Numbered from the stretch's first letter, positions 1 to 62,000 are shown. The stretch: DNA of 62,000 bases from Chiloscyllium plagiosum (GCF_004010195.1 NC_057756.1:777805-839804), one strand, 5' to 3'. Translations and numbers: made by a program. The notes: generated from the letters alone by a model not told the origin.

Positions 1-519
1 ATTTTAAGGAAACATACAAGTTTGGTAAAGAAATAAAGGAAGGCTAAACTTAAAGAGTGAGATAAATTAGTCGAAGCAGGGACTCAATCGTATTATATGA
101 ACAGTTATACTTCATGCTGTACTTGTGGAGAAGAAAAAGTGAGCATTTTGAGTTGTGGATGCCCCTTTCCTGGAATGGAAGTGCTTTGGAACATGATCAT
201 TTACATCTTCTCAATAAAAAGGAGCTGCAAGTCGAACAGTTGGTGGAATGGCCCACTACGAAATCAAAGTAGACAGCTAATTCTGGTAGACAATTTGCAT
301 AGACTGCAGAAGAAAGGATTTAGCTGATTGGACCTTCACAGGCTTTTTTACAGAACGTCAGTGCCCGTTTCCAGACCCCTGCATTTTTTCTTCCCGAATC
401 GGTGTGCTCTATTTGCATCAAAATGGTCTCGAAATGTCCTCTTCGACTGTTAAATTGAACTTGAGATAATCACATTTCATGGCAGTACATACGAGGATAA
501 GTTTTCAGAGCAGGGTAAG

Positions 520-1470
520 CATCTGGCACCTCCAGCCTGCTATGGAAGTCAATGAGATCATGGCTGATCTGTTTTTGTCGACTCAGCTCCAGTTAACCAT
601 CTGCGCACCACAACTCTTAATTCCTTTACTGGTGAAATATCTATATTTCCCTTAAAAAAATTCAAGAAGTAGCCACAACCACTTCACTGGGTGGGGAGTT
701 CCAGAAATTCACAACTATTAGGGGTAAGAAATTCCACATCAGTTCAATCGTAAATCAGCCCACACTCCTATTTTGACTCTATGCTCCCTATTTCTAGTTT
801 CACCCGTATATGCTTATGTTTTATCTATTCCTCTCATAATTGTAGAGGTTTCTATCATATCCCCCTTCGTTCTTCTAAATTTCAATGTGTAGAGTCTGAG
901 TCCACTCAATGGCACCTCCTAAGTAAAGCCTCTCAATTTCAGAATTAACATCCGATGCACCTCCTCCAGCGGTTCTTTGTCAATTAATATTCTTTGTCAA
1001 GTAAGCAGACCACAACTGCCTGCAATAATCCAGGGTGCGGCCTCAGCAGAACCCTATATAGCTGCAAAGTAACTTCCCTATTTTTAAACTCTATCCCTCT
1101 ACTAATGAAGAACAATATTCCATTTTCCATTGTACTATTGACTGTGTCAGCAAGTGTTTTTTCCCCACATTTGCTTGCTTCTTTTGCACATCAGTGGTCT
1201 TTCTTCCTTCATCCATTTACGCAGAGAAACAGCTTTTCACTGTCTATCCTATCCAGCCGACTCATTATTTCGGATCCTGTATAAACTCTAATCCCAGCCT
1301 CCTTCTCTCAAAGTAAAACAGGACCAACCACTTCAATAGATCCTCATATTGGAATTTTTTCATTGCTCTAACCGTTATTTTAAATCCTTTCTGCACTGTG
1401 TTCAAAGAAATCCAACCTTCCCACCAATATAGTGCCCATAACTGAACACAATATTCCGGCTGAAGTCAAA
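520..1470 (-). mobile_element. Degraded CR1-type LINE 3' fragments
   Basis: Reverse complement resembles the CR1 ORF2 C-terminus/3'UTR copies elsewhere in the window (e.g. 17560-18480). Confidence 0.6.
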
Positions 1471-1984
1471 CAAATGTAAACAGGTTCAACATCATCTACT
1501 GCGATTGAACTGTATGCCCCATTCATAAAATAAAGGGCACTGTAATTTTGGCAAACTGGTTTCCCCTGCTTTACAGCCACATTCAAAGCTGTATGTGAAA
1601 ACTCATTCATGCCGCACTGTTCCAGAAACACTTTCACAACGCTCCACTCTTGTTCATATTATTTTCCAATGTTCTTGCAAGCAACGTTATTCAGACCTAT
1701 ATTTCTGTACAGTGGAAATAATCTGACACCAAGCCACTCATTAGTTACAGATAGTAACAGATAGTTACACAATGTAAATTGGTTTCACCCAGTACATTTC
1801 AGTGACAGAAACAAATGTCAATTCCAAGCACGATTTTCATAAGAAGTAACGAATCAAGTTTTATGACTCAAAAGGAAAGTTACCTCACTGTATTAAGCTA
1901 TTTGTAAAACTGCTGAGGTAAAGATAAATGCTGACCTGTTTGAGCAACATTATTTAAATAATATATTATATTTTTCCTTGTTAG

Positions 1985-2011
1985 AGTTTGAAGACTTTCA
2001 GGCGAAGTGCA
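1985..2011 (+). CDS. Microexon E1 (27 nt, phase 1-1, class C) of the coiled-coil gene: (E)FEDFQAKC
   Basis: tttttccttgttag|AGTTTGAAGACTTTCAGGCGAAGTGCA|gtgagt; paralogous to E5 and E17 (same TGCA/gtRagt end). Confidence 0.85.
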
Positions 2012-2709
2012 GTGAGTAATTAAAGATACAACAGAAGGTTTGATGTGTATTCCCGACTTAAGAAAAATAACTTGTTGAACCGGAATTTCATGTGAACGTA
2101 TCATTGTTGAAATTGAAAATTTCTGAAAGTAAGTTTCAAAGACACAAAGCATAGGTTTTTTACATTTACCATTTTGCTATGAAGATATCAACGAAATAAA
2201 GTAAGAATCTTCACAAAAATATCAGTGAGCGAAGACAATAATCATAAGGTTCTGCAAATTCTGTAAGCTCATTGGTCATTTAGATGATAGGACAGAAGCA
2301 ATGAAAATCCCAACAACAAATAACTACAAACTGAAGCGAAGCAAGACAGAATGTAACATAATGTGAGTAATTGCATAAAAATAGTACAGGTTCAGAAAAT
2401 AAAAGAAAATTAACATTTCAAACAAAAAGGAAAAGTCACAAGAAATGGTTTTGGTCCATTGATAATAAGCCTGAAAAACTGAGAATTGAAGACGTGGCAA
2501 ATGTTCAGGTCGCTAGCAATTCTTTATTCACTGCAGAAATGCTAGCACTAAAAAAAAGCTTAGTACTGAAAAAAATATTTTGCAATACATTGTGAGTTGT
2601 TGCAGATTAACAGAATATGTAGTGGATAGTGAGAGTCAAATATATTTAATGAAAATCTGTGAGGACGGCCAAATGTTTTATTTACTTAGGCATACATTTA
2701 CTCACAGGC

Positions 2710-3050
2710 ACACAAACATTTGGGTGCACAGTGGCCTTGTGGTGTTATCGCTGTACTATTAATCCAAACACCTAGACAACATTCTGGAGACATGAATTCA
2801 AATATGTCCGTGGTGGATATTGAATTAAATAAAAATTAGCATCATGATATTTCTGACGATTGCAGCAATGGGACCCAACTGCTTCGTTGATGTTCTTTAG
2901 GGAAGGAGACTACCATGCTAAGCTTTTCTGATATTCATGTGACTTCAGACCCAAAGTAAAATCTTTGCTTTATAACTCTGGACAATTACAGATTGGCAAT
3001 AAATTCTGATCAAAGTAGTGACGACCTCATCCCTTGAATGAAAAAAAAAA
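2710..3050 (+). mobile_element. Old tRNA-headed SINE (possibly SacSINE1/DeuSINE-like) with a ...catcccttgaatgaaaaaa tail
   Basis: Degenerate A/B-box-like head (gtggccttgtggt... gaattcaaat); tail resembles that at about 4330-4410; family assignment is from memory only. Confidence 0.45.
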
Positions 3051-3597
3051 TACTGTTCACATATGTCAGCTTTTAAATTTGCCAGAAAATTAATTAAGAC
3101 TTTTTTAAGAGTACTAATGTTTGCATGTTACCTGTTCTGACTGATTTGTGACTTTTGATCTCCAACAGTGTGTTGATGAATAAGTACTCCTGAAATAGAG
3201 TAGCGGCACTTTTCTTGGCTGTATCCACCACAAATTCTAAATACTGGAATGCAACAGGGCATCGATATAAGCACCTGAAGTTATTTAACCAAACATAAAG
3301 CATTGAAAACACGATTTTCAGTATTTTTCCGTAGAAAGGACAAACAACGGTCATTTCTTGAAATATTCATAAAATCATATCTGGAGAATATGCCTCAGAC
3401 TCGACCATCTCGATTTGTCGATGTATTTCAACCTATGAACAGGACATATCCACAAGTCTCTGCAGCACATTCTGAGTAATCCTCAGAATTTCCAATATCG
3501 ACTCAGACCCACATGACAGAACTGGGCGGGAGTAAGAGTGAATACTTCTTATATCTCCGCAGTACTTGTCCACTATTTATAAATCAGAAGTAGGAAG

Positions 3598-3900
3598 GGA
3601 TTAGATTCCCTACAGTGTGGAACCAGACCCTTCAGCCCAACAAGCCCACACCAACCCTCCGAAAAGCATCCCACCCAGACACATTCCCATACATTTACCC
3701 GTGATTAATGCACCCAACATTATGGGCAATTAAGCATGGCCAATACACCTAACCTGCACATCTTTGGATGTGGGAGGAAACCATAGCACCCAGAGGAAAC
3801 CCACGCAGATACGGGGAGAACGTGCAAACTCCACACAAACAGTTGCCGGACAAAGGATTTCAACTCGGGTCCATGGTGCTGTGAGGCAGAGTGCGGCCTT
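3598..3900 (-). mobile_element. HE1/V-SINE-type tRNA-derived shark SINE
   Basis: Reverse complement of the family seen at 60390-60690; tail gattagattccc. Confidence 0.85.
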
Positions 3901-5100
3901 AAATGCAGTGACATTACCTCCACCTATCAATCGGTGCACTCCTGCAACAATTATAAATGTTGAAATTATGTTGAAAATAGAAAACCATTGATTTGTTAAA
4001 CCATTCACCTCCTTCATCAATCATGTGCTTCACTTTGATCCATAGTGACATTAGTATTTACCATCTACAAGATGAGATGCATGGAATCATCGATAACATA
4101 CCAGTATCACTGTCTCGCCCAGTGATCTCCACCCGTTAAGTGAACAAGGATGACACTAATGTGAGAAAACTATTATTTGCAAGTTCTGCTGAAGCTACAG
4201 ATCATACTGACCTTAAAGAATTTCACGTTGAAAATTTGAAGTTATACAGTGTGTTTTGAATCCCTTTCAAACTGCGAAGCAAGTGTTCCTCCACACTAAG
4301 GTGAACAGCGCTTGAAATTGCAGTTTACTGACGTCATCTTTAGGGCAATGAAGGAATAGCAATAAATGCTGATATAGTCAAGCACCGTCATATCTGTGAA
4401 TGAATAAAAATGCTCTGGCTATGCCAGAGTTAAATTATACGCAATTACTCAACTTACGTCAGGGTGAAAGTCATGGCCCTTGATATCATTTGTGGGTTTC
4501 CAGATGTTTTCCACAGATTTGTGAATTTTCCAGTAAAACACAGTTAGGTAATCTTTTTTTCTGACTTCTTTGGAAAATTGGATTTTGAGTGGTGAGCTGA
4601 CAGGTTTTCAAAAAGTTGTGACATGTTTAAGTGAAGGAGACAAGGAACATATATTTCCACAAGTTTATGGTACTAGGTCTTGATACAGAATTTACACTTG
4701 AACAAAGAAATTTGGAAAGTTACTAATATGTTAATACCTGAACATACCATTTGTTCAGGAACGTATTCATCATTGTTCGAGACATAATTTTTAGATATAT
4801 TGAAGTTAGACCTTGTTATTTCTCTGAAATTGATGTGTGTAAACTGCCATGATCCTGTCGAACAAGATATAGCAACAAATTGTATTTAATGGTACAAAGC
4901 GAAAATTAAAAGTTATCCCTATTGCCTTAGCTGGAACGTTTCCAACTCAAGCTCCGGAAGAGTTGGGATTATTGGATTTTATCTCCTTATTGTCTGTATG
5001 TATTCTGCATCACAATTTTGTCTCTGAAGAGTGGATCGAAATCCGTTTGACATGTCCTGATATGAGTTGTCTAATCTGACGTCTTTTGGGTTTTTTTCAG

Positions 5101-5127
5101 AAACCAATACTGAGAAGATGGATGCAG
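5101..5127 (+). CDS. Microexon E2 (27 nt, class A): KTNTEKMDA
   Basis: tttttttcag|AAACCAATACTGAGAAGATGGATGCAG|gtaaatt; shares the GGATGCAG/gtaaatt end with E18. Confidence 0.85.
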
Positions 5128-8100
5128 GTAAATTACTTAATTTAATTTGCAATACGTATGCTTTCAATCATGGCTTAGTACATTAAAAATAGGTGCAAAA
5201 TGTAATCATCAAATGTTTGGTAGAACTGTCAGTTGGTGATACTGTCAAACTGCGAGAAATTGACTTCCAAAATGCATTGTTATAAATGACCATTCAGCAG
5301 GATATGGCCATTGTCTATGACATCACAGTGTGACTGATGTTTGAACTGACATGAATAGCATCAGAATTGCATTTTCTTTCGTTGTGTGTGGGACAATGCT
5401 TTTTGAAAAATGGGAGTTAACTTTCTGACCGTATATGTATAGCAATATTCGATGTGTCACGTATATGTTTGAAGAGTTTTGATTTCATAAAGCAAGAGAT
5501 AAAATTGGCAAGGCATTTTGCTACGAGATGCTTAGGACACACTTTGCAAAAGCAGAAGTAATGCTACTGTTATAGATTAGGCCAGAAAACTCAAAACATT
5601 CTTGAGCACGCAGCCCAGACCATAACGTTGCAATTTGTTTTGGTGAGTATACAGTGAGAATTAGCCAGTGCAAGCTAGCGAGGTTAACGAGTAGGTTTTA
5701 AATCAGGCAGGAATTTATTGACAAAATTTCACAAAGAAACACAAAGAACAGAGTAAAGAACCCCGACAGAAATCAGTCTATCCAAACTAGTCTTAATTTT
5801 GCTGTTCTGAATAGAGACAACAGTGCCAATAAGCAAATCCCTTAAAACACAGTGAAAAATGGAACAGATGCTTACAGGTTGAAGTTAGAAGGGCAGAAAG
5901 AGAGAGAGAGAGAGTTTCTATGCAGCTCACCGTTGACCTCCCAACTAGTTCTGGACTAAATGCACAGGTAGAAATCTGACTACTCCCCGTTCATTACACA
6001 GATCACTTCTAAAACATGGCCACTTTGGCCTGAAGTCTCATTTGCTTACATATAAACAAAATGTAGTCGCAATATCCTTTAATCTCTGTACCCAAACAAT
6101 CCAATCGGAGCCGGGCCCATTAACGACCCGTCTGAAACAAAATAAGGACACAGTATCCTTGAGAATGAACAGCTTTGAGAGCAAAACTGACAAGCTTTGT
6201 GACGCCTCCCTCCTTACAAAAACGAACCATCAATATTAAAAGATGGTGTCATTTTAGAACCCTTCAAAAACACGGTTAATAGTGTAAACACACATATACA
6301 CCAAACTAACTACAAACATGTAAATATGCAGAAACATGCAAATTTATGCCATAGCACACCTCTGACCGAACGCCTCCATATCTCATTCCAGCCTCGATAA
6401 CGCATCAGCAATCACTTTTTCATGGAATACAACGTGCACATTTGTCAAATTGAATGGCTGCAGCACGAAGCTCCATCTAAACAGTCCAGCATTTTTGTTC
6501 TTAAACTTTTCCACTCATGTCAATGTGTTGTGATCAGTGTATAGGTTGTCTCAGATGCATTGCTGGTAATATAAACACTGAAATGTTGCAAAACCAGCAT
6601 TAAGCTTAGAGTCGCTTTCTCCATTGTTGAATATTTCTGTTGATGAACAGTCAGCTTCCAAGAAAAATACCCGATGGGTCTTTCCATCCCCGCATCATCC
6701 TCCTGCAGGTGCACCATACCAACACCAATATCACTGGACCGATAGCCACCTTGAAAGGCTTCGTAAAATCCAGTGTGGCAAATGCTGCAGCAGTGATTAA
6801 CACAGTTTTTAGGCTTTCAAATGCATTTTGACAGTCCGCTGTCCACTGAAACTTCTTGCCCTTTTTTAAACAAATTGGTGCTTGGAGCAGCCACTGTGCA
6901 AACGTTTGATAAAATCCACTTAACCCCAGGAACCGTAGCATTGCTTTTTTTGTCGACAGTGTGGGAAATGGCCAAATTACTTTCTTTTTCACATCCCGTG
7001 GGGCCATTTGTCCATGTGAAATAACATGGCCCAGGAAGGTTACTTGGGCTTTGGAAAATTCACTTTTGCCTAGGTTTACCACTGAGCCTGCCTTCCGAAG
7101 TCGATTGAAAAAAGTCTGATAATGCTGTAAATGTTTCTTCCATGCGTGACACAAAAGTCACCATGCCATCAATAAAGTCCACACAGCTGGGTTATCCAGC
7201 AATGACTTTATTAGTCAGTCTCTGAACTGTGGTCGAAGCGTTTTCATACTTTGAACTGATATAGTCCATTTGGTGTTATGAAAGCCGAAATTTCTTTTGC
7301 TGTCTCTGACAGAGGTACTTGCCAGTAGCCTCTGATCAAGTTCAACTTAAAAATGTAAGTTGCTTATCCCACTTTTTCGAGTAGGTTTTAAATCAGGCAG
7401 ACATTTATTCACAAAATTTCACAATGAAACACAAAAAGCAGAGCAAAGAACCCCGACAGTCCTCCCAGCGTGGAATTGGATATGCATCAGTCATTGTAGC
7501 GGTGTTAAATTTGTGATCCTCTATGCATCACCATTAGGTATCATCTGGCTTTGGCACCATGATTATGGGTGAGCTCCAGTCACTGTAACTCACTTCGATT
7601 ATGCATTTTTGAAGCATGCTCTAAATGTCCTTCTGAACCTGTGCCAAATTCAGAGGGATACGCCTATAAGAATGCTGCTTAATTTGAACAGCATCTTCTA
7701 TATCTATATCATGCACAATTCGGTTAGTACCTCCCTGTTCATTTCCACAGATCGCCCCACATGATAGTAATCACTCTTTCAGGTCATTTCGATTTTCTTG
7801 TGGAAGGTCAACAATTTGTCCCAATCTTTGACAACTTCCTCTTGGTCCGATTTGATTTGAGGAATGTCCAATTCAGATTCGTCTGAACTTGGTTCTTCTT
7901 TCCGTGCTGTAATCATGGGCACCTTCTCCTCTTGCATTCCTTCCCTATAAAAATACCTTCTGACCATATTCACGTGACACACTCTGTGAAATGTCTTCCT
8001 GTCTGGACTTCTTATGAAGTAGTTCACTTCACTCAATTTCCTCTCGATGTGATAAGGGCCACTAAACCTGGCTTTTAAAGGTTCACCTGCTACTGGAATT

Positions 8101-8694
8101 AACACAAATACTTTACCCTCAATTTCAAGACTGTGAATTCGTGATTACTTATCCACTTCCTGTTTCATTGCAAACTGTGATACTTTTAAATGCTGTCTAG
8201 CCAACTCTCCAGCTTTATTTAATCGTTCCCTGAAATGTGCCACATAGTCCAAATGGGTGGTCTCTGAATTCTGGATTATTAATTTTTCCGAATCATTTTT
8301 AATGGTTCTCTTACTTCTTGCTCAAACAATAATTCCAGTGGGCTGAATTTCTTTGATTCATTTGTTAAATCTCTGATCGCAAAATTTGCAATGGATTAGC
8401 CTTGTCTCAATCATCTGGATAATCCTGACCATAAGCCCTCAACATGCTCTTTATGTTTCATGCCACCTCTCTAGCGCTCCCTGCGATTCTGAATTGTACA
8501 AAGTAGATTTGAATGGCTTGATTCCCAAGTTACCGATAACCTCCTTGAATAGCTTGGATGTGAAGTTTGATCCTTGATCTGACTGGGTCTCTATTGGTAG
8601 TCCGTATCCAGTCAAAGAAAAAGTAATTCTTCTACAATCATTTTAGCTAGAAGTTGCATAATGGGATTGCCTTTGGAGATCGAGTCAACGCATT

Positions 8695-8856
8695 GCATGG
8701 TTTGTGAAGGGTTGTAGCTCAGGTTGAGGTTCAGGGTGTAGGTTTGCTCGCTGAGCTGTAGGTTTGACATCCAGTCGTTTCATTACCTGGCTAGGTAACA
8801 TCATCAGTGGCGACCTCCAAGTGAAGTGAAGCTGTTGTCTCCTGCTTTCTATTTAT
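8695..8856 (-). mobile_element. Penelope (Poseidon-type) pLTR fragment with hammerhead ribozyme core, inserted in the Gypsy integrase
   Basis: Near-identical to 33520-33680 and to the reverse complement of 57910-58072. Confidence 0.85.
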
Positions 8857-11209
8857 TCATTCATTATTGTTAATAAATTCTTGTTTCCTCTTTTTGTTTG
8901 AGGTAGGGGGTCTACGCAATCAATCGAGACTATTGCAAAAGATTCCTCAAATGCTGGTTTAGGTATTAAAAGTGCAGGTTTTATTACTTCACGTGTTTTT
9001 CAGATTAGCTGACGTGTATGGCTCATCTGGTAAAATTCCACTACATTCTTGTGCAGTTCAGGCCAGTAAAAATATCTTTGTATTTTAGCCTGTGTTTTCC
9101 TCACCCCTAAATTACCTCCAAGTGGTAGCTCATGCGCCATTCGCAGCACCTCCATTCTGTACCCTACTGGCAAAACAATTTTATGAATCTCTGTCCATTT
9201 CTGATCTGTTTGAATGTGTGATGGTCTCCATTTCCTCATGAAGAAACCATTTGTTAAGTAATAACAAACAAGTATGCATTCAATCTCCTTCTCTGTAAAT
9301 GCTTTATGATATAACTGTTTTAAATTATCATCTTGTTCTAATGCAATCAGCTTAGCAGAGCTAAAAATATTTGCATGTTTACCTATTTGCTTCTGTTCTG
9401 TGCCACTTACCTGATCAGAAAAGATCTCGGATAAAGCTGCGTCAGCTTCCTTATCTGTGACTTATCTGATTCAGCTTGTGCCTCTGTTATCTTGTGACCA
9501 CACAATCTGGGAAAATTCTGAAATAAACGCCCTTCATGTCTTCCGTTGCCTGCATCTACACTGGCTTTTCAACTATGCCTACTGGCGAATCAGCAATATA
9601 ATTTTCAAGGACAATCTTTATTCCTGGAGCTGAGAGTTTGTCCAGTACACCCACCAAAAATTATCCACTCTCCTTTGGACGCACTAGCCTAACTTTACAT
9701 AATTGAGCCCATATTTTCTCACCATGAATTCCTGTTACGAGTGCCATTTCTGGCAATAATTCCTCAGAAGTACATATCTCCTCATTTTTCAGCATTACAG
9801 GACGAGATGATCCTGTGTCCTTTAATATTGTCACCTCTTTACCTGCTACTCCTGGCCTATGTGAATACACTTGACTCATGCATGTTTATTTTTTAAGCAG
9901 ATCTGGCAGTTCCTCCTTCATCAATCTCTGATAATCTTTTTACACTCTGAGGCAGTTGTCTAACTTCCCTTGGGCTTTGTGTTACTCGTCCAACAAAACT
10001 CCCAGGCTTGGCCGGTTTTCCTCCATCTGGCTTTCTCCTAGCCCACCACCAGTTTGATTTCATGTGTCCCACTTTATTACAATGAAAACACCAGAGCTTT
10101 GTAACTTCTTTGTCCCCCTCAAGATTTCTTTATTATCCTGCGGTAATTTATCCTTATGATCTTTACTGAGCTCTCCCTTTCCCTTTCCACGTGTGGATTT
10201 CAGTTTGCCCCAATTTCTATCCCTCATAGACTGAAATTGATTCTGTAAGCCAAACCTAGTTTGTGAACCAGCTCATAATCATCAGTCACTTCAACCTTTT
10301 GGTTTGCACTCCCTGCTCTTCCACATGAGTTTGCATTACTTCCTCACTAAGCCTACCCTCAACTTTTATATCCAGCCTTTTAAGCTGAATTTCCTTTGTA
10401 AGTGCTAGTTTTTGAATTTCTAGAGCTCTATCTTTTTTTCTTTCTCTGCTCTCCTTTTCCCTCTCTTCTGCTTCTCTCTCTTTTTCTCTCTGTTCTGTTG
10501 CTCTCTCGTTTTCCCTATCTTCTGTTTTAGTCATTTCTGCTGCCCTTTCCTTATCTTCCGTCTCTAACTCAAGCTGCTTCATTTGCAATCGAATACTTGC
10601 CATCTTGTCTCGACTCTTATGGTTTCTTCAGCAAGTTAATTTTGAAGTACTGCTGTAATTATCTGTCCTTTCCTCGCAGAGGGAGGCAGTTCCAATTCCA
10701 GCTTGTCTGCTAATTCCTGCAGTTTGGTCTTATTCAACTTTTGGAAAACTTCCAAAGTCACTGCATAAACTTCGAGAAAACGTTTAACGACCGAAAAAAC
10801 CATTACTATCTCAGGTTTTGTCTACCCAATCAAACCAACACCCGAAATAAAGACACTAACGCTCGCAGTTTAGAAACCCGCAGAAAACTTCCAATCTGTT
10901 ATGGTCTAGGCCAGACCACAAAAAAACATTCGTGAGCAGGCAACCTGGACCATGACTTTGCAATCTGCTGTCGTAAGTTTCCAGTTGGAATTACGTGGAG
11001 TAAGCTAGCAAGGTTGAATATTAGGTTTGAAAATAGACAAAAATTTAGTCACAAAATTACACAATGAAACACACAAAGATAAAACAGAATAAAGAACCCC
11101 TATAGAACTCAATCCATCCAACTGGACTTAATTATGCTGTTCACAATATACACAATTGTCCCAACAAGCAAACCCCCTTAAAAATGGAACTGATGCTTAC
11201 AGGCTAAAG

Positions 11210-11211
<2 letters not shown>

Positions 11212-11259
<48 letters not shown>

Positions 11260-11339
11260 GCAGAGAGAGAGAGGTAGACAGAGAGAGAGAGACACAGAGA
11301 GAGAGACAGAGAGAGAGAGAGACAGAGAGAGAGAGAGAC

Positions 11340-11370
<31 letters not shown>
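11212..11370. repeat. (AG)n/(AGAC)n microsatellite inside the 5' LTR
   Basis: Direct reading; the equivalent tract in the other LTR (about 5899-5914) is short. Confidence 0.97.
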
Positions 11371-11423
11371 TTCTACGCGGCTCACTATTGAACTCCCAAC
11401 TAGTTCTAGGCTGCACTGCTCAG

Positions 11424-11523
11424 GTGGAAACGAAAGTGTGGCGTTGGAAAAGCAGAGTAGGTCAGCCACCATCCGAGGAGCTGAAAAATCAACGTTTCGG
11501 GCAAAAGACCTCCATCAGGAAGG
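11424..11523 (-). mobile_element. Neptune-type Penelope terminal fragment inserted in the LTR
   Basis: Matches 37885-37962, 44085-44165 and 45555-45640; absent from the other LTR. Confidence 0.75.
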
Positions 11524-11832
11524 TGTCCTTTCAGAAATAGCCATTCCCCCTTCATTACACAGTTCGCTTCTGAAACATGACTGTTTTGTCCTCAAGACTC
11601 ATTTGCTTAGATAAAAACAAAGTCTTCCAATACCCGTTAATCTCTGTACCAAAGCAGTCTAAGCAGAGCCAGGACCGTTTATGATTCCTCTGAAAAAGAA
11701 ATCAAGGACACGGTATCCTTGAGATAAGAAAAGCTTTTTGGAAAAAATAGACCAGCTTTGTAACACTGCACATAAGAGGATTTCGAGAAAACGAAGGGAA
11801 ACTGATAAATTATATCTCTGTCCTGATTTCAG

Positions 11833-11868
11833 AAATAAAAGACATCAAAGTTAAACTACAAGAATGTG
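11833..11868 (+). CDS. Microexon E3 (36 nt): EIKDIKVKLQEC
   Basis: cctgatttcag|AAATAAAAGACATCAAAGTTAAACTACAAGAATGTG|gtgagc; in frame, with I/I/L/C at 3-4 spacing. Confidence 0.85.
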
Positions 11869-12751
11869 GTGAGCACATATTGAACGAAACTATAACGTCA
11901 TGTACTAAATTAGAATATAATTAATGTCCATGTGGAAGCTTTGACAATGAAGTCAGTGACTGCATATTGATTATCACTGCAATGGTGATAAAATGCAACA
12001 GACACATTTCCTCAGATAAGGGTTAGATTGTATATTGGCGAGAACAATAACGAATTAGCTTTGCTCTGGTTGATATTGTGTTTTGATATTATCTGTTTTA
12101 GCAATCTATACTGTTCAGCTAGAGATGAGGTCCTTCGTTTGGGTGGGTTCTCTCTGGACGTGTTCAGCTTTGCATTAGGATCAACCTCAATAAGCTGATT
12201 GAGGTTATTTATGGGAATGCTTGGGGCTGCTCTCTGAGAAGTGGTTTGGCCTACGATTTGGCTATATACCAAATAAGCGCTGGGTGAAGGTGGCCCTGTT
12301 TCAGCTTGGCTATGCAAAGTCATAGCTCGGAGTGAAGTAGCAGTATGCAACATCCTTTTATCGATGGTGCCCTTAGAGTTGTGCCAGTACGTATGTGAAA
12401 TTGCTTGCCCACAGCTTTAATACACAGAGACTTCAGAAAGGATGATATCAGTATTACTGCACGATTTTATTTCTGTGATCTAGCTATACGAGTATGGATA
12501 CATTTGATTTAGATATATGCGATTGCATGCAACTCTGATGGCACATTTGTATAGAAATCATCAAGATGTGGTTGGTTCGAGTGAAATAATTTTTCTGAGA
12601 TTTCAATTTGCATTAAATCAATTGACTGTTGTGCTGGATACAGGTGGGCAAGCTGGAAATGGGGTAGAATAACTGAGGTATGAGTGACTTTCTGGCATGA
12701 CAAAATCATGTTTGACTGGGGATGGTTAAATAACAGCTAGAACAGACAGCT

Positions 12752-13074
12752 AGGGCGGCATGCTGGCTCAGTACCTCGCACTGCTGCTTCACAACACCAG
12801 GGATCTGGGATCTATTCTGGCCTCAGAGATTGCCTGTGTGGATTTTGCATGTTGTCTGCGTGGGTTTCCTCTGGGTGCTCTGGTTTCCATCCACAACCCA
12901 AAAGTTTGTAGTTTAGGTGAACCGGCTGTGCTAACTTGCCCAAAGTGTGTGTTCAGGCTTGTGTAGGTTCGATACATTAGTCAGAGGTGATAATAGGGGA
13001 ATGGGTCTGGGTGAGTTACTCTTCGGAGTACTTGTGGGGCTTGTTTCCATGCTGTAGAATTTCTATAGTTCTAA
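12752..13074 (+). mobile_element. HE1/V-SINE-type SINE
   Basis: gggcggcatgctggctcagt head, central gtgggtttcctc..ggtgctc, 3' tgtttcca tail. Confidence 0.85.
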
Positions 13075-13828
13075 CACTGTAAAATAAGATGCTTAAATAT
13101 GAACTCTCAGTTTGGTTAGTTCTTTAGTAATTAAGGTCAGGTGTGCATGATTACGTACGTGAGGAGGAACAGGATTTTGTTACTTTTATCAATCTTTCAG
13201 TTGCTTATAAGTCAGTTTCTCTTGGGTGAGATCAAGTCTAGCTGAGACAGCTATTGTTGCAATTTGGCAGGCTTCAACATACTGTTAATTGTGTCAAGCA
13301 CGAGGAAGATTGAATCTAGTGAAAACTATGGACATGAGTGATGTTTTGCTGAAGTAAGAAATTAATCAAGAAATTTCTAGAAATATTCAAGTATTCGAGG
13401 AACTCTGGCAACATTAATGCATCATATTAATAGATGTGTTGAATGAAAAAATGTCATTGCATTGTTCTGGATAAGACAAAGATAATGGTGTTAACATAGA
13501 TTTTATATTCAGTAAGCCAAGCAGTCACACAAAGCGGGTTATTGGTCAAATCAGAACTTTTGTTTTGTTTTGTTCTGATCGTACACCAATAAGCTATTTA
13601 ATTTCATATATTTCAATCATGACTGCATTCTATGGCCTGCTACCGGTGATTGAAACCCTTTAGAATGCCGTGTGGTTGTGACTGCTGCTGTACAATTGGG
13701 AAGTTATATTCAACGAAATAGATGGTTATCATTAAAATCTATGAGTTTAAAATTTAAAAGCACCTTGGTCATTTTCTCTGATAGATAGATACATAGATAG
13801 ATGGACGGTCGGATATACAATCATATGG

Positions 13829-13955
13829 TTAAGCTGATTATGGATGTAAGTTTGCTCCCTGAGCTTGGAGGTTCGTTTCCTGGAATTGAAACTCCAAGCT
13901 CAGCGAGCAAACGTACACGCAAAACCTCAACCTGAGCTACAAATCTTCTTCAAAC
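13829..13955. mobile_element. Short inverted pair of Penelope pLTR pieces
   Basis: gtaagtttgctccctgagcttgga followed by tccaagctcagcgagcaaacgtac; flanked by direct repeat tggttaagctgat. Confidence 0.6.
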
Positions 13956-14037
13956 TGGTTAAGCTGATGTGAAGATAAACAGCAAATTGTCCTTAGTTTA
14001 ATCAAGATCTGTTTTATCTTTTTTAACTCCTTGACAG

Positions 14038-14064
14038 AAGATAAACTAAAACGAAAATCTAAAG
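14038..14064 (+). CDS. Microexon E4 (27 nt, class K): EDKLKRKSK
   Basis: ttttaactccttgacag|AAGATAAACTAAAACGAAAATCTAAAG|gtaatg; paralogous to E16. Confidence 0.85.
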
Positions 14065-15079
14065 GTAATGGTTTTGCCACTTGTCCTAATGAATCAAAAA
14101 CTGTCTATTTTGGAAAAAGTAGAAGCTTAAATGTTTCTTATTTTTCTACCCTATATCTCAAATGTAAACTCTTAAGAATTATTGCCATAACTATGATTTA
14201 CATGATCGTGTGAAGTTTAAAAATGTTATATGCAATACAGGTGCCCCCTTTACATTAGACTATTAATCATGGGAATAGGAAAAAAAAATGAATACGACAT
14301 GTCCTCGCACGAATTCAATATTGAGTCCAGGTGCATCTTCCGACTGAAATTGAAAAAACCTTTCCATGACATTTAGTTCAATATCACTGTTGCATTGAAG
14401 GAAAACTGTGGACATATTGAGGAAAGAAATAGAAAATGACCAGAAGAAACAAAGCAAGTTTGAAACATTATTGTTTGGAACAACTGCATCAAATTAAGGG
14501 CAGTTTGACAAATTGGTCTATATGTGAACATAATTTTTTTTTATAATGCATGGAAAGGCTAAAATAAAAGTTTTGAGTTTGGAAGCTCGATAGATGTTAT
14601 TCAGATACAAGATTCAAATGAATTCTTTTGAGTGCCATATATCATTATTTAATTTGGATATGAACGTGAAGAAGCACTAAATAAATGTGATGGTATATTC
14701 AAATATATATAAAAAAAAGACAAGTGGAAACATAAGTGAAATATCAACTTTGGAATTCTTGGGATAAAAGACAAAATTAAATTAATATTTACCAAACTGG
14801 GTAGAATAATTTGGTTTCTGTTTCTAGTAATCTTAAACTTTTCAAGCCGGTTTAAAAAAAATCACTGAATGACAATCGTGACTGCATGAAAGCACATTGT
14901 TACTGTTGTAAAATATTATCTTCAAGTAATTGTGACTTATGAATAAAATCAACTGGATTTACATAGGCTGTTGAGACCACCTGAAGGTGCAGTGAAAGTA
15001 TGAACGGATCATTAAGAAATAGACGTGACATAGTAATTGAACACAAACCATTTCTGTTAAATAAAACTGATAGAAATCA

Positions 15080-16545
15080 ATTTAATAGAGTTCTTTTTGA
15101 AAAGGTCATCAAGAAGATGGATGAAGACATATATAGTCTAATGGACTATATCAAAGTCTTTGACAAGTTCTAACATGGTTGACTGATCAGTAAGGTTAGA
15201 CCACATGGGATCCAAGGAGACATTGTCAAATAGATACAACATTAAGGGTAGAAGTCTGAGAGTATTGGTAAAGGGCTGTGATTCAGAGTGGAGGCCATAG
15301 CCAGCAGGGTGTTGCAGGGATAGGCTCTAGGTCCACTGTTGTTCATTATGTATACAAATGACCTGAATAAGAATACAAGAAGTATGATTAGTAACTTTGT
15401 GAATGACGCCAAAATTGGTGTTACAATGGACTGTGAGGACGGCTATCTAAGAGAACAACGTGATCTTAATCAGATGGGCCAATAGACCGTGAAGTGACAA
15501 ATGGAGATCAATTTTGGGAAGGGCAAGACATTACATAGCTAAAAGTAGGGCTCCAGGGAGTATTGTTGAATAGAGGACCTTCGATACTTGAAAATGACGC
15601 TGGAGGTACACAGGCTGTTTATGAAGGCTTGGTTTCATTACTCAGAACTTTAGCTACAGAGTTGGACGTCATGTTGAGGTTATGCAGAACATTGGTGAGG
15701 CATAGATAAGGTGAATAATAAAGGTCTTCGACATGGGGTGGGGAGTTTAAAACTAGAAAGTACATTTTTTTTTACGTGAGAGGAGGAAGTGTCAAAAAAG
15801 GACGTAAGAACCAACCGTTTTACATAGAAATTGTCTCACATGTGGACAGAACTTCCAGAGGAAGTGGAGCGTCAGGTACAGTTGCAACACTTAAGAGACA
15901 TTTGGATAAGTGCATGAATAGGAAATGTCTGGAAGGAAGTGTGGAACATGGAACATGTGGGACTCGAATAGTTTGGGAACCCCGTTCGCCGTGGACTAAT
16001 TGGAAAGAATGTTATTTTTCTGTGTTACATGACTGCATAGTTCAATGACTTTATGTTATTAAACTAGAAAGAGTAAAGTGAAAAATAATTGCAAGGATTT
16101 TGCCTGGAGTCGTGAGTTGAGTATAACGGAAAAGCTGGAGAGGCTGAGACATCTTTTCCGAAGCATCTGATGCTGAAAAGTGATCTTATTGAGGTTTACA
16201 AAATCATGAGAGTCACAGACAAATGAATAGGGAAGGTTTTTTTTTTCCGGGATGGAGGCGAGTCCAAAACTAGAGGCAAAGTTTAGAGAGGAAAGATTTA
16301 AAAGGGACTGAGGGGCAACCGTATTCACACAGAGAATGGTTCAAGTCTGAGATGTACTGCCAGCGTAAGTGGTAGAGCCGGACACAATTACGGCATTTCA
16401 AATATTTTTGTACTGGTACATGAAGAAGAAAGGTTCAGAGGGAGATGTGCTAAATACAGGCAATCGACATTAGATCAGTTTAAGCAACGTGGTGGGCATG
16501 AACAATTTGGATTAAAGGGTCTGTTTGACTCTATGAGTCTGTCTG
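15080..16545 (+). mobile_element. Two degraded CR1 LINE 3' portions
   Basis: Remnants of CR1 RT motifs (KVFDK..HG; F.NDAKIG) and a gactctatga tail. Confidence 0.8.
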
Positions 16546-16600
16546 ATTATCTTGATTGCCAATGAATCTCAAAACAAAAGTTTTTCGTACTTCTCTTTAG

Positions 16601-16627
16601 AATTCGATGACCAACAGGAAGAATGCA
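16601..16627 (+). CDS. Microexon E5 (27 nt, class C): EFDDQQEEC
   Basis: ttctctttag|AATTCGATGACCAACAGGAAGAATGCA|gtaagt. Confidence 0.85.
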
Positions 16628-17559
16628 GTAAGTAGCCTCAAAATCTACATATGCACTCCACTTTGAGTAGGTTGCTATCTCTTTGTTTGAAAAAAAGTTT
16701 TTGGGGAGCTTCCTCTATTACAGCAAAAATCTGAGGTCAATATACTATCTGATATGATTTCTGAAGCAATGGATCAAAACTTTATGTTTAAACGTTACTG
16801 TTACTTAAGTTAGAAAGGTCATAACTTCTAAGATGGGAAGGTAGGTTAGTTTACCATGACTAGAAATCTATTCCGAGTTGTCACTTCTTTTTGTGGGATT
16901 TTCCATTGTCAAATGATCAGAAACTGCAGTTGAAAATCTAGCACTGTTCAAGTAGTTTCACTGACTGTAAAACATCATTGGACTTAAAGTTGAGGGAGAT
17001 GCTGAAGGAATGGAATCATACTTTGCATAACAAAATGTTATTATGTTTTGAATGCTGAATACTATGTTTATTTGGGATTCAATTAGATAGGTGTTGGATT
17101 GAAAACGTGTATTGTTTTATTGATTAGTTGTTGTACTCTCACTCAATAATCTCTTTAATTGCATTCAACATGTTTAATGTTTGAGCTACTGGTGCATTGA
17201 AACTACATCCAGTTTCCCTGTGCTCTGTTTTTAGTTTGTAATTGTGCAATCAAATTGGAACCACTCTACATGTTGCTGGGAAGACATGATGATTGAGTGG
17301 TTTGATTATCTGGATAAGCATTAGCATTGCCTGAAACAAAAGAAGTAGAAAGTCATGTGTTTTTCAAGAGTTTGAATCTATATCTCTCGGACGTATAAAA
17401 TAAGCATGGATAGTTCTATGTTCTGCCTGGATTTTGAAAGTTACCTTTAATGTGTACACGCTTGATTTCCTGTAAAACAGCAAGTAGAGCCTTTCAAAAT
17501 ATTGCTACATGCATGATCAGATCTCAACATGCATAACTAATAGTAAATATGGAGCAAAT

Positions 17560-18480
17560 AGAACACAGAACATTAAACAATACAGCGCAGAACAGACCCT
17601 TCAGCCCTTGATGTTCACCAACCTGCGAACTAATCAAAGCCCATGCCCGTACGCTATCGCATCGTCATTCAAATGCTCATCGAAGGATTGTTCAAATTCC
17701 CCTAATGTGGCTGAGTTAACTACATTGGCAGGCAGGGCATTCCAGACCCTTACCCGTTTCTGAGTAAAGAACCTGCCTTTGACATCTGTCTTAAATCTAT
17801 CATCCCTCAATTTGCAGGTATGTCCCCTCCTACGAGCTGACATCATCATCCTAGGAAAAAAAGACTTTCGCTGTCCACCCTATCTAATCCTCTGATCACC
17901 TTGCATGTCTCTATTAAATCCCCTCTTCTCCTTCTTCTCTCCAGTGAGAACAGACCCAAGAACTCTACCTTTCCTCATAAGACATTCCCTCCAGACCAGG
18001 CAACATCCTTGTAAATCTCCTCTGAACCATTTTTAATGCTTCCACATCCTTCCTGTAACGGGGCAACCAGAACTGGACACAATATTCCGAGTGAGGCGGC
18101 ACTAGGATTTTGTACAGTTGCAGCATGACATCACGGCTCAGAACTCAATCCCACTACCAGTAAAACCTAACACACCATATGCCTTCTTAACAGCACTATT
18201 TACCTGGGTGGCAACTTTCAGTGATCTATACACATGGACACCAGTATCCGTCTGCTAATCCACGCTACCAAGAATCTTTCCATTGACCCAGTATTCTGCC
18301 TTCCTGTTATTCTTTCCAAAGTGAATCACCTCATTCTTACCTGCATCAAACTCCATTTGCCATCTCTAAACCCAATTCGGCAGTTTATCTAAGTCGCACT
18401 GCAACCTGCAACATTCTTCCACACTGTACAGAACCCCACTGATTATAGTGTCATCTGCAAACTTACTAACCCATCCACGT
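17560..18480 (-). mobile_element. CR1 LINE 3' fragment
   Basis: ORF 17634-17849 (RGHTCKL..RFKTDVKGRFFTQ.RVRVWNALP) is a typical CR1 ORF2 C-terminus; FADDT motif at about 18450-18465 on the minus strand. Confidence 0.9.
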
Positions 18481-19153
18481 ATGCTCCTTGTTTTATGGAA
18501 ATGTAGAAGCTAGTTATGAAGGCATTTAAAACGTTGACATTTTTCAGTACAAAACAAATAGTTTCTTTGCAACTGGAAGAGTTGAGCAAGAGAACAAGCT
18601 TTTAATGAAATAACATGATGGTTATGAATAAAAACAATTAAATTTGCAAGTAGTTTTGTGTTGAATAGTTAGAACTAGAAGTTTTTCAGTAGAACTAGAA
18701 ATTTCCCACGGTAATGAACAGCTGAGTTTGAAAGAATGCAAGCAATTAAGAGAAACATGAAACTGCTCCAAAAATCCATTTCCAACCATAGGGTTAAAAA
18801 TGGTGTGACGAAATTCATCTAGTTCACATATCAAATGCTATAATAAATTTTCATAAAAAGTCTTCATAAAAAAAAACTGTTTAAATCGTCAAAAACATGA
18901 AATATATATTACGGAAGCAGGATCCCTTCCTGTTTTTTTCGCTTTGTACTAGCAGGAATCGCTTGCAAACTGGGCAGCATAACTGTCAATTGTCCAGCCT
19001 GGAAATGCTCGCTGCTTTGAATGTCCTGGCCTATTCAACTTTGATTTGAATACACGAACTGTGCGATTCTGAAACAATCAGAGCACAATTCACGCTTTAA
19101 AAATATCACGTGTATTACGTATTTCTTCAACTGCCCACTCGTACAACTTGCAG

Positions 19154-19180
19154 AAAACAACCTTGATGAAAAGACTGCAG
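19154..19180 (+). CDS. Microexon E6 (27 nt, class A): KNNLDEKTA
   Basis: caacttgcag|AAAACAACCTTGATGAAAAGACTGCAG|gtattt. Confidence 0.8.
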
Positions 19181-19509
19181 GTATTTTTTTAAAAAAAACT
19201 TATATGATCTATTGTATTTAAAATTTTGCATTGCAAATTCTTCAATGTAAATTCTTGCCTCAGCGTGAAGTCAGTGTAAATTTAAATAAATAAATTTATA
19301 TAATCTCAGCAGCCACAGGATGTAGAGCTTTTCACTTAAGAGAATTTCTTTGGGCACATTTTGATATAAAAAAACAACTGCTTGTTGGTAGTGACGATTT
19401 ACTATTGCATCATAATTCATTTGCTTAAACTTAAATATTGAACTATGACACATGATTTGGCATTCTGGTTAATATTACGATCGACTGACCCTATTTTGTG
19501 AAAATAATT

Positions 19510-19935
19510 GTGGAGGGGAGTGGTGGCGAGGAGGGGAGAGAAGTGGGGAGGAGGGGAGAGATGTGGGGGGAGGAGAGTANNNNNNNNNNNNNNNNNNNNN
19601 NNNNNNNNNNNNNNNNNNNGGTAGGAGAAGTGCAGGGCTGAGAGGAATAGGAAGAAGAGGTGGGAGTGCAGGGAGAGTGTGCAGCAGGATGGGGTCTAGG
19701 GAGATGTCCTTGGATGGGGGAGGGGGGAATAGGGAGATGGTGGGGGGAAACGTTTAGAGAGATGAGTGTGAGTGGGCAAGGGGTCAACGACCAGTTGGAA
19801 TGAAGGAGGAATGCAGACAAGCGCATCAAACGAGGTGAGAAGGGTGGGAGGACGGGCATGAGAAGAGTGAGGGTGGGATGCTATACCTCTGAGGCCCCAG
19901 GTGCGGAGCTTCCCCAACCACTTCACATTCCTGAG
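19510..19935 (-). mobile_element. Penelope-like 3' fragment containing an assembly gap (N 19580-19619)
   Basis: Purine-rich tract followed by sequence resembling the post-GIY-YIG region of the 45515-49090 element. Confidence 0.5.
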
Positions 19936-20449
19936 GTCTGGCCGAAGGGGTGGGGGGGTCACCATCACCGTTTTCGTATAATAATGCATATAGTTTACCT
20001 TGAGTCTTTGTTTGAGCATGGAATATTACACCTGGAGACATCCATGTCTTCTGATTAGTTTTATTCTCGATTCTGCAAAGCTGTGAATTTTTCCACTTGC
20101 TTTCTTTCCCATTGTGACCCTGCCAGAGGGTAGTGTTTGCTACAACTCTTCTCTCAAGTGAACAATTCTCACAGGAACCATTTCCTTCATTATAACGTTA
20201 GTTCCATTGCATTCTTCCGCCCTGGCAGTTGTAGGCAGCATGGTGGTTCAGTGGTTAGCACTGCCTGCCTCATGGTGCCTGGGCCTGGGTTCAATTCCAG
20301 CCTCAGGTAACAGTCTGTGTGGGGTTTATACATTCACTGTGTGCCTGCATAGGTTTCCATCCAAAGATATGCCAGTTACGTGGATTAGCCATACTAAATT
20401 GCCCATAGTGTCGATTAGGTGCATTAGTCAGTAGTAAAAGAAGAACAAT

Positions 20450-22335
20450 AAGGTAGGGGATTAGATGCAATTCTGCTCGCTGAACTGGAAGGTTCATTTT
20501 CAGACATTTTGACACCATATTAGGTAGCATCATCAGTGAGCCCCGCTGAAGCACTGGTGTTAGTGGCTCGCTTTCCATTTACAGAGGAACCTTGATTATA
20601 CGAATACCAATTACCTGAAAATTGGATTATCCGAAGGAAATCTCAATGTCCCAATGGAATCATTACATCAAAGACATGTTTCCAACAGTGATCACGATTT
20701 TCTTTACAAAGATTAAACAGACACCGTCTCCAAATGACTGACTACTCGCCCTCTCTCTCTCTCCCCACACTTTACCTGGAGTTCTACACCGGGATGAACC
20801 CTAAACCTCCCTTCCCCAGAAAATCTCTCCAACATTGTCCTGTACAGGGCAAAGGTGGAACTTGTCTGAAAAGGCGTGCGTGTTATTTGGAGACTTACCC
20901 TGCAAATGCAACTGCAGCAGTCTTGTTGGTGTCCAGTCCAGCTGCCCCAGAGAGGAGAGGCGGGATTGTAGAGTGCTTTGTGGTGGGCGGGTGGCAGTGT
21001 TGCATGGGGTTTGGGACGGGGGCAGTGTTGGGGCAGATGTCGGTATTGCATGGGGTTGGGGTAGTGCTGGGGTCAGGGATGGTTTTGGGGGCGGNNNNNN
21101 NNNNNNNNNNNNNNNNNNNNNNNNNNNNNNNNNNNNNNNNNNNNNNNNNNNNNNNNNNNNNNNNNNNNNNNNNNNNNNNNNNNNNNNNNNNNNNNNNNNN
21201 NNNNNNNNNNNNNNNNNNNNNNNNNNNNNNNNNNNNNNNNNNNNNNNNNNNNNNNNNNNNNNNNNNNNNNNNNNNNNNNNNNNNNNNNNNNNNNNNNNNN
21301 NNNNNNNNNNNNNNNNNNNNNNNNNNNNNNNNNNNNNNNNNNNNNNNNNNNNNNNNNNNNNNNNNNNNNNNNNNNNNNNNNNNNNNNNNNNNNNNNNNNN
21401 NNNNNNNNNNNNNNNNNNNNNNNNNNNNNNNNNNNNNNNNNNNNNNNNNNNNNNNNNNNNNNNNNNNNNNNNNNNNNNNNNNNNNNNNNNNNNNNNNNNN
21501 NNNNNNNNNNNNNNNNNNNNNNNNNNNNNNNNNNNNNNNNGGTGTTGGGGGGGTGGTGTTGGGGTTGGGGGCATATTTGGTCTGGGGGTGTTGCTCAGTG
21601 TTGGGGGTTGGGTCTTACGCACTGTGTGCTGCTACCCTCCTGAAAGAGAAGCAGACGTTAAAAACTCCAAGCCCCAGAGGAAAGGTATTTAATCAATTAA
21701 CCGAATAGTCGATTATCCCAATGAAAAAGTGCCTGCCCATCATGTTTGGATAATCGAGGTTACCCTGTTATTTTTGTTTCCTAGGGTTGGTGATGTCATT
21801 TTCTGGGGTGATGTCATTTCCTGTTCTTTTTCTCAGACCATGGTAAATGGTGTCTAAGTCAATGTGTTTGTTGATAGAGTTCCAGTTGGAATGCCATGCT
21901 TCTCGGAATTCTCATGCGTGTCTCTGTTTGGCTTGTCTGAGTTTGGTTGCGTTGTCCCAGTTGAAGTAGGTCCTTCCTCATCTGTATGTAAGGATACCAA
22001 TGAGAGGGTATCATGTATTTTTTCTTGCTAGTTGATGTTCATGTATGCTGGTGGCTAGTTTTCTGCCCGTTTGCCTGATATAGTGTTTGTTACTGTTCTT
22101 GCAAGTTATTTTGTAAATGACATTAGTTTTACTTGTTTTTTGTATAGGGTTTTTCAAGTTCATTAGCTGCCGTTTTAGTGTGTTGCTGGGTTTGAGAGCT
22201 ACCATGATTCCAAGTAGTCTGGCAGTCATTTCTGACATGCCTTTGTTGTCGGGGAGAGTGGCTAGGGTGTTTTATGGGTACGCTTTGTCTGCTTGTTTGG
22301 TGCCTCAATCTAAGCGACAAATCTTTCAAAACTCG
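20450..22335 (-). mobile_element. 5'-truncated Poseidon-type Penelope element (GIY-YIG and pLTR)
   Basis: ORF 22011-22238 (NVIYKITCKNSNKHYIRQTGRKLATSIHEH) is a GIY-YIG endonuclease; pLTR at 20450-20580 continues at 21770. Confidence 0.85.
20582..21767. mobile_element. Tigger/pogo-like non-autonomous DNA transposon (MITE) spanning N gap 21095-21540
   Basis: Imperfect TIRs cagaggaaccttgattatacgaa / ttggataatcgaggttaccctg; left end preceded by TA. Confidence 0.7.
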
Positions 22336-22869
22336 CTAATGTGGTCACGGAAATGTCTGGGTGAGTTATTCTTTGGAGGTCGATGTGGACTTGTTGGGCC
22401 AAATGGCCTGTTTCCACATTGTAATAATTCTATGTATCTAAAAATAAATCGTCACTGATTTTATCCCCACTCCCTTGGCCCTTATCTGACTCTCAAACAA
22501 AAATAAATATAGAGCAAACTTCCTTTGGTTGTACAGGGCATTTCAGTATCCAGTTCTTAAGGAACTTTTAACTTCCTGCGATGGCAAGGCCACTTCAGAG
22601 GTCCACTTGAGGTTAGCATCCCTTTCCCACAACCAAATATGCATGTCTGCACCACCTCTAATGATATTTCGAGCACATAATCTGCGTTGTTGCATTCAAA
22701 TTGGTCTAAGCATGATTACCAGCATTAGATTTTGGAGCAGTCAAGGGCCATTTGAGTATTCAAAACTGCTCCACAATTTATTAAGGCTATAGCTGATTAG
22801 TTTGCGGCCGTATCTCTGCATTGCTTCCTACTTCTGATAACAATTGTACGTGTTGGTATTGTTCAGCAT

Positions 22870-23125
22870 AGAGTCATAGAGATGTACAACACAGAATCAA
22901 ATCCTTTTGTCCAACTCGTCCATGCTTACCAAATATCCGAAATTAATCTAGCCCAATTAGCCAGCACTTGGCACATTTCCCTTTAAACCCTTCCTATTCA
23001 TATACCCCTCCGGATGTCCTTTTCAATTTTATAATTGTAACAGCCTCCACCACTTCCTCTGGGAGCTCATTCTATACACACACTATCCTCTGCGGGTAAA
23101 GGTTGCCCCTTAGGTCCGCTTTGAA
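22870..23125 (-). mobile_element. CR1 LINE 3' end
   Basis: catagagtcatagag tail complement; matches 53450-53712 reversed. Confidence 0.8.
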
Positions 23126-23500
23126 TGAAATAAGCCTGATTATTTTTAAGATCTGCTCTCTAATTTTGTATGCCAACAAGGAAAATAAATCTTTTACGAC
23201 GCTCCTACTCTGACAAGCCTCACTAAGATAACTTGCCATTCTTTTCGAATTCAGCTTTCAAAAATAAAAACAAATCAAGCGTCAGTCCAATATTACAACT
23301 GTTCTTGCATTTCTAATTGTCAACAGTGCCTTTCCAAATATAACAAGTTTTGTTGCAAAGTACAATGATTGTCATATAGGCCTGATTTCAAATCAGAAAC
23401 GTTAAACACGGATGATTCAGGTTTTATGAACAAAATGTTTGGATGAAGAAAACATATTGCTGAAACATGTTTCCCTATGTCTCTTTTACTGAAACCAAAG

Positions 23501-23527
23501 ATCTCACAAAGAAATCGGATCAATTAG
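23501..23527 (+). CDS. Microexon E7 (27 nt, class L): DLTKKSDQL
   Basis: ctcttttactgaaaccaaag|ATCTCACAAAGAAATCGGATCAATTAG|gtgagt; paralogous to E19 (weaker AAG acceptor). Confidence 0.8.
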   Translation: MSQRNRIN

Positions 23528-25253
23528 GTGAGTTATGTAAAAAGTAATAGCTGGAATCATTAGGTTTATGGGATTGACTGGAATATTTATTCAACTGAAG
23601 ATAATTTTGATACAGTAACTCGTGGTACCATGAATTTGAATCCACTTACAGGTCCTAATTATTGGACATCAAAGCCAGTCTTCACGAAATCATGAGAGTT
23701 AAAACAAACCATTTATGAGATCAGAAGTTGACAAATGAATAACGCTAGAATGATGTGAGTACGATTCGGTATATGCGGTCAATTTTGATAGAGGATGAGG
23801 TTTTACTGCCAGTACGCTTGATTGCAGACAATACTTGTTATAACTGACAACTGGTACATGTGCCCTGATGATTTCTGACCTGTTTTGAATGAGATCAAGG
23901 GAGAACCTTAGGCGTGTCACTCTCTTTTTTCTTGATGTACAACCTGAATGAAAATATTTATTACTGAAATTCACATAGAAAATTGACGTTTGGAAATAAT
24001 CCATTTCATTTATCAAAAAAACCAAGTTTTGTTTCTGAAATGTAGCAAGCTTTTTTACATTATTTTGTGATAGAGATTAAATCAAGCATGGGTGACGGCT
24101 TATGCTTCATATTAGTTATGTTTGAACTTTGGATCTTATGAGAAAAAAAATGACATGATACATATGACTTTCCCAGATCACTGCATCTAATCGGTTAGGT
24201 TTCACAGTTTCCTATTTATTAGAGTATATTATTATCCGTACATTGTTTCTTATTATACTTCGTGTGAAATGCATAACTGTGAAAAACGGCATGTTTAAAT
24301 ATTCCATTCTTGTACATCAATGAGGTTTAAACTGGCATCGACATCCAAATCTAGTCAATTAATTTCAAATTCAATGCTTGTCACGCCAGTAACTACGGTA
24401 CCATGAGGAAATTTTAAATCATTACTCAGTACGGTAAGAACTGGAACATCAGAAAAACAAATATATAGAACATTGCATTGCCTGCCATACTTAATTTTGG
24501 AAATCAGTAATTTACTATCACTTGAAATTCATCACTATTATTACAATAATTGACGTCATGACAGTGAGCATTTTTAGTCAAATGATGCCATTGTCATTAC
24601 TAGAAATTGACTCTAGTTGCTTCTGGACGAGGGTACTGCAATCTGAAAGAAGCTCTTTGCTGGCATAGTTCTCTATGTATATAATAATGGAGAGCTATTA
24701 CTAATGGCTGGCATTATCTCTGTCATGATTTCCTGTCGTCTCTTAGCATGCAGGCTCTTGGAATGAAGCGACTTCTCTAATCTGTAAATATTTTTTTCTG
24801 AATATTCTCACAAGAGTTATCAGATATTCTATTTAATTTTACTGCTGCATGTACTCTGTCGCTCTCATTTTGTGCCAAATTCCGCAGCATTTGAGTTCTG
24901 AACCAAGACTTATTACTTGCTTACGATCTATTCGTAGGTTGTAACTTTCGTTCACTCTTTAGATTATAATCCTCTTGAATTACCCTTCCAATAATTCTTG
25001 CATGACCTGTTTCTGATTGAAATGATTCTTCTGACATACGCAGAGTTTTGTATACCCCTACTGCCAGATGAAGATAACTATCTTGGATGGTTTCCTCTTC
25101 CCAACATTATAAATTCTCAATCCTGTGCCTGAAAGATTTTTGCTTTGATGAATATACGTTCTTTCCTAAATTCATATGTTCCCTGTGTCCTCAACAATGA
25201 TTGTTATGTTCTATGCAATGCACTTTACTTTTTGTTTTTGATCAAATTCACAG

Positions 25254-25268
25254 AAAAATCATTGAAGG
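25254..25268 (+). CDS. Microexon E8 (15 nt): EKSLK
   Basis: tttttgtttttgatcaaattcacag|AAAAATCATTGAAGG|gtaaga; with E7 gives 14 aa (2 heptads); resembles E12. Confidence 0.7.
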
Positions 25269-26849
25269 GTAAGAATGTCCTGACTTCTGTAGATTACCTG
25301 ACAAATGAAAGCATCATATTAGAAGCCATTCAGTGTTTATGGTAAGATTCTATTTCATATTCCCTCTCTGTATTTAATCAATGAAAACAGACTTGCAGCT
25401 ATCGGAGACAATTCAGCTAACGAAAAGTTTCTTAGATTATTCAGTAAGAAAACTGAAATGGGAAGGAAAATGTTTTGCAATTCCTGAGATTTTTGTTCAG
25501 ACAACACCACCAGCACTGAGCACTGACAATTGGGTTACTTTTCCTCCTTGTCCAAATGAGTTTTCACCTAATTTGATGAGATCTATAAATCTTTACTTGT
25601 TTGATAAGATTGAAAGTAAGCTAAAGATATGATGGCGGCTCACTAAAACCTGTGGAGAAGTAGATTTGAGAATATGAGATTAAAAGCCCAATTTTTTCTG
25701 AAAATAATTGATCTGAAGCTGAATGAGGTGTACGAAATTTGAAATGTAGGATTGATTCCCAAAGGTCACTGTGTGGTATATCTATCAAATTCAGTACCGC
25801 AGTTGGTGTGGATATTGGATTACATGATGCACTGACATCAATAGATGATTGTTACGAAGGACATGGTACTTTTCCTCGTCTGCTTCCTGTGTGTCGTGCG
25901 GGTATGTATGCATTTCTCATGTTCATATCAATCTGATATCCCTGTACGGGCAGACTCATAATTTTGAAAGTATGCATGTGTTCTATAAAGATTCTTGGGA
26001 AAATTTTGAGTGTACACATCGACATGTTGTATAATGGCTGCATTGTACTCAGAGTATCGACAATGTGTGTAAGTAGTAGAGAAGAGGGAAATAATTTGCA
26101 ATTCTATTTTGTGAAAAGTGGTGTGTTTTAGTTGAGCTGAGACTCGATAGGCAATTAGCAATTATTCCCATTTGATTGTGGATAGTATTCACAGTTAGAA
26201 CAAGTGGATTTCAGTTATATTTGGCACTGCTCTTCCAAAGTTATCGCATGTCCCATATAAAGGAATGATGTTTTTGCAGCTTTAGAAAGGCTGCTTTTGG
26301 CATTGCCATTTTTAGTCCCTAGGTTGAAGCCAGATCTGATGATTTCCAATTTGATTCATTTTCCTGCAATTTTTCAGTTTTGTTGGTCATCGCAGAGGCA
26401 TTACAAAATGATGTATATTGCTGTACACCTACAGTCATATGTTAAACAAACCACGTAAAGGCTTTAGATTCCCTCTTAGCAAGGGGCTTAGTAGTTGGAA
26501 TAGACATTTGCAACGAATACTATTTGTATTAAGTCTAATTTAACATCCTTTCTTTTCGTAATGAAGAACAGAATATCTTAGACATTGAATTTTCAATTCC
26601 TGCCATGACATGCTTCTGCCACCTCCATCTCTGTACTTTTTCTGTGACAAAGTTTCACATCCATCTTGGAGAGATCCCTTCTGCTGTCTCCAAGCTTCCT
26701 TTTCCATTTGGACACCCTGTTTTGGCCACTTTCATAGTCAAAAATGGGTTAGTGACCTTTTGATTATGTAAATCTATGTGAGATAGGCCGAATGCCAAAT
26801 TTCTGACACCACATCCGACTTCCCCTTGACCACGACCCCACGAAAGCCC

Positions 26850-28175
26850 ATCAGGCCACTATCACCCACACTGCCCAGGTCCTCATTGCATCCAGTGATC
26901 TCTCCTCCACCGCCTCCAAGGTCATAGTCCTCCAGTCATAAACTACCTGGTTCTACCTGCTCCCCAAGATCCTGAAGCCGAAGTACTCTGATTGACCCAT
27001 TGTCTCCGCATGCTCCTGCTCCTCCAAACTCATTTTTTCCTACCTAGATTCCATCGTCTCCCTCTTGGTCCATGCAATTCCCACTAACATCCAGGACACA
27101 AATCATGCCATCCCCTGCTTTGGAAATTTCTAGTTACCTGGTGCCCAATGCTTCACATTCTTTGTGGACATACAGTCCATGACCCACAAACCCCGTCCAA
27201 ACATCATGAAGAGTGGATCCTCCTTCTCATCATTTACCACCCCAGTAGTGTACGCATTAAACATTTGATCTTCAAACACTTTGGCCATCTCCAACTAGGC
27301 CCCATCACTTAGAATCTCTTCCCCTCCCCAGCCTTCTCTGAAGTCCTCAAGGACCATTTCTTTTGCTAATCCTTGATTGCTACCACCTACCCCCCCCCCC
27401 CCCCCCCCCCCACCATCACCCTCCCCCACAACTAGCTGGTACCTTCTTCTGCAAATGTAATTGGTAAATGACCTGCCAGCACACCATGTCGCTCACTTCC
27501 ATCTAGTGGACCCAAGCAGTCCTTTCTGGTGAAACAGAGATTCATCTGCCTCTGCTCCAACCTAGTTTACAACACATGGTGCTCCTGATATGGTCTTCTC
27601 TACATTGGTAAGACCAAACGTAAAGAAAAGGCACATTTCCCTCAATATCTCAGCCTGGCCCATAAGGGACGGCCTAAACACCCGGTCACTGCCCATTCCA
27701 ATTCCCCTTCCCCTTCCTTCTCCGACATGCCCATCTTCATTCTCCGCTACTGCCACAGTGAATCAGACTACAAATTGACCAAACAACACTTCATCTTCCG
27801 TCTGGGCAGCTGTCAGCCAACATTGCATTGTCCAATTTCAAATAAGCTTCTGACCCATTCCCTGACTCCCTTTCCAGTTCCGCCTCCTCCTTTCAATCCC
27901 TCCAATAGCCCTTCCTTCCAGCTACGAAATCAGTTTATTTCTCTATCGACAACCAGATCGCACCTGTACTCACCTGTCACTACCTCACCACCTCCCCTCT
28001 CCCCACCCTTAACCTTTCCTCCTTTTCATTTGCAACTCGCTCCTACCCCACCTTCATCCCAGAGGAAGAGTTATACCCGAAACGTCGACTTCTCCGCCTC
28101 CTGATTCTGCCTGGCTTGCTGTGTTCTCCCAGCCTCCTGCTTGTCTACTTTGAATTTCAGCATCTGCAGTTGTCG
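26850..28175 (+). mobile_element. Decayed Neptune-type Penelope element with internal deletions
   Basis: FYLLPKI / PIVSACSC RT remnants, GIY-YIG remnant (CSNLVY...GLLYIGKT) and terminal cagcatctgcagt; paralog of 45515-49090. Confidence 0.85.
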
Positions 28176-29511
28176 TTAAAACCATAGCACCACAAGATAT
28201 AGGAACAGAAATTAGGAGTTCTCAGCTCTTTAGCTTTCATTCTAACATTTACATATGTTTGCACCATCTTTTTCTCTTTGGTTCCTGTCTCTTCTAATTC
28301 GCAATGCTGTATACAATTACACTATATTTGAAACAATAGTTCCGCTTTTGTGCAATCTTCCATTACAGGAAAATCGTGAAATAGTTGAGCGATCCATCAC
28401 AAAAGGGCCAGCATCACATTAAAGTTAATATGGGTCAAAATGTTTGCATTCTACTAATAACAGTCTAATTTCTTCATTCACATTAAAGGCAATTGCTTTG
28501 AAGATACGTGCATTATAGTAGAGGTCACTTGCATGTGTCTAATTATTTTCTGAATGCCTTAATTGTTTTTGTTTCTGCCATTCTTTCAGTTTGAAAGTTC
28601 TACACCCGCGTCACCGCCAAATGAAAATATTCCACTGCGTAAGACTGTGTCAACCCACCTCAATGTATCTATAATAAATCAATGTCGCTGTGTATAACCT
28701 TAAATCTAAACGTCAGGTAAAAGTCTGTTAATAATTTCCATTAGAAGCCCTCATAATATCGTTCTTTCCACTTTAGGTGTCACTCAAATTGCTGTTTTCT
28801 GTTAGTCTCCACAATATTTGTTCAAAACTAGCATTTTCTATCCAAGTCTGCACATTGCTTATCTCTTCTATTTCTCATACGTTTCTTAAAGTGGGGAGCA
28901 GAAAAATCAAAGTGCGTAACTACAGTTCCATATTGTTGCCGCTAATTATTTATCTATTTCCTTTAAGATTATGTAAGAAATGTAGATAGTTCTTTTGATG
29001 TTGATGTTGCTGCGTTTCCTTTGATATAAAATACTTCATGTCTCCCGCAAAGGTATGATTGCCAAAATATTGTGCTCAGAACATAGGCAAACAAATTGAT
29101 TATCAATCCATAAATCCAGATTGAAGGTGGTAATAACAGAAGAGATTTCTGCGACTTACGTGATGAAAAGGAAAATGAGTCCTCTAACATGATCATCCAT
29201 AGCTAGAGTCCAGAATATCCAGTTGAAAGTATATTATGTCAGAAAATCGTATTGGCTAATTCACACCGCTCCCTGCATGGTAGATGTGGACTTAATTCAA
29301 CAAGGTCAGATGCCATTGTAAAATACTCGCCAGTCTGATCTGTGGAAGAACTTGCAACTTGACCAGTGAAATGAATGTTCATCTGCTTCAACGCAAACTG
29401 TGACAGACGATGAAAAAAATACGTGTACAATTTTTGGGTCATCGTGAAAAGAAAGGGTAGTGAATCCAGTTTCTACAGTTTGTGTTGCGATTGCTGTTTG
29501 TCTATTTGCAG

Positions 29512-29547
29512 ATTTAAGCACTTGCCAAGAAACATTAAAAGAGTTAG
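29512..29547 (+). CDS. Microexon E9 (36 nt, CQE class): DLSTCQETLKEL
   Basis: tttgtctatttgcag|ATTTAAGCACTTGCCAAGAAACATTAAAAGAGTTAG|gtgagt. Confidence 0.88.
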
Positions 29548-30004
29548 GTGAGTAAAGTGTTTTCTTTTAAGATTGCATCTTGCATTTCCCTCAAATTAAT
29601 TTTCTATTAACTTGTAAGGAAGAATTGTCAGAGTAATACAGAAAAATTCAGTAGCGAAAATTTAATATTGAATTGATACTATAAACTAGACATTTTTTAA
29701 CTGTTAGATCTCCAATCTTTATCCAATGATTAGTTATTCTTCGAAATAACATTCCAGTCGAGGTTCAAACTTTTGTATTTTAAATGAAGCTGCAAAAAAA
29801 CTTTACAAAAGCAATATATAAGAACATTATTGGAAAAATGATAAAGAGCCGCGTTGCACATTGATATTTGATAATAATACAATGTACGCTACAGCTAATG
29901 GACCAAAGTATCACGCAGACAAAAGAAGCAAATAGTGGTCTCACATGTTGATTTCTTTAATGCCCACACTTTTATTTTCTGTTTTGCGTTTAATTCCACA
30001 ACAG

Positions 30005-30031
30005 AAAGAAAACTCAAAGACAAAGAAAAAG
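30005..30031 (+). CDS. Microexon E10 (27 nt, class K): ERKLKDKEK
   Basis: taattccacaacag|AAAGAAAACTCAAAGACAAAGAAAAAG|gtagtt. Confidence 0.82.
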
Positions 30032-30979
30032 GTAGTTAGATAAGTAATTTTGGCAATACGTCGCAGATCTGTAAATGTTTTTTTATAATTGCTGTAATGT
30101 TTTCAGGCATATTTTGAGCAAATACAAATTATACGAAATATTCTGTCAGAGTTAGAAATCAACATACCTCATTAATATTTTAGATTAAAGAGGAAACAGC
30201 AAGTATGAGAAATTTCTAAACTAAGGGACCATAATATAATATTGTAACTACTTAACTCACCAAGAAATCAAGACAGTATTTTACGCTCATGGGATATGGA
30301 ATGACTGTTAATCAGTACAACAGTCTAGCTAAAAGTTGGATGAACTTAGAGGAATTTTATTAAAATAAAACTATCGAACTTCACGAATTTTCACATATAT
30401 TAAAGTATAATTTCATCTTCAAATACTACATTTTAATATTTCTTCCATATTTCAAACTCCTGAACATATGATGGACATCTCATGCACACTATGCTGTCCT
30501 GAACATTGACTGAAATGGAAGGATGTGCTGTGGTGCATAATTACTAGCAATTATTGACAACTACTATTTGCGATGAATCAACATGAAACACAACTGCATT
30601 ACTGTCTATTTAGAGATAATTTTGTTTACTTAAAGCTAACGACAAAAAATACATTAGGTGTCCTAAGAACAACCACGTGATAACCAGGTTTTATTCCCGC
30701 TGAAAAAAAATGTTGAGGTGAAGGTTCACTTTAAAGTGACAAATTAATTTCTAAAATTTTCCAAATGATGTGCATGTACGCCACACACACAAGCATACAC
30801 ACATGCATGCACGCGCACCCTCCCCCACAAATGTACATTTGCTTGTGTGTATAATTGCCCAGCAATTCGCAAATGAAATGCCATTATTCTACTATATCAG
30901 AGCATAGCATAATTCAATTCGATTAGAGTCATTTTCGTTTTTAAGCAATATTCCTTCGTGTGGTTTAGATATCGGTACT

Positions 30980-31310
30980 GTTTGAAGTCTTTTCCTTGGG
31001 ATGCGGGATTTAAAATCGAGGGGACACATTTTTAAGGTGAGGCAAGAGAGATTTAAAAAGACATGACGGGCAATTGTTTTTTTGGGCACAGAGTGGTTCA
31101 CCTAGGGAATGACCTTCTTGAGGAAGTGTTGGTGCGGTCCCAACTACAATGTTTAAAAGAGATTTCGATAAATTCATGGCCAGAAAAGGTTTTGAGGGAT
31201 ATGGGTCAGGAGCAGACAGATGGGACCTGTTTAGATTGGAATTATGTTTGGCATGTACTGGTTGGACCAACAGGTCCGTTTCCTTTCTGTATAACACAAG
31301 GATTCTATAA
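30980..31310 (+). mobile_element. CR1 LINE 3' fragment
   Basis: RGHIFKV..ERFKRD..GN.FF..RVV..WN-like translation. Confidence 0.8.
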
Positions 31311-31544
31311 AAGCGATGACTTAATTTATTCATGAATATTTAACATTGTGGTATGCGTTGAGTAAATGAACTTTATTTTTCATTGATTTCTTTAATTTCG
31401 TGCATAGTGTGACTGACTCCAACCAATAAATAAAAGAAAAATCAACATACCTCGTTGATTATCTGAAACAGGTGGAAAAATAAAACATAAACGCGATAAT
31501 ATCTGTTAACAAGTGTTCCTTTGTGGTTCTCGTTTGTAATCCAG

Positions 31545-31580
31545 AACTAAGCAAGTGTCAAGAAAATGCACAGGAACTAC
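31545..31580 (+). CDS. Microexon E11 (36 nt, CQE class): ELSKCQENAQEL
   Basis: ctcgtttgtaatccag|AACTAAGCAAGTGTCAAGAAAATGCACAGGAACTAC|gtaagc. Confidence 0.88.
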
Positions 31581-32729
31581 GTAAGCGGAAACTTTTTTTT
31601 CAATGGATTGTTGTTCTAAATGTTTGTCAAGCCCCCATATAAAGTATAAAACATCTTAAATATCCGGCAGAAGCCTAGTGCATTGTGCAAATGTAGGTTT
31701 TGCAACTTCGAAGAAAAAAACAGATTAGGAATGCCAACATGAAAATTTACGAGTGGTAGAAATCACTGATCACAATTCCAGCGCAGTCATTCATAAGTAA
31801 GTAAGCATCATATACACACACTAGTTATGCAACCTACAATAGCTCTGAGTGGTCAAACAGTTTTGGCTGTTGGAACAAACTTGGGTGGCTGCAATGTTGC
31901 TAATATTTACTGGCTGAGATGACATTTACACACATTGTGCACAATAGCGTTTCTAATCTTAGACCTATGGTACCTTAATTTCGATCTAACAGCTCTGCTT
32001 CTGTCATTCTGTGATGTCAGAGAAATTCAATGACCTTCATAACCCCACACGAAGGACACTTATGTTCTCCTTGCCACATGCACAGAGTATTTTTTTAAAT
32101 TCACTCATAACTGTTCTATGCTTGAAGATGCCAATTGTGTTTTATAACTTGTTGAGGAAGTATTCTATCAGGTTTGGGAACAGCAATGAATTCCGATAGG
32201 TGGTCTTTTCCTCTTAAGAGGAAAAAAAAGCATGAGACACATTTGGTTTTAAATATATGAAAACATGTCGCTACATTTTATTAAGTTGTGAACTTTAGCC
32301 ACTTAATGTTGGAATAGATCAGGCTGAAAATGATTCGTCGTTGAAGAAATATTATCTAGTCTCCCACAATTTGAATGCATTTTCTTTAAACTGAAATATC
32401 TCTGTCGGGGAGAGTATGTAATTGTTAGTACAAATGCATTGCTATGAAGGTTGGTGTTCTAAAATTGGATCTAATTCGAATTATAGGTAAAGACAAATGT
32501 TCGGAAGTATGCCCTTTGTTTGCGCTTGGCAAAATCAAGATAAAACAAGCCCCCCTAACTGTTAAAAGAACAACAATTTGACACATTTGTGATTTTTTTT
32601 TCAGAATTTATAACTGTCTCCATGTAGAGAGCAAATTCTTAGCTACTCACATTTAGAAGAATTATTTGAATTGCAAGTATCTCTTATAATTATCTTATTG
32701 CTCTAATACGTACTTCATGTTGTTAACAG

Positions 32730-32744
32730 AAAAAGTAAAGAAAG
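32730..32744 (+). CDS. Microexon E12 (15 nt): QKVKK
   Basis: ttcatgttgttaacag|AAAAAGTAAAGAAAG|gtaggt; occupies the same block position as E8. Confidence 0.62.
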
Positions 32745-33263
32745 GTAGGTGAATTCATGTGTTGTAAATTCAATTATGTTATGAAGTTAAAGTCATGTAT
32801 TGCACCTTTAAGAGAGTGTGTATATTGTTCTGAACTGAGAGATTATAAACACTTGCTTATATGAGTAGACGGCAGTATCAGAGTGGATTGGAAATTTGAA
32901 AATATGTCACATTTGCTTGTGAAATGGAGCCCTGAGGTAGTTGCTGTTTTGACACCAGTTCGAATTTAACGAATCATTTAAAATTATTATTTAAATCATT
33001 CATTATTTAACCAACATTGAACCAATCATCAGGCAAGTTGCAGCGTGTTGCGCCCATAGGTTTTTGCAAGGTTTGTGAAGGTTTGTAGCTCAGGTTGACG
33101 ATCCGATGTTGGAGAAAAAATGCAGAGATTTTGAAAATTGCAAGAAATTAGGAAACTGTCTGTAGTAGAGGTACCTTTTCATATGAAACATATTCACAGA
33201 AAAACACAAACCAGGGAGATCTTCAGCCAGAAGAAAGCAGACACTGAAGACAACAGTAGCTGT

Positions 33264-33879
33264 AGGGTGTAGGTTTGCCCGCTGAGCTGTAGATTTGATA
33301 CCAGACGTTTCATTACCTGGCTAGGTAACATCATCAGTGGCGATCTCCAAGTGAAGTGAAGCTGTTGTCTCCTGCTTTCTATTTATATCTTTTTCCTGGA
33401 TGGGGTTTCTTAAACATTCATGCAGAAAGTACAGTTGTTCGCGGGTGGAACTCTCTCGGATGGCATTCCTTTCCCATCATCAGGCAAGTTGCAGCGTGTT
33501 GCGCCCATAGGTTTTTGCAAGGTTTGTGAAGGTTTGTAGCTCAGGTTGAGGTTTAGGGTGAAGGTTTGCTCGCTGAGCTGTAGGTTTGATATCCAGACGT
33601 TTCATTACCTTGCTAGGTAACATCATCAGTGGCGACCTCCAAGTGAAGCGAAGCTGTTGCCTCCTGCTTTCTACTTATATCTTTCTCCTGGATGGGGAGA
33701 GAGGGGAGAAAGATATAAATAGGAAGCAGGAGACAACAGATTCGCTTCACTTGGAGGTCGCCACTGATGATGTTACCTAGCCACGTAATGAAACATCTAG
33801 ATCTCAAACCTACAGCTCAGCGAGCAAACCTATACCTGAAACCTCAACCTGAGCTGCAAACCTTCATAAACCTTGCAAA
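33264..33879. mobile_element. Penelope pLTR array: two tandem copies plus one inverted copy, each with a hammerhead core
   Basis: 33515-33697 and 33704-33879 form an inverted repeat of about 180 bp; 33264-33405 is a direct partial copy; flanked by 12-bp direct repeat aacagtagctgt (33252-33263, 33880-33891). Confidence 0.88.
33764..33794 (+). ncRNA. Hammerhead ribozyme core (Penelope pLTR type)
   Basis: CTGATGA tgttacc tagcca cgtaat GAAAC; minus-strand copies at 8777-8807, 33307-33337 and 33599-33629. Confidence 0.7.
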
Positions 33880-34512
33880 AACAGTAGCTGTGTGGTTTTG
33901 AAATTAAGTTAATGCAATTTTTAATAATCGTCTTATTGCAACAGCGTATTGTTATAGAGTTTGAGGCAGATTTCAAGCAGTTAAGAGGAAGGGGGGTGGG
34001 CTTAAAGTTGTGAATAGTTGCTATTTAATTTTCACTTTTATAGTTAAAATTTAAATTAATGTTATTTTTGTTAAACTAGTGAAATTTGTGGAGTTCTCTG
34101 TTACTCATATTTTAACATTGCAAAACGAGATGAGCTTTTCTGGTTTTTTGGTTTAATTAACAAAGGGGTTCTCTGCTGTATCGTAAATATGATAAAATAG
34201 TGAGTCAATCATTTTGCTCAAAACAAAATCTGCAATGAGATCGAGCAAGACAACCAAGGCATTACAGCAACAAAGTCTGGAATGGAAATAGCAGATGAAC
34301 ATATTAGTGATATCTCCAGATCAGTGGCTGGGGTCTCTGGAATAAATAGGAACGTAATAATATTCTGGAACCCGCCATAAGTATTAGTAATGCAGATGTA
34401 AATTTGTACAGGGCCAAGCTGTTCGAGTGCAAATCCACTGCGTCAATGACAATATTGAAAGGTACCCAGATATATCCTTACTCCCAAAAGTGAATGAATA
34501 AATTCGGATAAA

Positions 34513-34821
34513 TGGGGCAGCACGGTGGCTCAGTGGTTAGCGCTGCTGCCTCACAGCACAGGGACCTGGTTTTAATTCCAGCTTCGGGTGACTGTCTGTA
34601 GATTTTGCACATTCTCCCTTTGTCTGTGTGGGGTTTCTCCAGGTGCTACAATTTCCTCCCTCAATGCAAGATGTGCAGATCAGGTGAATTGGCCCATGCT
34701 AAATTGCCCATGTGTTAGGTGCATTTGTTAGGGGGAATGGGTCTGGTCGGTTGACTCTTCAGAGGGTCAGCGAGGACTTGTTGGGCTGAATGGGCTGTTT
34801 CCACACTGTGGGGAATCTAAA
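34513..34821 (+). mobile_element. HE1/V-SINE-type SINE, full length
   Basis: ggggcagcacggtggctcagtggttagc head; ccacactgtggggaatcta tail. Confidence 0.9.
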
Positions 34822-35339
34822 CTAATACTGTAACATCAGAATTATCTCAGCGACCAGGTTGTGGTCAATATTGTGGTCCAGCAACACATCCTCAAAAAAG
34901 ACTGGCCACTTCTGTTAGTTTTGCCCGCCATCATGACCATTCAGTCTTTATTTAATTTCTTGAATAGCAATGCGGGTGTTTGAAAGGCTGCCAAGTCGTG
35001 GAGGTAACATGTATCTGAATGAAACGTCACAGTTAGATTCTAAAACTGAAATCACTGGGAACGAGGCCAAAGCTCTATACGTGTTAAATTCTAACTAGTG
35101 CAGTACAAATTGGTGTCATTGTTGGACGTCAATTAACTCAGCATCATAATATCGCTGCCTGCAATCTTCACAGTAATGACCTGAGCCCTAATATCTACAA
35201 ACACTGAAATAACTAACCTCCTCTTCACTACAGAGTTAGAAGTAGCATTTCAACAACGTTCAACTCCGTTTGGTATCACAAGCAGCTGGGATCAAGGGAA
35301 CCCCTGTAGATATATAGGAGAGACAGGAGTTGACTGAAG

Positions 35340-36950
35340 AAAGAAATATTGAGGGCGAAAAGGGGGCACGAGATAGCCTTGGCTGAGAAGATCAATCTAA
35401 AGAGATTCCTTAAGTACATTAAAGGAAAAAAAAGTAACTGGACAGAGAAAAGGGTCCTTCAGGGACAAAAATGAACATGCATGTGTAAAAACACAGGTGA
35501 TGGTCGAGGTTCTCAATGAATATTTCTCCTTTGTATTTACCATGAATAAAGACATGAAGACTTGGGAGGTTGTAGACGTTAGTGGTGATATCTTGGCACC
35601 GTCCATATCAAGGTAGAGGAGGTGTTGACTATATTAGAATGTATTGAAAGTTGGATGAATGTCCTGGTCCTGACCAGACATATCCAAGAACTCTGCAGGA
35701 GGCTGTATAAGAAATTATGGGTGCCCTGGCTGATATATTTGCATCATCTTTAGCCATGAGTGTGGTCCCAGAAGACTAGAGGGTAACGAACCTAGTGCCC
35801 TTTGTCAAGAAAATAAAACAATCTGGGAACTATCGAACATTAAGCCTATGGTAGGTACATTAGATTACTTACAGAGTGGGAACGGGCCCTTTGGGCCAAC
35901 AAGTCCACACCGACCCTCCGGAGAGCAACCCACCCAGACGCATATCTCTACATTTGTCCCTTCACCTAACACTACGCATTGTCAATTCATCTAATATGCA
36001 CATTTTTGGATTGTGGGAGGAAACCGAAGCACCCAGAGGAAGCCCACGCCGGCATGGGGAGAAATGTACAAACTCACAGACAGTTGCCTGAGGCGGGAAT
36101 TGAACCCAGATCTCTTGCACCTTGAGGCAGCAGTGCTAACCACTATGCCGTCTCAGGCAACTACCTGTTTGGAGTTTGCACATTTCTCCCCCTGTATGCG
36201 TGGGTTTCTTTTGGGTGCTCCGGGTGGAAAGTCAGATCAAGGCAGGAGCCCCATGGTGAATGGTAGAGCCTTAAGGAATGTAATGAACCAGACGGACCTT
36301 AAAGTTCAGGTGTATGTTTCACTGAAACCGGAGTCAAAATTAGACAGAGCGGTGAAGAAGACTTTTCGCAAACTGGCCCTCATCATTCAGGGCACTAAGC
36401 ATATAAGTTAGAGTATAAAACTCTAACATATTCCAGTATTGCAGGACTTGGAGTATTGTATTCAGTTTTAGTCACCTTGCTATAGGAAGTTACTTATTAA
36501 ACTGGAAATATTGCGAAAGAAATTTACAAGGATGTTGCCAGGACTCAATGGTCTGAGTTATAGGGAGAGGTTGGACAAACTAGGACTTCTTTCTTGAGAA
36601 TTTACGACACTGAGGGGCATCTTCGAGAAGTGTATAAGATCATGAGGGGCATGCATAGACTGAATACACTCAGTATTTTTCCCAGGGTTGGTAAATGAAG
36701 GACTAGAGGTAAGTGGATTAATGTTAGAGAGAAAGAATAAAATAGAGGGGCATTTTTTTTTATACAGAGGGTGGGACGTACATGAGCAGACAGTGGAAGT
36801 AGTTAAGGAGGGTAGATGAGTTACATTCAATAAAACCTGGACAAATGCATGAATCGTTTAGAAAGATTTGGGCCAAGTGCTGGAAAATGAGATTAGCGTT
36901 GATGAACATTTTGGTTAGCATGGACCAGTTTAGGCCAAAGAGCTTGTCTC
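35340..36950 (+). mobile_element. CR1 LINE fragments interrupted by SINEs
   Basis: CR1 ORF2 motifs (PGPDQ.YPR.L; GVVPED; GNYR) at 35340-35850 and a 3' part at 36225-36950. Confidence 0.8.
35860..36222 (-). mobile_element. HE1/V-SINE (minus, 35860-36150) abutting a partial plus-strand copy
   Basis: Family sequence identity. Confidence 0.85.
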
Positions 36951-37199
36951 CATTCTCTCCGGCAATATGCAAATGACCTGGATAATATTCGTAAGATAGT
37001 GATTGAGGGCAAACAATATCCATGTCACTGAATTGCAAGCAATGTCTGTTGCCAATAATGGATCATTTTGTCACTACCAAGAACCACAATTCACTACTAT
37101 TATCATCGTTGGATTAACTACACGAAGACACTGAGTTCTTAATCTGCACCATCAAAAATGGAAATCTATCACAGCTGGTAGGACAGTAATAGCAGAAAT

Positions 37200-37735
37200 T
37201 CATTCGGCCAATTTTTGGAACATTGTGTGCAGTTCTGGTCTCCGTCCTGGAGGAAGGATATTGTAAAACTTGAAAGGGTTCAGGAAAGATTTACAAGCAT
37301 GTCGCCTGGTTGGAGCGTTTGAGTGATAGAATGAGGCTGAAAAGGCTGAGGCTGTCTTCTCTGAAGCGTCGGAGTCTGAAGGGTGAAATCATGGAGTTTT
37401 ATAAAATCATGAATGGTATGGATAGCATAAATAGAGAAGGTATTTTCCCTGGGTTGGGGGAGTCAAGAGCTCGGGGTCATAAGTTTAAGGTGATAGGGGA
37501 AAGATTTACAAGGGATTTAAGGGACAACTTTTTCACCAAAGAGTAGTGCATGTATGGAATGAGCTTACAGACGGTGTGGTGGGGTATGGCACAATTACAA
37601 CATTTAAATGCTTCTACATGGGTATATGAATATAAAAGATTTAGAGGGATATGGACCATGTTCTGGAAAACTGATATTTGGTTGGCATGAACGGGTCTGT
37701 TCCATGCAGTACATCTCTACGAATCTATGTCTCTC
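37200..37735 (+). mobile_element. CR1 LINE 3' fragment
   Basis: ORF 37310-37546 (LKRRSLKGE.MEFYKIMNG...RGHKFKV..ERF.RDLR.NFFT). Confidence 0.88.
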
Positions 37736-37839
37736 TAATGCACGTCTTCTAAACTCCATTCCAAGTGCCATGCAGCCATGACATTGTAATGCTGCTCCTT
37801 CATTGTCGATGGGTTAAAAACATCTAATGTGTTTTCTAG

Positions 37840-37965
37840 GTAAAAACAATGACTGCAGATGCTGGAAACCAGATTCTGGATTAGTGGTGCTGGAAGAGCA
37901 CAGCAGTTCAGGCAGCATCCAAGAAGCAGCGAAATCAACGTTTCGGGCAAAAGCCCCTCATCATG
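37840..37965 (-). mobile_element. Neptune Penelope terminal repeat with degenerate hammerhead
   Basis: Matches 45515-45640; flanked by direct repeat atgtgttttctag. Confidence 0.8.
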
Positions 37966-38725
37966 TGTTTTCTAGCTGAACACTGGATGTTACTGTTGTC
38001 ATGGTCTGTACTCGTTTCAGAAGGTGCCATATAATAACTTATCCTGTGTCAATTATTTATGAAGCATCAGTTATGAGCTCGTCCGAGCCGACTAATTCTA
38101 AGAAATAATCAATTTTAGTCATTGTAACAATAACTTATACCGGTATAACAATTTGGTCTTCTGTCTTTTTAGGTTGGGGTTCGATGTTTGTCACATAATG
38201 CCAAGTTGAATGGACTTTCAATATTTTAATAATATCGGCAAAATATAAATTTATTTGGATGATTTATTTTAATTATGTGCTCTGTTGATATTTGCATCAA
38301 TGTTCTTGTAGTTTTCGTGTATGCACCTCCGTGCGGGTGGGTAGATGACTTCAGTGAATTGACACTTCAGTACCAGATCATTATGTCGTCCGAAAGGGAA
38401 CAAAACAAATAACTATTGATGCTGGAGATCTAAAATAAAAACATACATCGATGGAATGAAAATCAGCTGGTCATGCAGAATCTGTCTGGAGAAAGCAGAA
38501 ATAATATTGCGAAACCAATGACCCTTCATCAGATAAATATTAACCCATCTTTGTCCCTGCAGATGATACGACAACCTCAGAGCTTCATCGTTATGTTCCT
38601 TCTTTAAGATTTTGCATATTGTTTCTTTTTGGTTGTTAAATAATAATGTGTAATGTTGTATTTTGGTGATGAAATTCTTTCCTGTGAACATCATAAGTTT
38701 TGATAATCCATTGCTTCCATTACAG

Positions 38726-38761
38726 CGCTAATTGAATGTCAGGAATTGCTAAACGATACAG
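38726..38761 (+). CDS. Microexon E13 (36 nt, CQE class): ALIECQELLNDT
   Basis: ttgcttccattacag|CGCTAATTGAATGTCAGGAATTGCTAAACGATACAG|gtaagc. Confidence 0.88.
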
Positions 38762-39084
38762 GTAAGCAAAGCTCGTAGATTTTCTGGGGAATTAGTTCAA
38801 CTGCGATCAAAAAAATCTTCAGACTGCATGCAGTGCCAGAGTGTGTCCAACTGTGATTGTCTAAATTTTTAAAGGGAAGTATTGCAGTCTCCGAAGTCCA
38901 CAAGTATAAGATTTACATAATTGCAATTGTTGAATGACACTGCTCAGCCACGATAATGCTAGCCAGTGTGGAATCACATTGTTTTAACACGAAATGTCGT
39001 ACATTACAATTCAAATGTGCCAACAGATTTAATAATTCGATTGTTTTCATACTCTAAAGTTTGCATTTCTCTCGTCTGCATCAG

Positions 39085-39111
39085 AAGAGAATATCCGCCA
39101 GAAGGAAAAAG
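39085..39111 (+). CDS. Microexon E14 (27 nt, class K): EENIRQKEK
   Basis: ttctctcgtctgcatcag|AAGAGAATATCCGCCAGAAGGAAAAAG|gtatta. Confidence 0.83.
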
Positions 39112-39669
39112 GTATTAAATTCTTGAGAAAAGGCACAGAATATTGATCATTCCTTTCTCATGCTTCATTCACCTATTTTGTTTAGCGATGTCTTATTTTA
39201 GATGTTGCTTTCTACATGTATATTAGAAACATTGATAGTGAAAGGAATATGTGAAATGCCTCCTCAGTTTAGGCATAAAGGCATGCTTATGTGTGGGCAT
39301 GGATTGCAGCAAGTTGGATATATTTATGAATCTAAGGGAATCACATAAATCCAATAATGGAGGAGGCCACGACACTTTAATGAACAACACATCGACTGTA
39401 GATGTCTTTATTGCAGCGAGTGAACTGTGAAATTGTGAAGGCATATTTACACAAAACGTGTTTGGACAGATCAAGACTTACCACATACATGTCAATTATG
39501 ACATCATTTAAAAACTATGATGGCAGGTCAGTGGGTGCAGTATGAAAATGCATGTATAGTAGTTGAATGAACTTTTCACATCTGAAAAATGCATCCAGCA
39601 GTAACAGTATTGGGTAAAAAAAGTGTATTTGAAACATAATTACGTAATTCATCCATATTTGAATTTCAG

Positions 39670-39705
39670 AACTTAAGAAATGTGAAGAATCATTAAGTGA
39701 CAGAG
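39670..39705 (+). CDS. Microexon E15 (36 nt, CQE class): ELKKCEESLSDR
   Basis: tttgaatttcag|AACTTAAGAAATGTGAAGAATCATTAAGTGACAGAG|gtacat. Confidence 0.85.
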
Positions 39706-40654
39706 GTACATTGTCTGACTTCTGTCTGTTCGAAATATGTGTCTTACAATATCAGACCATTACCCAAGTTTAAAATTAATACATTCCAAGAAATGTTCCT
39801 CCTAACCTGCTCCTCATTAAAGTTTGAATACGTAACGTTAAACCTTACATAATGCAGTCATTCTCCAGAGTTTTAAGCCATTGGAACATTTGCTAGCTGA
39901 CTAAGTGAATTGCACAGCTATTCGGAAGATCTGTATGTTTACTGACTGCAACGGAAGAATTACAGACAAGGTGACCTGACTTCGCTTCTGATTTTATTTT
40001 TTCAGTTACTTTATATATCTGCTCATGTCAGTCACCACCGCACATGCAAGTGGAAGCTCTTTTAACAGCACTTGACCTCTCAAAGAACTTCACAGTTTAA
40101 TTTGGTCTAGAGTATGTTCCTTTGCATTTATCTCACTGTGGAAATACTCCGGTTTCATGTAGAATTATATTACGTCTCGTATTCTATGTCTTTGGAAGTT
40201 CTTTGTTGAATTACATTCTCAAAGGCCTTGACAGATTTCCTGGAGTTAATACTTGGATACAATACTCCAAGCAGAGCGTCAGCAGAGAAATATCCATTAA
40301 AAGCAAAGGGTTTTTTTCGAGATAGCATGCGTGCTTCCTCCATGAAAAAACTGCCCACAAGCATTGATCTGCTGGCTCTTCCTATTATGAAAAAAAGCCG
40401 ACTCGGGATTTGGATAGGCAATACTCTCTGCGTATTTTCTTGAGAAATGGGAAATCGAAAGTCCTTGATCAAAATTTAATCAATCGGGCATTTATTATGA
40501 TGAATTCACCTAATTATAATTTTTTTAAAAATGTCTTCACCTTTCTAAAATTTACTAACTCAAACATTTTTATTTTCTGGGGGATGGAGATAAGCTTGTT
40601 ACAAGTCCATGTTTTCTGAGTCAATATTTCTGCCAAAGGCTACATTAAAAGATG

Positions 40655-41215
40655 TATAGTGTGGTGCTGGAAACACGCAGCCAATCAAGTAGCATCCGAG
40701 GAGCAGAGCAGTCAATGTTTCCAGCATATGCTCTTCATCAAGAATGAGGGCCTTGTGTAGGGAGGAAGAGAATTTCTTCTAGGTAGGCATTACTGTAAGA
40801 CGCTTCACAGTAAGGTTATAATTAACTAGGCGAAAGTGAAGACCGGATATGTTGGAGGTCATAGTCCTTGGAAGAGGGTTCTCAGCAGGTTTATAATCAA
40901 GTAGAAAAACGTGAGGACTGTAGTTGGTGGAGATCAGAGTACCTTGGACGAGGTTTCACAGTAACGTTATAATCAGCTTGGAGAAAGCATCTGCTGTACT
41001 AATTTCTCCTAGTCGATTATAAACTTGCTGCGATGGCTCGTCCAGGGATGCCTAGTTTGAAGAAGTTCTCCGCCTCACTCTACAAGGTGACGAAGAGCAT
41101 ATGCTCGAAATGTTGACTCTCCTGTTCCTCGCATCCTGCCTGACTGGCTGTGCCTTTTCAGCACCACACTCTTCATCTCTGATATGCAGCATCTGCAGTC
41201 CTCACTTCCTCCTAT
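40655..41215. mobile_element. Inverted cluster of Neptune Penelope terminal repeats
   Basis: 40655-40990 is opposed by the reverse-oriented 40990-41215 (ends cagcatctgcagtcctcacttc). Confidence 0.7.
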
Positions 41216-41635
41216 TTTTAGAGACGTGCAAAGCATGGACTCAGCTAATTCATTGAAGAGTGAAACCATTATAAGAATCAACAATTATCATAACAGTAAA
41301 CTTTGTGCACAAACTACAAATCACAGCAATAGTTAATTTCTAATTCAAAGGTACGACATAATCCTCTTAATCAATCCAAATGCCAAAAGGATAGATGCAT
41401 GATGTGAATGACACCTGTTGCTTCAACTCTTAAGAAATAATATCTTTAAATCCATGTGTTATGATATTCAGTGACCTAGGAGAGAACATCACTGAATGCT
41501 ACAGGCTATTTGGCAAGGGAACGCATCGATAACAGTGTCTTTGCAGATAGACATTTGTGATTATATTTAACGTCTCCAAACAAATTGTTATTAAATTAAC
41601 TGCAAAATCTTTGTTTCGTGTTTACACTTTAACAG

Positions 41636-41662
41636 AGGAAAAACTTACAGAAAAAGAGAAAG
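41636..41662 (+). CDS. Microexon E16 (27 nt, class K): EEKLTEKEK
   Basis: tttacactttaacag|AGGAAAAACTTACAGAAAAAGAGAAAG|gtaatg. Confidence 0.86.
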
Positions 41663-41711
41663 GTAATGTGTTCAAAATTTATCTGAAAAGGTAATATTAG
41701 GCACGGATGCA

Positions 41712-41990
41712 TCTAGATTAGATAAGATTCCCTCGAGTATAGAAACCCACCCTTCGGCCCAACAAGTCCACATCGTGTCTATGAAGAGTAACCCACCCAG
41801 ACCCATTTCCCATATTCATGCCTGAATAAGGCACCTAACAACAATTCACCTGGCCTGTATACCTGTGGACTATGGAAGTAAATCAGAGCACACCCATACA
41901 AACTTCACACAGAACAATCGTGCAAGGCAGGACACAAACCCAGCTGCCTGGCACTCTGAGTTAGCAATGCAAACCACTGACCCACCTTGC
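41712..41990 (-). mobile_element. HE1/V-SINE-type SINE, degraded
   Basis: tagattagataagattccc tail complement; family body. Confidence 0.8.
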
Positions 41991-42654
41991 TACACCATCT
42001 GGCACCCAATGCGTGCAAGCATGTGGGTGTGTGCCCATGTGTAACACTTTATTTTTTTGATCTGAGAAAAGTGAAAATGGTCTCAATGAGGAATATCTCG
42101 GAAGATAGGCTGAAATATATTATAATTTGAAGAATAGGAGATTTCATTTTCACCATTGAAAACATTCATATTCCACTAATGAACATTTTTCCTTATTAAC
42201 GAACAATAAACTTGACATTCAGCAATTTTGATCTTAAGAAAGTAGATAAGTGTCGTTAATGACATTTCTTATTTTTATCTTCAGTTCACATGTCACATCA
42301 TAAAAAATCATGACGAACTTATGACGTTTCAGTCCCCATTACCCATTGTCATATATAGAGCTATGAAGTAGTGCATAGCATGCAGAAAATATACATCTAT
42401 GCTAAACGCATTAGTGGCAGGTTAGCTTGCTCTTCGATGCATTCTTGATCCAATAATGAATAAAAGACCAATATGTGAAGGTTTGAGTTATAGCCTTTGA
42501 GTATCTAGAGTAGTTTGAACAAGTGTGGTATCACAAAATGATTCTCATGGAGGTCAATGTTAATCTACAAAACAATCCTGTTTGTTATCGCCATAATTGG
42601 AATAAAATATTGTTGTTGTTCAAAGGCAAGCACCTTAGCTCAAGGCATCGCTAA

Positions 42655-42967
42655 CGTGGTGGCTTAGTAGTTAGCAGTACTCCCTCGCAGCACCAGAGAC
42701 CTGGATTCAGTTCCAGATTCAGGCAACAATGCATGGAGTTTGCACATTCTGCCCGTATCTGTGTGGGCTCCTCCAATAGCGCAAAGATGCGAAGGTTAGC
42801 TGAAAGGGCCATGCTTAATTGCCCGTAGTGTTCAGGGCTGTGTAGCAAGGTGTGCTGGTCAGGGGTGAATACAGGGTAGGGGAATGAATCTGGTTGGGTT
42901 ACTATTTGGAGGGTTGGTGTGGACTTGTTGGATCAAAGGGCTTGTTTCCACACTGTAGGAATTCTAA
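42655..42967 (+). mobile_element. HE1/V-SINE-type SINE
   Basis: Family sequence; tail ccacactgtaggaattcta. Confidence 0.85.
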
Positions 42968-44035
42968 TGTTAATCAGAATAGCATAACAGGATCCATATT
43001 ATAAAGTCATTTTAATAATAGCATTCCGTAAATCAGAAAGTAAAAGAAAACTGATTATTTATAATTTGGATTTCACAGTGAACAATACCATTCACAACAA
43101 AGCACAACCTAAAATATATATGATTTTATACAACTAGTCATGGCTTTGGATAATAATTGGTAATCCTATGAATCACTCATCTTCCTCATGATGTGTACCA
43201 CAGCAGATCAAAACACACTATGCAATGTCAGTACATAGACTACCAATTTCTTTTTGTGCTAGAACAAAGATTTGCAGGTTTTCTTTAAATAGCACTGCTG
43301 ACGTTATGAAGAAGCTGAGGTAAATTCAATTTTTTGAAACAAAAGCGGAGTTAATGTTTCGATTACAATCATTCTGGTGAAGGGGAACCAAAGTCGCAAT
43401 GTTGATTCTGTTTTCTCCCTGCAGATCCTGTCACACCTGTTGATTTCATCCAACGATTTCTGCTTCTGTTTCAGATCTCTAGCATGGCAGTTCTTTGCTT
43501 TATTATAATGTTCAATGTTGATAGCATGATGCAGAAATCCATTCATGACTGATATTTTCCTGCAACAGTACATATCCTTAAGCAGCTAAATCGCACTATC
43601 ATACATCCATGTCGTCATTTAATATTATGAAATGTTATGCCAAAAAAAGCTACAACACAAAAGAGAACTGACCCTATCAGTTTGATACTCAATTGCATTT
43701 CCAAATGTATACCAATCATTTTAAATGTTGAGTTTCTATTGATCAGAATCAGAATCAGATTTCGAACAACTATTGTGGCGGGCACAGGTCAAAAGCTCGA
43801 ATTCAAACATAACCTACTTCACCGTTTGATTCCTGACATGACAGCGATCAAGGTACAAGTGAGTATTTAATGAAAAATCCCACAATTGCCTGACTGCAGC
43901 TCCAACAACACCACAAAAACGAGATACCTTCCAGTTCAAATGACATCGCAGGTTTGACAGACCATCCTATCCCTCAAACATTCATTCATTACAGTACAGC
44001 ATGAACTGTTATCTGTGTAAGACAAGAATGCAGGC

Positions 44036-44168
44036 AGGGAAAAAGTGAGCACTGCAGATGCTGGAGATCAGAGTCAAAGAGTTTGGTGCTAGAAAAACAG
44101 CCAGTCAGGCAGCATCCGAGAAGCCAGAGAATCGAGGTTTCGGGCTTACGACCTTCATCAGGAATGAG
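44036..44168 (-). mobile_element. Neptune Penelope terminal repeat with hammerhead core (44137-44161)
   Basis: Reverse complement reads cCTGATGAaggtcgtaagcccGAAAC. Confidence 0.78.
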
Positions 44169-44734
44169 AATATGTATATCGCAGTTAATGAAGCTTCCCT
44201 TGTCAATACATTCCTTGCAGGCATCCTCCAACACATAGAAATGCAGACACACACAAAACAAATGCAAGTACAGTACTAGAAACTAATTCCTTGAACTCAA
44301 AATGGAAGTATTGGAATCTCTCCTCCTTCTGCAGGTTAGTAGACCATCAGTTTTACTAGCACAGTCCTTGTTCTATCCCAAGAAAGACTGCAATAGTTAA
44401 CAACAATAACAAATATGGAATTATGGATCTGAAAACAAATGCAGGACTATGAGGATATTTCAGGGAAATTAAAACATTGTAATTTGATATGGTTTAGCCT
44501 TTGTAGTTGAAAACACATTGTTCATCTAAGCAATATCTCAATGAACTTCCCTAAATCAATAGGAAACAGATTAGTAGGAGAACCATCCTAACCGCATTCC
44601 AAAATGTATTTGCACATCTTTGTAGTTCACAGAAATCTTTATCCAAGTCAATAATTGGACGTTGAAATTTAGTGAACTTTCTGAAGAAGGGACTTTGGAC
44701 GCAAAAAGTTAATTCTGATTTCTGTTGCCAGACC

Positions 44735-45033
44735 TTAGACTTAGATTAGATTACTTACAGTGTGGAAACAGCCCTTTCGCCCAAGAAGTCCACACTGATC
44801 CGCAACCCAACCATACCCCTACACCTAACACTACGGGCAATTGAGCATGGCCAATTCACCTGACCTGCACATCTTTGGACTGTGGGAGGGAAACCGGAAC
44901 ACCCGGAGGAAACCCACACAGACACGGGGAGAATGTGCAAACTCCACACAGTCAGTAGCCAGAGGCGGGAGTTGAACACAGGTCTCTGGCGCTGTGAGGC
45001 AGCAGGGCTAACCACTGTGCCACCTTGCTGCCC
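44735..45033 (-). mobile_element. HE1/V-SINE-type SINE, full length
   Basis: (ttaga)n tail complement; head complement ccactgtgccaccttgctgccc. Confidence 0.92.
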
Positions 45034-45317
45034 ACTTAACTGTTTTTGTTTCCCAATTCCAGCATTCACAATTCTTTGTTTTCTTATTGTTTTTTAAACA
45101 ATGAATGGTTATTTGCATGCCTGATTAATTTAAGTGCAATTTCCATATGTTCCCATAAAAATGCACCTTCCAGCTCAATGAGCAAAACCTACATCCGTGA
45201 TCCCATCTGTTGGTGACCTACAGAACCGTATTGATTCTTTATGACAGATGATTTTGTGTTACATGAGCAAATACAATTATATAATTAAATAGTTGAAAAG
45301 TGATTTTGCTTTCTCAG

Positions 45318-45344
45318 AATTGGAAGATCTGGAGCAAAAATGCA
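45318..45344 (+). CDS. Microexon E17 (27 nt, class C): ELEDLEQKC
   Basis: ttttgctttctcag|AATTGGAAGATCTGGAGCAAAAATGCA|gtgagt. Confidence 0.88.
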
Positions 45345-45514
45345 GTGAGTACTTCTGAGGCAACTTTTAGGTAAATTTTTAAATTACGACATCCCTTGCC
45401 GAATGGTATGTTGTGCATCTCGTGGTTCAAGAAGCAACCTTCACAACTTTCCCAAGAAAACCTAAGGATGGATATTGAATGCAGGCACAGCCTGCCAGGT
45501 TCATTTTTATTGTT

Positions 45515-48500
45515 AAAAACAAGGGCTGCAAATGCTGGAAACCAGATTTTAGATTAGGGTGGTGCTGGAATATCTCAGCAATTCAGGCAGCACCCGAGGA
45601 GCAGGAAATCGAAATTTCAGGCAAAATCCCTTCATCAGGAATAGAGGCAGAGTGCCTGCAGGGTGGAGAGATAAATGAGAGGAGGGTGGGGGAAGGGAGA
45701 AAGTAGCATAGAGTACAATAGGTGAATGGGGTGGGGATGGAGGAGATAGGTCAGGGAGGAAGGCGGGGTAGTTAGCAAACAGTACAATGGGTGAATGGGT
45801 ATGGGGATGAAGGTGATAAGTCAGAGAAGAAGGTGGAGTGGATAGATGGAAAGGAAGATAGACAGGTAGGACAAGTCGTGGGGCCAGTGCTGATCTGGAA
45901 GTTTGAAGCTGGGGTGAGGTGGGGAAGGGGAAATGAGGATACTGGTGAAGTCCACATTGATGACATGGGGTTTAAGTGTTCCGAGGCAGAAGATGAGGTG
46001 GTCTTCCTCCAGGCGTCGGGTGGTGAGGGAGCGACTGTGAAGGAGGCCCAGGACCTCCATGTCCTTGGCTGAGTGAGGGGGGGGGGGGGAATTGAAATGC
46101 TGGGACACAGGGCGGTGGGGTTGATTGGTGCGGGTGTCCCAGAGATGTTCCTTAAAGTGCTCTGCGAGGAGGCATCCAGTCTCCCCAATGTAGAGTAGAC
46201 CACATCGGGAGCACCGGATACAATAAATGATATTGGTGGATGTGCAGGTGAAACTTTGATGGATGTGGAAGGATCCTTTTGGGCCTTGGATGGAGGTGAG
46301 GGAGGCAGTATGGGCGCAGGTTTTGCAATTCCTGCGGTGGCAGGGGAAGATGCCAGGTCGGGAGGGTAGGTTGTTGGGGGTGTGTGGGCCTGACCAAGTA
46401 GTCACGGAGGGAATGGTCTTTGCGGAAGGTGGGAAGGGGTGGGGAGAGAAATATATCCCTAGTGGTGGGGTCCGTTTGGAGGTGGCAGAAATGTCGTCGG
46501 ATGATTTGGTTTATGGGTAGGTTGGTCGGGTGGAAGGTGAGCACCAGGGGGGTTCTGTCCTTGTTACGGTTGGAGGGGTGGGGTCTGATGTGGATGAGAT
46601 GTGTTGGCGGGCATCTTTGACCACGTGGGAAGGGAAATTGCGTTCTCTAAAGAAGGACGCCATCTGGTGTGTTGTGTGGTGGAACTGGTCCTGCTGGGAG
46701 CAGATACGGTGGAGGCACAGGCGGAGGAATTAGGATATGGGATGGCATTTTTGCAGGAGGTAGGGTGGGGAGAGGTGTAATCCAGTTAGCTGTGGGAGTC
46801 GGTAGGTTTGTACAAAATGCCGGTGTCAAATGTCGGTCGTAATTAATGGAGATGGAGAGGTCCAGGAAGGGGAGAGAGGTGTCAGAGATGGTCCAGGTTA
46901 ATCTAAGATCGGGGGGAAGGTGTTGGTGAAGTTGATGAATTGCTCAAACTCCTTGCGGGAGCATGAGGTGGCAGCAATGCAGTCATCAATGTAGTGGAGG
47001 AAGATGTGGGGAGTGGTGCCGGTGTAACTACAGACTGTTCTACGTAGCCAACAAAGAGACAGTCATAGCTGGGGCCCATACGGGTGCCCATGGTTGCCCC
47101 TTTGGTATGGAGAAAGTGGGAGGGTCCGAAGGAGAAATTGTTGAGGGTGAGGACTAGTTCAGCCAAACGAATGAGGGTTTTGGTGGAAGGGTACTTTTGG
47201 GGACGTCGGGATATGAAGAAACGGAGGGCTTGGAGGCACTGGTCATGGCGGATGGAGGTGTAGAGGGATTGGATATCCATGGTGAAGATGAGGTGTTTGG
47301 GGCCGGTTAAGCGGAAGTCATGGAGGAGGTGGAGGGCATGGGTGGTGTCTCAAACGCATGTGGGAAGTTCCTGGACTTGGGGAGATAGGACAGTGTCGAG
47401 GTGGGTAGAGATGAGTTCAGTGGGGCAGGAGTATGCTGAGATAATGGGTCGGCCAGTGTGGTCAGGCTTATGGATTTGGGAAGGAGGTAGAACCGGGCAG
47501 TGCGGGGTTCCCGGACTATGAGGTTGGAAGCTGTGGCTGGGAGATCTCCTGAGGTGATGAGGTTCTGTATGGTCTGGGAGATGATGATTTGGTGATGGGG
47601 GTGGGATAATGATCGAGGGAGTGGTAGGAGGAGGTGTCTTCGAGTTGGCGTCTGGCTTCAGCAGTGTAGAGGTCAGTGCACCAGACTACCTCTCCAGTCC
47701 CTTTATCTGCTGGCTTGATGGTGAGGTCGGGATTGGAGCAGGAGGAGTGGAGGTCTGCGCGTTGTGAGGGTGAGAGGTTGGAGTGGGGGAGGGGGGAAGA
47801 CAGGCTGAGGCAGTTAAACTCCTGGCGGCAGTTGCAAATGAAGAGATCGAGGGCAGGTAAAGGCCATCACAGGGTGTCCAGGTAGATGGGGTGTGTTGGA
47901 GGCGGACGAAGGGGTGCTCAGAAGGTGGGCAGGAGTCCTGATTATAAAAGTAAGCTCAGAGGCGGAGGCGGCGGTAGAAGTGTTCGACGTCACAGCATGT
48001 ATTAAATTCATTGATGCGTGGGCGGAGGGCAAATAAGGTTAGTTCTTGGCTGAGGACTGATCGTTCGTCCTCAGTGAGGGGGAGGTCTGGAGGGATGGTG
48101 AAAACTCTGCAGGACTAGGAGCTGGAACCCAGTGTGGGTGTGGAGCTGGGAGTGGGATGGAGCCTGTTACTGGAGTGGGCATGGTGGTGGGGAATAGGGG
48201 TGGAGGCATGGGCAGAGTTGATGTTCCATTCAGGGTTCTTGGGTGAAGGGGGTGGTGACAGTTGTCTCTGTGGGGAGGGGCGGGGTGCGTGTCAGTAGAA
48301 TGCAAGTGAGTGATGTTGGTGAGGGCGGAAGTGGTGGCAATCACGGCAGTGGGGGGCGGAAGTCACTGAATGTGTGATATCAGCGATGATGTGAGGGCCG
48401 TAATGATGTCACGTATGGTGCATGAGGAATTGTGATGGACAGAAGTGGCTGTGGAAGCGGCCATGATGGGACGGAAGTGACGTCATCGACCACCGGGGAG

Positions 48501-49090
48501 GTCGCTGCACCAATCGCATGGCTAATGGCGTCCGAGAAGTTCCAGAAGCCGGGGGAATCTTCTGGAATGTTTGTAGAGTGCTGGTTATGTAGTTGGGTAG
48601 ATAAACGTTTGTTATACATACTGTTTTTGATGTTTGAGACGGTGTTGAAATAGTGTTTGGTGAGCATATAAATTCTCCTGAGAATATAGTAAAGGAGGGG
48701 TCCTTTGCAGTTCTGAGAGAGTGCGGCCCTTGGCTGAGGCAGGGCAGATTGTAGGGAGGTTAGGTGCCGGCGCATTGCTGCGAGTGTGGAACGGAGGATA
48801 TTGAAGGAGAACCGTTGCTCGTGTTTTTGAATCTGAAGTCTGTACTGTTTGTCCTGTTCCGTTCTGAACTCTGCTGGTTGAAAGGTGGTCCGGAGTCCGT
48901 GTGGGATGAGTTAGTTAGGGAGGTAGGCACTGAGGAAGCAAATGTAGCTGTGGTAGCGAGTTTGTGTCAGCACATGGTCGAAGTGCTTCAGGGCAGAGGA
49001 AATGACCTGGGAGTTGCAGTGGGAGAGGGATTCCCTGAGATTCTTGTAGAGAGAGGAGGAATCTTTCTTCAAGGCAGGCATCCATTTTCA
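45515..49090 (-). mobile_element. Near-full-length, frameshifted Neptune-clade Penelope-like retroelement (RT, Cys linker, GIY-YIG)
   Basis: RT MDIQSLYTSI...LVLTLNNFSF...GATMGTRMGPSY (46903-47280); Cys linker PCHRRNCKTC and GIY-YIG NIIYCIRCSRCGLLYIGETG (45821-46405); hammerhead-like terminal repeat at about 45612-45640. Confidence 0.92.
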
Positions 49091-50928
49091 TTGTAAAAAA
49101 ATTGAAGGGTATCATTCTGAATTGCTCGATTTACCGTCATTGCCCATGAATTCCTGCATCAATATCTGTTTAAATGCAACAATCATGCGGCAACAGGCAG
49201 TCTTACAGAAGTATTGGGGCAACGACATTTTGGAGATTTGACTTATTTATCTCGGACATGTTCCTGATAAGTATCAGTGATTAATGCTGCAGTTGGCCTG
49301 CATGTCACCAGCTAAATTAATCCTATCCATATAGAGTTAACCTGATTGTTTTATCTAATTTCAAGCTGCCTGGTTAAGTTATTTCTTTTCTTCCAAGTAT
49401 TTCTGTCATGCATATACATTGATGCATAATATTCAAAGTGCATTTGCAGCATTTCTTGAAAAAGCAAACTAAAAATAGCAATGAGTAGATAACTCAAGAC
49501 TTTGCAAAATTTGGCTAGAACGCAATTTGCCTGCATACTATATTCCACTTTACATACCACATGATAATATCACAACTGTTCAACATTTAATTTCGTAAAT
49601 AATATAAATCGAATTAAAATCGACGGTCTTCCCAGTGAAAGCAGATTTTGCAGAGGAACTGTTTCTTCTGGACTCATCAGGACAAATGGAAGAATACATG
49701 AACCATCAATTGACCAACGTTGTTGCTTGGGAAATCAGAAACAATCTTTTGTTTTCTTTTAAATATAAGCAATAAGTTTGAATTAATCATTTTCTGATGC
49801 ATCAATTTTCTAATACAACTTCCCTGCTCAGCATAATCCACAGCTGCACGATACGAGAATCTGTTGTCCTGCAGAAACGTGTGTTGTTATTTTTAAAAAC
49901 CGGTGTTCACGTTTTTCTTTTGATAAGGGCAAGCCCGTGATTTAAGATCAAATCTCCAAATCATTAGGAATTACTTTAATCAAATTTAATTTAAGACTCA
50001 AAAATGCAGGAGATAGCTCCATTTATCCATCCATAACTGATGTGGCATGTTGAATGAATAAGTAAATATTTGTAAAAGAAATTTGATGCTGTGACAAGAA
50101 CCGAAACATTTACTAATCATTTAAGATTAGTTTGCAATGAATGACAGAAAAGTAGCGCATCTACATGAGATGCAAGTTAAATATTTAAAAACCCAACTTG
50201 CTCACAGGCCTTTTCTTCAGAGAGAGAGAGAGAGAGTGTTGATCTGGCGGTGACTTGTCTTTAGGTGAGAGGAGAGGTTAAGAAAAGAAATAATTCACGA
50301 TAACCTCATCCAGTGTGGGAATTGAATGCAAGCAGCTACTGTTGGTACTGTAATCCTGCCAACCAGACAACTGAACGAACGGACTCCCAAAGTAATGCTA
50401 CCATAGGTATCGAATGTAACGACTTAGGCAAATACATTCATTCAGAGACTGTTTTTAACTTCTAAAATCCTACCACAAATGTATGAGGCAAATATCATGA
50501 AACTTTTAAGGAAAGGCTGGATCGACTATTTTCGTGAAAAAAAGACCCCAGTATCTAAGTAGTTTAAAAAGGAATTTTATGGTCTAGTAAAGCATGAGAC
50601 TGGCATTGAATATTTGGTCCAGAATGCATATTTTCAAAATGTAGATACTATCCATTCTATCATTGATAATCAATTATAACATGATACGTGGAATTTCACC
50701 TGAGACACTTGAGAGCCATGAAAGATAATTGGCGCAGCTTCATTCTCAAAATAATATTTTGTAGCCGCTTGCCTGCAGATAGGAAGAGATAATGCATTGA
50801 ATGCGAAACAATAGCTGAGTGCAAGGTGTACTGTGCTGCTCTAAGTTTGAAAAATAGATCGGTTATAGTACCCGGTACAGTATGTTTGACATTACATCTG
50901 TGCTAAACATACCTACTTTTGACTACAG

Positions 50929-50955
50929 AAAAAGATCTCGAGAATAAGGATGCAG
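50929..50955 (+). CDS. Microexon E18 (27 nt, class A): KKDLENKDA
   Basis: ctacttttgactacag|AAAAAGATCTCGAGAATAAGGATGCAG|gtaaatt. Confidence 0.86.
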
Positions 50956-51339
50956 GTAAATTGCATCATTTGTGTATCATTTTGCTTTTCATAATTTCAC
51001 AATTTGTTGTGAATGTAAATTACGAAGCATAGAATTAAGTTGCAACAAGAATCAACCAAATTAATTCTGCACCACTGTAGTCCCAATTGGGAGGACGTCC
51101 AGATTAGTCTGAGTGTACTGAGTTTTAGGTTCTGTTTCTCTTTAGTGCAGACAGAGTCTCCCCCATTGATGCTATTGTCCAGTGTTGCGTAACTTCTGCT
51201 TTGCTGTAGTGACTGTTTTGGTGTTATATGTCATACCACGGTGATATTTTCACAGTTAGGTGAAAATTAAGTATTACATATAACGAATTTTGGATAAAAA
51301 ACGTCATTAGCACCAACGCAGTTTTCGAATGCATATGCA

Positions 51340-51364
51340 TATATATATATATATATATATATAT
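51340..51364. repeat. (AT)n microsatellite
   Basis: Direct reading. Confidence 0.9.
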
Positions 51365-51696
51365 CAGAAGTGATATTGTTAAAATACACCTTGCTTGTAC
51401 ATTGCTAATTGTTTTAGGTAGGTGACTACTTGCTTTTAGGTGTTTCATAGATTTCTGATTTTTTTTACATCAAAAATATGCCTTTCACGTTTATGAAATT
51501 AGTTCCGAATTTTGGTCGTGCAAGAACTGCTAACAGTTCAGTTTAGATTATGTGTCGAGATGCAGTGAAATTTTATTGAGCAAATTAAGCTAGTTTTACT
51601 CAAACAACGTCACGGCTTAAAGAAACATAAACAAAAGACCTGGAGTTTAGAATTAGTATATGACTAAATCGAAGATTTTACTTTGTTTATTTACAG

Positions 51697-51723
51697 AACT
51701 CAAAGGCAAGGTGGACGAGTTAG
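51697..51723 (+). CDS. Microexon E19 (27 nt, class L): ELKGKVDEL
   Basis: ctttgtttatttacag|AACTCAAAGGCAAGGTGGACGAGTTAG|gtgagc. Confidence 0.88.
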   Translation, partial: NSKARWTS

Positions 51724-53089
51724 GTGAGCAATATTTTAAATAACAGTAGAAAATCTTGCATTTTTCTGAAAAGAGATTTTTAAACAGATATTTTTCTTTT
51801 GCATTGATCAAGATAAACGCAAAAAGCTAATTTTCAATCATTTAATACAAGAAACCGAAGTCACGAGTTATTATCAAGTTGATGTTGTATGTTTGATTTA
51901 TTTGAGATGTGGAAAGCATCATTGAAGAGTAGATTATATAAGTTTCAATGCTTGAACATATTTTATTTGGAGAAACAGTTCTGGGCCTATCAATTCTTTT
52001 CAGATCTAGAAAACGTAAATAACTCACATTGTCATCAAAGTGAACATCTTCAAGTGTCGCTAGACTATCAATTAGCACAGAAAAGATGGCAACGCAAGTG
52101 TTGTGCAGTTGCAAAGTCACATCTTACATTCGTCATTATGTTTTGGGTTTCAGCTCGCTCTGCATTGTCTGTGCATTGTTCAGTGTGAATTGTCAAGGGA
52201 AGAACCTATTTGAGGGGGTTAACTGTCTTTGGCAAGGAAAGTAACTGGAACTGTATCATTATTCAAATGCATTGACATTGTTGCACAATTGTTATGCTGC
52301 ATAACACTGCTTTTAGCGACAGCAGCATCATGCAGACAACACACAATAATGATTGACTGCAGCAAGATCACACTAATTGTGTAGGATATTGAACAAACAC
52401 TATGGTATTGTGGAATATTCAATTAAATTCCGCTACATTGAAATTCACACTAGTTTCAGTACTAAATACAATTTTATTGGCTTGCATGAAAAATGTATTT
52501 GCTCACTGAATATGTTTATAAATGTTGCTCTTATGATCTGTAGTCGATACATTTGTGATAGTTGGTGTCCGCAATTGAACCTGCTCCTTCTCAGGCTCAA
52601 ATTCACTTTGACATAACATTTAATTCACTCAAATTATTTGGTGAGTTGATTGAGAAATCTGTTATTAGTCACCGTCAAGTTTAAAATAAAAAAAAAATCA
52701 TTATGCACTTTATGAATTGTACACTACACTCGATGCTGGTCTTGCACAATCATGAATATTTTAAATAGGATTTGAGCTGATTGTTCATTTTTCTAAAGGA
52801 GCACTGACAATCTTGATCAGCTCATTCTTCAATGCTTGTAATTGAACCAAATTCTATCACTTTCAAACTTGTAGTCCCTAATTTACTTCAAGCTATTTGG
52901 GAAAGGAAAAGAGCCTCCAAAATGAATTCAGCAAACAAAAAAGTATATTATGCAAGATCAATAAAAAAAGAAAGACAAGGTATTGTCTTCAGTTAATGAA
53001 AACTATCCATCTGCTGTTCGATTGAGCAATGAGTTGTGTGTATTTCAATGCAGTGTAATCAAAGCTGCACAGATTGTCCACGGACTGAT

Positions 53090-53712
53090 TAGCATTTTGA
53101 GTATAAGAGTTGGCAGGTCGTATTGCAACTGTACAGGGCATTAGTTAAGCCACTTTTGGAATATTGCATGCAGTTCTGGTCTCCTTTTTTTATCAGAAGA
53201 ATGTTGTGTATCTTGAAAGGGTTTTGAAAAGGTTTACAATAATGTTGCCAGGTTTGGAGGATTTGAGCGACAGATAGAGGCTGAATAGGCTGGGGCCATT
53301 TTCCCTGGAGCGTTTGAGGCTGAGGGGTACCTTATAAAGGTTTATAAAAAACACAAGGGGCATAGAAACGATAAACAGACAAGGTATTTTCCTGGGGTGC
53401 AAGAGTTTAAAACTATAGGGCATAGGTTCAGGATGAGAGGGAAATGATATAAAAGGGATCTTAGGGGCAACATTTTCACGTAGAATGTGGTGTGTGTATG
53501 GAATGAGTTGCCAGAGAAAGTAGTGGAGGCTCGTGAAATTACAACATTTAAAAAGCATCTAGATTGATACATGAATAGGAAGGGTTTAGAGGGATATGCG
53601 CCATGTGCTGTCAAGTGGGGCTAGATTAGGCTAGGATAACGGGTCAGCATGAATGAGTTGGACCAAAGGGTCTGTTTCTGCGCCGTATATCTCTATGACT
53701 GTATGACTCTAT
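53090..53712 (+). mobile_element. CR1 LINE 3' fragment with (ctatgact)n tail
   Basis: LYRALVKPLLEYCMQFWSP-like translation; tail ctctatgactgtatgactctatg. Confidence 0.9.
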
Positions 53713-54229
53713 GAATGGTTGATTGATTGGAACAGAATGGTTATACTGCTTTTGAAATATGCAGTTAAGAGTTGCACTCAGACTTTCCATGCTTGCAATT
53801 TACTCCAGGACCTGTAAGTGTTCTATGTAACATCACTTGTTACAGAACTGTATTTCTGGATATACCTGCACTTACTATGTCAGTAGATTCAATAAAACAA
53901 ACCTTTCTAATTCCAGCTCCAGTGAAAAATGTCACAGCCTCTCCAGCCTTTCTTTTAAATCAATCCTTCCATACCAGGCGACATCCTGATAAATCTCTTC
54001 TGAAACCCCTCTAGCTTAATAAAATCCTTCTGATAAATTGGCAACAGAACTGGACGTATTGACAAGTCAAGTGTCAGTACAAAACTACTTGATAGTCTCA
54101 TGCCAACAGGTTATAGTACAACATGTCTATTTGAAATCACAAGCTTCCAGAGCATTGCCCCTTGGTCAGGTGATTATTTTTGTCACTTCGGAGCACTGTC
54201 CCTTCGTCACTCACGATTTTATGAGTTGT

Positions 54230-55640
54230 GTAGGCGAGACAAACCAGACATAACCATTGTGGCACTTTCAGGAACTCCATCACATAACCTGGTAATAGAT
54301 CTTCAGCAAAAACCCAAACAACTAAACAGCGGAATGAAACCCTCCATACAAACACCACAGGAATTCCAAAAATATAAACATAGACAAGGATGTAGCAATG
54401 ATAAAATTCGATGTAACGATGAAGTTTACCTGGATTGACAAAACGATAGTCAAACAGACAATAACCAACCTTTTGGACAAATAGAACAGACAGTGTCAAC
54501 AAGGGCTGTAATGCAAACTTCCGGACCTGTGCTACATGTTCAACGCACTACACGTTCAACAGGCAGATATATGAACAAATAAATGGGATACCTATGGGCT
54601 CAACACAGAAGCAGTGATATGACGACACTTCATCAAAATTATAAGAACAGAGATCGAGAGCATGCTCACAGTGATCAAATTTACAAGATAGCAGGAAATT
54701 AACCACCTGCTCACATTCCTGGACATGATGAAAGAAAGAACGCAGAACGAGGAATGTACAACAAAATTGAATACAAAAGCCACACAAAAATACCGTACCT
54801 TGAATTAGAACAGCAAATGCCCAAACACACACAAGATAACCTGCATTATAAGCTTTCTGAAAAGGCTAAAACACACGACAGCACATCCAACCTGCGAAGA
54901 GATGAAGAACACCTACACAAAGTCTTTGCCAAGAATAGATATCCCCACAACTCCATTCGCAGATTACTGGCAGACAAACAAGCGACAAAGACATGCCATG
55001 ATGCAACACTAGCTATTTTACCTTTATCTTAAAAAAAAGCAAAGGCCTGAACATGACAGCCCGATCCTCTCCAACTACTCGAATTTATGACAGCACATAA
55101 ACCGATAGACACACTCAGACAAGAACGCACTTGAACAAAAGAACCAATACCCATCCTCTGCAGGATAAACGTATTGTACAAGATTCCATGCACCAAATAT
55201 ATTGTACAAAATTCAATGCAGACACTAAACGAAACACTATCTAGAAAAACAGGCAGGCAAGTGAACCGTATTCAAGAACATCAGCTAGCCAGGAAACACC
55301 ACTATCAGCTATCCTCAGTATCAATACACATAGACAGCAAGGACCTCAAATTCGAAAACAAAATAGGACAAGCCAAATAGAGGACAACTAGAGAATTCCT
55401 ACAAGCATGGCACTCATTTATGGACTCCATCAATAAAAAAATTGACCTGCAACCAATATACAGAACATTTCAATGAATAACCAAGACTGGCAATTCGAAG
55501 CAGCAGGAATGAAACCAAATGAATTCCAAACAACACAGTACGGCAGAGCTTCACAACACTAAGGATGTCACCTCATAAGGGGATGAAACGTTTGCAAACC
55601 AAAGTCCCAGTTTGGCTAACATGCCCAAAAAACTACAACA
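54230..55640 (+). mobile_element. Decayed Poseidon-type Penelope element
   Basis: YEQINGIPMGS RT remnant, GIY-YIG remnant (VLYKIPC..KTGRQ..RIQEHQ) and degenerate hammerhead at about 55557-55590. Confidence 0.85.
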
Positions 55641-56885
55641 ACTTTAAATGTGATCAGCCTTCAATCCGCTAATTCTGAGAAAGAGAATGCAACTTTGTCC
55701 AAACATTGCTAATAGCTATTTAAACCCAGTCGAGGGAATATCTTGGTCAATACCACGCGCACCCTTTAGAAAGCTTACACATCTTTCACAACGATTTCAT
55801 CTTTCTTATTCATCTGTTCTTTACACATGCCCTCTCTGAATTAAACTCCAACTGTTCACTATTAGTTCAACTATGATATTCTCCTAATTCAGTAATGCAC
55901 ATCGACACCATCGTTTGCATCCCCCTCTATCATATCTAAAACATCAAAAAATTGAAATGTTGGGTGACCAGCCATGCTGCTCTCTGAAGTCTCAATTGTC
56001 GAAAACGACTATGGTACTGTAGTGCTATGTATTAATCCAGCTCTAAGTGCATCCGCCTCATCTGTTATACACCTTTCATTAAAATAAAAACTTCAGACTA
56101 TGATCGTGTCATGTTCTTCAGCCTGTTCCTCCATGTTGTTCCTATGAAACTAGCTTTGACTAAAATGTACCTCAACCAGTCTACATAGTGACCGTCTGCT
56201 CTGTTTCCCATCCTTCAGCAACACCTGTTTAATTTCTGCAAATGGCACTATCAACCCTTCCTAAATTGATATTGCTGACCCCCACACCTCCCAGTACCGA
56301 AGAAATTTATCCTACATGTACAGATCTATCCTGCCCGGAAGGAGCGCATAGTGATTCCGATATGTGACCATCTCTGTCATAAACCACCTCTTGAGCCATG
56401 CACCAACAGTTTCTGGTCTCACTGGCACGTGGCACAGGAAACAATCCTGACCTGACATCCCAAGAAGTCCTGTGATTCGACGTTCTGCCTTAATAGTCAT
56501 TTAAATACCTGAAAAGGCAGATTTAAGTTTTTGTTGACAAATATGTGCTCAGTAGTATAAATTGATGATCTTAAAACAAATACAATTGACAGAAGGTAAT
56601 CTGCTGATTTGCTATGATATTGCATGGATAAACTTATTTGAAATAAAATCAGCTGTAAGCAATTCTGTTCCTTGAACTTACAACGTTATTAAACAACATG
56701 ATTTCTGATATCTATCTGAATGTATCTTAAGTTACACATTCGCGTCTGACTCTGATAACTGTGAATACCCACCCTACCACCCTCTGGCACTGCTTTAAAA
56801 GTATCCTACGGTACAGTCTTCACTGCTAGCTGTTTAGCGTTCTGTGTTACTTTGATTTATTTCTATTTGTTATCTTTAATTCCTG

Positions 56886-58072
56886 CTATGCCATTCCATG
56901 CCAAGGGGAGGTGGCTAACTTTCTTCCTGTTTGTCCTACGTATTGTTTGTGGCAGTCCTTGCATGTTCGTTTTCTGAAGGGTTGATAGATGGTCTCTAGA
57001 TCTATGTGTTTGTTTATGGCGTTGTGGTTGGAGAGCCAGGCCTCTGGGAATTCTCTGGCATGTCTTTGCTTAGACTGTCCCAGGATAGATGTGTTGTCCC
57101 AGTCGAAATGGTGTTTTTTTCCCTCTGGGTGTAGGGCTACGAGGGAGAGGGGGTCGTGTCTTTTTGTGGCTAACTGGTGTTCGTGTATCCTGGTGGCTAA
57201 CTTTCTTCCTGTTTGTCCTACGTATTGTTTGTGGCAGTCCTTGCATGGAATTTTGTAGACGACGTTGGTTTTGTCCATGGGTTGTACTGGGTCTTTTAAG
57301 TTTGTTAGTTTTTGTTTGAGAGTGTTGGTTGGTTTGTGTGCTACTAGGATCCCGAGGCGTCTTAGTAGTCTGGCTGTCATTTCTTAAACTTTGTTGATGT
57401 ATGATAAGGTGGTTAGGGTTTCTGGCTGTGTCTGGTCTGCTTGCCGTGGTTTGTTCTTGAGGAATCTGCGGACTGTTTTTTTAAGTATCCGTTCTTCTTG
57501 AATACATTGTATAGGTGGTTCTCCTCTGTTTTCCGAAGTTTTTCTGTGCTGCAGTGTGTGGTGGCTCGTTGGAATAGTGTTCTGATTTAGCTTCGTTTGT
57601 GTGTGTTGGGATGGTTGCTGGTGTAGTTAAGTATTTGGTCAGTGTTTGTCGGTTTTCTGTATGCGCAGGTTTGTAGTTCTCCGTTGTCCGTTCTTTCGAC
57701 TGTGACGTCCAGGAATGCGAGTTTGTTGTCGGTTTCTTCCTCCTTGGTGAACTTTATGCCTGTGAGGGCGTTGTTGATGATGTTAAATGTCTCTTCAACC
57801 ACAACGCCATAAACAAACACATAGATCTAGATACCATCTATCAACCCTTCAGGAAACGAACAGGAAATGACATCACCACAAACCCCAGCAACCCCATCCA
57901 GGACAAACATATAAATAGAAAGCAGGAGACAATAGCTTCACTTCACTTGGAGGTCGCCACTGATGATATTGCCTATCCAGGTAATGAAGCGTCTGGGTAT
58001 CAAACTTACAGCTCAGCGAGCAAACCTACACCCTAAACCTCACCCTGAGCTACAAACCTTCACAAACCTTGC
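56886..58072 (-). mobile_element. Poseidon-type Penelope element with inverted 3'-end/pLTR copy (57796-58072, plus strand)
   Basis: ORFs 56886-57380 (VVYKIPCKDCHKQYVGQTGRKLATRIHEH) and 57587-57820 (IKFTKEEE..KLAFLDV); 57796-57862 is the reverse complement of 56965-57030. Confidence 0.92.
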
Positions 58073-58074
58073 AG

Positions 58075-59930
58075 TAATTAGTAGATTGTCACATGGATCG
58101 GTGCTGAGAACCCAGCTATTCACAATATTAAATTATTTGGATGAGGGAACAAAATGCGATATCTCAAATGTACATGATACCAAGTTGATTGGAAAGGTGA
58201 ACTGTGACGATGATGCAGAGATGCTCTGGCATGATCTAGACAGGTTGTGTGCGCGAGTGATAGTGTCAGAGTCATGGAGGTGTACAGCATGAAGACAGGC
58301 CATTTGGCCCAGACTTATCCATGCCAAACAAAACGTCCAGTGGCGCTGAACCCATTTCCCTGCACCTGGCTCATATCCTTTTAAACCTTGCCGAAACATA
58401 TATTTGTCTAAATGCCTTTTAAATGTTTCTAATGTACCCATCTGAACCACTCCATATGCAAACCACCCTCTGTCTAAAGATATTGTGCCTCAGGTTCCTT
58501 TTATTATATCCCCTCTAATGCTTATCTTATGACCTCTGGTCCTTCATTACCCCACACTCTGAAAAATATTAAGTGCATTCACCCTACCTATGCTTCTCCT
58601 AATCTTATGCCCTTCTATAAGATCGCCCCACAGTCTCTTGTGCTCTCAAGAATAAATGTAGTAGTTTGCACAAACTTTCCCTCTAACTCAAACCCTTGAG
58701 TCCTGGCAACATCCTTGGAAATTTCTTCTACAATGCTTCCAATTTAAAAACATCCTTCCTACAGCAAGGTGACCACAACTGACCACAATACTTCAAGTGC
58801 AGTGTCAACAACGTCCTGTGCAATTGTAATGGAACTTCCCAACCTCGATAGTCAATGGCCTGACTGATAATAGTCAGTGTGCCAAAAGCCGTCTTCACTG
58901 CCATGATGACCTGTGACCCCACTTTCAGAAAAACATGCACCTGAACTCTGTTTCACTACACTCCTTATTGCCCAACCATTCACCAAGAAAATCCTACTTT
59001 GACTTGACTTTTCAAAATGCAAGACCTCAAACTTATCTGCATTGAACTCCATTGATAATTTCTAGGCCGACTTCCCCAGATGATCAAGGTCCTGTTGCAA
59101 TTTCTGACAATTTTCCTCACTGCCCACGATGCTGCCTATTTTACTGGGTAAATCGCTGGGCAAATGCACAGCATTTTGTATAAATGTGAGGTTATTCATT
59201 ACCTGAATACCTATAACCTGGAAAAGATGAGTGTGCAGCAGGATCTGGGTGTCCTCGCGCATCGCTCATGTAAGGTGAGCATCCAGTTGCAGCAGGTGGT
59301 AAAGAAATGGTATGCTGGCCTGCATTGCAAGAAGTTTTGAGTACAGCAGCAGAGATGTGTTATTGCCGTTCTGTAGGGCCTTGTTTAAGCCACACCTAGA
59401 ATATTGTGTGCAGTTAGAGTCTCCCTTTCTGAGGAAGGATGCTCCTGCTTTCTATGGAGTGTAACGAAGGCTCATGATGGATGGTAGCACTAGTATATGA
59501 GGAGAGATTGATTAGGTGAAGATTGTTTTCCCTGGAGTTCAGATGATTGCGGGGAGATCTCAAAGAGATTTATGAAATCCTAGCAGAACTAGATAGGGTA
59601 TAGACAGGGAGGGTGTTCCCTGTGGTGGTTATGGCTGGAACCAAGGGTCACAGTCTGAGCATTCGTGGTGGACCATTTAGGACGGAAATAAGGAGCCATT
59701 TCTTCATCCAAAGATTGATGAGCCTGTGGAATTCATTATCACTAGATGTCGTCGATTGCATATATTCAAGAAAGGCTAGAATTAGTACCTGGGATGAATG
59801 GGATCAAACGTTATGGGGAAAAAGCAGGATTATCCTATAGAGTTGATGAATAGTGATCGTGATGAATGGTGAAGCACACTCAAAGGGTCGAATGGCCTCC
59901 GGTTGCTCCTATCCTCCGCATGTCTATGTT
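58075..59930. mobile_element. Plus-strand CR1 fragments (58075-58255, 59220-59930) flanking a minus-strand CR1 fragment (58265-59135)
   Basis: GSVL.TQLFTI..YLDEG; MEFNADK; LKYCGQLWSP; TKGHSLSIRG..FRTEIRSHFF.QR..SLWNSL. Confidence 0.85.
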
Positions 59931-60389
59931 TATATTCTATCTAGTAATCTGACATGTCACTAACTTTTGAGTATTTTTTGCTTATTCTTTTCAGATTTAT
60001 ATATTTCTTATATATCATGCAACTGAGCTGTCCCCTCATTTTATTTTATTCTTGACGTTAGGGGTCTGCTTATTCTGCATATTCATCAACATACACTTAA
60101 ATGTTTTCCATATATTAGCCTATTATCCCAGGTCAGTTCATCTAGATCAACTTTAATGAAGCATAGTTGCCTGCATTTAATAATAAACGTTCCCCCTCAG
60201 ACTCCTTTTAACTTCCAAACGCATGGTGAATCTAAATTACATTTTCGTTTGAAGCAACTAATCTGGTAATAGTTTTGGTAATGTCATTGTAAGTTCCATA
60301 GTGTTATTAAATAGGTACTCGTTTTTTTACAAAAGTAACCAAAACCATCACTTCACAAATACTTAATGGAAATGAACGTAGCATAAACG

Positions 60390-60690
60390 TGGGCGGCACG
60401 GTGGCACAGTGGTTAGCACTGCGCCAGAGACCAGGGTTCAATTCCCGCCTCAGGCGACTGACTGTGTGGAGTTTGCATGTTCTCCCCGTGTCTGCGTGGG
60501 TTTCCTCCGGGTGCTCCGGTTTCCTCCCACCGTCCAAAAATGTGCAATTCAGGTGAATTGGCCATGCTAAATTGCCCATAGTGTTAGGTAGGGGGTAAAT
60601 GTAGGGGTATGGGTGGGTTTCGCTTCGGCGGGACGGTGTGGACTTGTTGGGCCGAAGGGCCTGTTTCCACACTGTAAGTGATCTAATCTA
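60390..60690 (+). mobile_element. Young HE1/V-SINE-type SINE
   Basis: gggcggcacggtggcacagtggttagc A box, gggttcaattcc B box, (atcta)n tail; CpGs retained. Confidence 0.93.
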
Positions 60691-61339
60691 AACAAACCTG
60701 TCAGATCAGTGATGTTTCTTTCTGCAAATAACAGGAAATGTGCCATTTTTAATCAATCTCTTCCAAACAAGTTTAGCAACAACATGATATGTTGATATTT
60801 ACAATATTATATCTTATATAAAGTATGCACAACTCATGTGAAACTTAATATTTCAGTTCATACATATTAAAAACTGTCAAAGTATTGGCTTAAGTTACTG
60901 ATTTTCTATTGTTGATTATGGTGATTGCTCGAATGTAACACATTTCATAATGTATTTCCCATCAGTACACTCAGTTTCAAAGTGAGAGACTTTCTGCTCT
61001 CAGATTTGATCACATTTGAATAAAACCATTGACAATGTACTTTTCCAAACAGTTTTAAAATGAAGATTTCTGCACGCAGATCTAATCATAAATATTATGT
61101 ATACAAATCACTTCCATTTAATTTCAGTTCAATGATCAACTACATCGCATATAAGCATAGCATCCTTGTGAGATATAGTTGCGAAAAGAAATAGACAACT
61201 CAGCAACTCACAAAAAGGTGAAGATTTCCTCATCTAGAACAGAACACTAGTCTGCATTAGGATCTCATCAACCAGCAGAAATTTTCATTCAATCTACCAG
61301 TGATGAAGAGTGGAAAAGTTCTTTAAAATTTGCTACAGC

Positions 61340-61892
61340 AGTTTTAAATCATTCACGCACTGCACATCTGGAGTCACATGGTTGTCAGTACAGATCGGCA
61401 GAACAGTCTAGTTTTACAATGGAAGGGGAGTAGCCAGTTCTCTAGTTTAAGTTTATTCTTTTTTTTACTGGTGCAGTCACAATATGTGTGAGTCCAGTGG
61501 AGTTGCAAGCTTTAATAAAGAAGTCCTCTGAATTTCTACTGATCACTCTGTATGGAAGTTGTTGCCTCTTGTCTGTATGAATCTACGATTGAATTTACCT
61601 TTTTCCCAGTGGTGTGTTTATTGAATGTTAGTGTGTTGGAACAGTTAATTAAATTGCTGTATCAGGTCGGTTAAGTTTTACAATAGCTAGCCTATTTTAA
61701 ATTCTGCTTTTGTTTTGTTCATGTTTCAACTGTAGTGTTCAAATAAATTATGTTGGCTTCAAACTGAGTGGTTTGACCAGCTACATTACATTTGCAACAC
61801 CTACTTTATATTTGATTTTAAAATAAGAATGAAAAGCAGTATCTAGGCTATCTTCTGAAACTATTTTGAGGAGGCCTGACCTGATCTGTAAC
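61340..61892 (+). mobile_element. Possible solo LTR
   Basis: AATAAA at about 61742 and terminal ...ctgatctgtaaca; 5' boundary not resolved. Confidence 0.35.
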
Positions 61893-62000
61893 AAACTACC
61901 AAATTCTGAGTTTCTCATTATAGATTGAGCAAACTTGTTCCCATCAGTAGAAACATCAGAAGTCAAATGCTACCAAATTAGACTGATGAGTCGCTGAATC

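Follow-up and report, generated by a model that had tools for sequence, protein, structure and literature searches.

The question raised by this locus is whether 19 very small segments in a 62,000-nt stretch of the Chiloscyllium plagiosum genome (GCF_004010195.1 NC_057756.1:777805-839804, on the contig labelled C47; hereafter the window) are exons of a gene, and if so, of what kind of gene. An initial annotation had read them as AG/GT-flanked, phase 1-1 exons on one strand that encode a stop-free peptide of 178 residues in the middle of a BG/butyrophilin-like or other stalk-forming gene. Judged from the sequence, the 19 are genuine protein-coding microexons that belong to a giant coiled-coil gene, in which a BG-type design takes a new form.

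All 19 candidates were recovered on the plus strand, each bounded by AG and GT (Table 1). They comprise 12 exons of 27 nt, five of 36 nt and two of 15 nt, 534 nt in sum. Read in phase 1-1 they contain no stops and give 177 whole codons plus one split codon, in keeping with the 178 residues claimed. The peptide has eight Cys, and 37 of the 41 spacings between its core residues (L/I/V/M/F/C) are 3, 4 or 7; the hydrophobic ladder described from L73 to L104 was reproduced with an offset of one residue. The introns had also been described as filled with transposable elements, which was shown for one part only, where Ty3/gypsy-type pieces lie on the minus strand at 6651-9461.

Table 1. The 19 microexons in window coordinates, with their intron borders (acceptor/donor), their score and their score in the leave-window-out model (80 training exons outside the window).
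Exon	Position	Strand	Borders	Score	Leave-window-out score	Remarks
27 nt, ends in Cys	1985..2011	+	ttag/gtgagt	13.7	11.8	opens 35-residue unit
27 nt	5101..5127	+	tcag/gtaaat	17.8	15.7	passes generic splice matrices
36 nt	11833..11868	+	tcag/gtgagc	26.0	24.7	top score of the window; passes generic splice matrices
27 nt, K-L-K-x-K type	14038..14064	+	acag/gtaatg	23.5	22.0	exact match to typed exon motif
27 nt, Cys at end	16601..16627	+	ttag/gtaagt	16.6	15.1	
27 nt	19154..19180	+	gcag/gtattt	8.4	10.8	weaker call; suits slot 2 of 35-residue unit
27 nt	23501..23527	+	aaag/gtgagt	6.4	7.1	weakest of the 19, in decoy range; backed by place in unit. 36-nt form 23501-23536 possible
15 nt	25254..25268	+	acag/gtaaga	16.8	16.3	closes 35-residue unit; passes generic splice matrices
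36 nt, Cys at heptad d	29512..29547	+	gcag/gtgagt	19.7	17.9	exact match to Cys-exon motif
27 nt	30005..30031	+	acag/gtagtt	20.9	18.9	pairs with 29512-29547 (21-residue unit)
36 nt, Cys at d	31545..31580	+	ccag/gtaagc	15.5	11.0	
15 nt	32730..32744	+	acag/gtaggt	18.8	17.0	passes generic splice matrices
36 nt, Cys at d	38726..38761	+	acag/gtaagc	21.8	17.8	passes generic splice matrices
27 nt	39085..39111	+	tcag/gtatta	13.8	9.0	pairs with 38726-38761
36 nt, Cys at d	39670..39705	+	tcag/gtacat	16.6	15.9	second donor at 39696 gives 27-nt form, score 15.1
27 nt	41636..41662	+	acag/gtaatg	21.4	19.2	pairs with 39670-39705; exon motif with one mismatch
27 nt, ends in Cys	45318..45344	+	tcag/gtgagt	17.7	15.7	opens 35-residue-type unit
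27 nt	50929..50955	+	acag/gtaaat	19.5	18.2	passes generic splice matrices
27 nt	51697..51723	+	acag/gtgagc	25.3	22.5	last of the 19

The exon model took its training data from this same locus, which was offset by decoy sequences, a leave-window-out test and generic splice matrices. With the generic matrices, 10 of the 12 strong plus-strand matches in the window were exons of the annotated set, compared with none of four on the minus strand. In the leave-window-out model the 19 were recovered as the top 19 on the plus strand of the window, with scores from 24.7 down to 7.1; the best decoys reached 10.4 (minus strand) and 6.2 (reversed). Seventeen outscored all decoys, but 39085-39111 (9.0) and 23501-23527 (7.1) did not. 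These two lie within the decoy range, and their calls depend on the logic of the repeat unit. Over 318 kb the model found 97 exons on the plus strand and two on each of three decoys (reverse complement, reversed, complement); when the threshold was tightened, 93 remained on the plus strand and none on the reverse complement. Pairs called from splice sites only, with no filter on frame or length, measured 15, 27 or 36 nt in 28 of 41 cases on the plus strand and in none of 21 on the minus strand. In the phase-1 frame 27 of these 28 pairs were open, as against 5 and 16 in the remaining two frames.

The array continues past the window: the next confident exon after 51697-51723 has 15 nt and lies at window position +63107. 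Within 318 contiguous kb of the contig (-110 kb to +208 kb relative to the window) the array holds at least 97 exons and at least 962 residues over at least 313 kb. The 19 exons do form a mid-gene segment with a 27/36/15-nt code in place of the 21-nt code of chicken BG, as had been proposed, yet the size implied for it was about five-fold too small. Among the 97 exons, 48 have 27 nt, 36 have 36 nt, six have 15 nt, three have 21 nt and one has 24 nt, and the median intron length is 2.4 kb. From motif matches and one sample, the array measures 344 kb or more and may reach about 465 kb. No exon was present in 10 kb sampled at -160 kb. Hence the exons at -260 kb could be part of a paralogue next to this gene, and a single gene is an assumption. 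The largest gap between motif matches within this array is 55 kb. A second array, also on the plus strand, lies 3.3 Mb away at C47:4.317-4.385 Mb. We consider it probable that the window sits inside one very large protein-coding shark gene, or at most two tandem genes, the middle of which consists of some 100 or more symmetric phase-1 microexons that would be spliced in genomic order into a coiled-coil rod.

How do such small exons encode a regular structure? A 36-nt and a 27-nt exon together give 21 residues, and a set of 27, 27, 36 and 15 nt gives 35; both are whole numbers of heptads. Every intron between them splits a codon, with one base before it and two after it, and Glu is the residue encoded at 73 of these 96 junctions. 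The consensus of 28 units of 21 residues begins g-E a-L b-E c-K d-C/L e-K/Q f-E g-x a-L b-K c-D/E d-L/C and continues e-E f-E g-K a-L b-K c-x d-K e-E f-K, with a core of L/I/V at a and C/L/K at d. In peptide windows of 28 to 105 residues the heptad power was 0.79 to 1.89 in genomic order, compared with 0.35 to 0.38 after shuffling of the exon order, and none of 1000 shuffles matched the observed power; the same was found for the exons inside the window. Across all 962 residues the global power at period 3.5 is low. The register breaks into 27 runs, the longest of about 145 to 225 residues, and several register changes fall within the window. This indicates either that some exons are missing, miscalled or skipped, or that the rod has real stutters.

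The exon copies have a mean pairwise identity of 0.485 within the exon and of 0.28 in the flanks past the splice signals (background 0.263); the likeness between copies is limited to the exon and its splice signals. Conservation by codon position follows the order 2 > 1 > 3 (0.62/0.47/0.38 for 36-nt and 0.60/0.46/0.40 for 27-nt exons). Together this points to old duplications that were retained by protein-level selection. A dispersed repeat or transposable element was considered and rejected, because the flank identity is close to background and the motif is clustered on one contig. Genome-wide, 20 of 35 matches to the exon motif are on the plus strand of C47 (the reversed-pattern control gave nine matches), and the Cys-exon motif has 13 matches on C47, with about 0.3 expected from the genome-wide rate. 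The matches on C47 cluster in two places, and this concentration excludes an element scattered over the genome.

Decay could also account for the register breaks and for the two weak exons of the window. The array would then be a dead or never-expressed relic, composed of decaying pseudogene exons or of chance AG...GT matches in purine-rich DNA. This is very improbable: decay should have cost frames and splice sites, whereas 97 exons stand against two per decoy and 27 of 28 splice-only pairs are open in a single frame. Moreover, the likeness of the exons has outlasted that of their flanks, which are now at background, codon position 3 is the least conserved, and the heptads depend on an exon order that no shuffle equalled.

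The 962 residues contain 22% K, 21% E and 13% L, 34 Cys and no Pro or Trp, and they combine a hydrophobic a/d heptad pattern with a lack of helix breakers, as is characteristic of alpha-helical coiled coils. Spliced in genomic order, the exons would give an unbroken, proline-free coiled-coil rod, which from the sequenced stretch alone would have at least 962 residues and a length of about 140 nm. Its chains are probably parallel and in register; the Lys at every third d position would set this register, and in a rod located outside the cytosol the Cys at d, spaced by roughly 21 residues, could link the chains through disulfides. Owing to the Lys and Glu codons, the exons have a purine content of 71%, compared with 49% in the flanks. 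The purine-rich exons probably double as splicing enhancers, by which exons of 15-36 nt would be recognised amid kb-long introns. Since all exons are symmetric, skipping or duplication of a unit leaves the frame intact, and the length of the rod would thus be tunable.

A K/E/L-rich, Pro-free sequence of at least 962 residues resembles long intracellular tethers, and Cys-rich coiled coils exist in cross-linked structural proteins. The product could therefore be an intracellular coiled-coil protein of giant size, such as a golgin, a tether of the centrosome or cytoskeleton, or a structural protein of the sperm-tail or keratin-like type, with the array as its rod, rebuilt by microexon duplication in this lineage. 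However, our literature search found no gene of this kind with phase-1 rod exons of 15-36 nt, nor do we know of any intracellular coiled-coil gene built in this way, and the fetched DNA showed no motor, GRIP, filament or other terminal domain. We regard this reading as somewhat unlikely.

Symmetric phase 1-1 exons and regular Cys at d would also suit a disulfide-stapled stalk, and the 21-residue unit resembles that of the CD23 stalk. The array would then encode a disulfide-linked extracellular neck that holds the globular heads of an oligomeric receptor far off the membrane; the receptor would be type II or secreted and akin to C-type lectins, scavenger receptors or olfactomedins. This seems quite unlikely. 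A whole-genome search for Lectin_C, with all 133 candidates scored, gave 35 matches, none of them on the 10.7-Mb contig C47, so that the domain expected of a lectin receptor was not found there. A globular-domain exon was likewise absent from the open frames of the fetched DNA, and the 962 residues contain only three N-x-S/T sequons, with about four estimated by chance from the frequencies of N and S+T.

The family favoured by the initial annotation is also unlikely. In that case the gene would specify an Ig-superfamily membrane protein like BG and butyrophilin, with the array as its cytoplasmic tail, signal-peptide, IgV and transmembrane exons far upstream and possibly a B30.2 exon downstream. 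Phase 1 is the exon phase of the Ig superfamily and that of the array, and the second array is followed 193 kb on by a SPRY exon on the same strand (at 4,577,660), the single one on C47 among the 150 of 293 candidates scored. However, this exon lies 3.6 Mb from the first array, no SPRY was found within 3 Mb of that array among the same 150 candidates, and the 193-kb distance exceeds the largest gap between motif matches in the first array (55 kb). In 357 plus-strand open frames of the fetched stretches (240 of at least 78 aa from -90 kb to +152 kb relative to the window and 117 of at least 62 aa from further pieces) there was no Ig, transmembrane, B30.2 or lectin exon; the ends of the gene lie beyond these stretches. 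Nor did plus-strand open frames between -110 kb and +208 kb or in four samples contain a V-set, the 5' end of the array being further out. The genome-wide V-set search (150 of 1319 candidates scored) was saturated and uninformative for the array. Furthermore, the regular core Cys fit an oxidising compartment better than the cytosol, and the exon sizes are 27/36/15 nt, with 21 nt in just 3 of 97. The array exons do not follow the BG tail pattern of 21 or 24 nt with one heptad per exon; they do share with it tiny, split-codon, frame-neutral exons that jointly give a heptad coiled coil. Chicken BG and butyrophilin are the sole published precedent we found for long runs of such exons, yet a BG gene has 13-36 of them compared with at least 97 here (PMC4046983).

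A more far-reaching proposal, which we make tentatively and with somewhat less than even confidence, is that sharks possess a gene, with a paralogue at a distance of 3.3 Mb, whose microexons (15 to 36 nt each) number more than 100 and span 0.34 to 0.47 Mb. Splicing in order would turn them into a coiled-coil rod of more than 140 nm, stapled by disulfides and written in a code of three heptads per exon pair. The gene would represent an unrecognised protein family and not a relative of BG/butyrophilin. If true, no larger array of microexons has been described, as far as we know and by our literature search.

Several known systems share parts of this design. In titin PEVK, the fibrillar collagens and tropoelastin, as in the array, tandem duplication has produced dozens to more than 100 frame-neutral, stereotyped exons for a repetitive structural segment. 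There the segments are disordered, triple-helical or elastic and the exons mostly 45 to 108 nt long, whereas the array has a heptad coiled coil and exons of 15-36 nt. The coiled-coil stalk of CD23/FcepsilonRII-type type II lectins has the same three-heptad unit of 21 residues and likewise arose by exon duplication. In CD23 each repeat is one 63-nt exon, present in three or four copies and followed by a C-type lectin domain, so that the rod bears heads; in contrast, the unit of the array is split into 36+27 nt and occurs dozens of times, and the contig has no Lectin_C match. In mammalian butyrophilins, namely BTN1A1 and relatives, a few cytoplasmic heptads come from very small exons and are followed by B30.2 (PRY-SPRY), according to Salomonsen et al. 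2014 (PMC4046983). The array has such heptad repeats as well, but no B30.2 exon was detected nearby with 150 of 293 SPRY candidates scored. The same paper describes chicken BG genes with 13 to 36 tail exons, of 21 and sometimes 24 nt, i. e. one heptad each, after the IgV and transmembrane exons (PMC4046983). Like the array, these are tiny exons that split their first and last codons with their neighbours, each contribute part of a predicted coiled-coil heptad pattern, form families by duplication and vary the length of the product (PMC4046983). Unlike in BG, an IgV or transmembrane exon was not found in the stretches fetched here, and the array reaches whole heptads only by pairs or quartets of 27/36/15-nt exons (21 or 35 residues), has a recurrent core Cys and comprises at least 97 exons within a span of 313 kb or more.

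A mechanical scan of the window for an AG, 15, 27 or 36 nt with an open phase-1 frame, and a GT returned 514 plus-strand and 375 minus-strand candidates; because there are hundreds on either strand, the bare pattern is uninformative alone. When generic vertebrate splice-site matrices were added, 12 matches remained on the plus strand, ten of them K/E-rich exons of 15, 27 or 36 nt, whereas none of the four matches left on the minus strand was of this type. All 19 exons that the initial annotation had placed in the window were rebuilt. Joined in phase 1-1 (each exon begins with the last two bases of a codon and ends with the first base of the next), they comprise 534 nt without a stop; the longest single exon yields 11 whole codons. 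The joined peptide contains eight Cys, its previously described ladder of hydrophobic residues was reproduced with a shift of one residue, and 37 of its 41 core-residue spacings equal 3, 4 or 7.

The strongest check on these exons, by our own grading, is a ranking with an exon model that combines acceptor and donor matrices with codon log-odds. The leave-window-out version of this model was trained on 80 look-alike exons, all located outside the window. With this version the 19 exons were exactly the top 19 on the plus strand of the window (scores 24.7 to 7.1); the highest decoy score was 10.4 for the minus strand and 6.2 for the reversed strand. Of the 19, seventeen score above every decoy. 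The other two, 39085-39111 and 23501-23527, do not, and their support is their place in the repeat unit.

Two exons have a choice of donors. Exon 39670-39705 contains a second in-frame donor that would yield a 27-nt form (39670-39696) of nearly equal model score (15.1 versus 16.6), and the exon starting at 23501 may end at 23527 or 23536. These donors may serve as alternative 5' splice sites, the use of which would shift the heptad register. Two assembly gaps (N runs at 19580-19619 and 21095-21540) lie in the intron between 19154-19180 and 23501-23527, and an exon could be hidden in them.

The introns of the window also carry other elements. Remnants of a Ty3/gypsy-type retroelement (see the table) sit between exons 5101-5127 and 11833-11868. 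The block at 46000-49000 has a GC content of 0.55, compared with about 0.39 elsewhere, a strong skew of G over C (+0.48) and, on the minus strand, numerous overlapping open frames (100-229 aa) without a Pfam family match; it is probably an unclassified repeat. A stretch at 20202-20306 on the plus strand looks like the head of a tRNA-derived SINE and appears as a false exon under the generic splice matrices; a similar motif is found on the minus strand near 36121-36135. On the minus strand at 56886-57383, a 165-aa open frame has a weak GIY-YIG match (22.3 bits against a cut-off of 22.6), which may represent a Penelope-like element.

The exons of the window belong to a much larger plus-strand array, here called array 1. 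In a contiguous stretch of 318 kb (-110,000 to +208,000 in window coordinates), the exon model called 97 non-overlapping exons on the plus strand and two on each of the reverse complement, reversed and complement decoys; as the model was trained on array 1 itself, the decoys, the leave-window-out test and the generic matrices limit the circularity of this count without removing it. At a stricter threshold the numbers were 93 on the plus strand and none on the reverse complement. The first of the called exons is found at -108,589, and the last extends to +204,626. By length, 48 exons have 27 nt, 36 have 36 nt, six have 15 nt and three have 21 nt; four are singletons. Searches of the 3.56-Gb genome with a degenerate motif for each of the two main exon types carry array 1 upstream to position 638,630 of the contig that contains the window (C47; the window itself is C47:777,805-839,804), at about -139 kb. 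A 10-kb sample at -260 kb contained four to six array-type exons on the plus strand; array-type exons were looked for but not found in samples at -160, +220 and +320 kb. Thus array 1 spans at least 344 kb, or about 465 kb if the exons at -260 kb share its gene, with a 3' end that falls between +205 and +220 kb. The 19 exons of the initial annotation are confirmed, and the feature extends well beyond the 50 kb across which they had been described.

Both motifs are concentrated on C47. The 27-nt exon motif had 35 matches genome-wide against nine for a reversed-pattern control, and 20 of the 35 are on the plus strand of C47, 14 in array 1 and six between 3,974,704 and 4,384,605. Across the genome the Cys-exon motif does not exceed its control (109 matches versus 152), yet C47 has 13 matches where about 0.3 are expected, nine of them in array 1 and three at 4.346-4.383 Mb; such looser motifs, being at control level genome-wide, were used solely for clustering on C47. 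This concentration rejects a dispersed repeat as the identity of array 1. The matches clustered at 4.3 Mb therefore mark a second array, shorter than array 1 and situated about 3.3 Mb downstream of it on the same strand. The only SPRY match on C47, with 150 of 293 candidates scored, follows the second array on the same strand after 193 kb. Its position is suggestive, but motif matches inside array 1 are never more than 55 kb apart, which is less than this distance.

Features on contig C47 and in the window, with the evidence for each
Feature	Location	Strand	Evidence
Second array, both exon motifs	C47:4,316,885-4,384,605; outlier match at 3,974,704	+	Motif matches
SPRY (B30.2-type) match in a 177-aa open frame	C47:4,577,660-4,577,983	+	SPRY family search (150 of 293 candidates scored)
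Ty3/gypsy-type LTR retroelement remnants	window 6651-9461	minus	RT/RNase H, integrase zinc-binding H2C2, integrase p58 C-terminal / SH3 domains

Several observations indicate that the exons are coding. When splice sites alone were paired, with no filter for frame or length, 28 of 41 pairs on the plus strand had 15, 27 or 36 nt, compared with none of 21 on the minus strand. The phase-1 frame is open in 27 of these 28 pairs, the other two frames in 5 and 16. Mean pairwise identity of the exon copies is 0.485 within the exon and 0.28 in the flanks beyond the splice signals, with a background of 0.263, and in no exon pair does ungapped flank identity exceed 0.40. Among the copies, conservation is highest at codon position 2 and lowest at position 3. 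Resemblance between copies thus ends with the exon and its splice signals, and the copies are old duplications in which the protein has been kept and the DNA has not.

The order of the exons is informative as well. Among the 97 exons, 36 nt is followed by 27 nt 28 times and 27 nt by 36 nt 29 times, and neighbours sum to whole heptads: 36+27 nt encode 21 residues, and 27+27+36+15 nt encode 35. Since the peptide of 962 residues as a whole shows weak global Fourier power, the analysis used windowed power at period 3.5. With the exons in genomic order it amounts to 0.79 to 1.89, compared with 0.35 to 0.38 when their order is shuffled and 0.18 when the residues are; not one of 1000 exon-order shuffles attained the observed power at any of four window sizes, and the outcome was the same with only the 19 exons of the window. 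The loss of heptad power on shuffling means that the genomic order carries information, which is relevant solely if neighbouring exons are joined. The heptad register is discontinuous, with 27 register runs, of which three are long (about 145, 155 and 225 residues), and it changes several times inside the window. Either some exons have been missed, wrongly called or used alternatively, or the stutters in the rod are real; one of these must apply. Taken together, the most likely reading of the sequence, and one that we hold with good confidence, is that the array consists of real coding microexons under selection and forms part of a giant coiled-coil gene.

The 962 residues encoded by the 97 joined exons comprise 22% K, 21% E and 13% L, with 34 Cys and neither Pro nor Trp. 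At 73 of the 96 junctions the split codon is Glu. For the 21-residue unit, 28 copies give the consensus g-E a-L/I b-E c-K d-C/L e-K/Q f-E g-x a-L b-K c-D/E d-L/C e-E f-E in the first two heptads and g-K a-L b-K c-x d-K e-E f-K in the last. The first d position is Cys in 14 of the 28 units, chiefly in the upstream half, and the third is Lys in 21. In coiled coils, a polar residue conserved in the core favours oligomers of low order whose chains run parallel and in register, and Cys at d positions of such a coil can make interchain disulfides. At a rise of about 0.148 nm for each residue, the rod would measure about 140 nm for the sequenced part alone. Purine content is 71% in the exons and 49% in the flanks; the Lys and Glu codons probably double as purine-rich splicing enhancers.

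Exons of 15 to 36 nt amid kilobase-long introns full of repeats are difficult for the spliceosome to define and almost unseen by gene finders, and shark gene models probably lack the protein of at least 960 residues at this locus or contain it in fragments. About 100 frame-neutral microexons in succession, with neighbours summing to heptads, would be an extreme natural test of microexon recognition, and array 1 would exemplify the evolution of a protein rod through duplication of exon pairs.

The structural interpretation offered initially, a coiled coil built from microexons, holds. The proposed BG/butyrophilin family is a separate question. As described in the relevant passages of PMC4046983, chicken BG genes have IgV and transmembrane exons followed by 13 to 36 exons of 21 (sometimes 24) nt that encode a heptad tail, and butyrophilins have few such heptads and then B30.2. 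Beyond this family, our literature search found no published precedent for such microexon arrays, and no paper on 27/36-nt heptad exons, on such a shark gene or on butyrophilin, shark and heptad combined. No Ig, transmembrane or B30.2 exon was found in the 357 plus-strand open frames of the window and its retrieved flanks; Pfam matches in these frames were retroelement pieces only (RVT_1, rve, RNase H, integrase, SCAN-like) and sub-threshold noise. A C-type lectin head on C47 was also excluded, as a Lectin_C family search in which all 133 candidates were scored gave no match on this contig. If the rod is the tail or stalk of an immune-type receptor, the BG-style design would date back to cartilaginous fish; if not, array 1 would represent a new family of Cys-stapled coiled-coil proteins. 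The exon sizes of array 1 (27/36/15 nt) differ from those of BG (21/24 nt), and for this reason, together with the absence of Ig, transmembrane and B30.2 exons among those frames and the lone SPRY match on C47 at 4,577,660 (150 of 293 candidates scored), we file it as BG-type-like and claim no membership in the BG/butyrophilin family: by analogy, array 1 would work like a BG-type microexon coiled coil.
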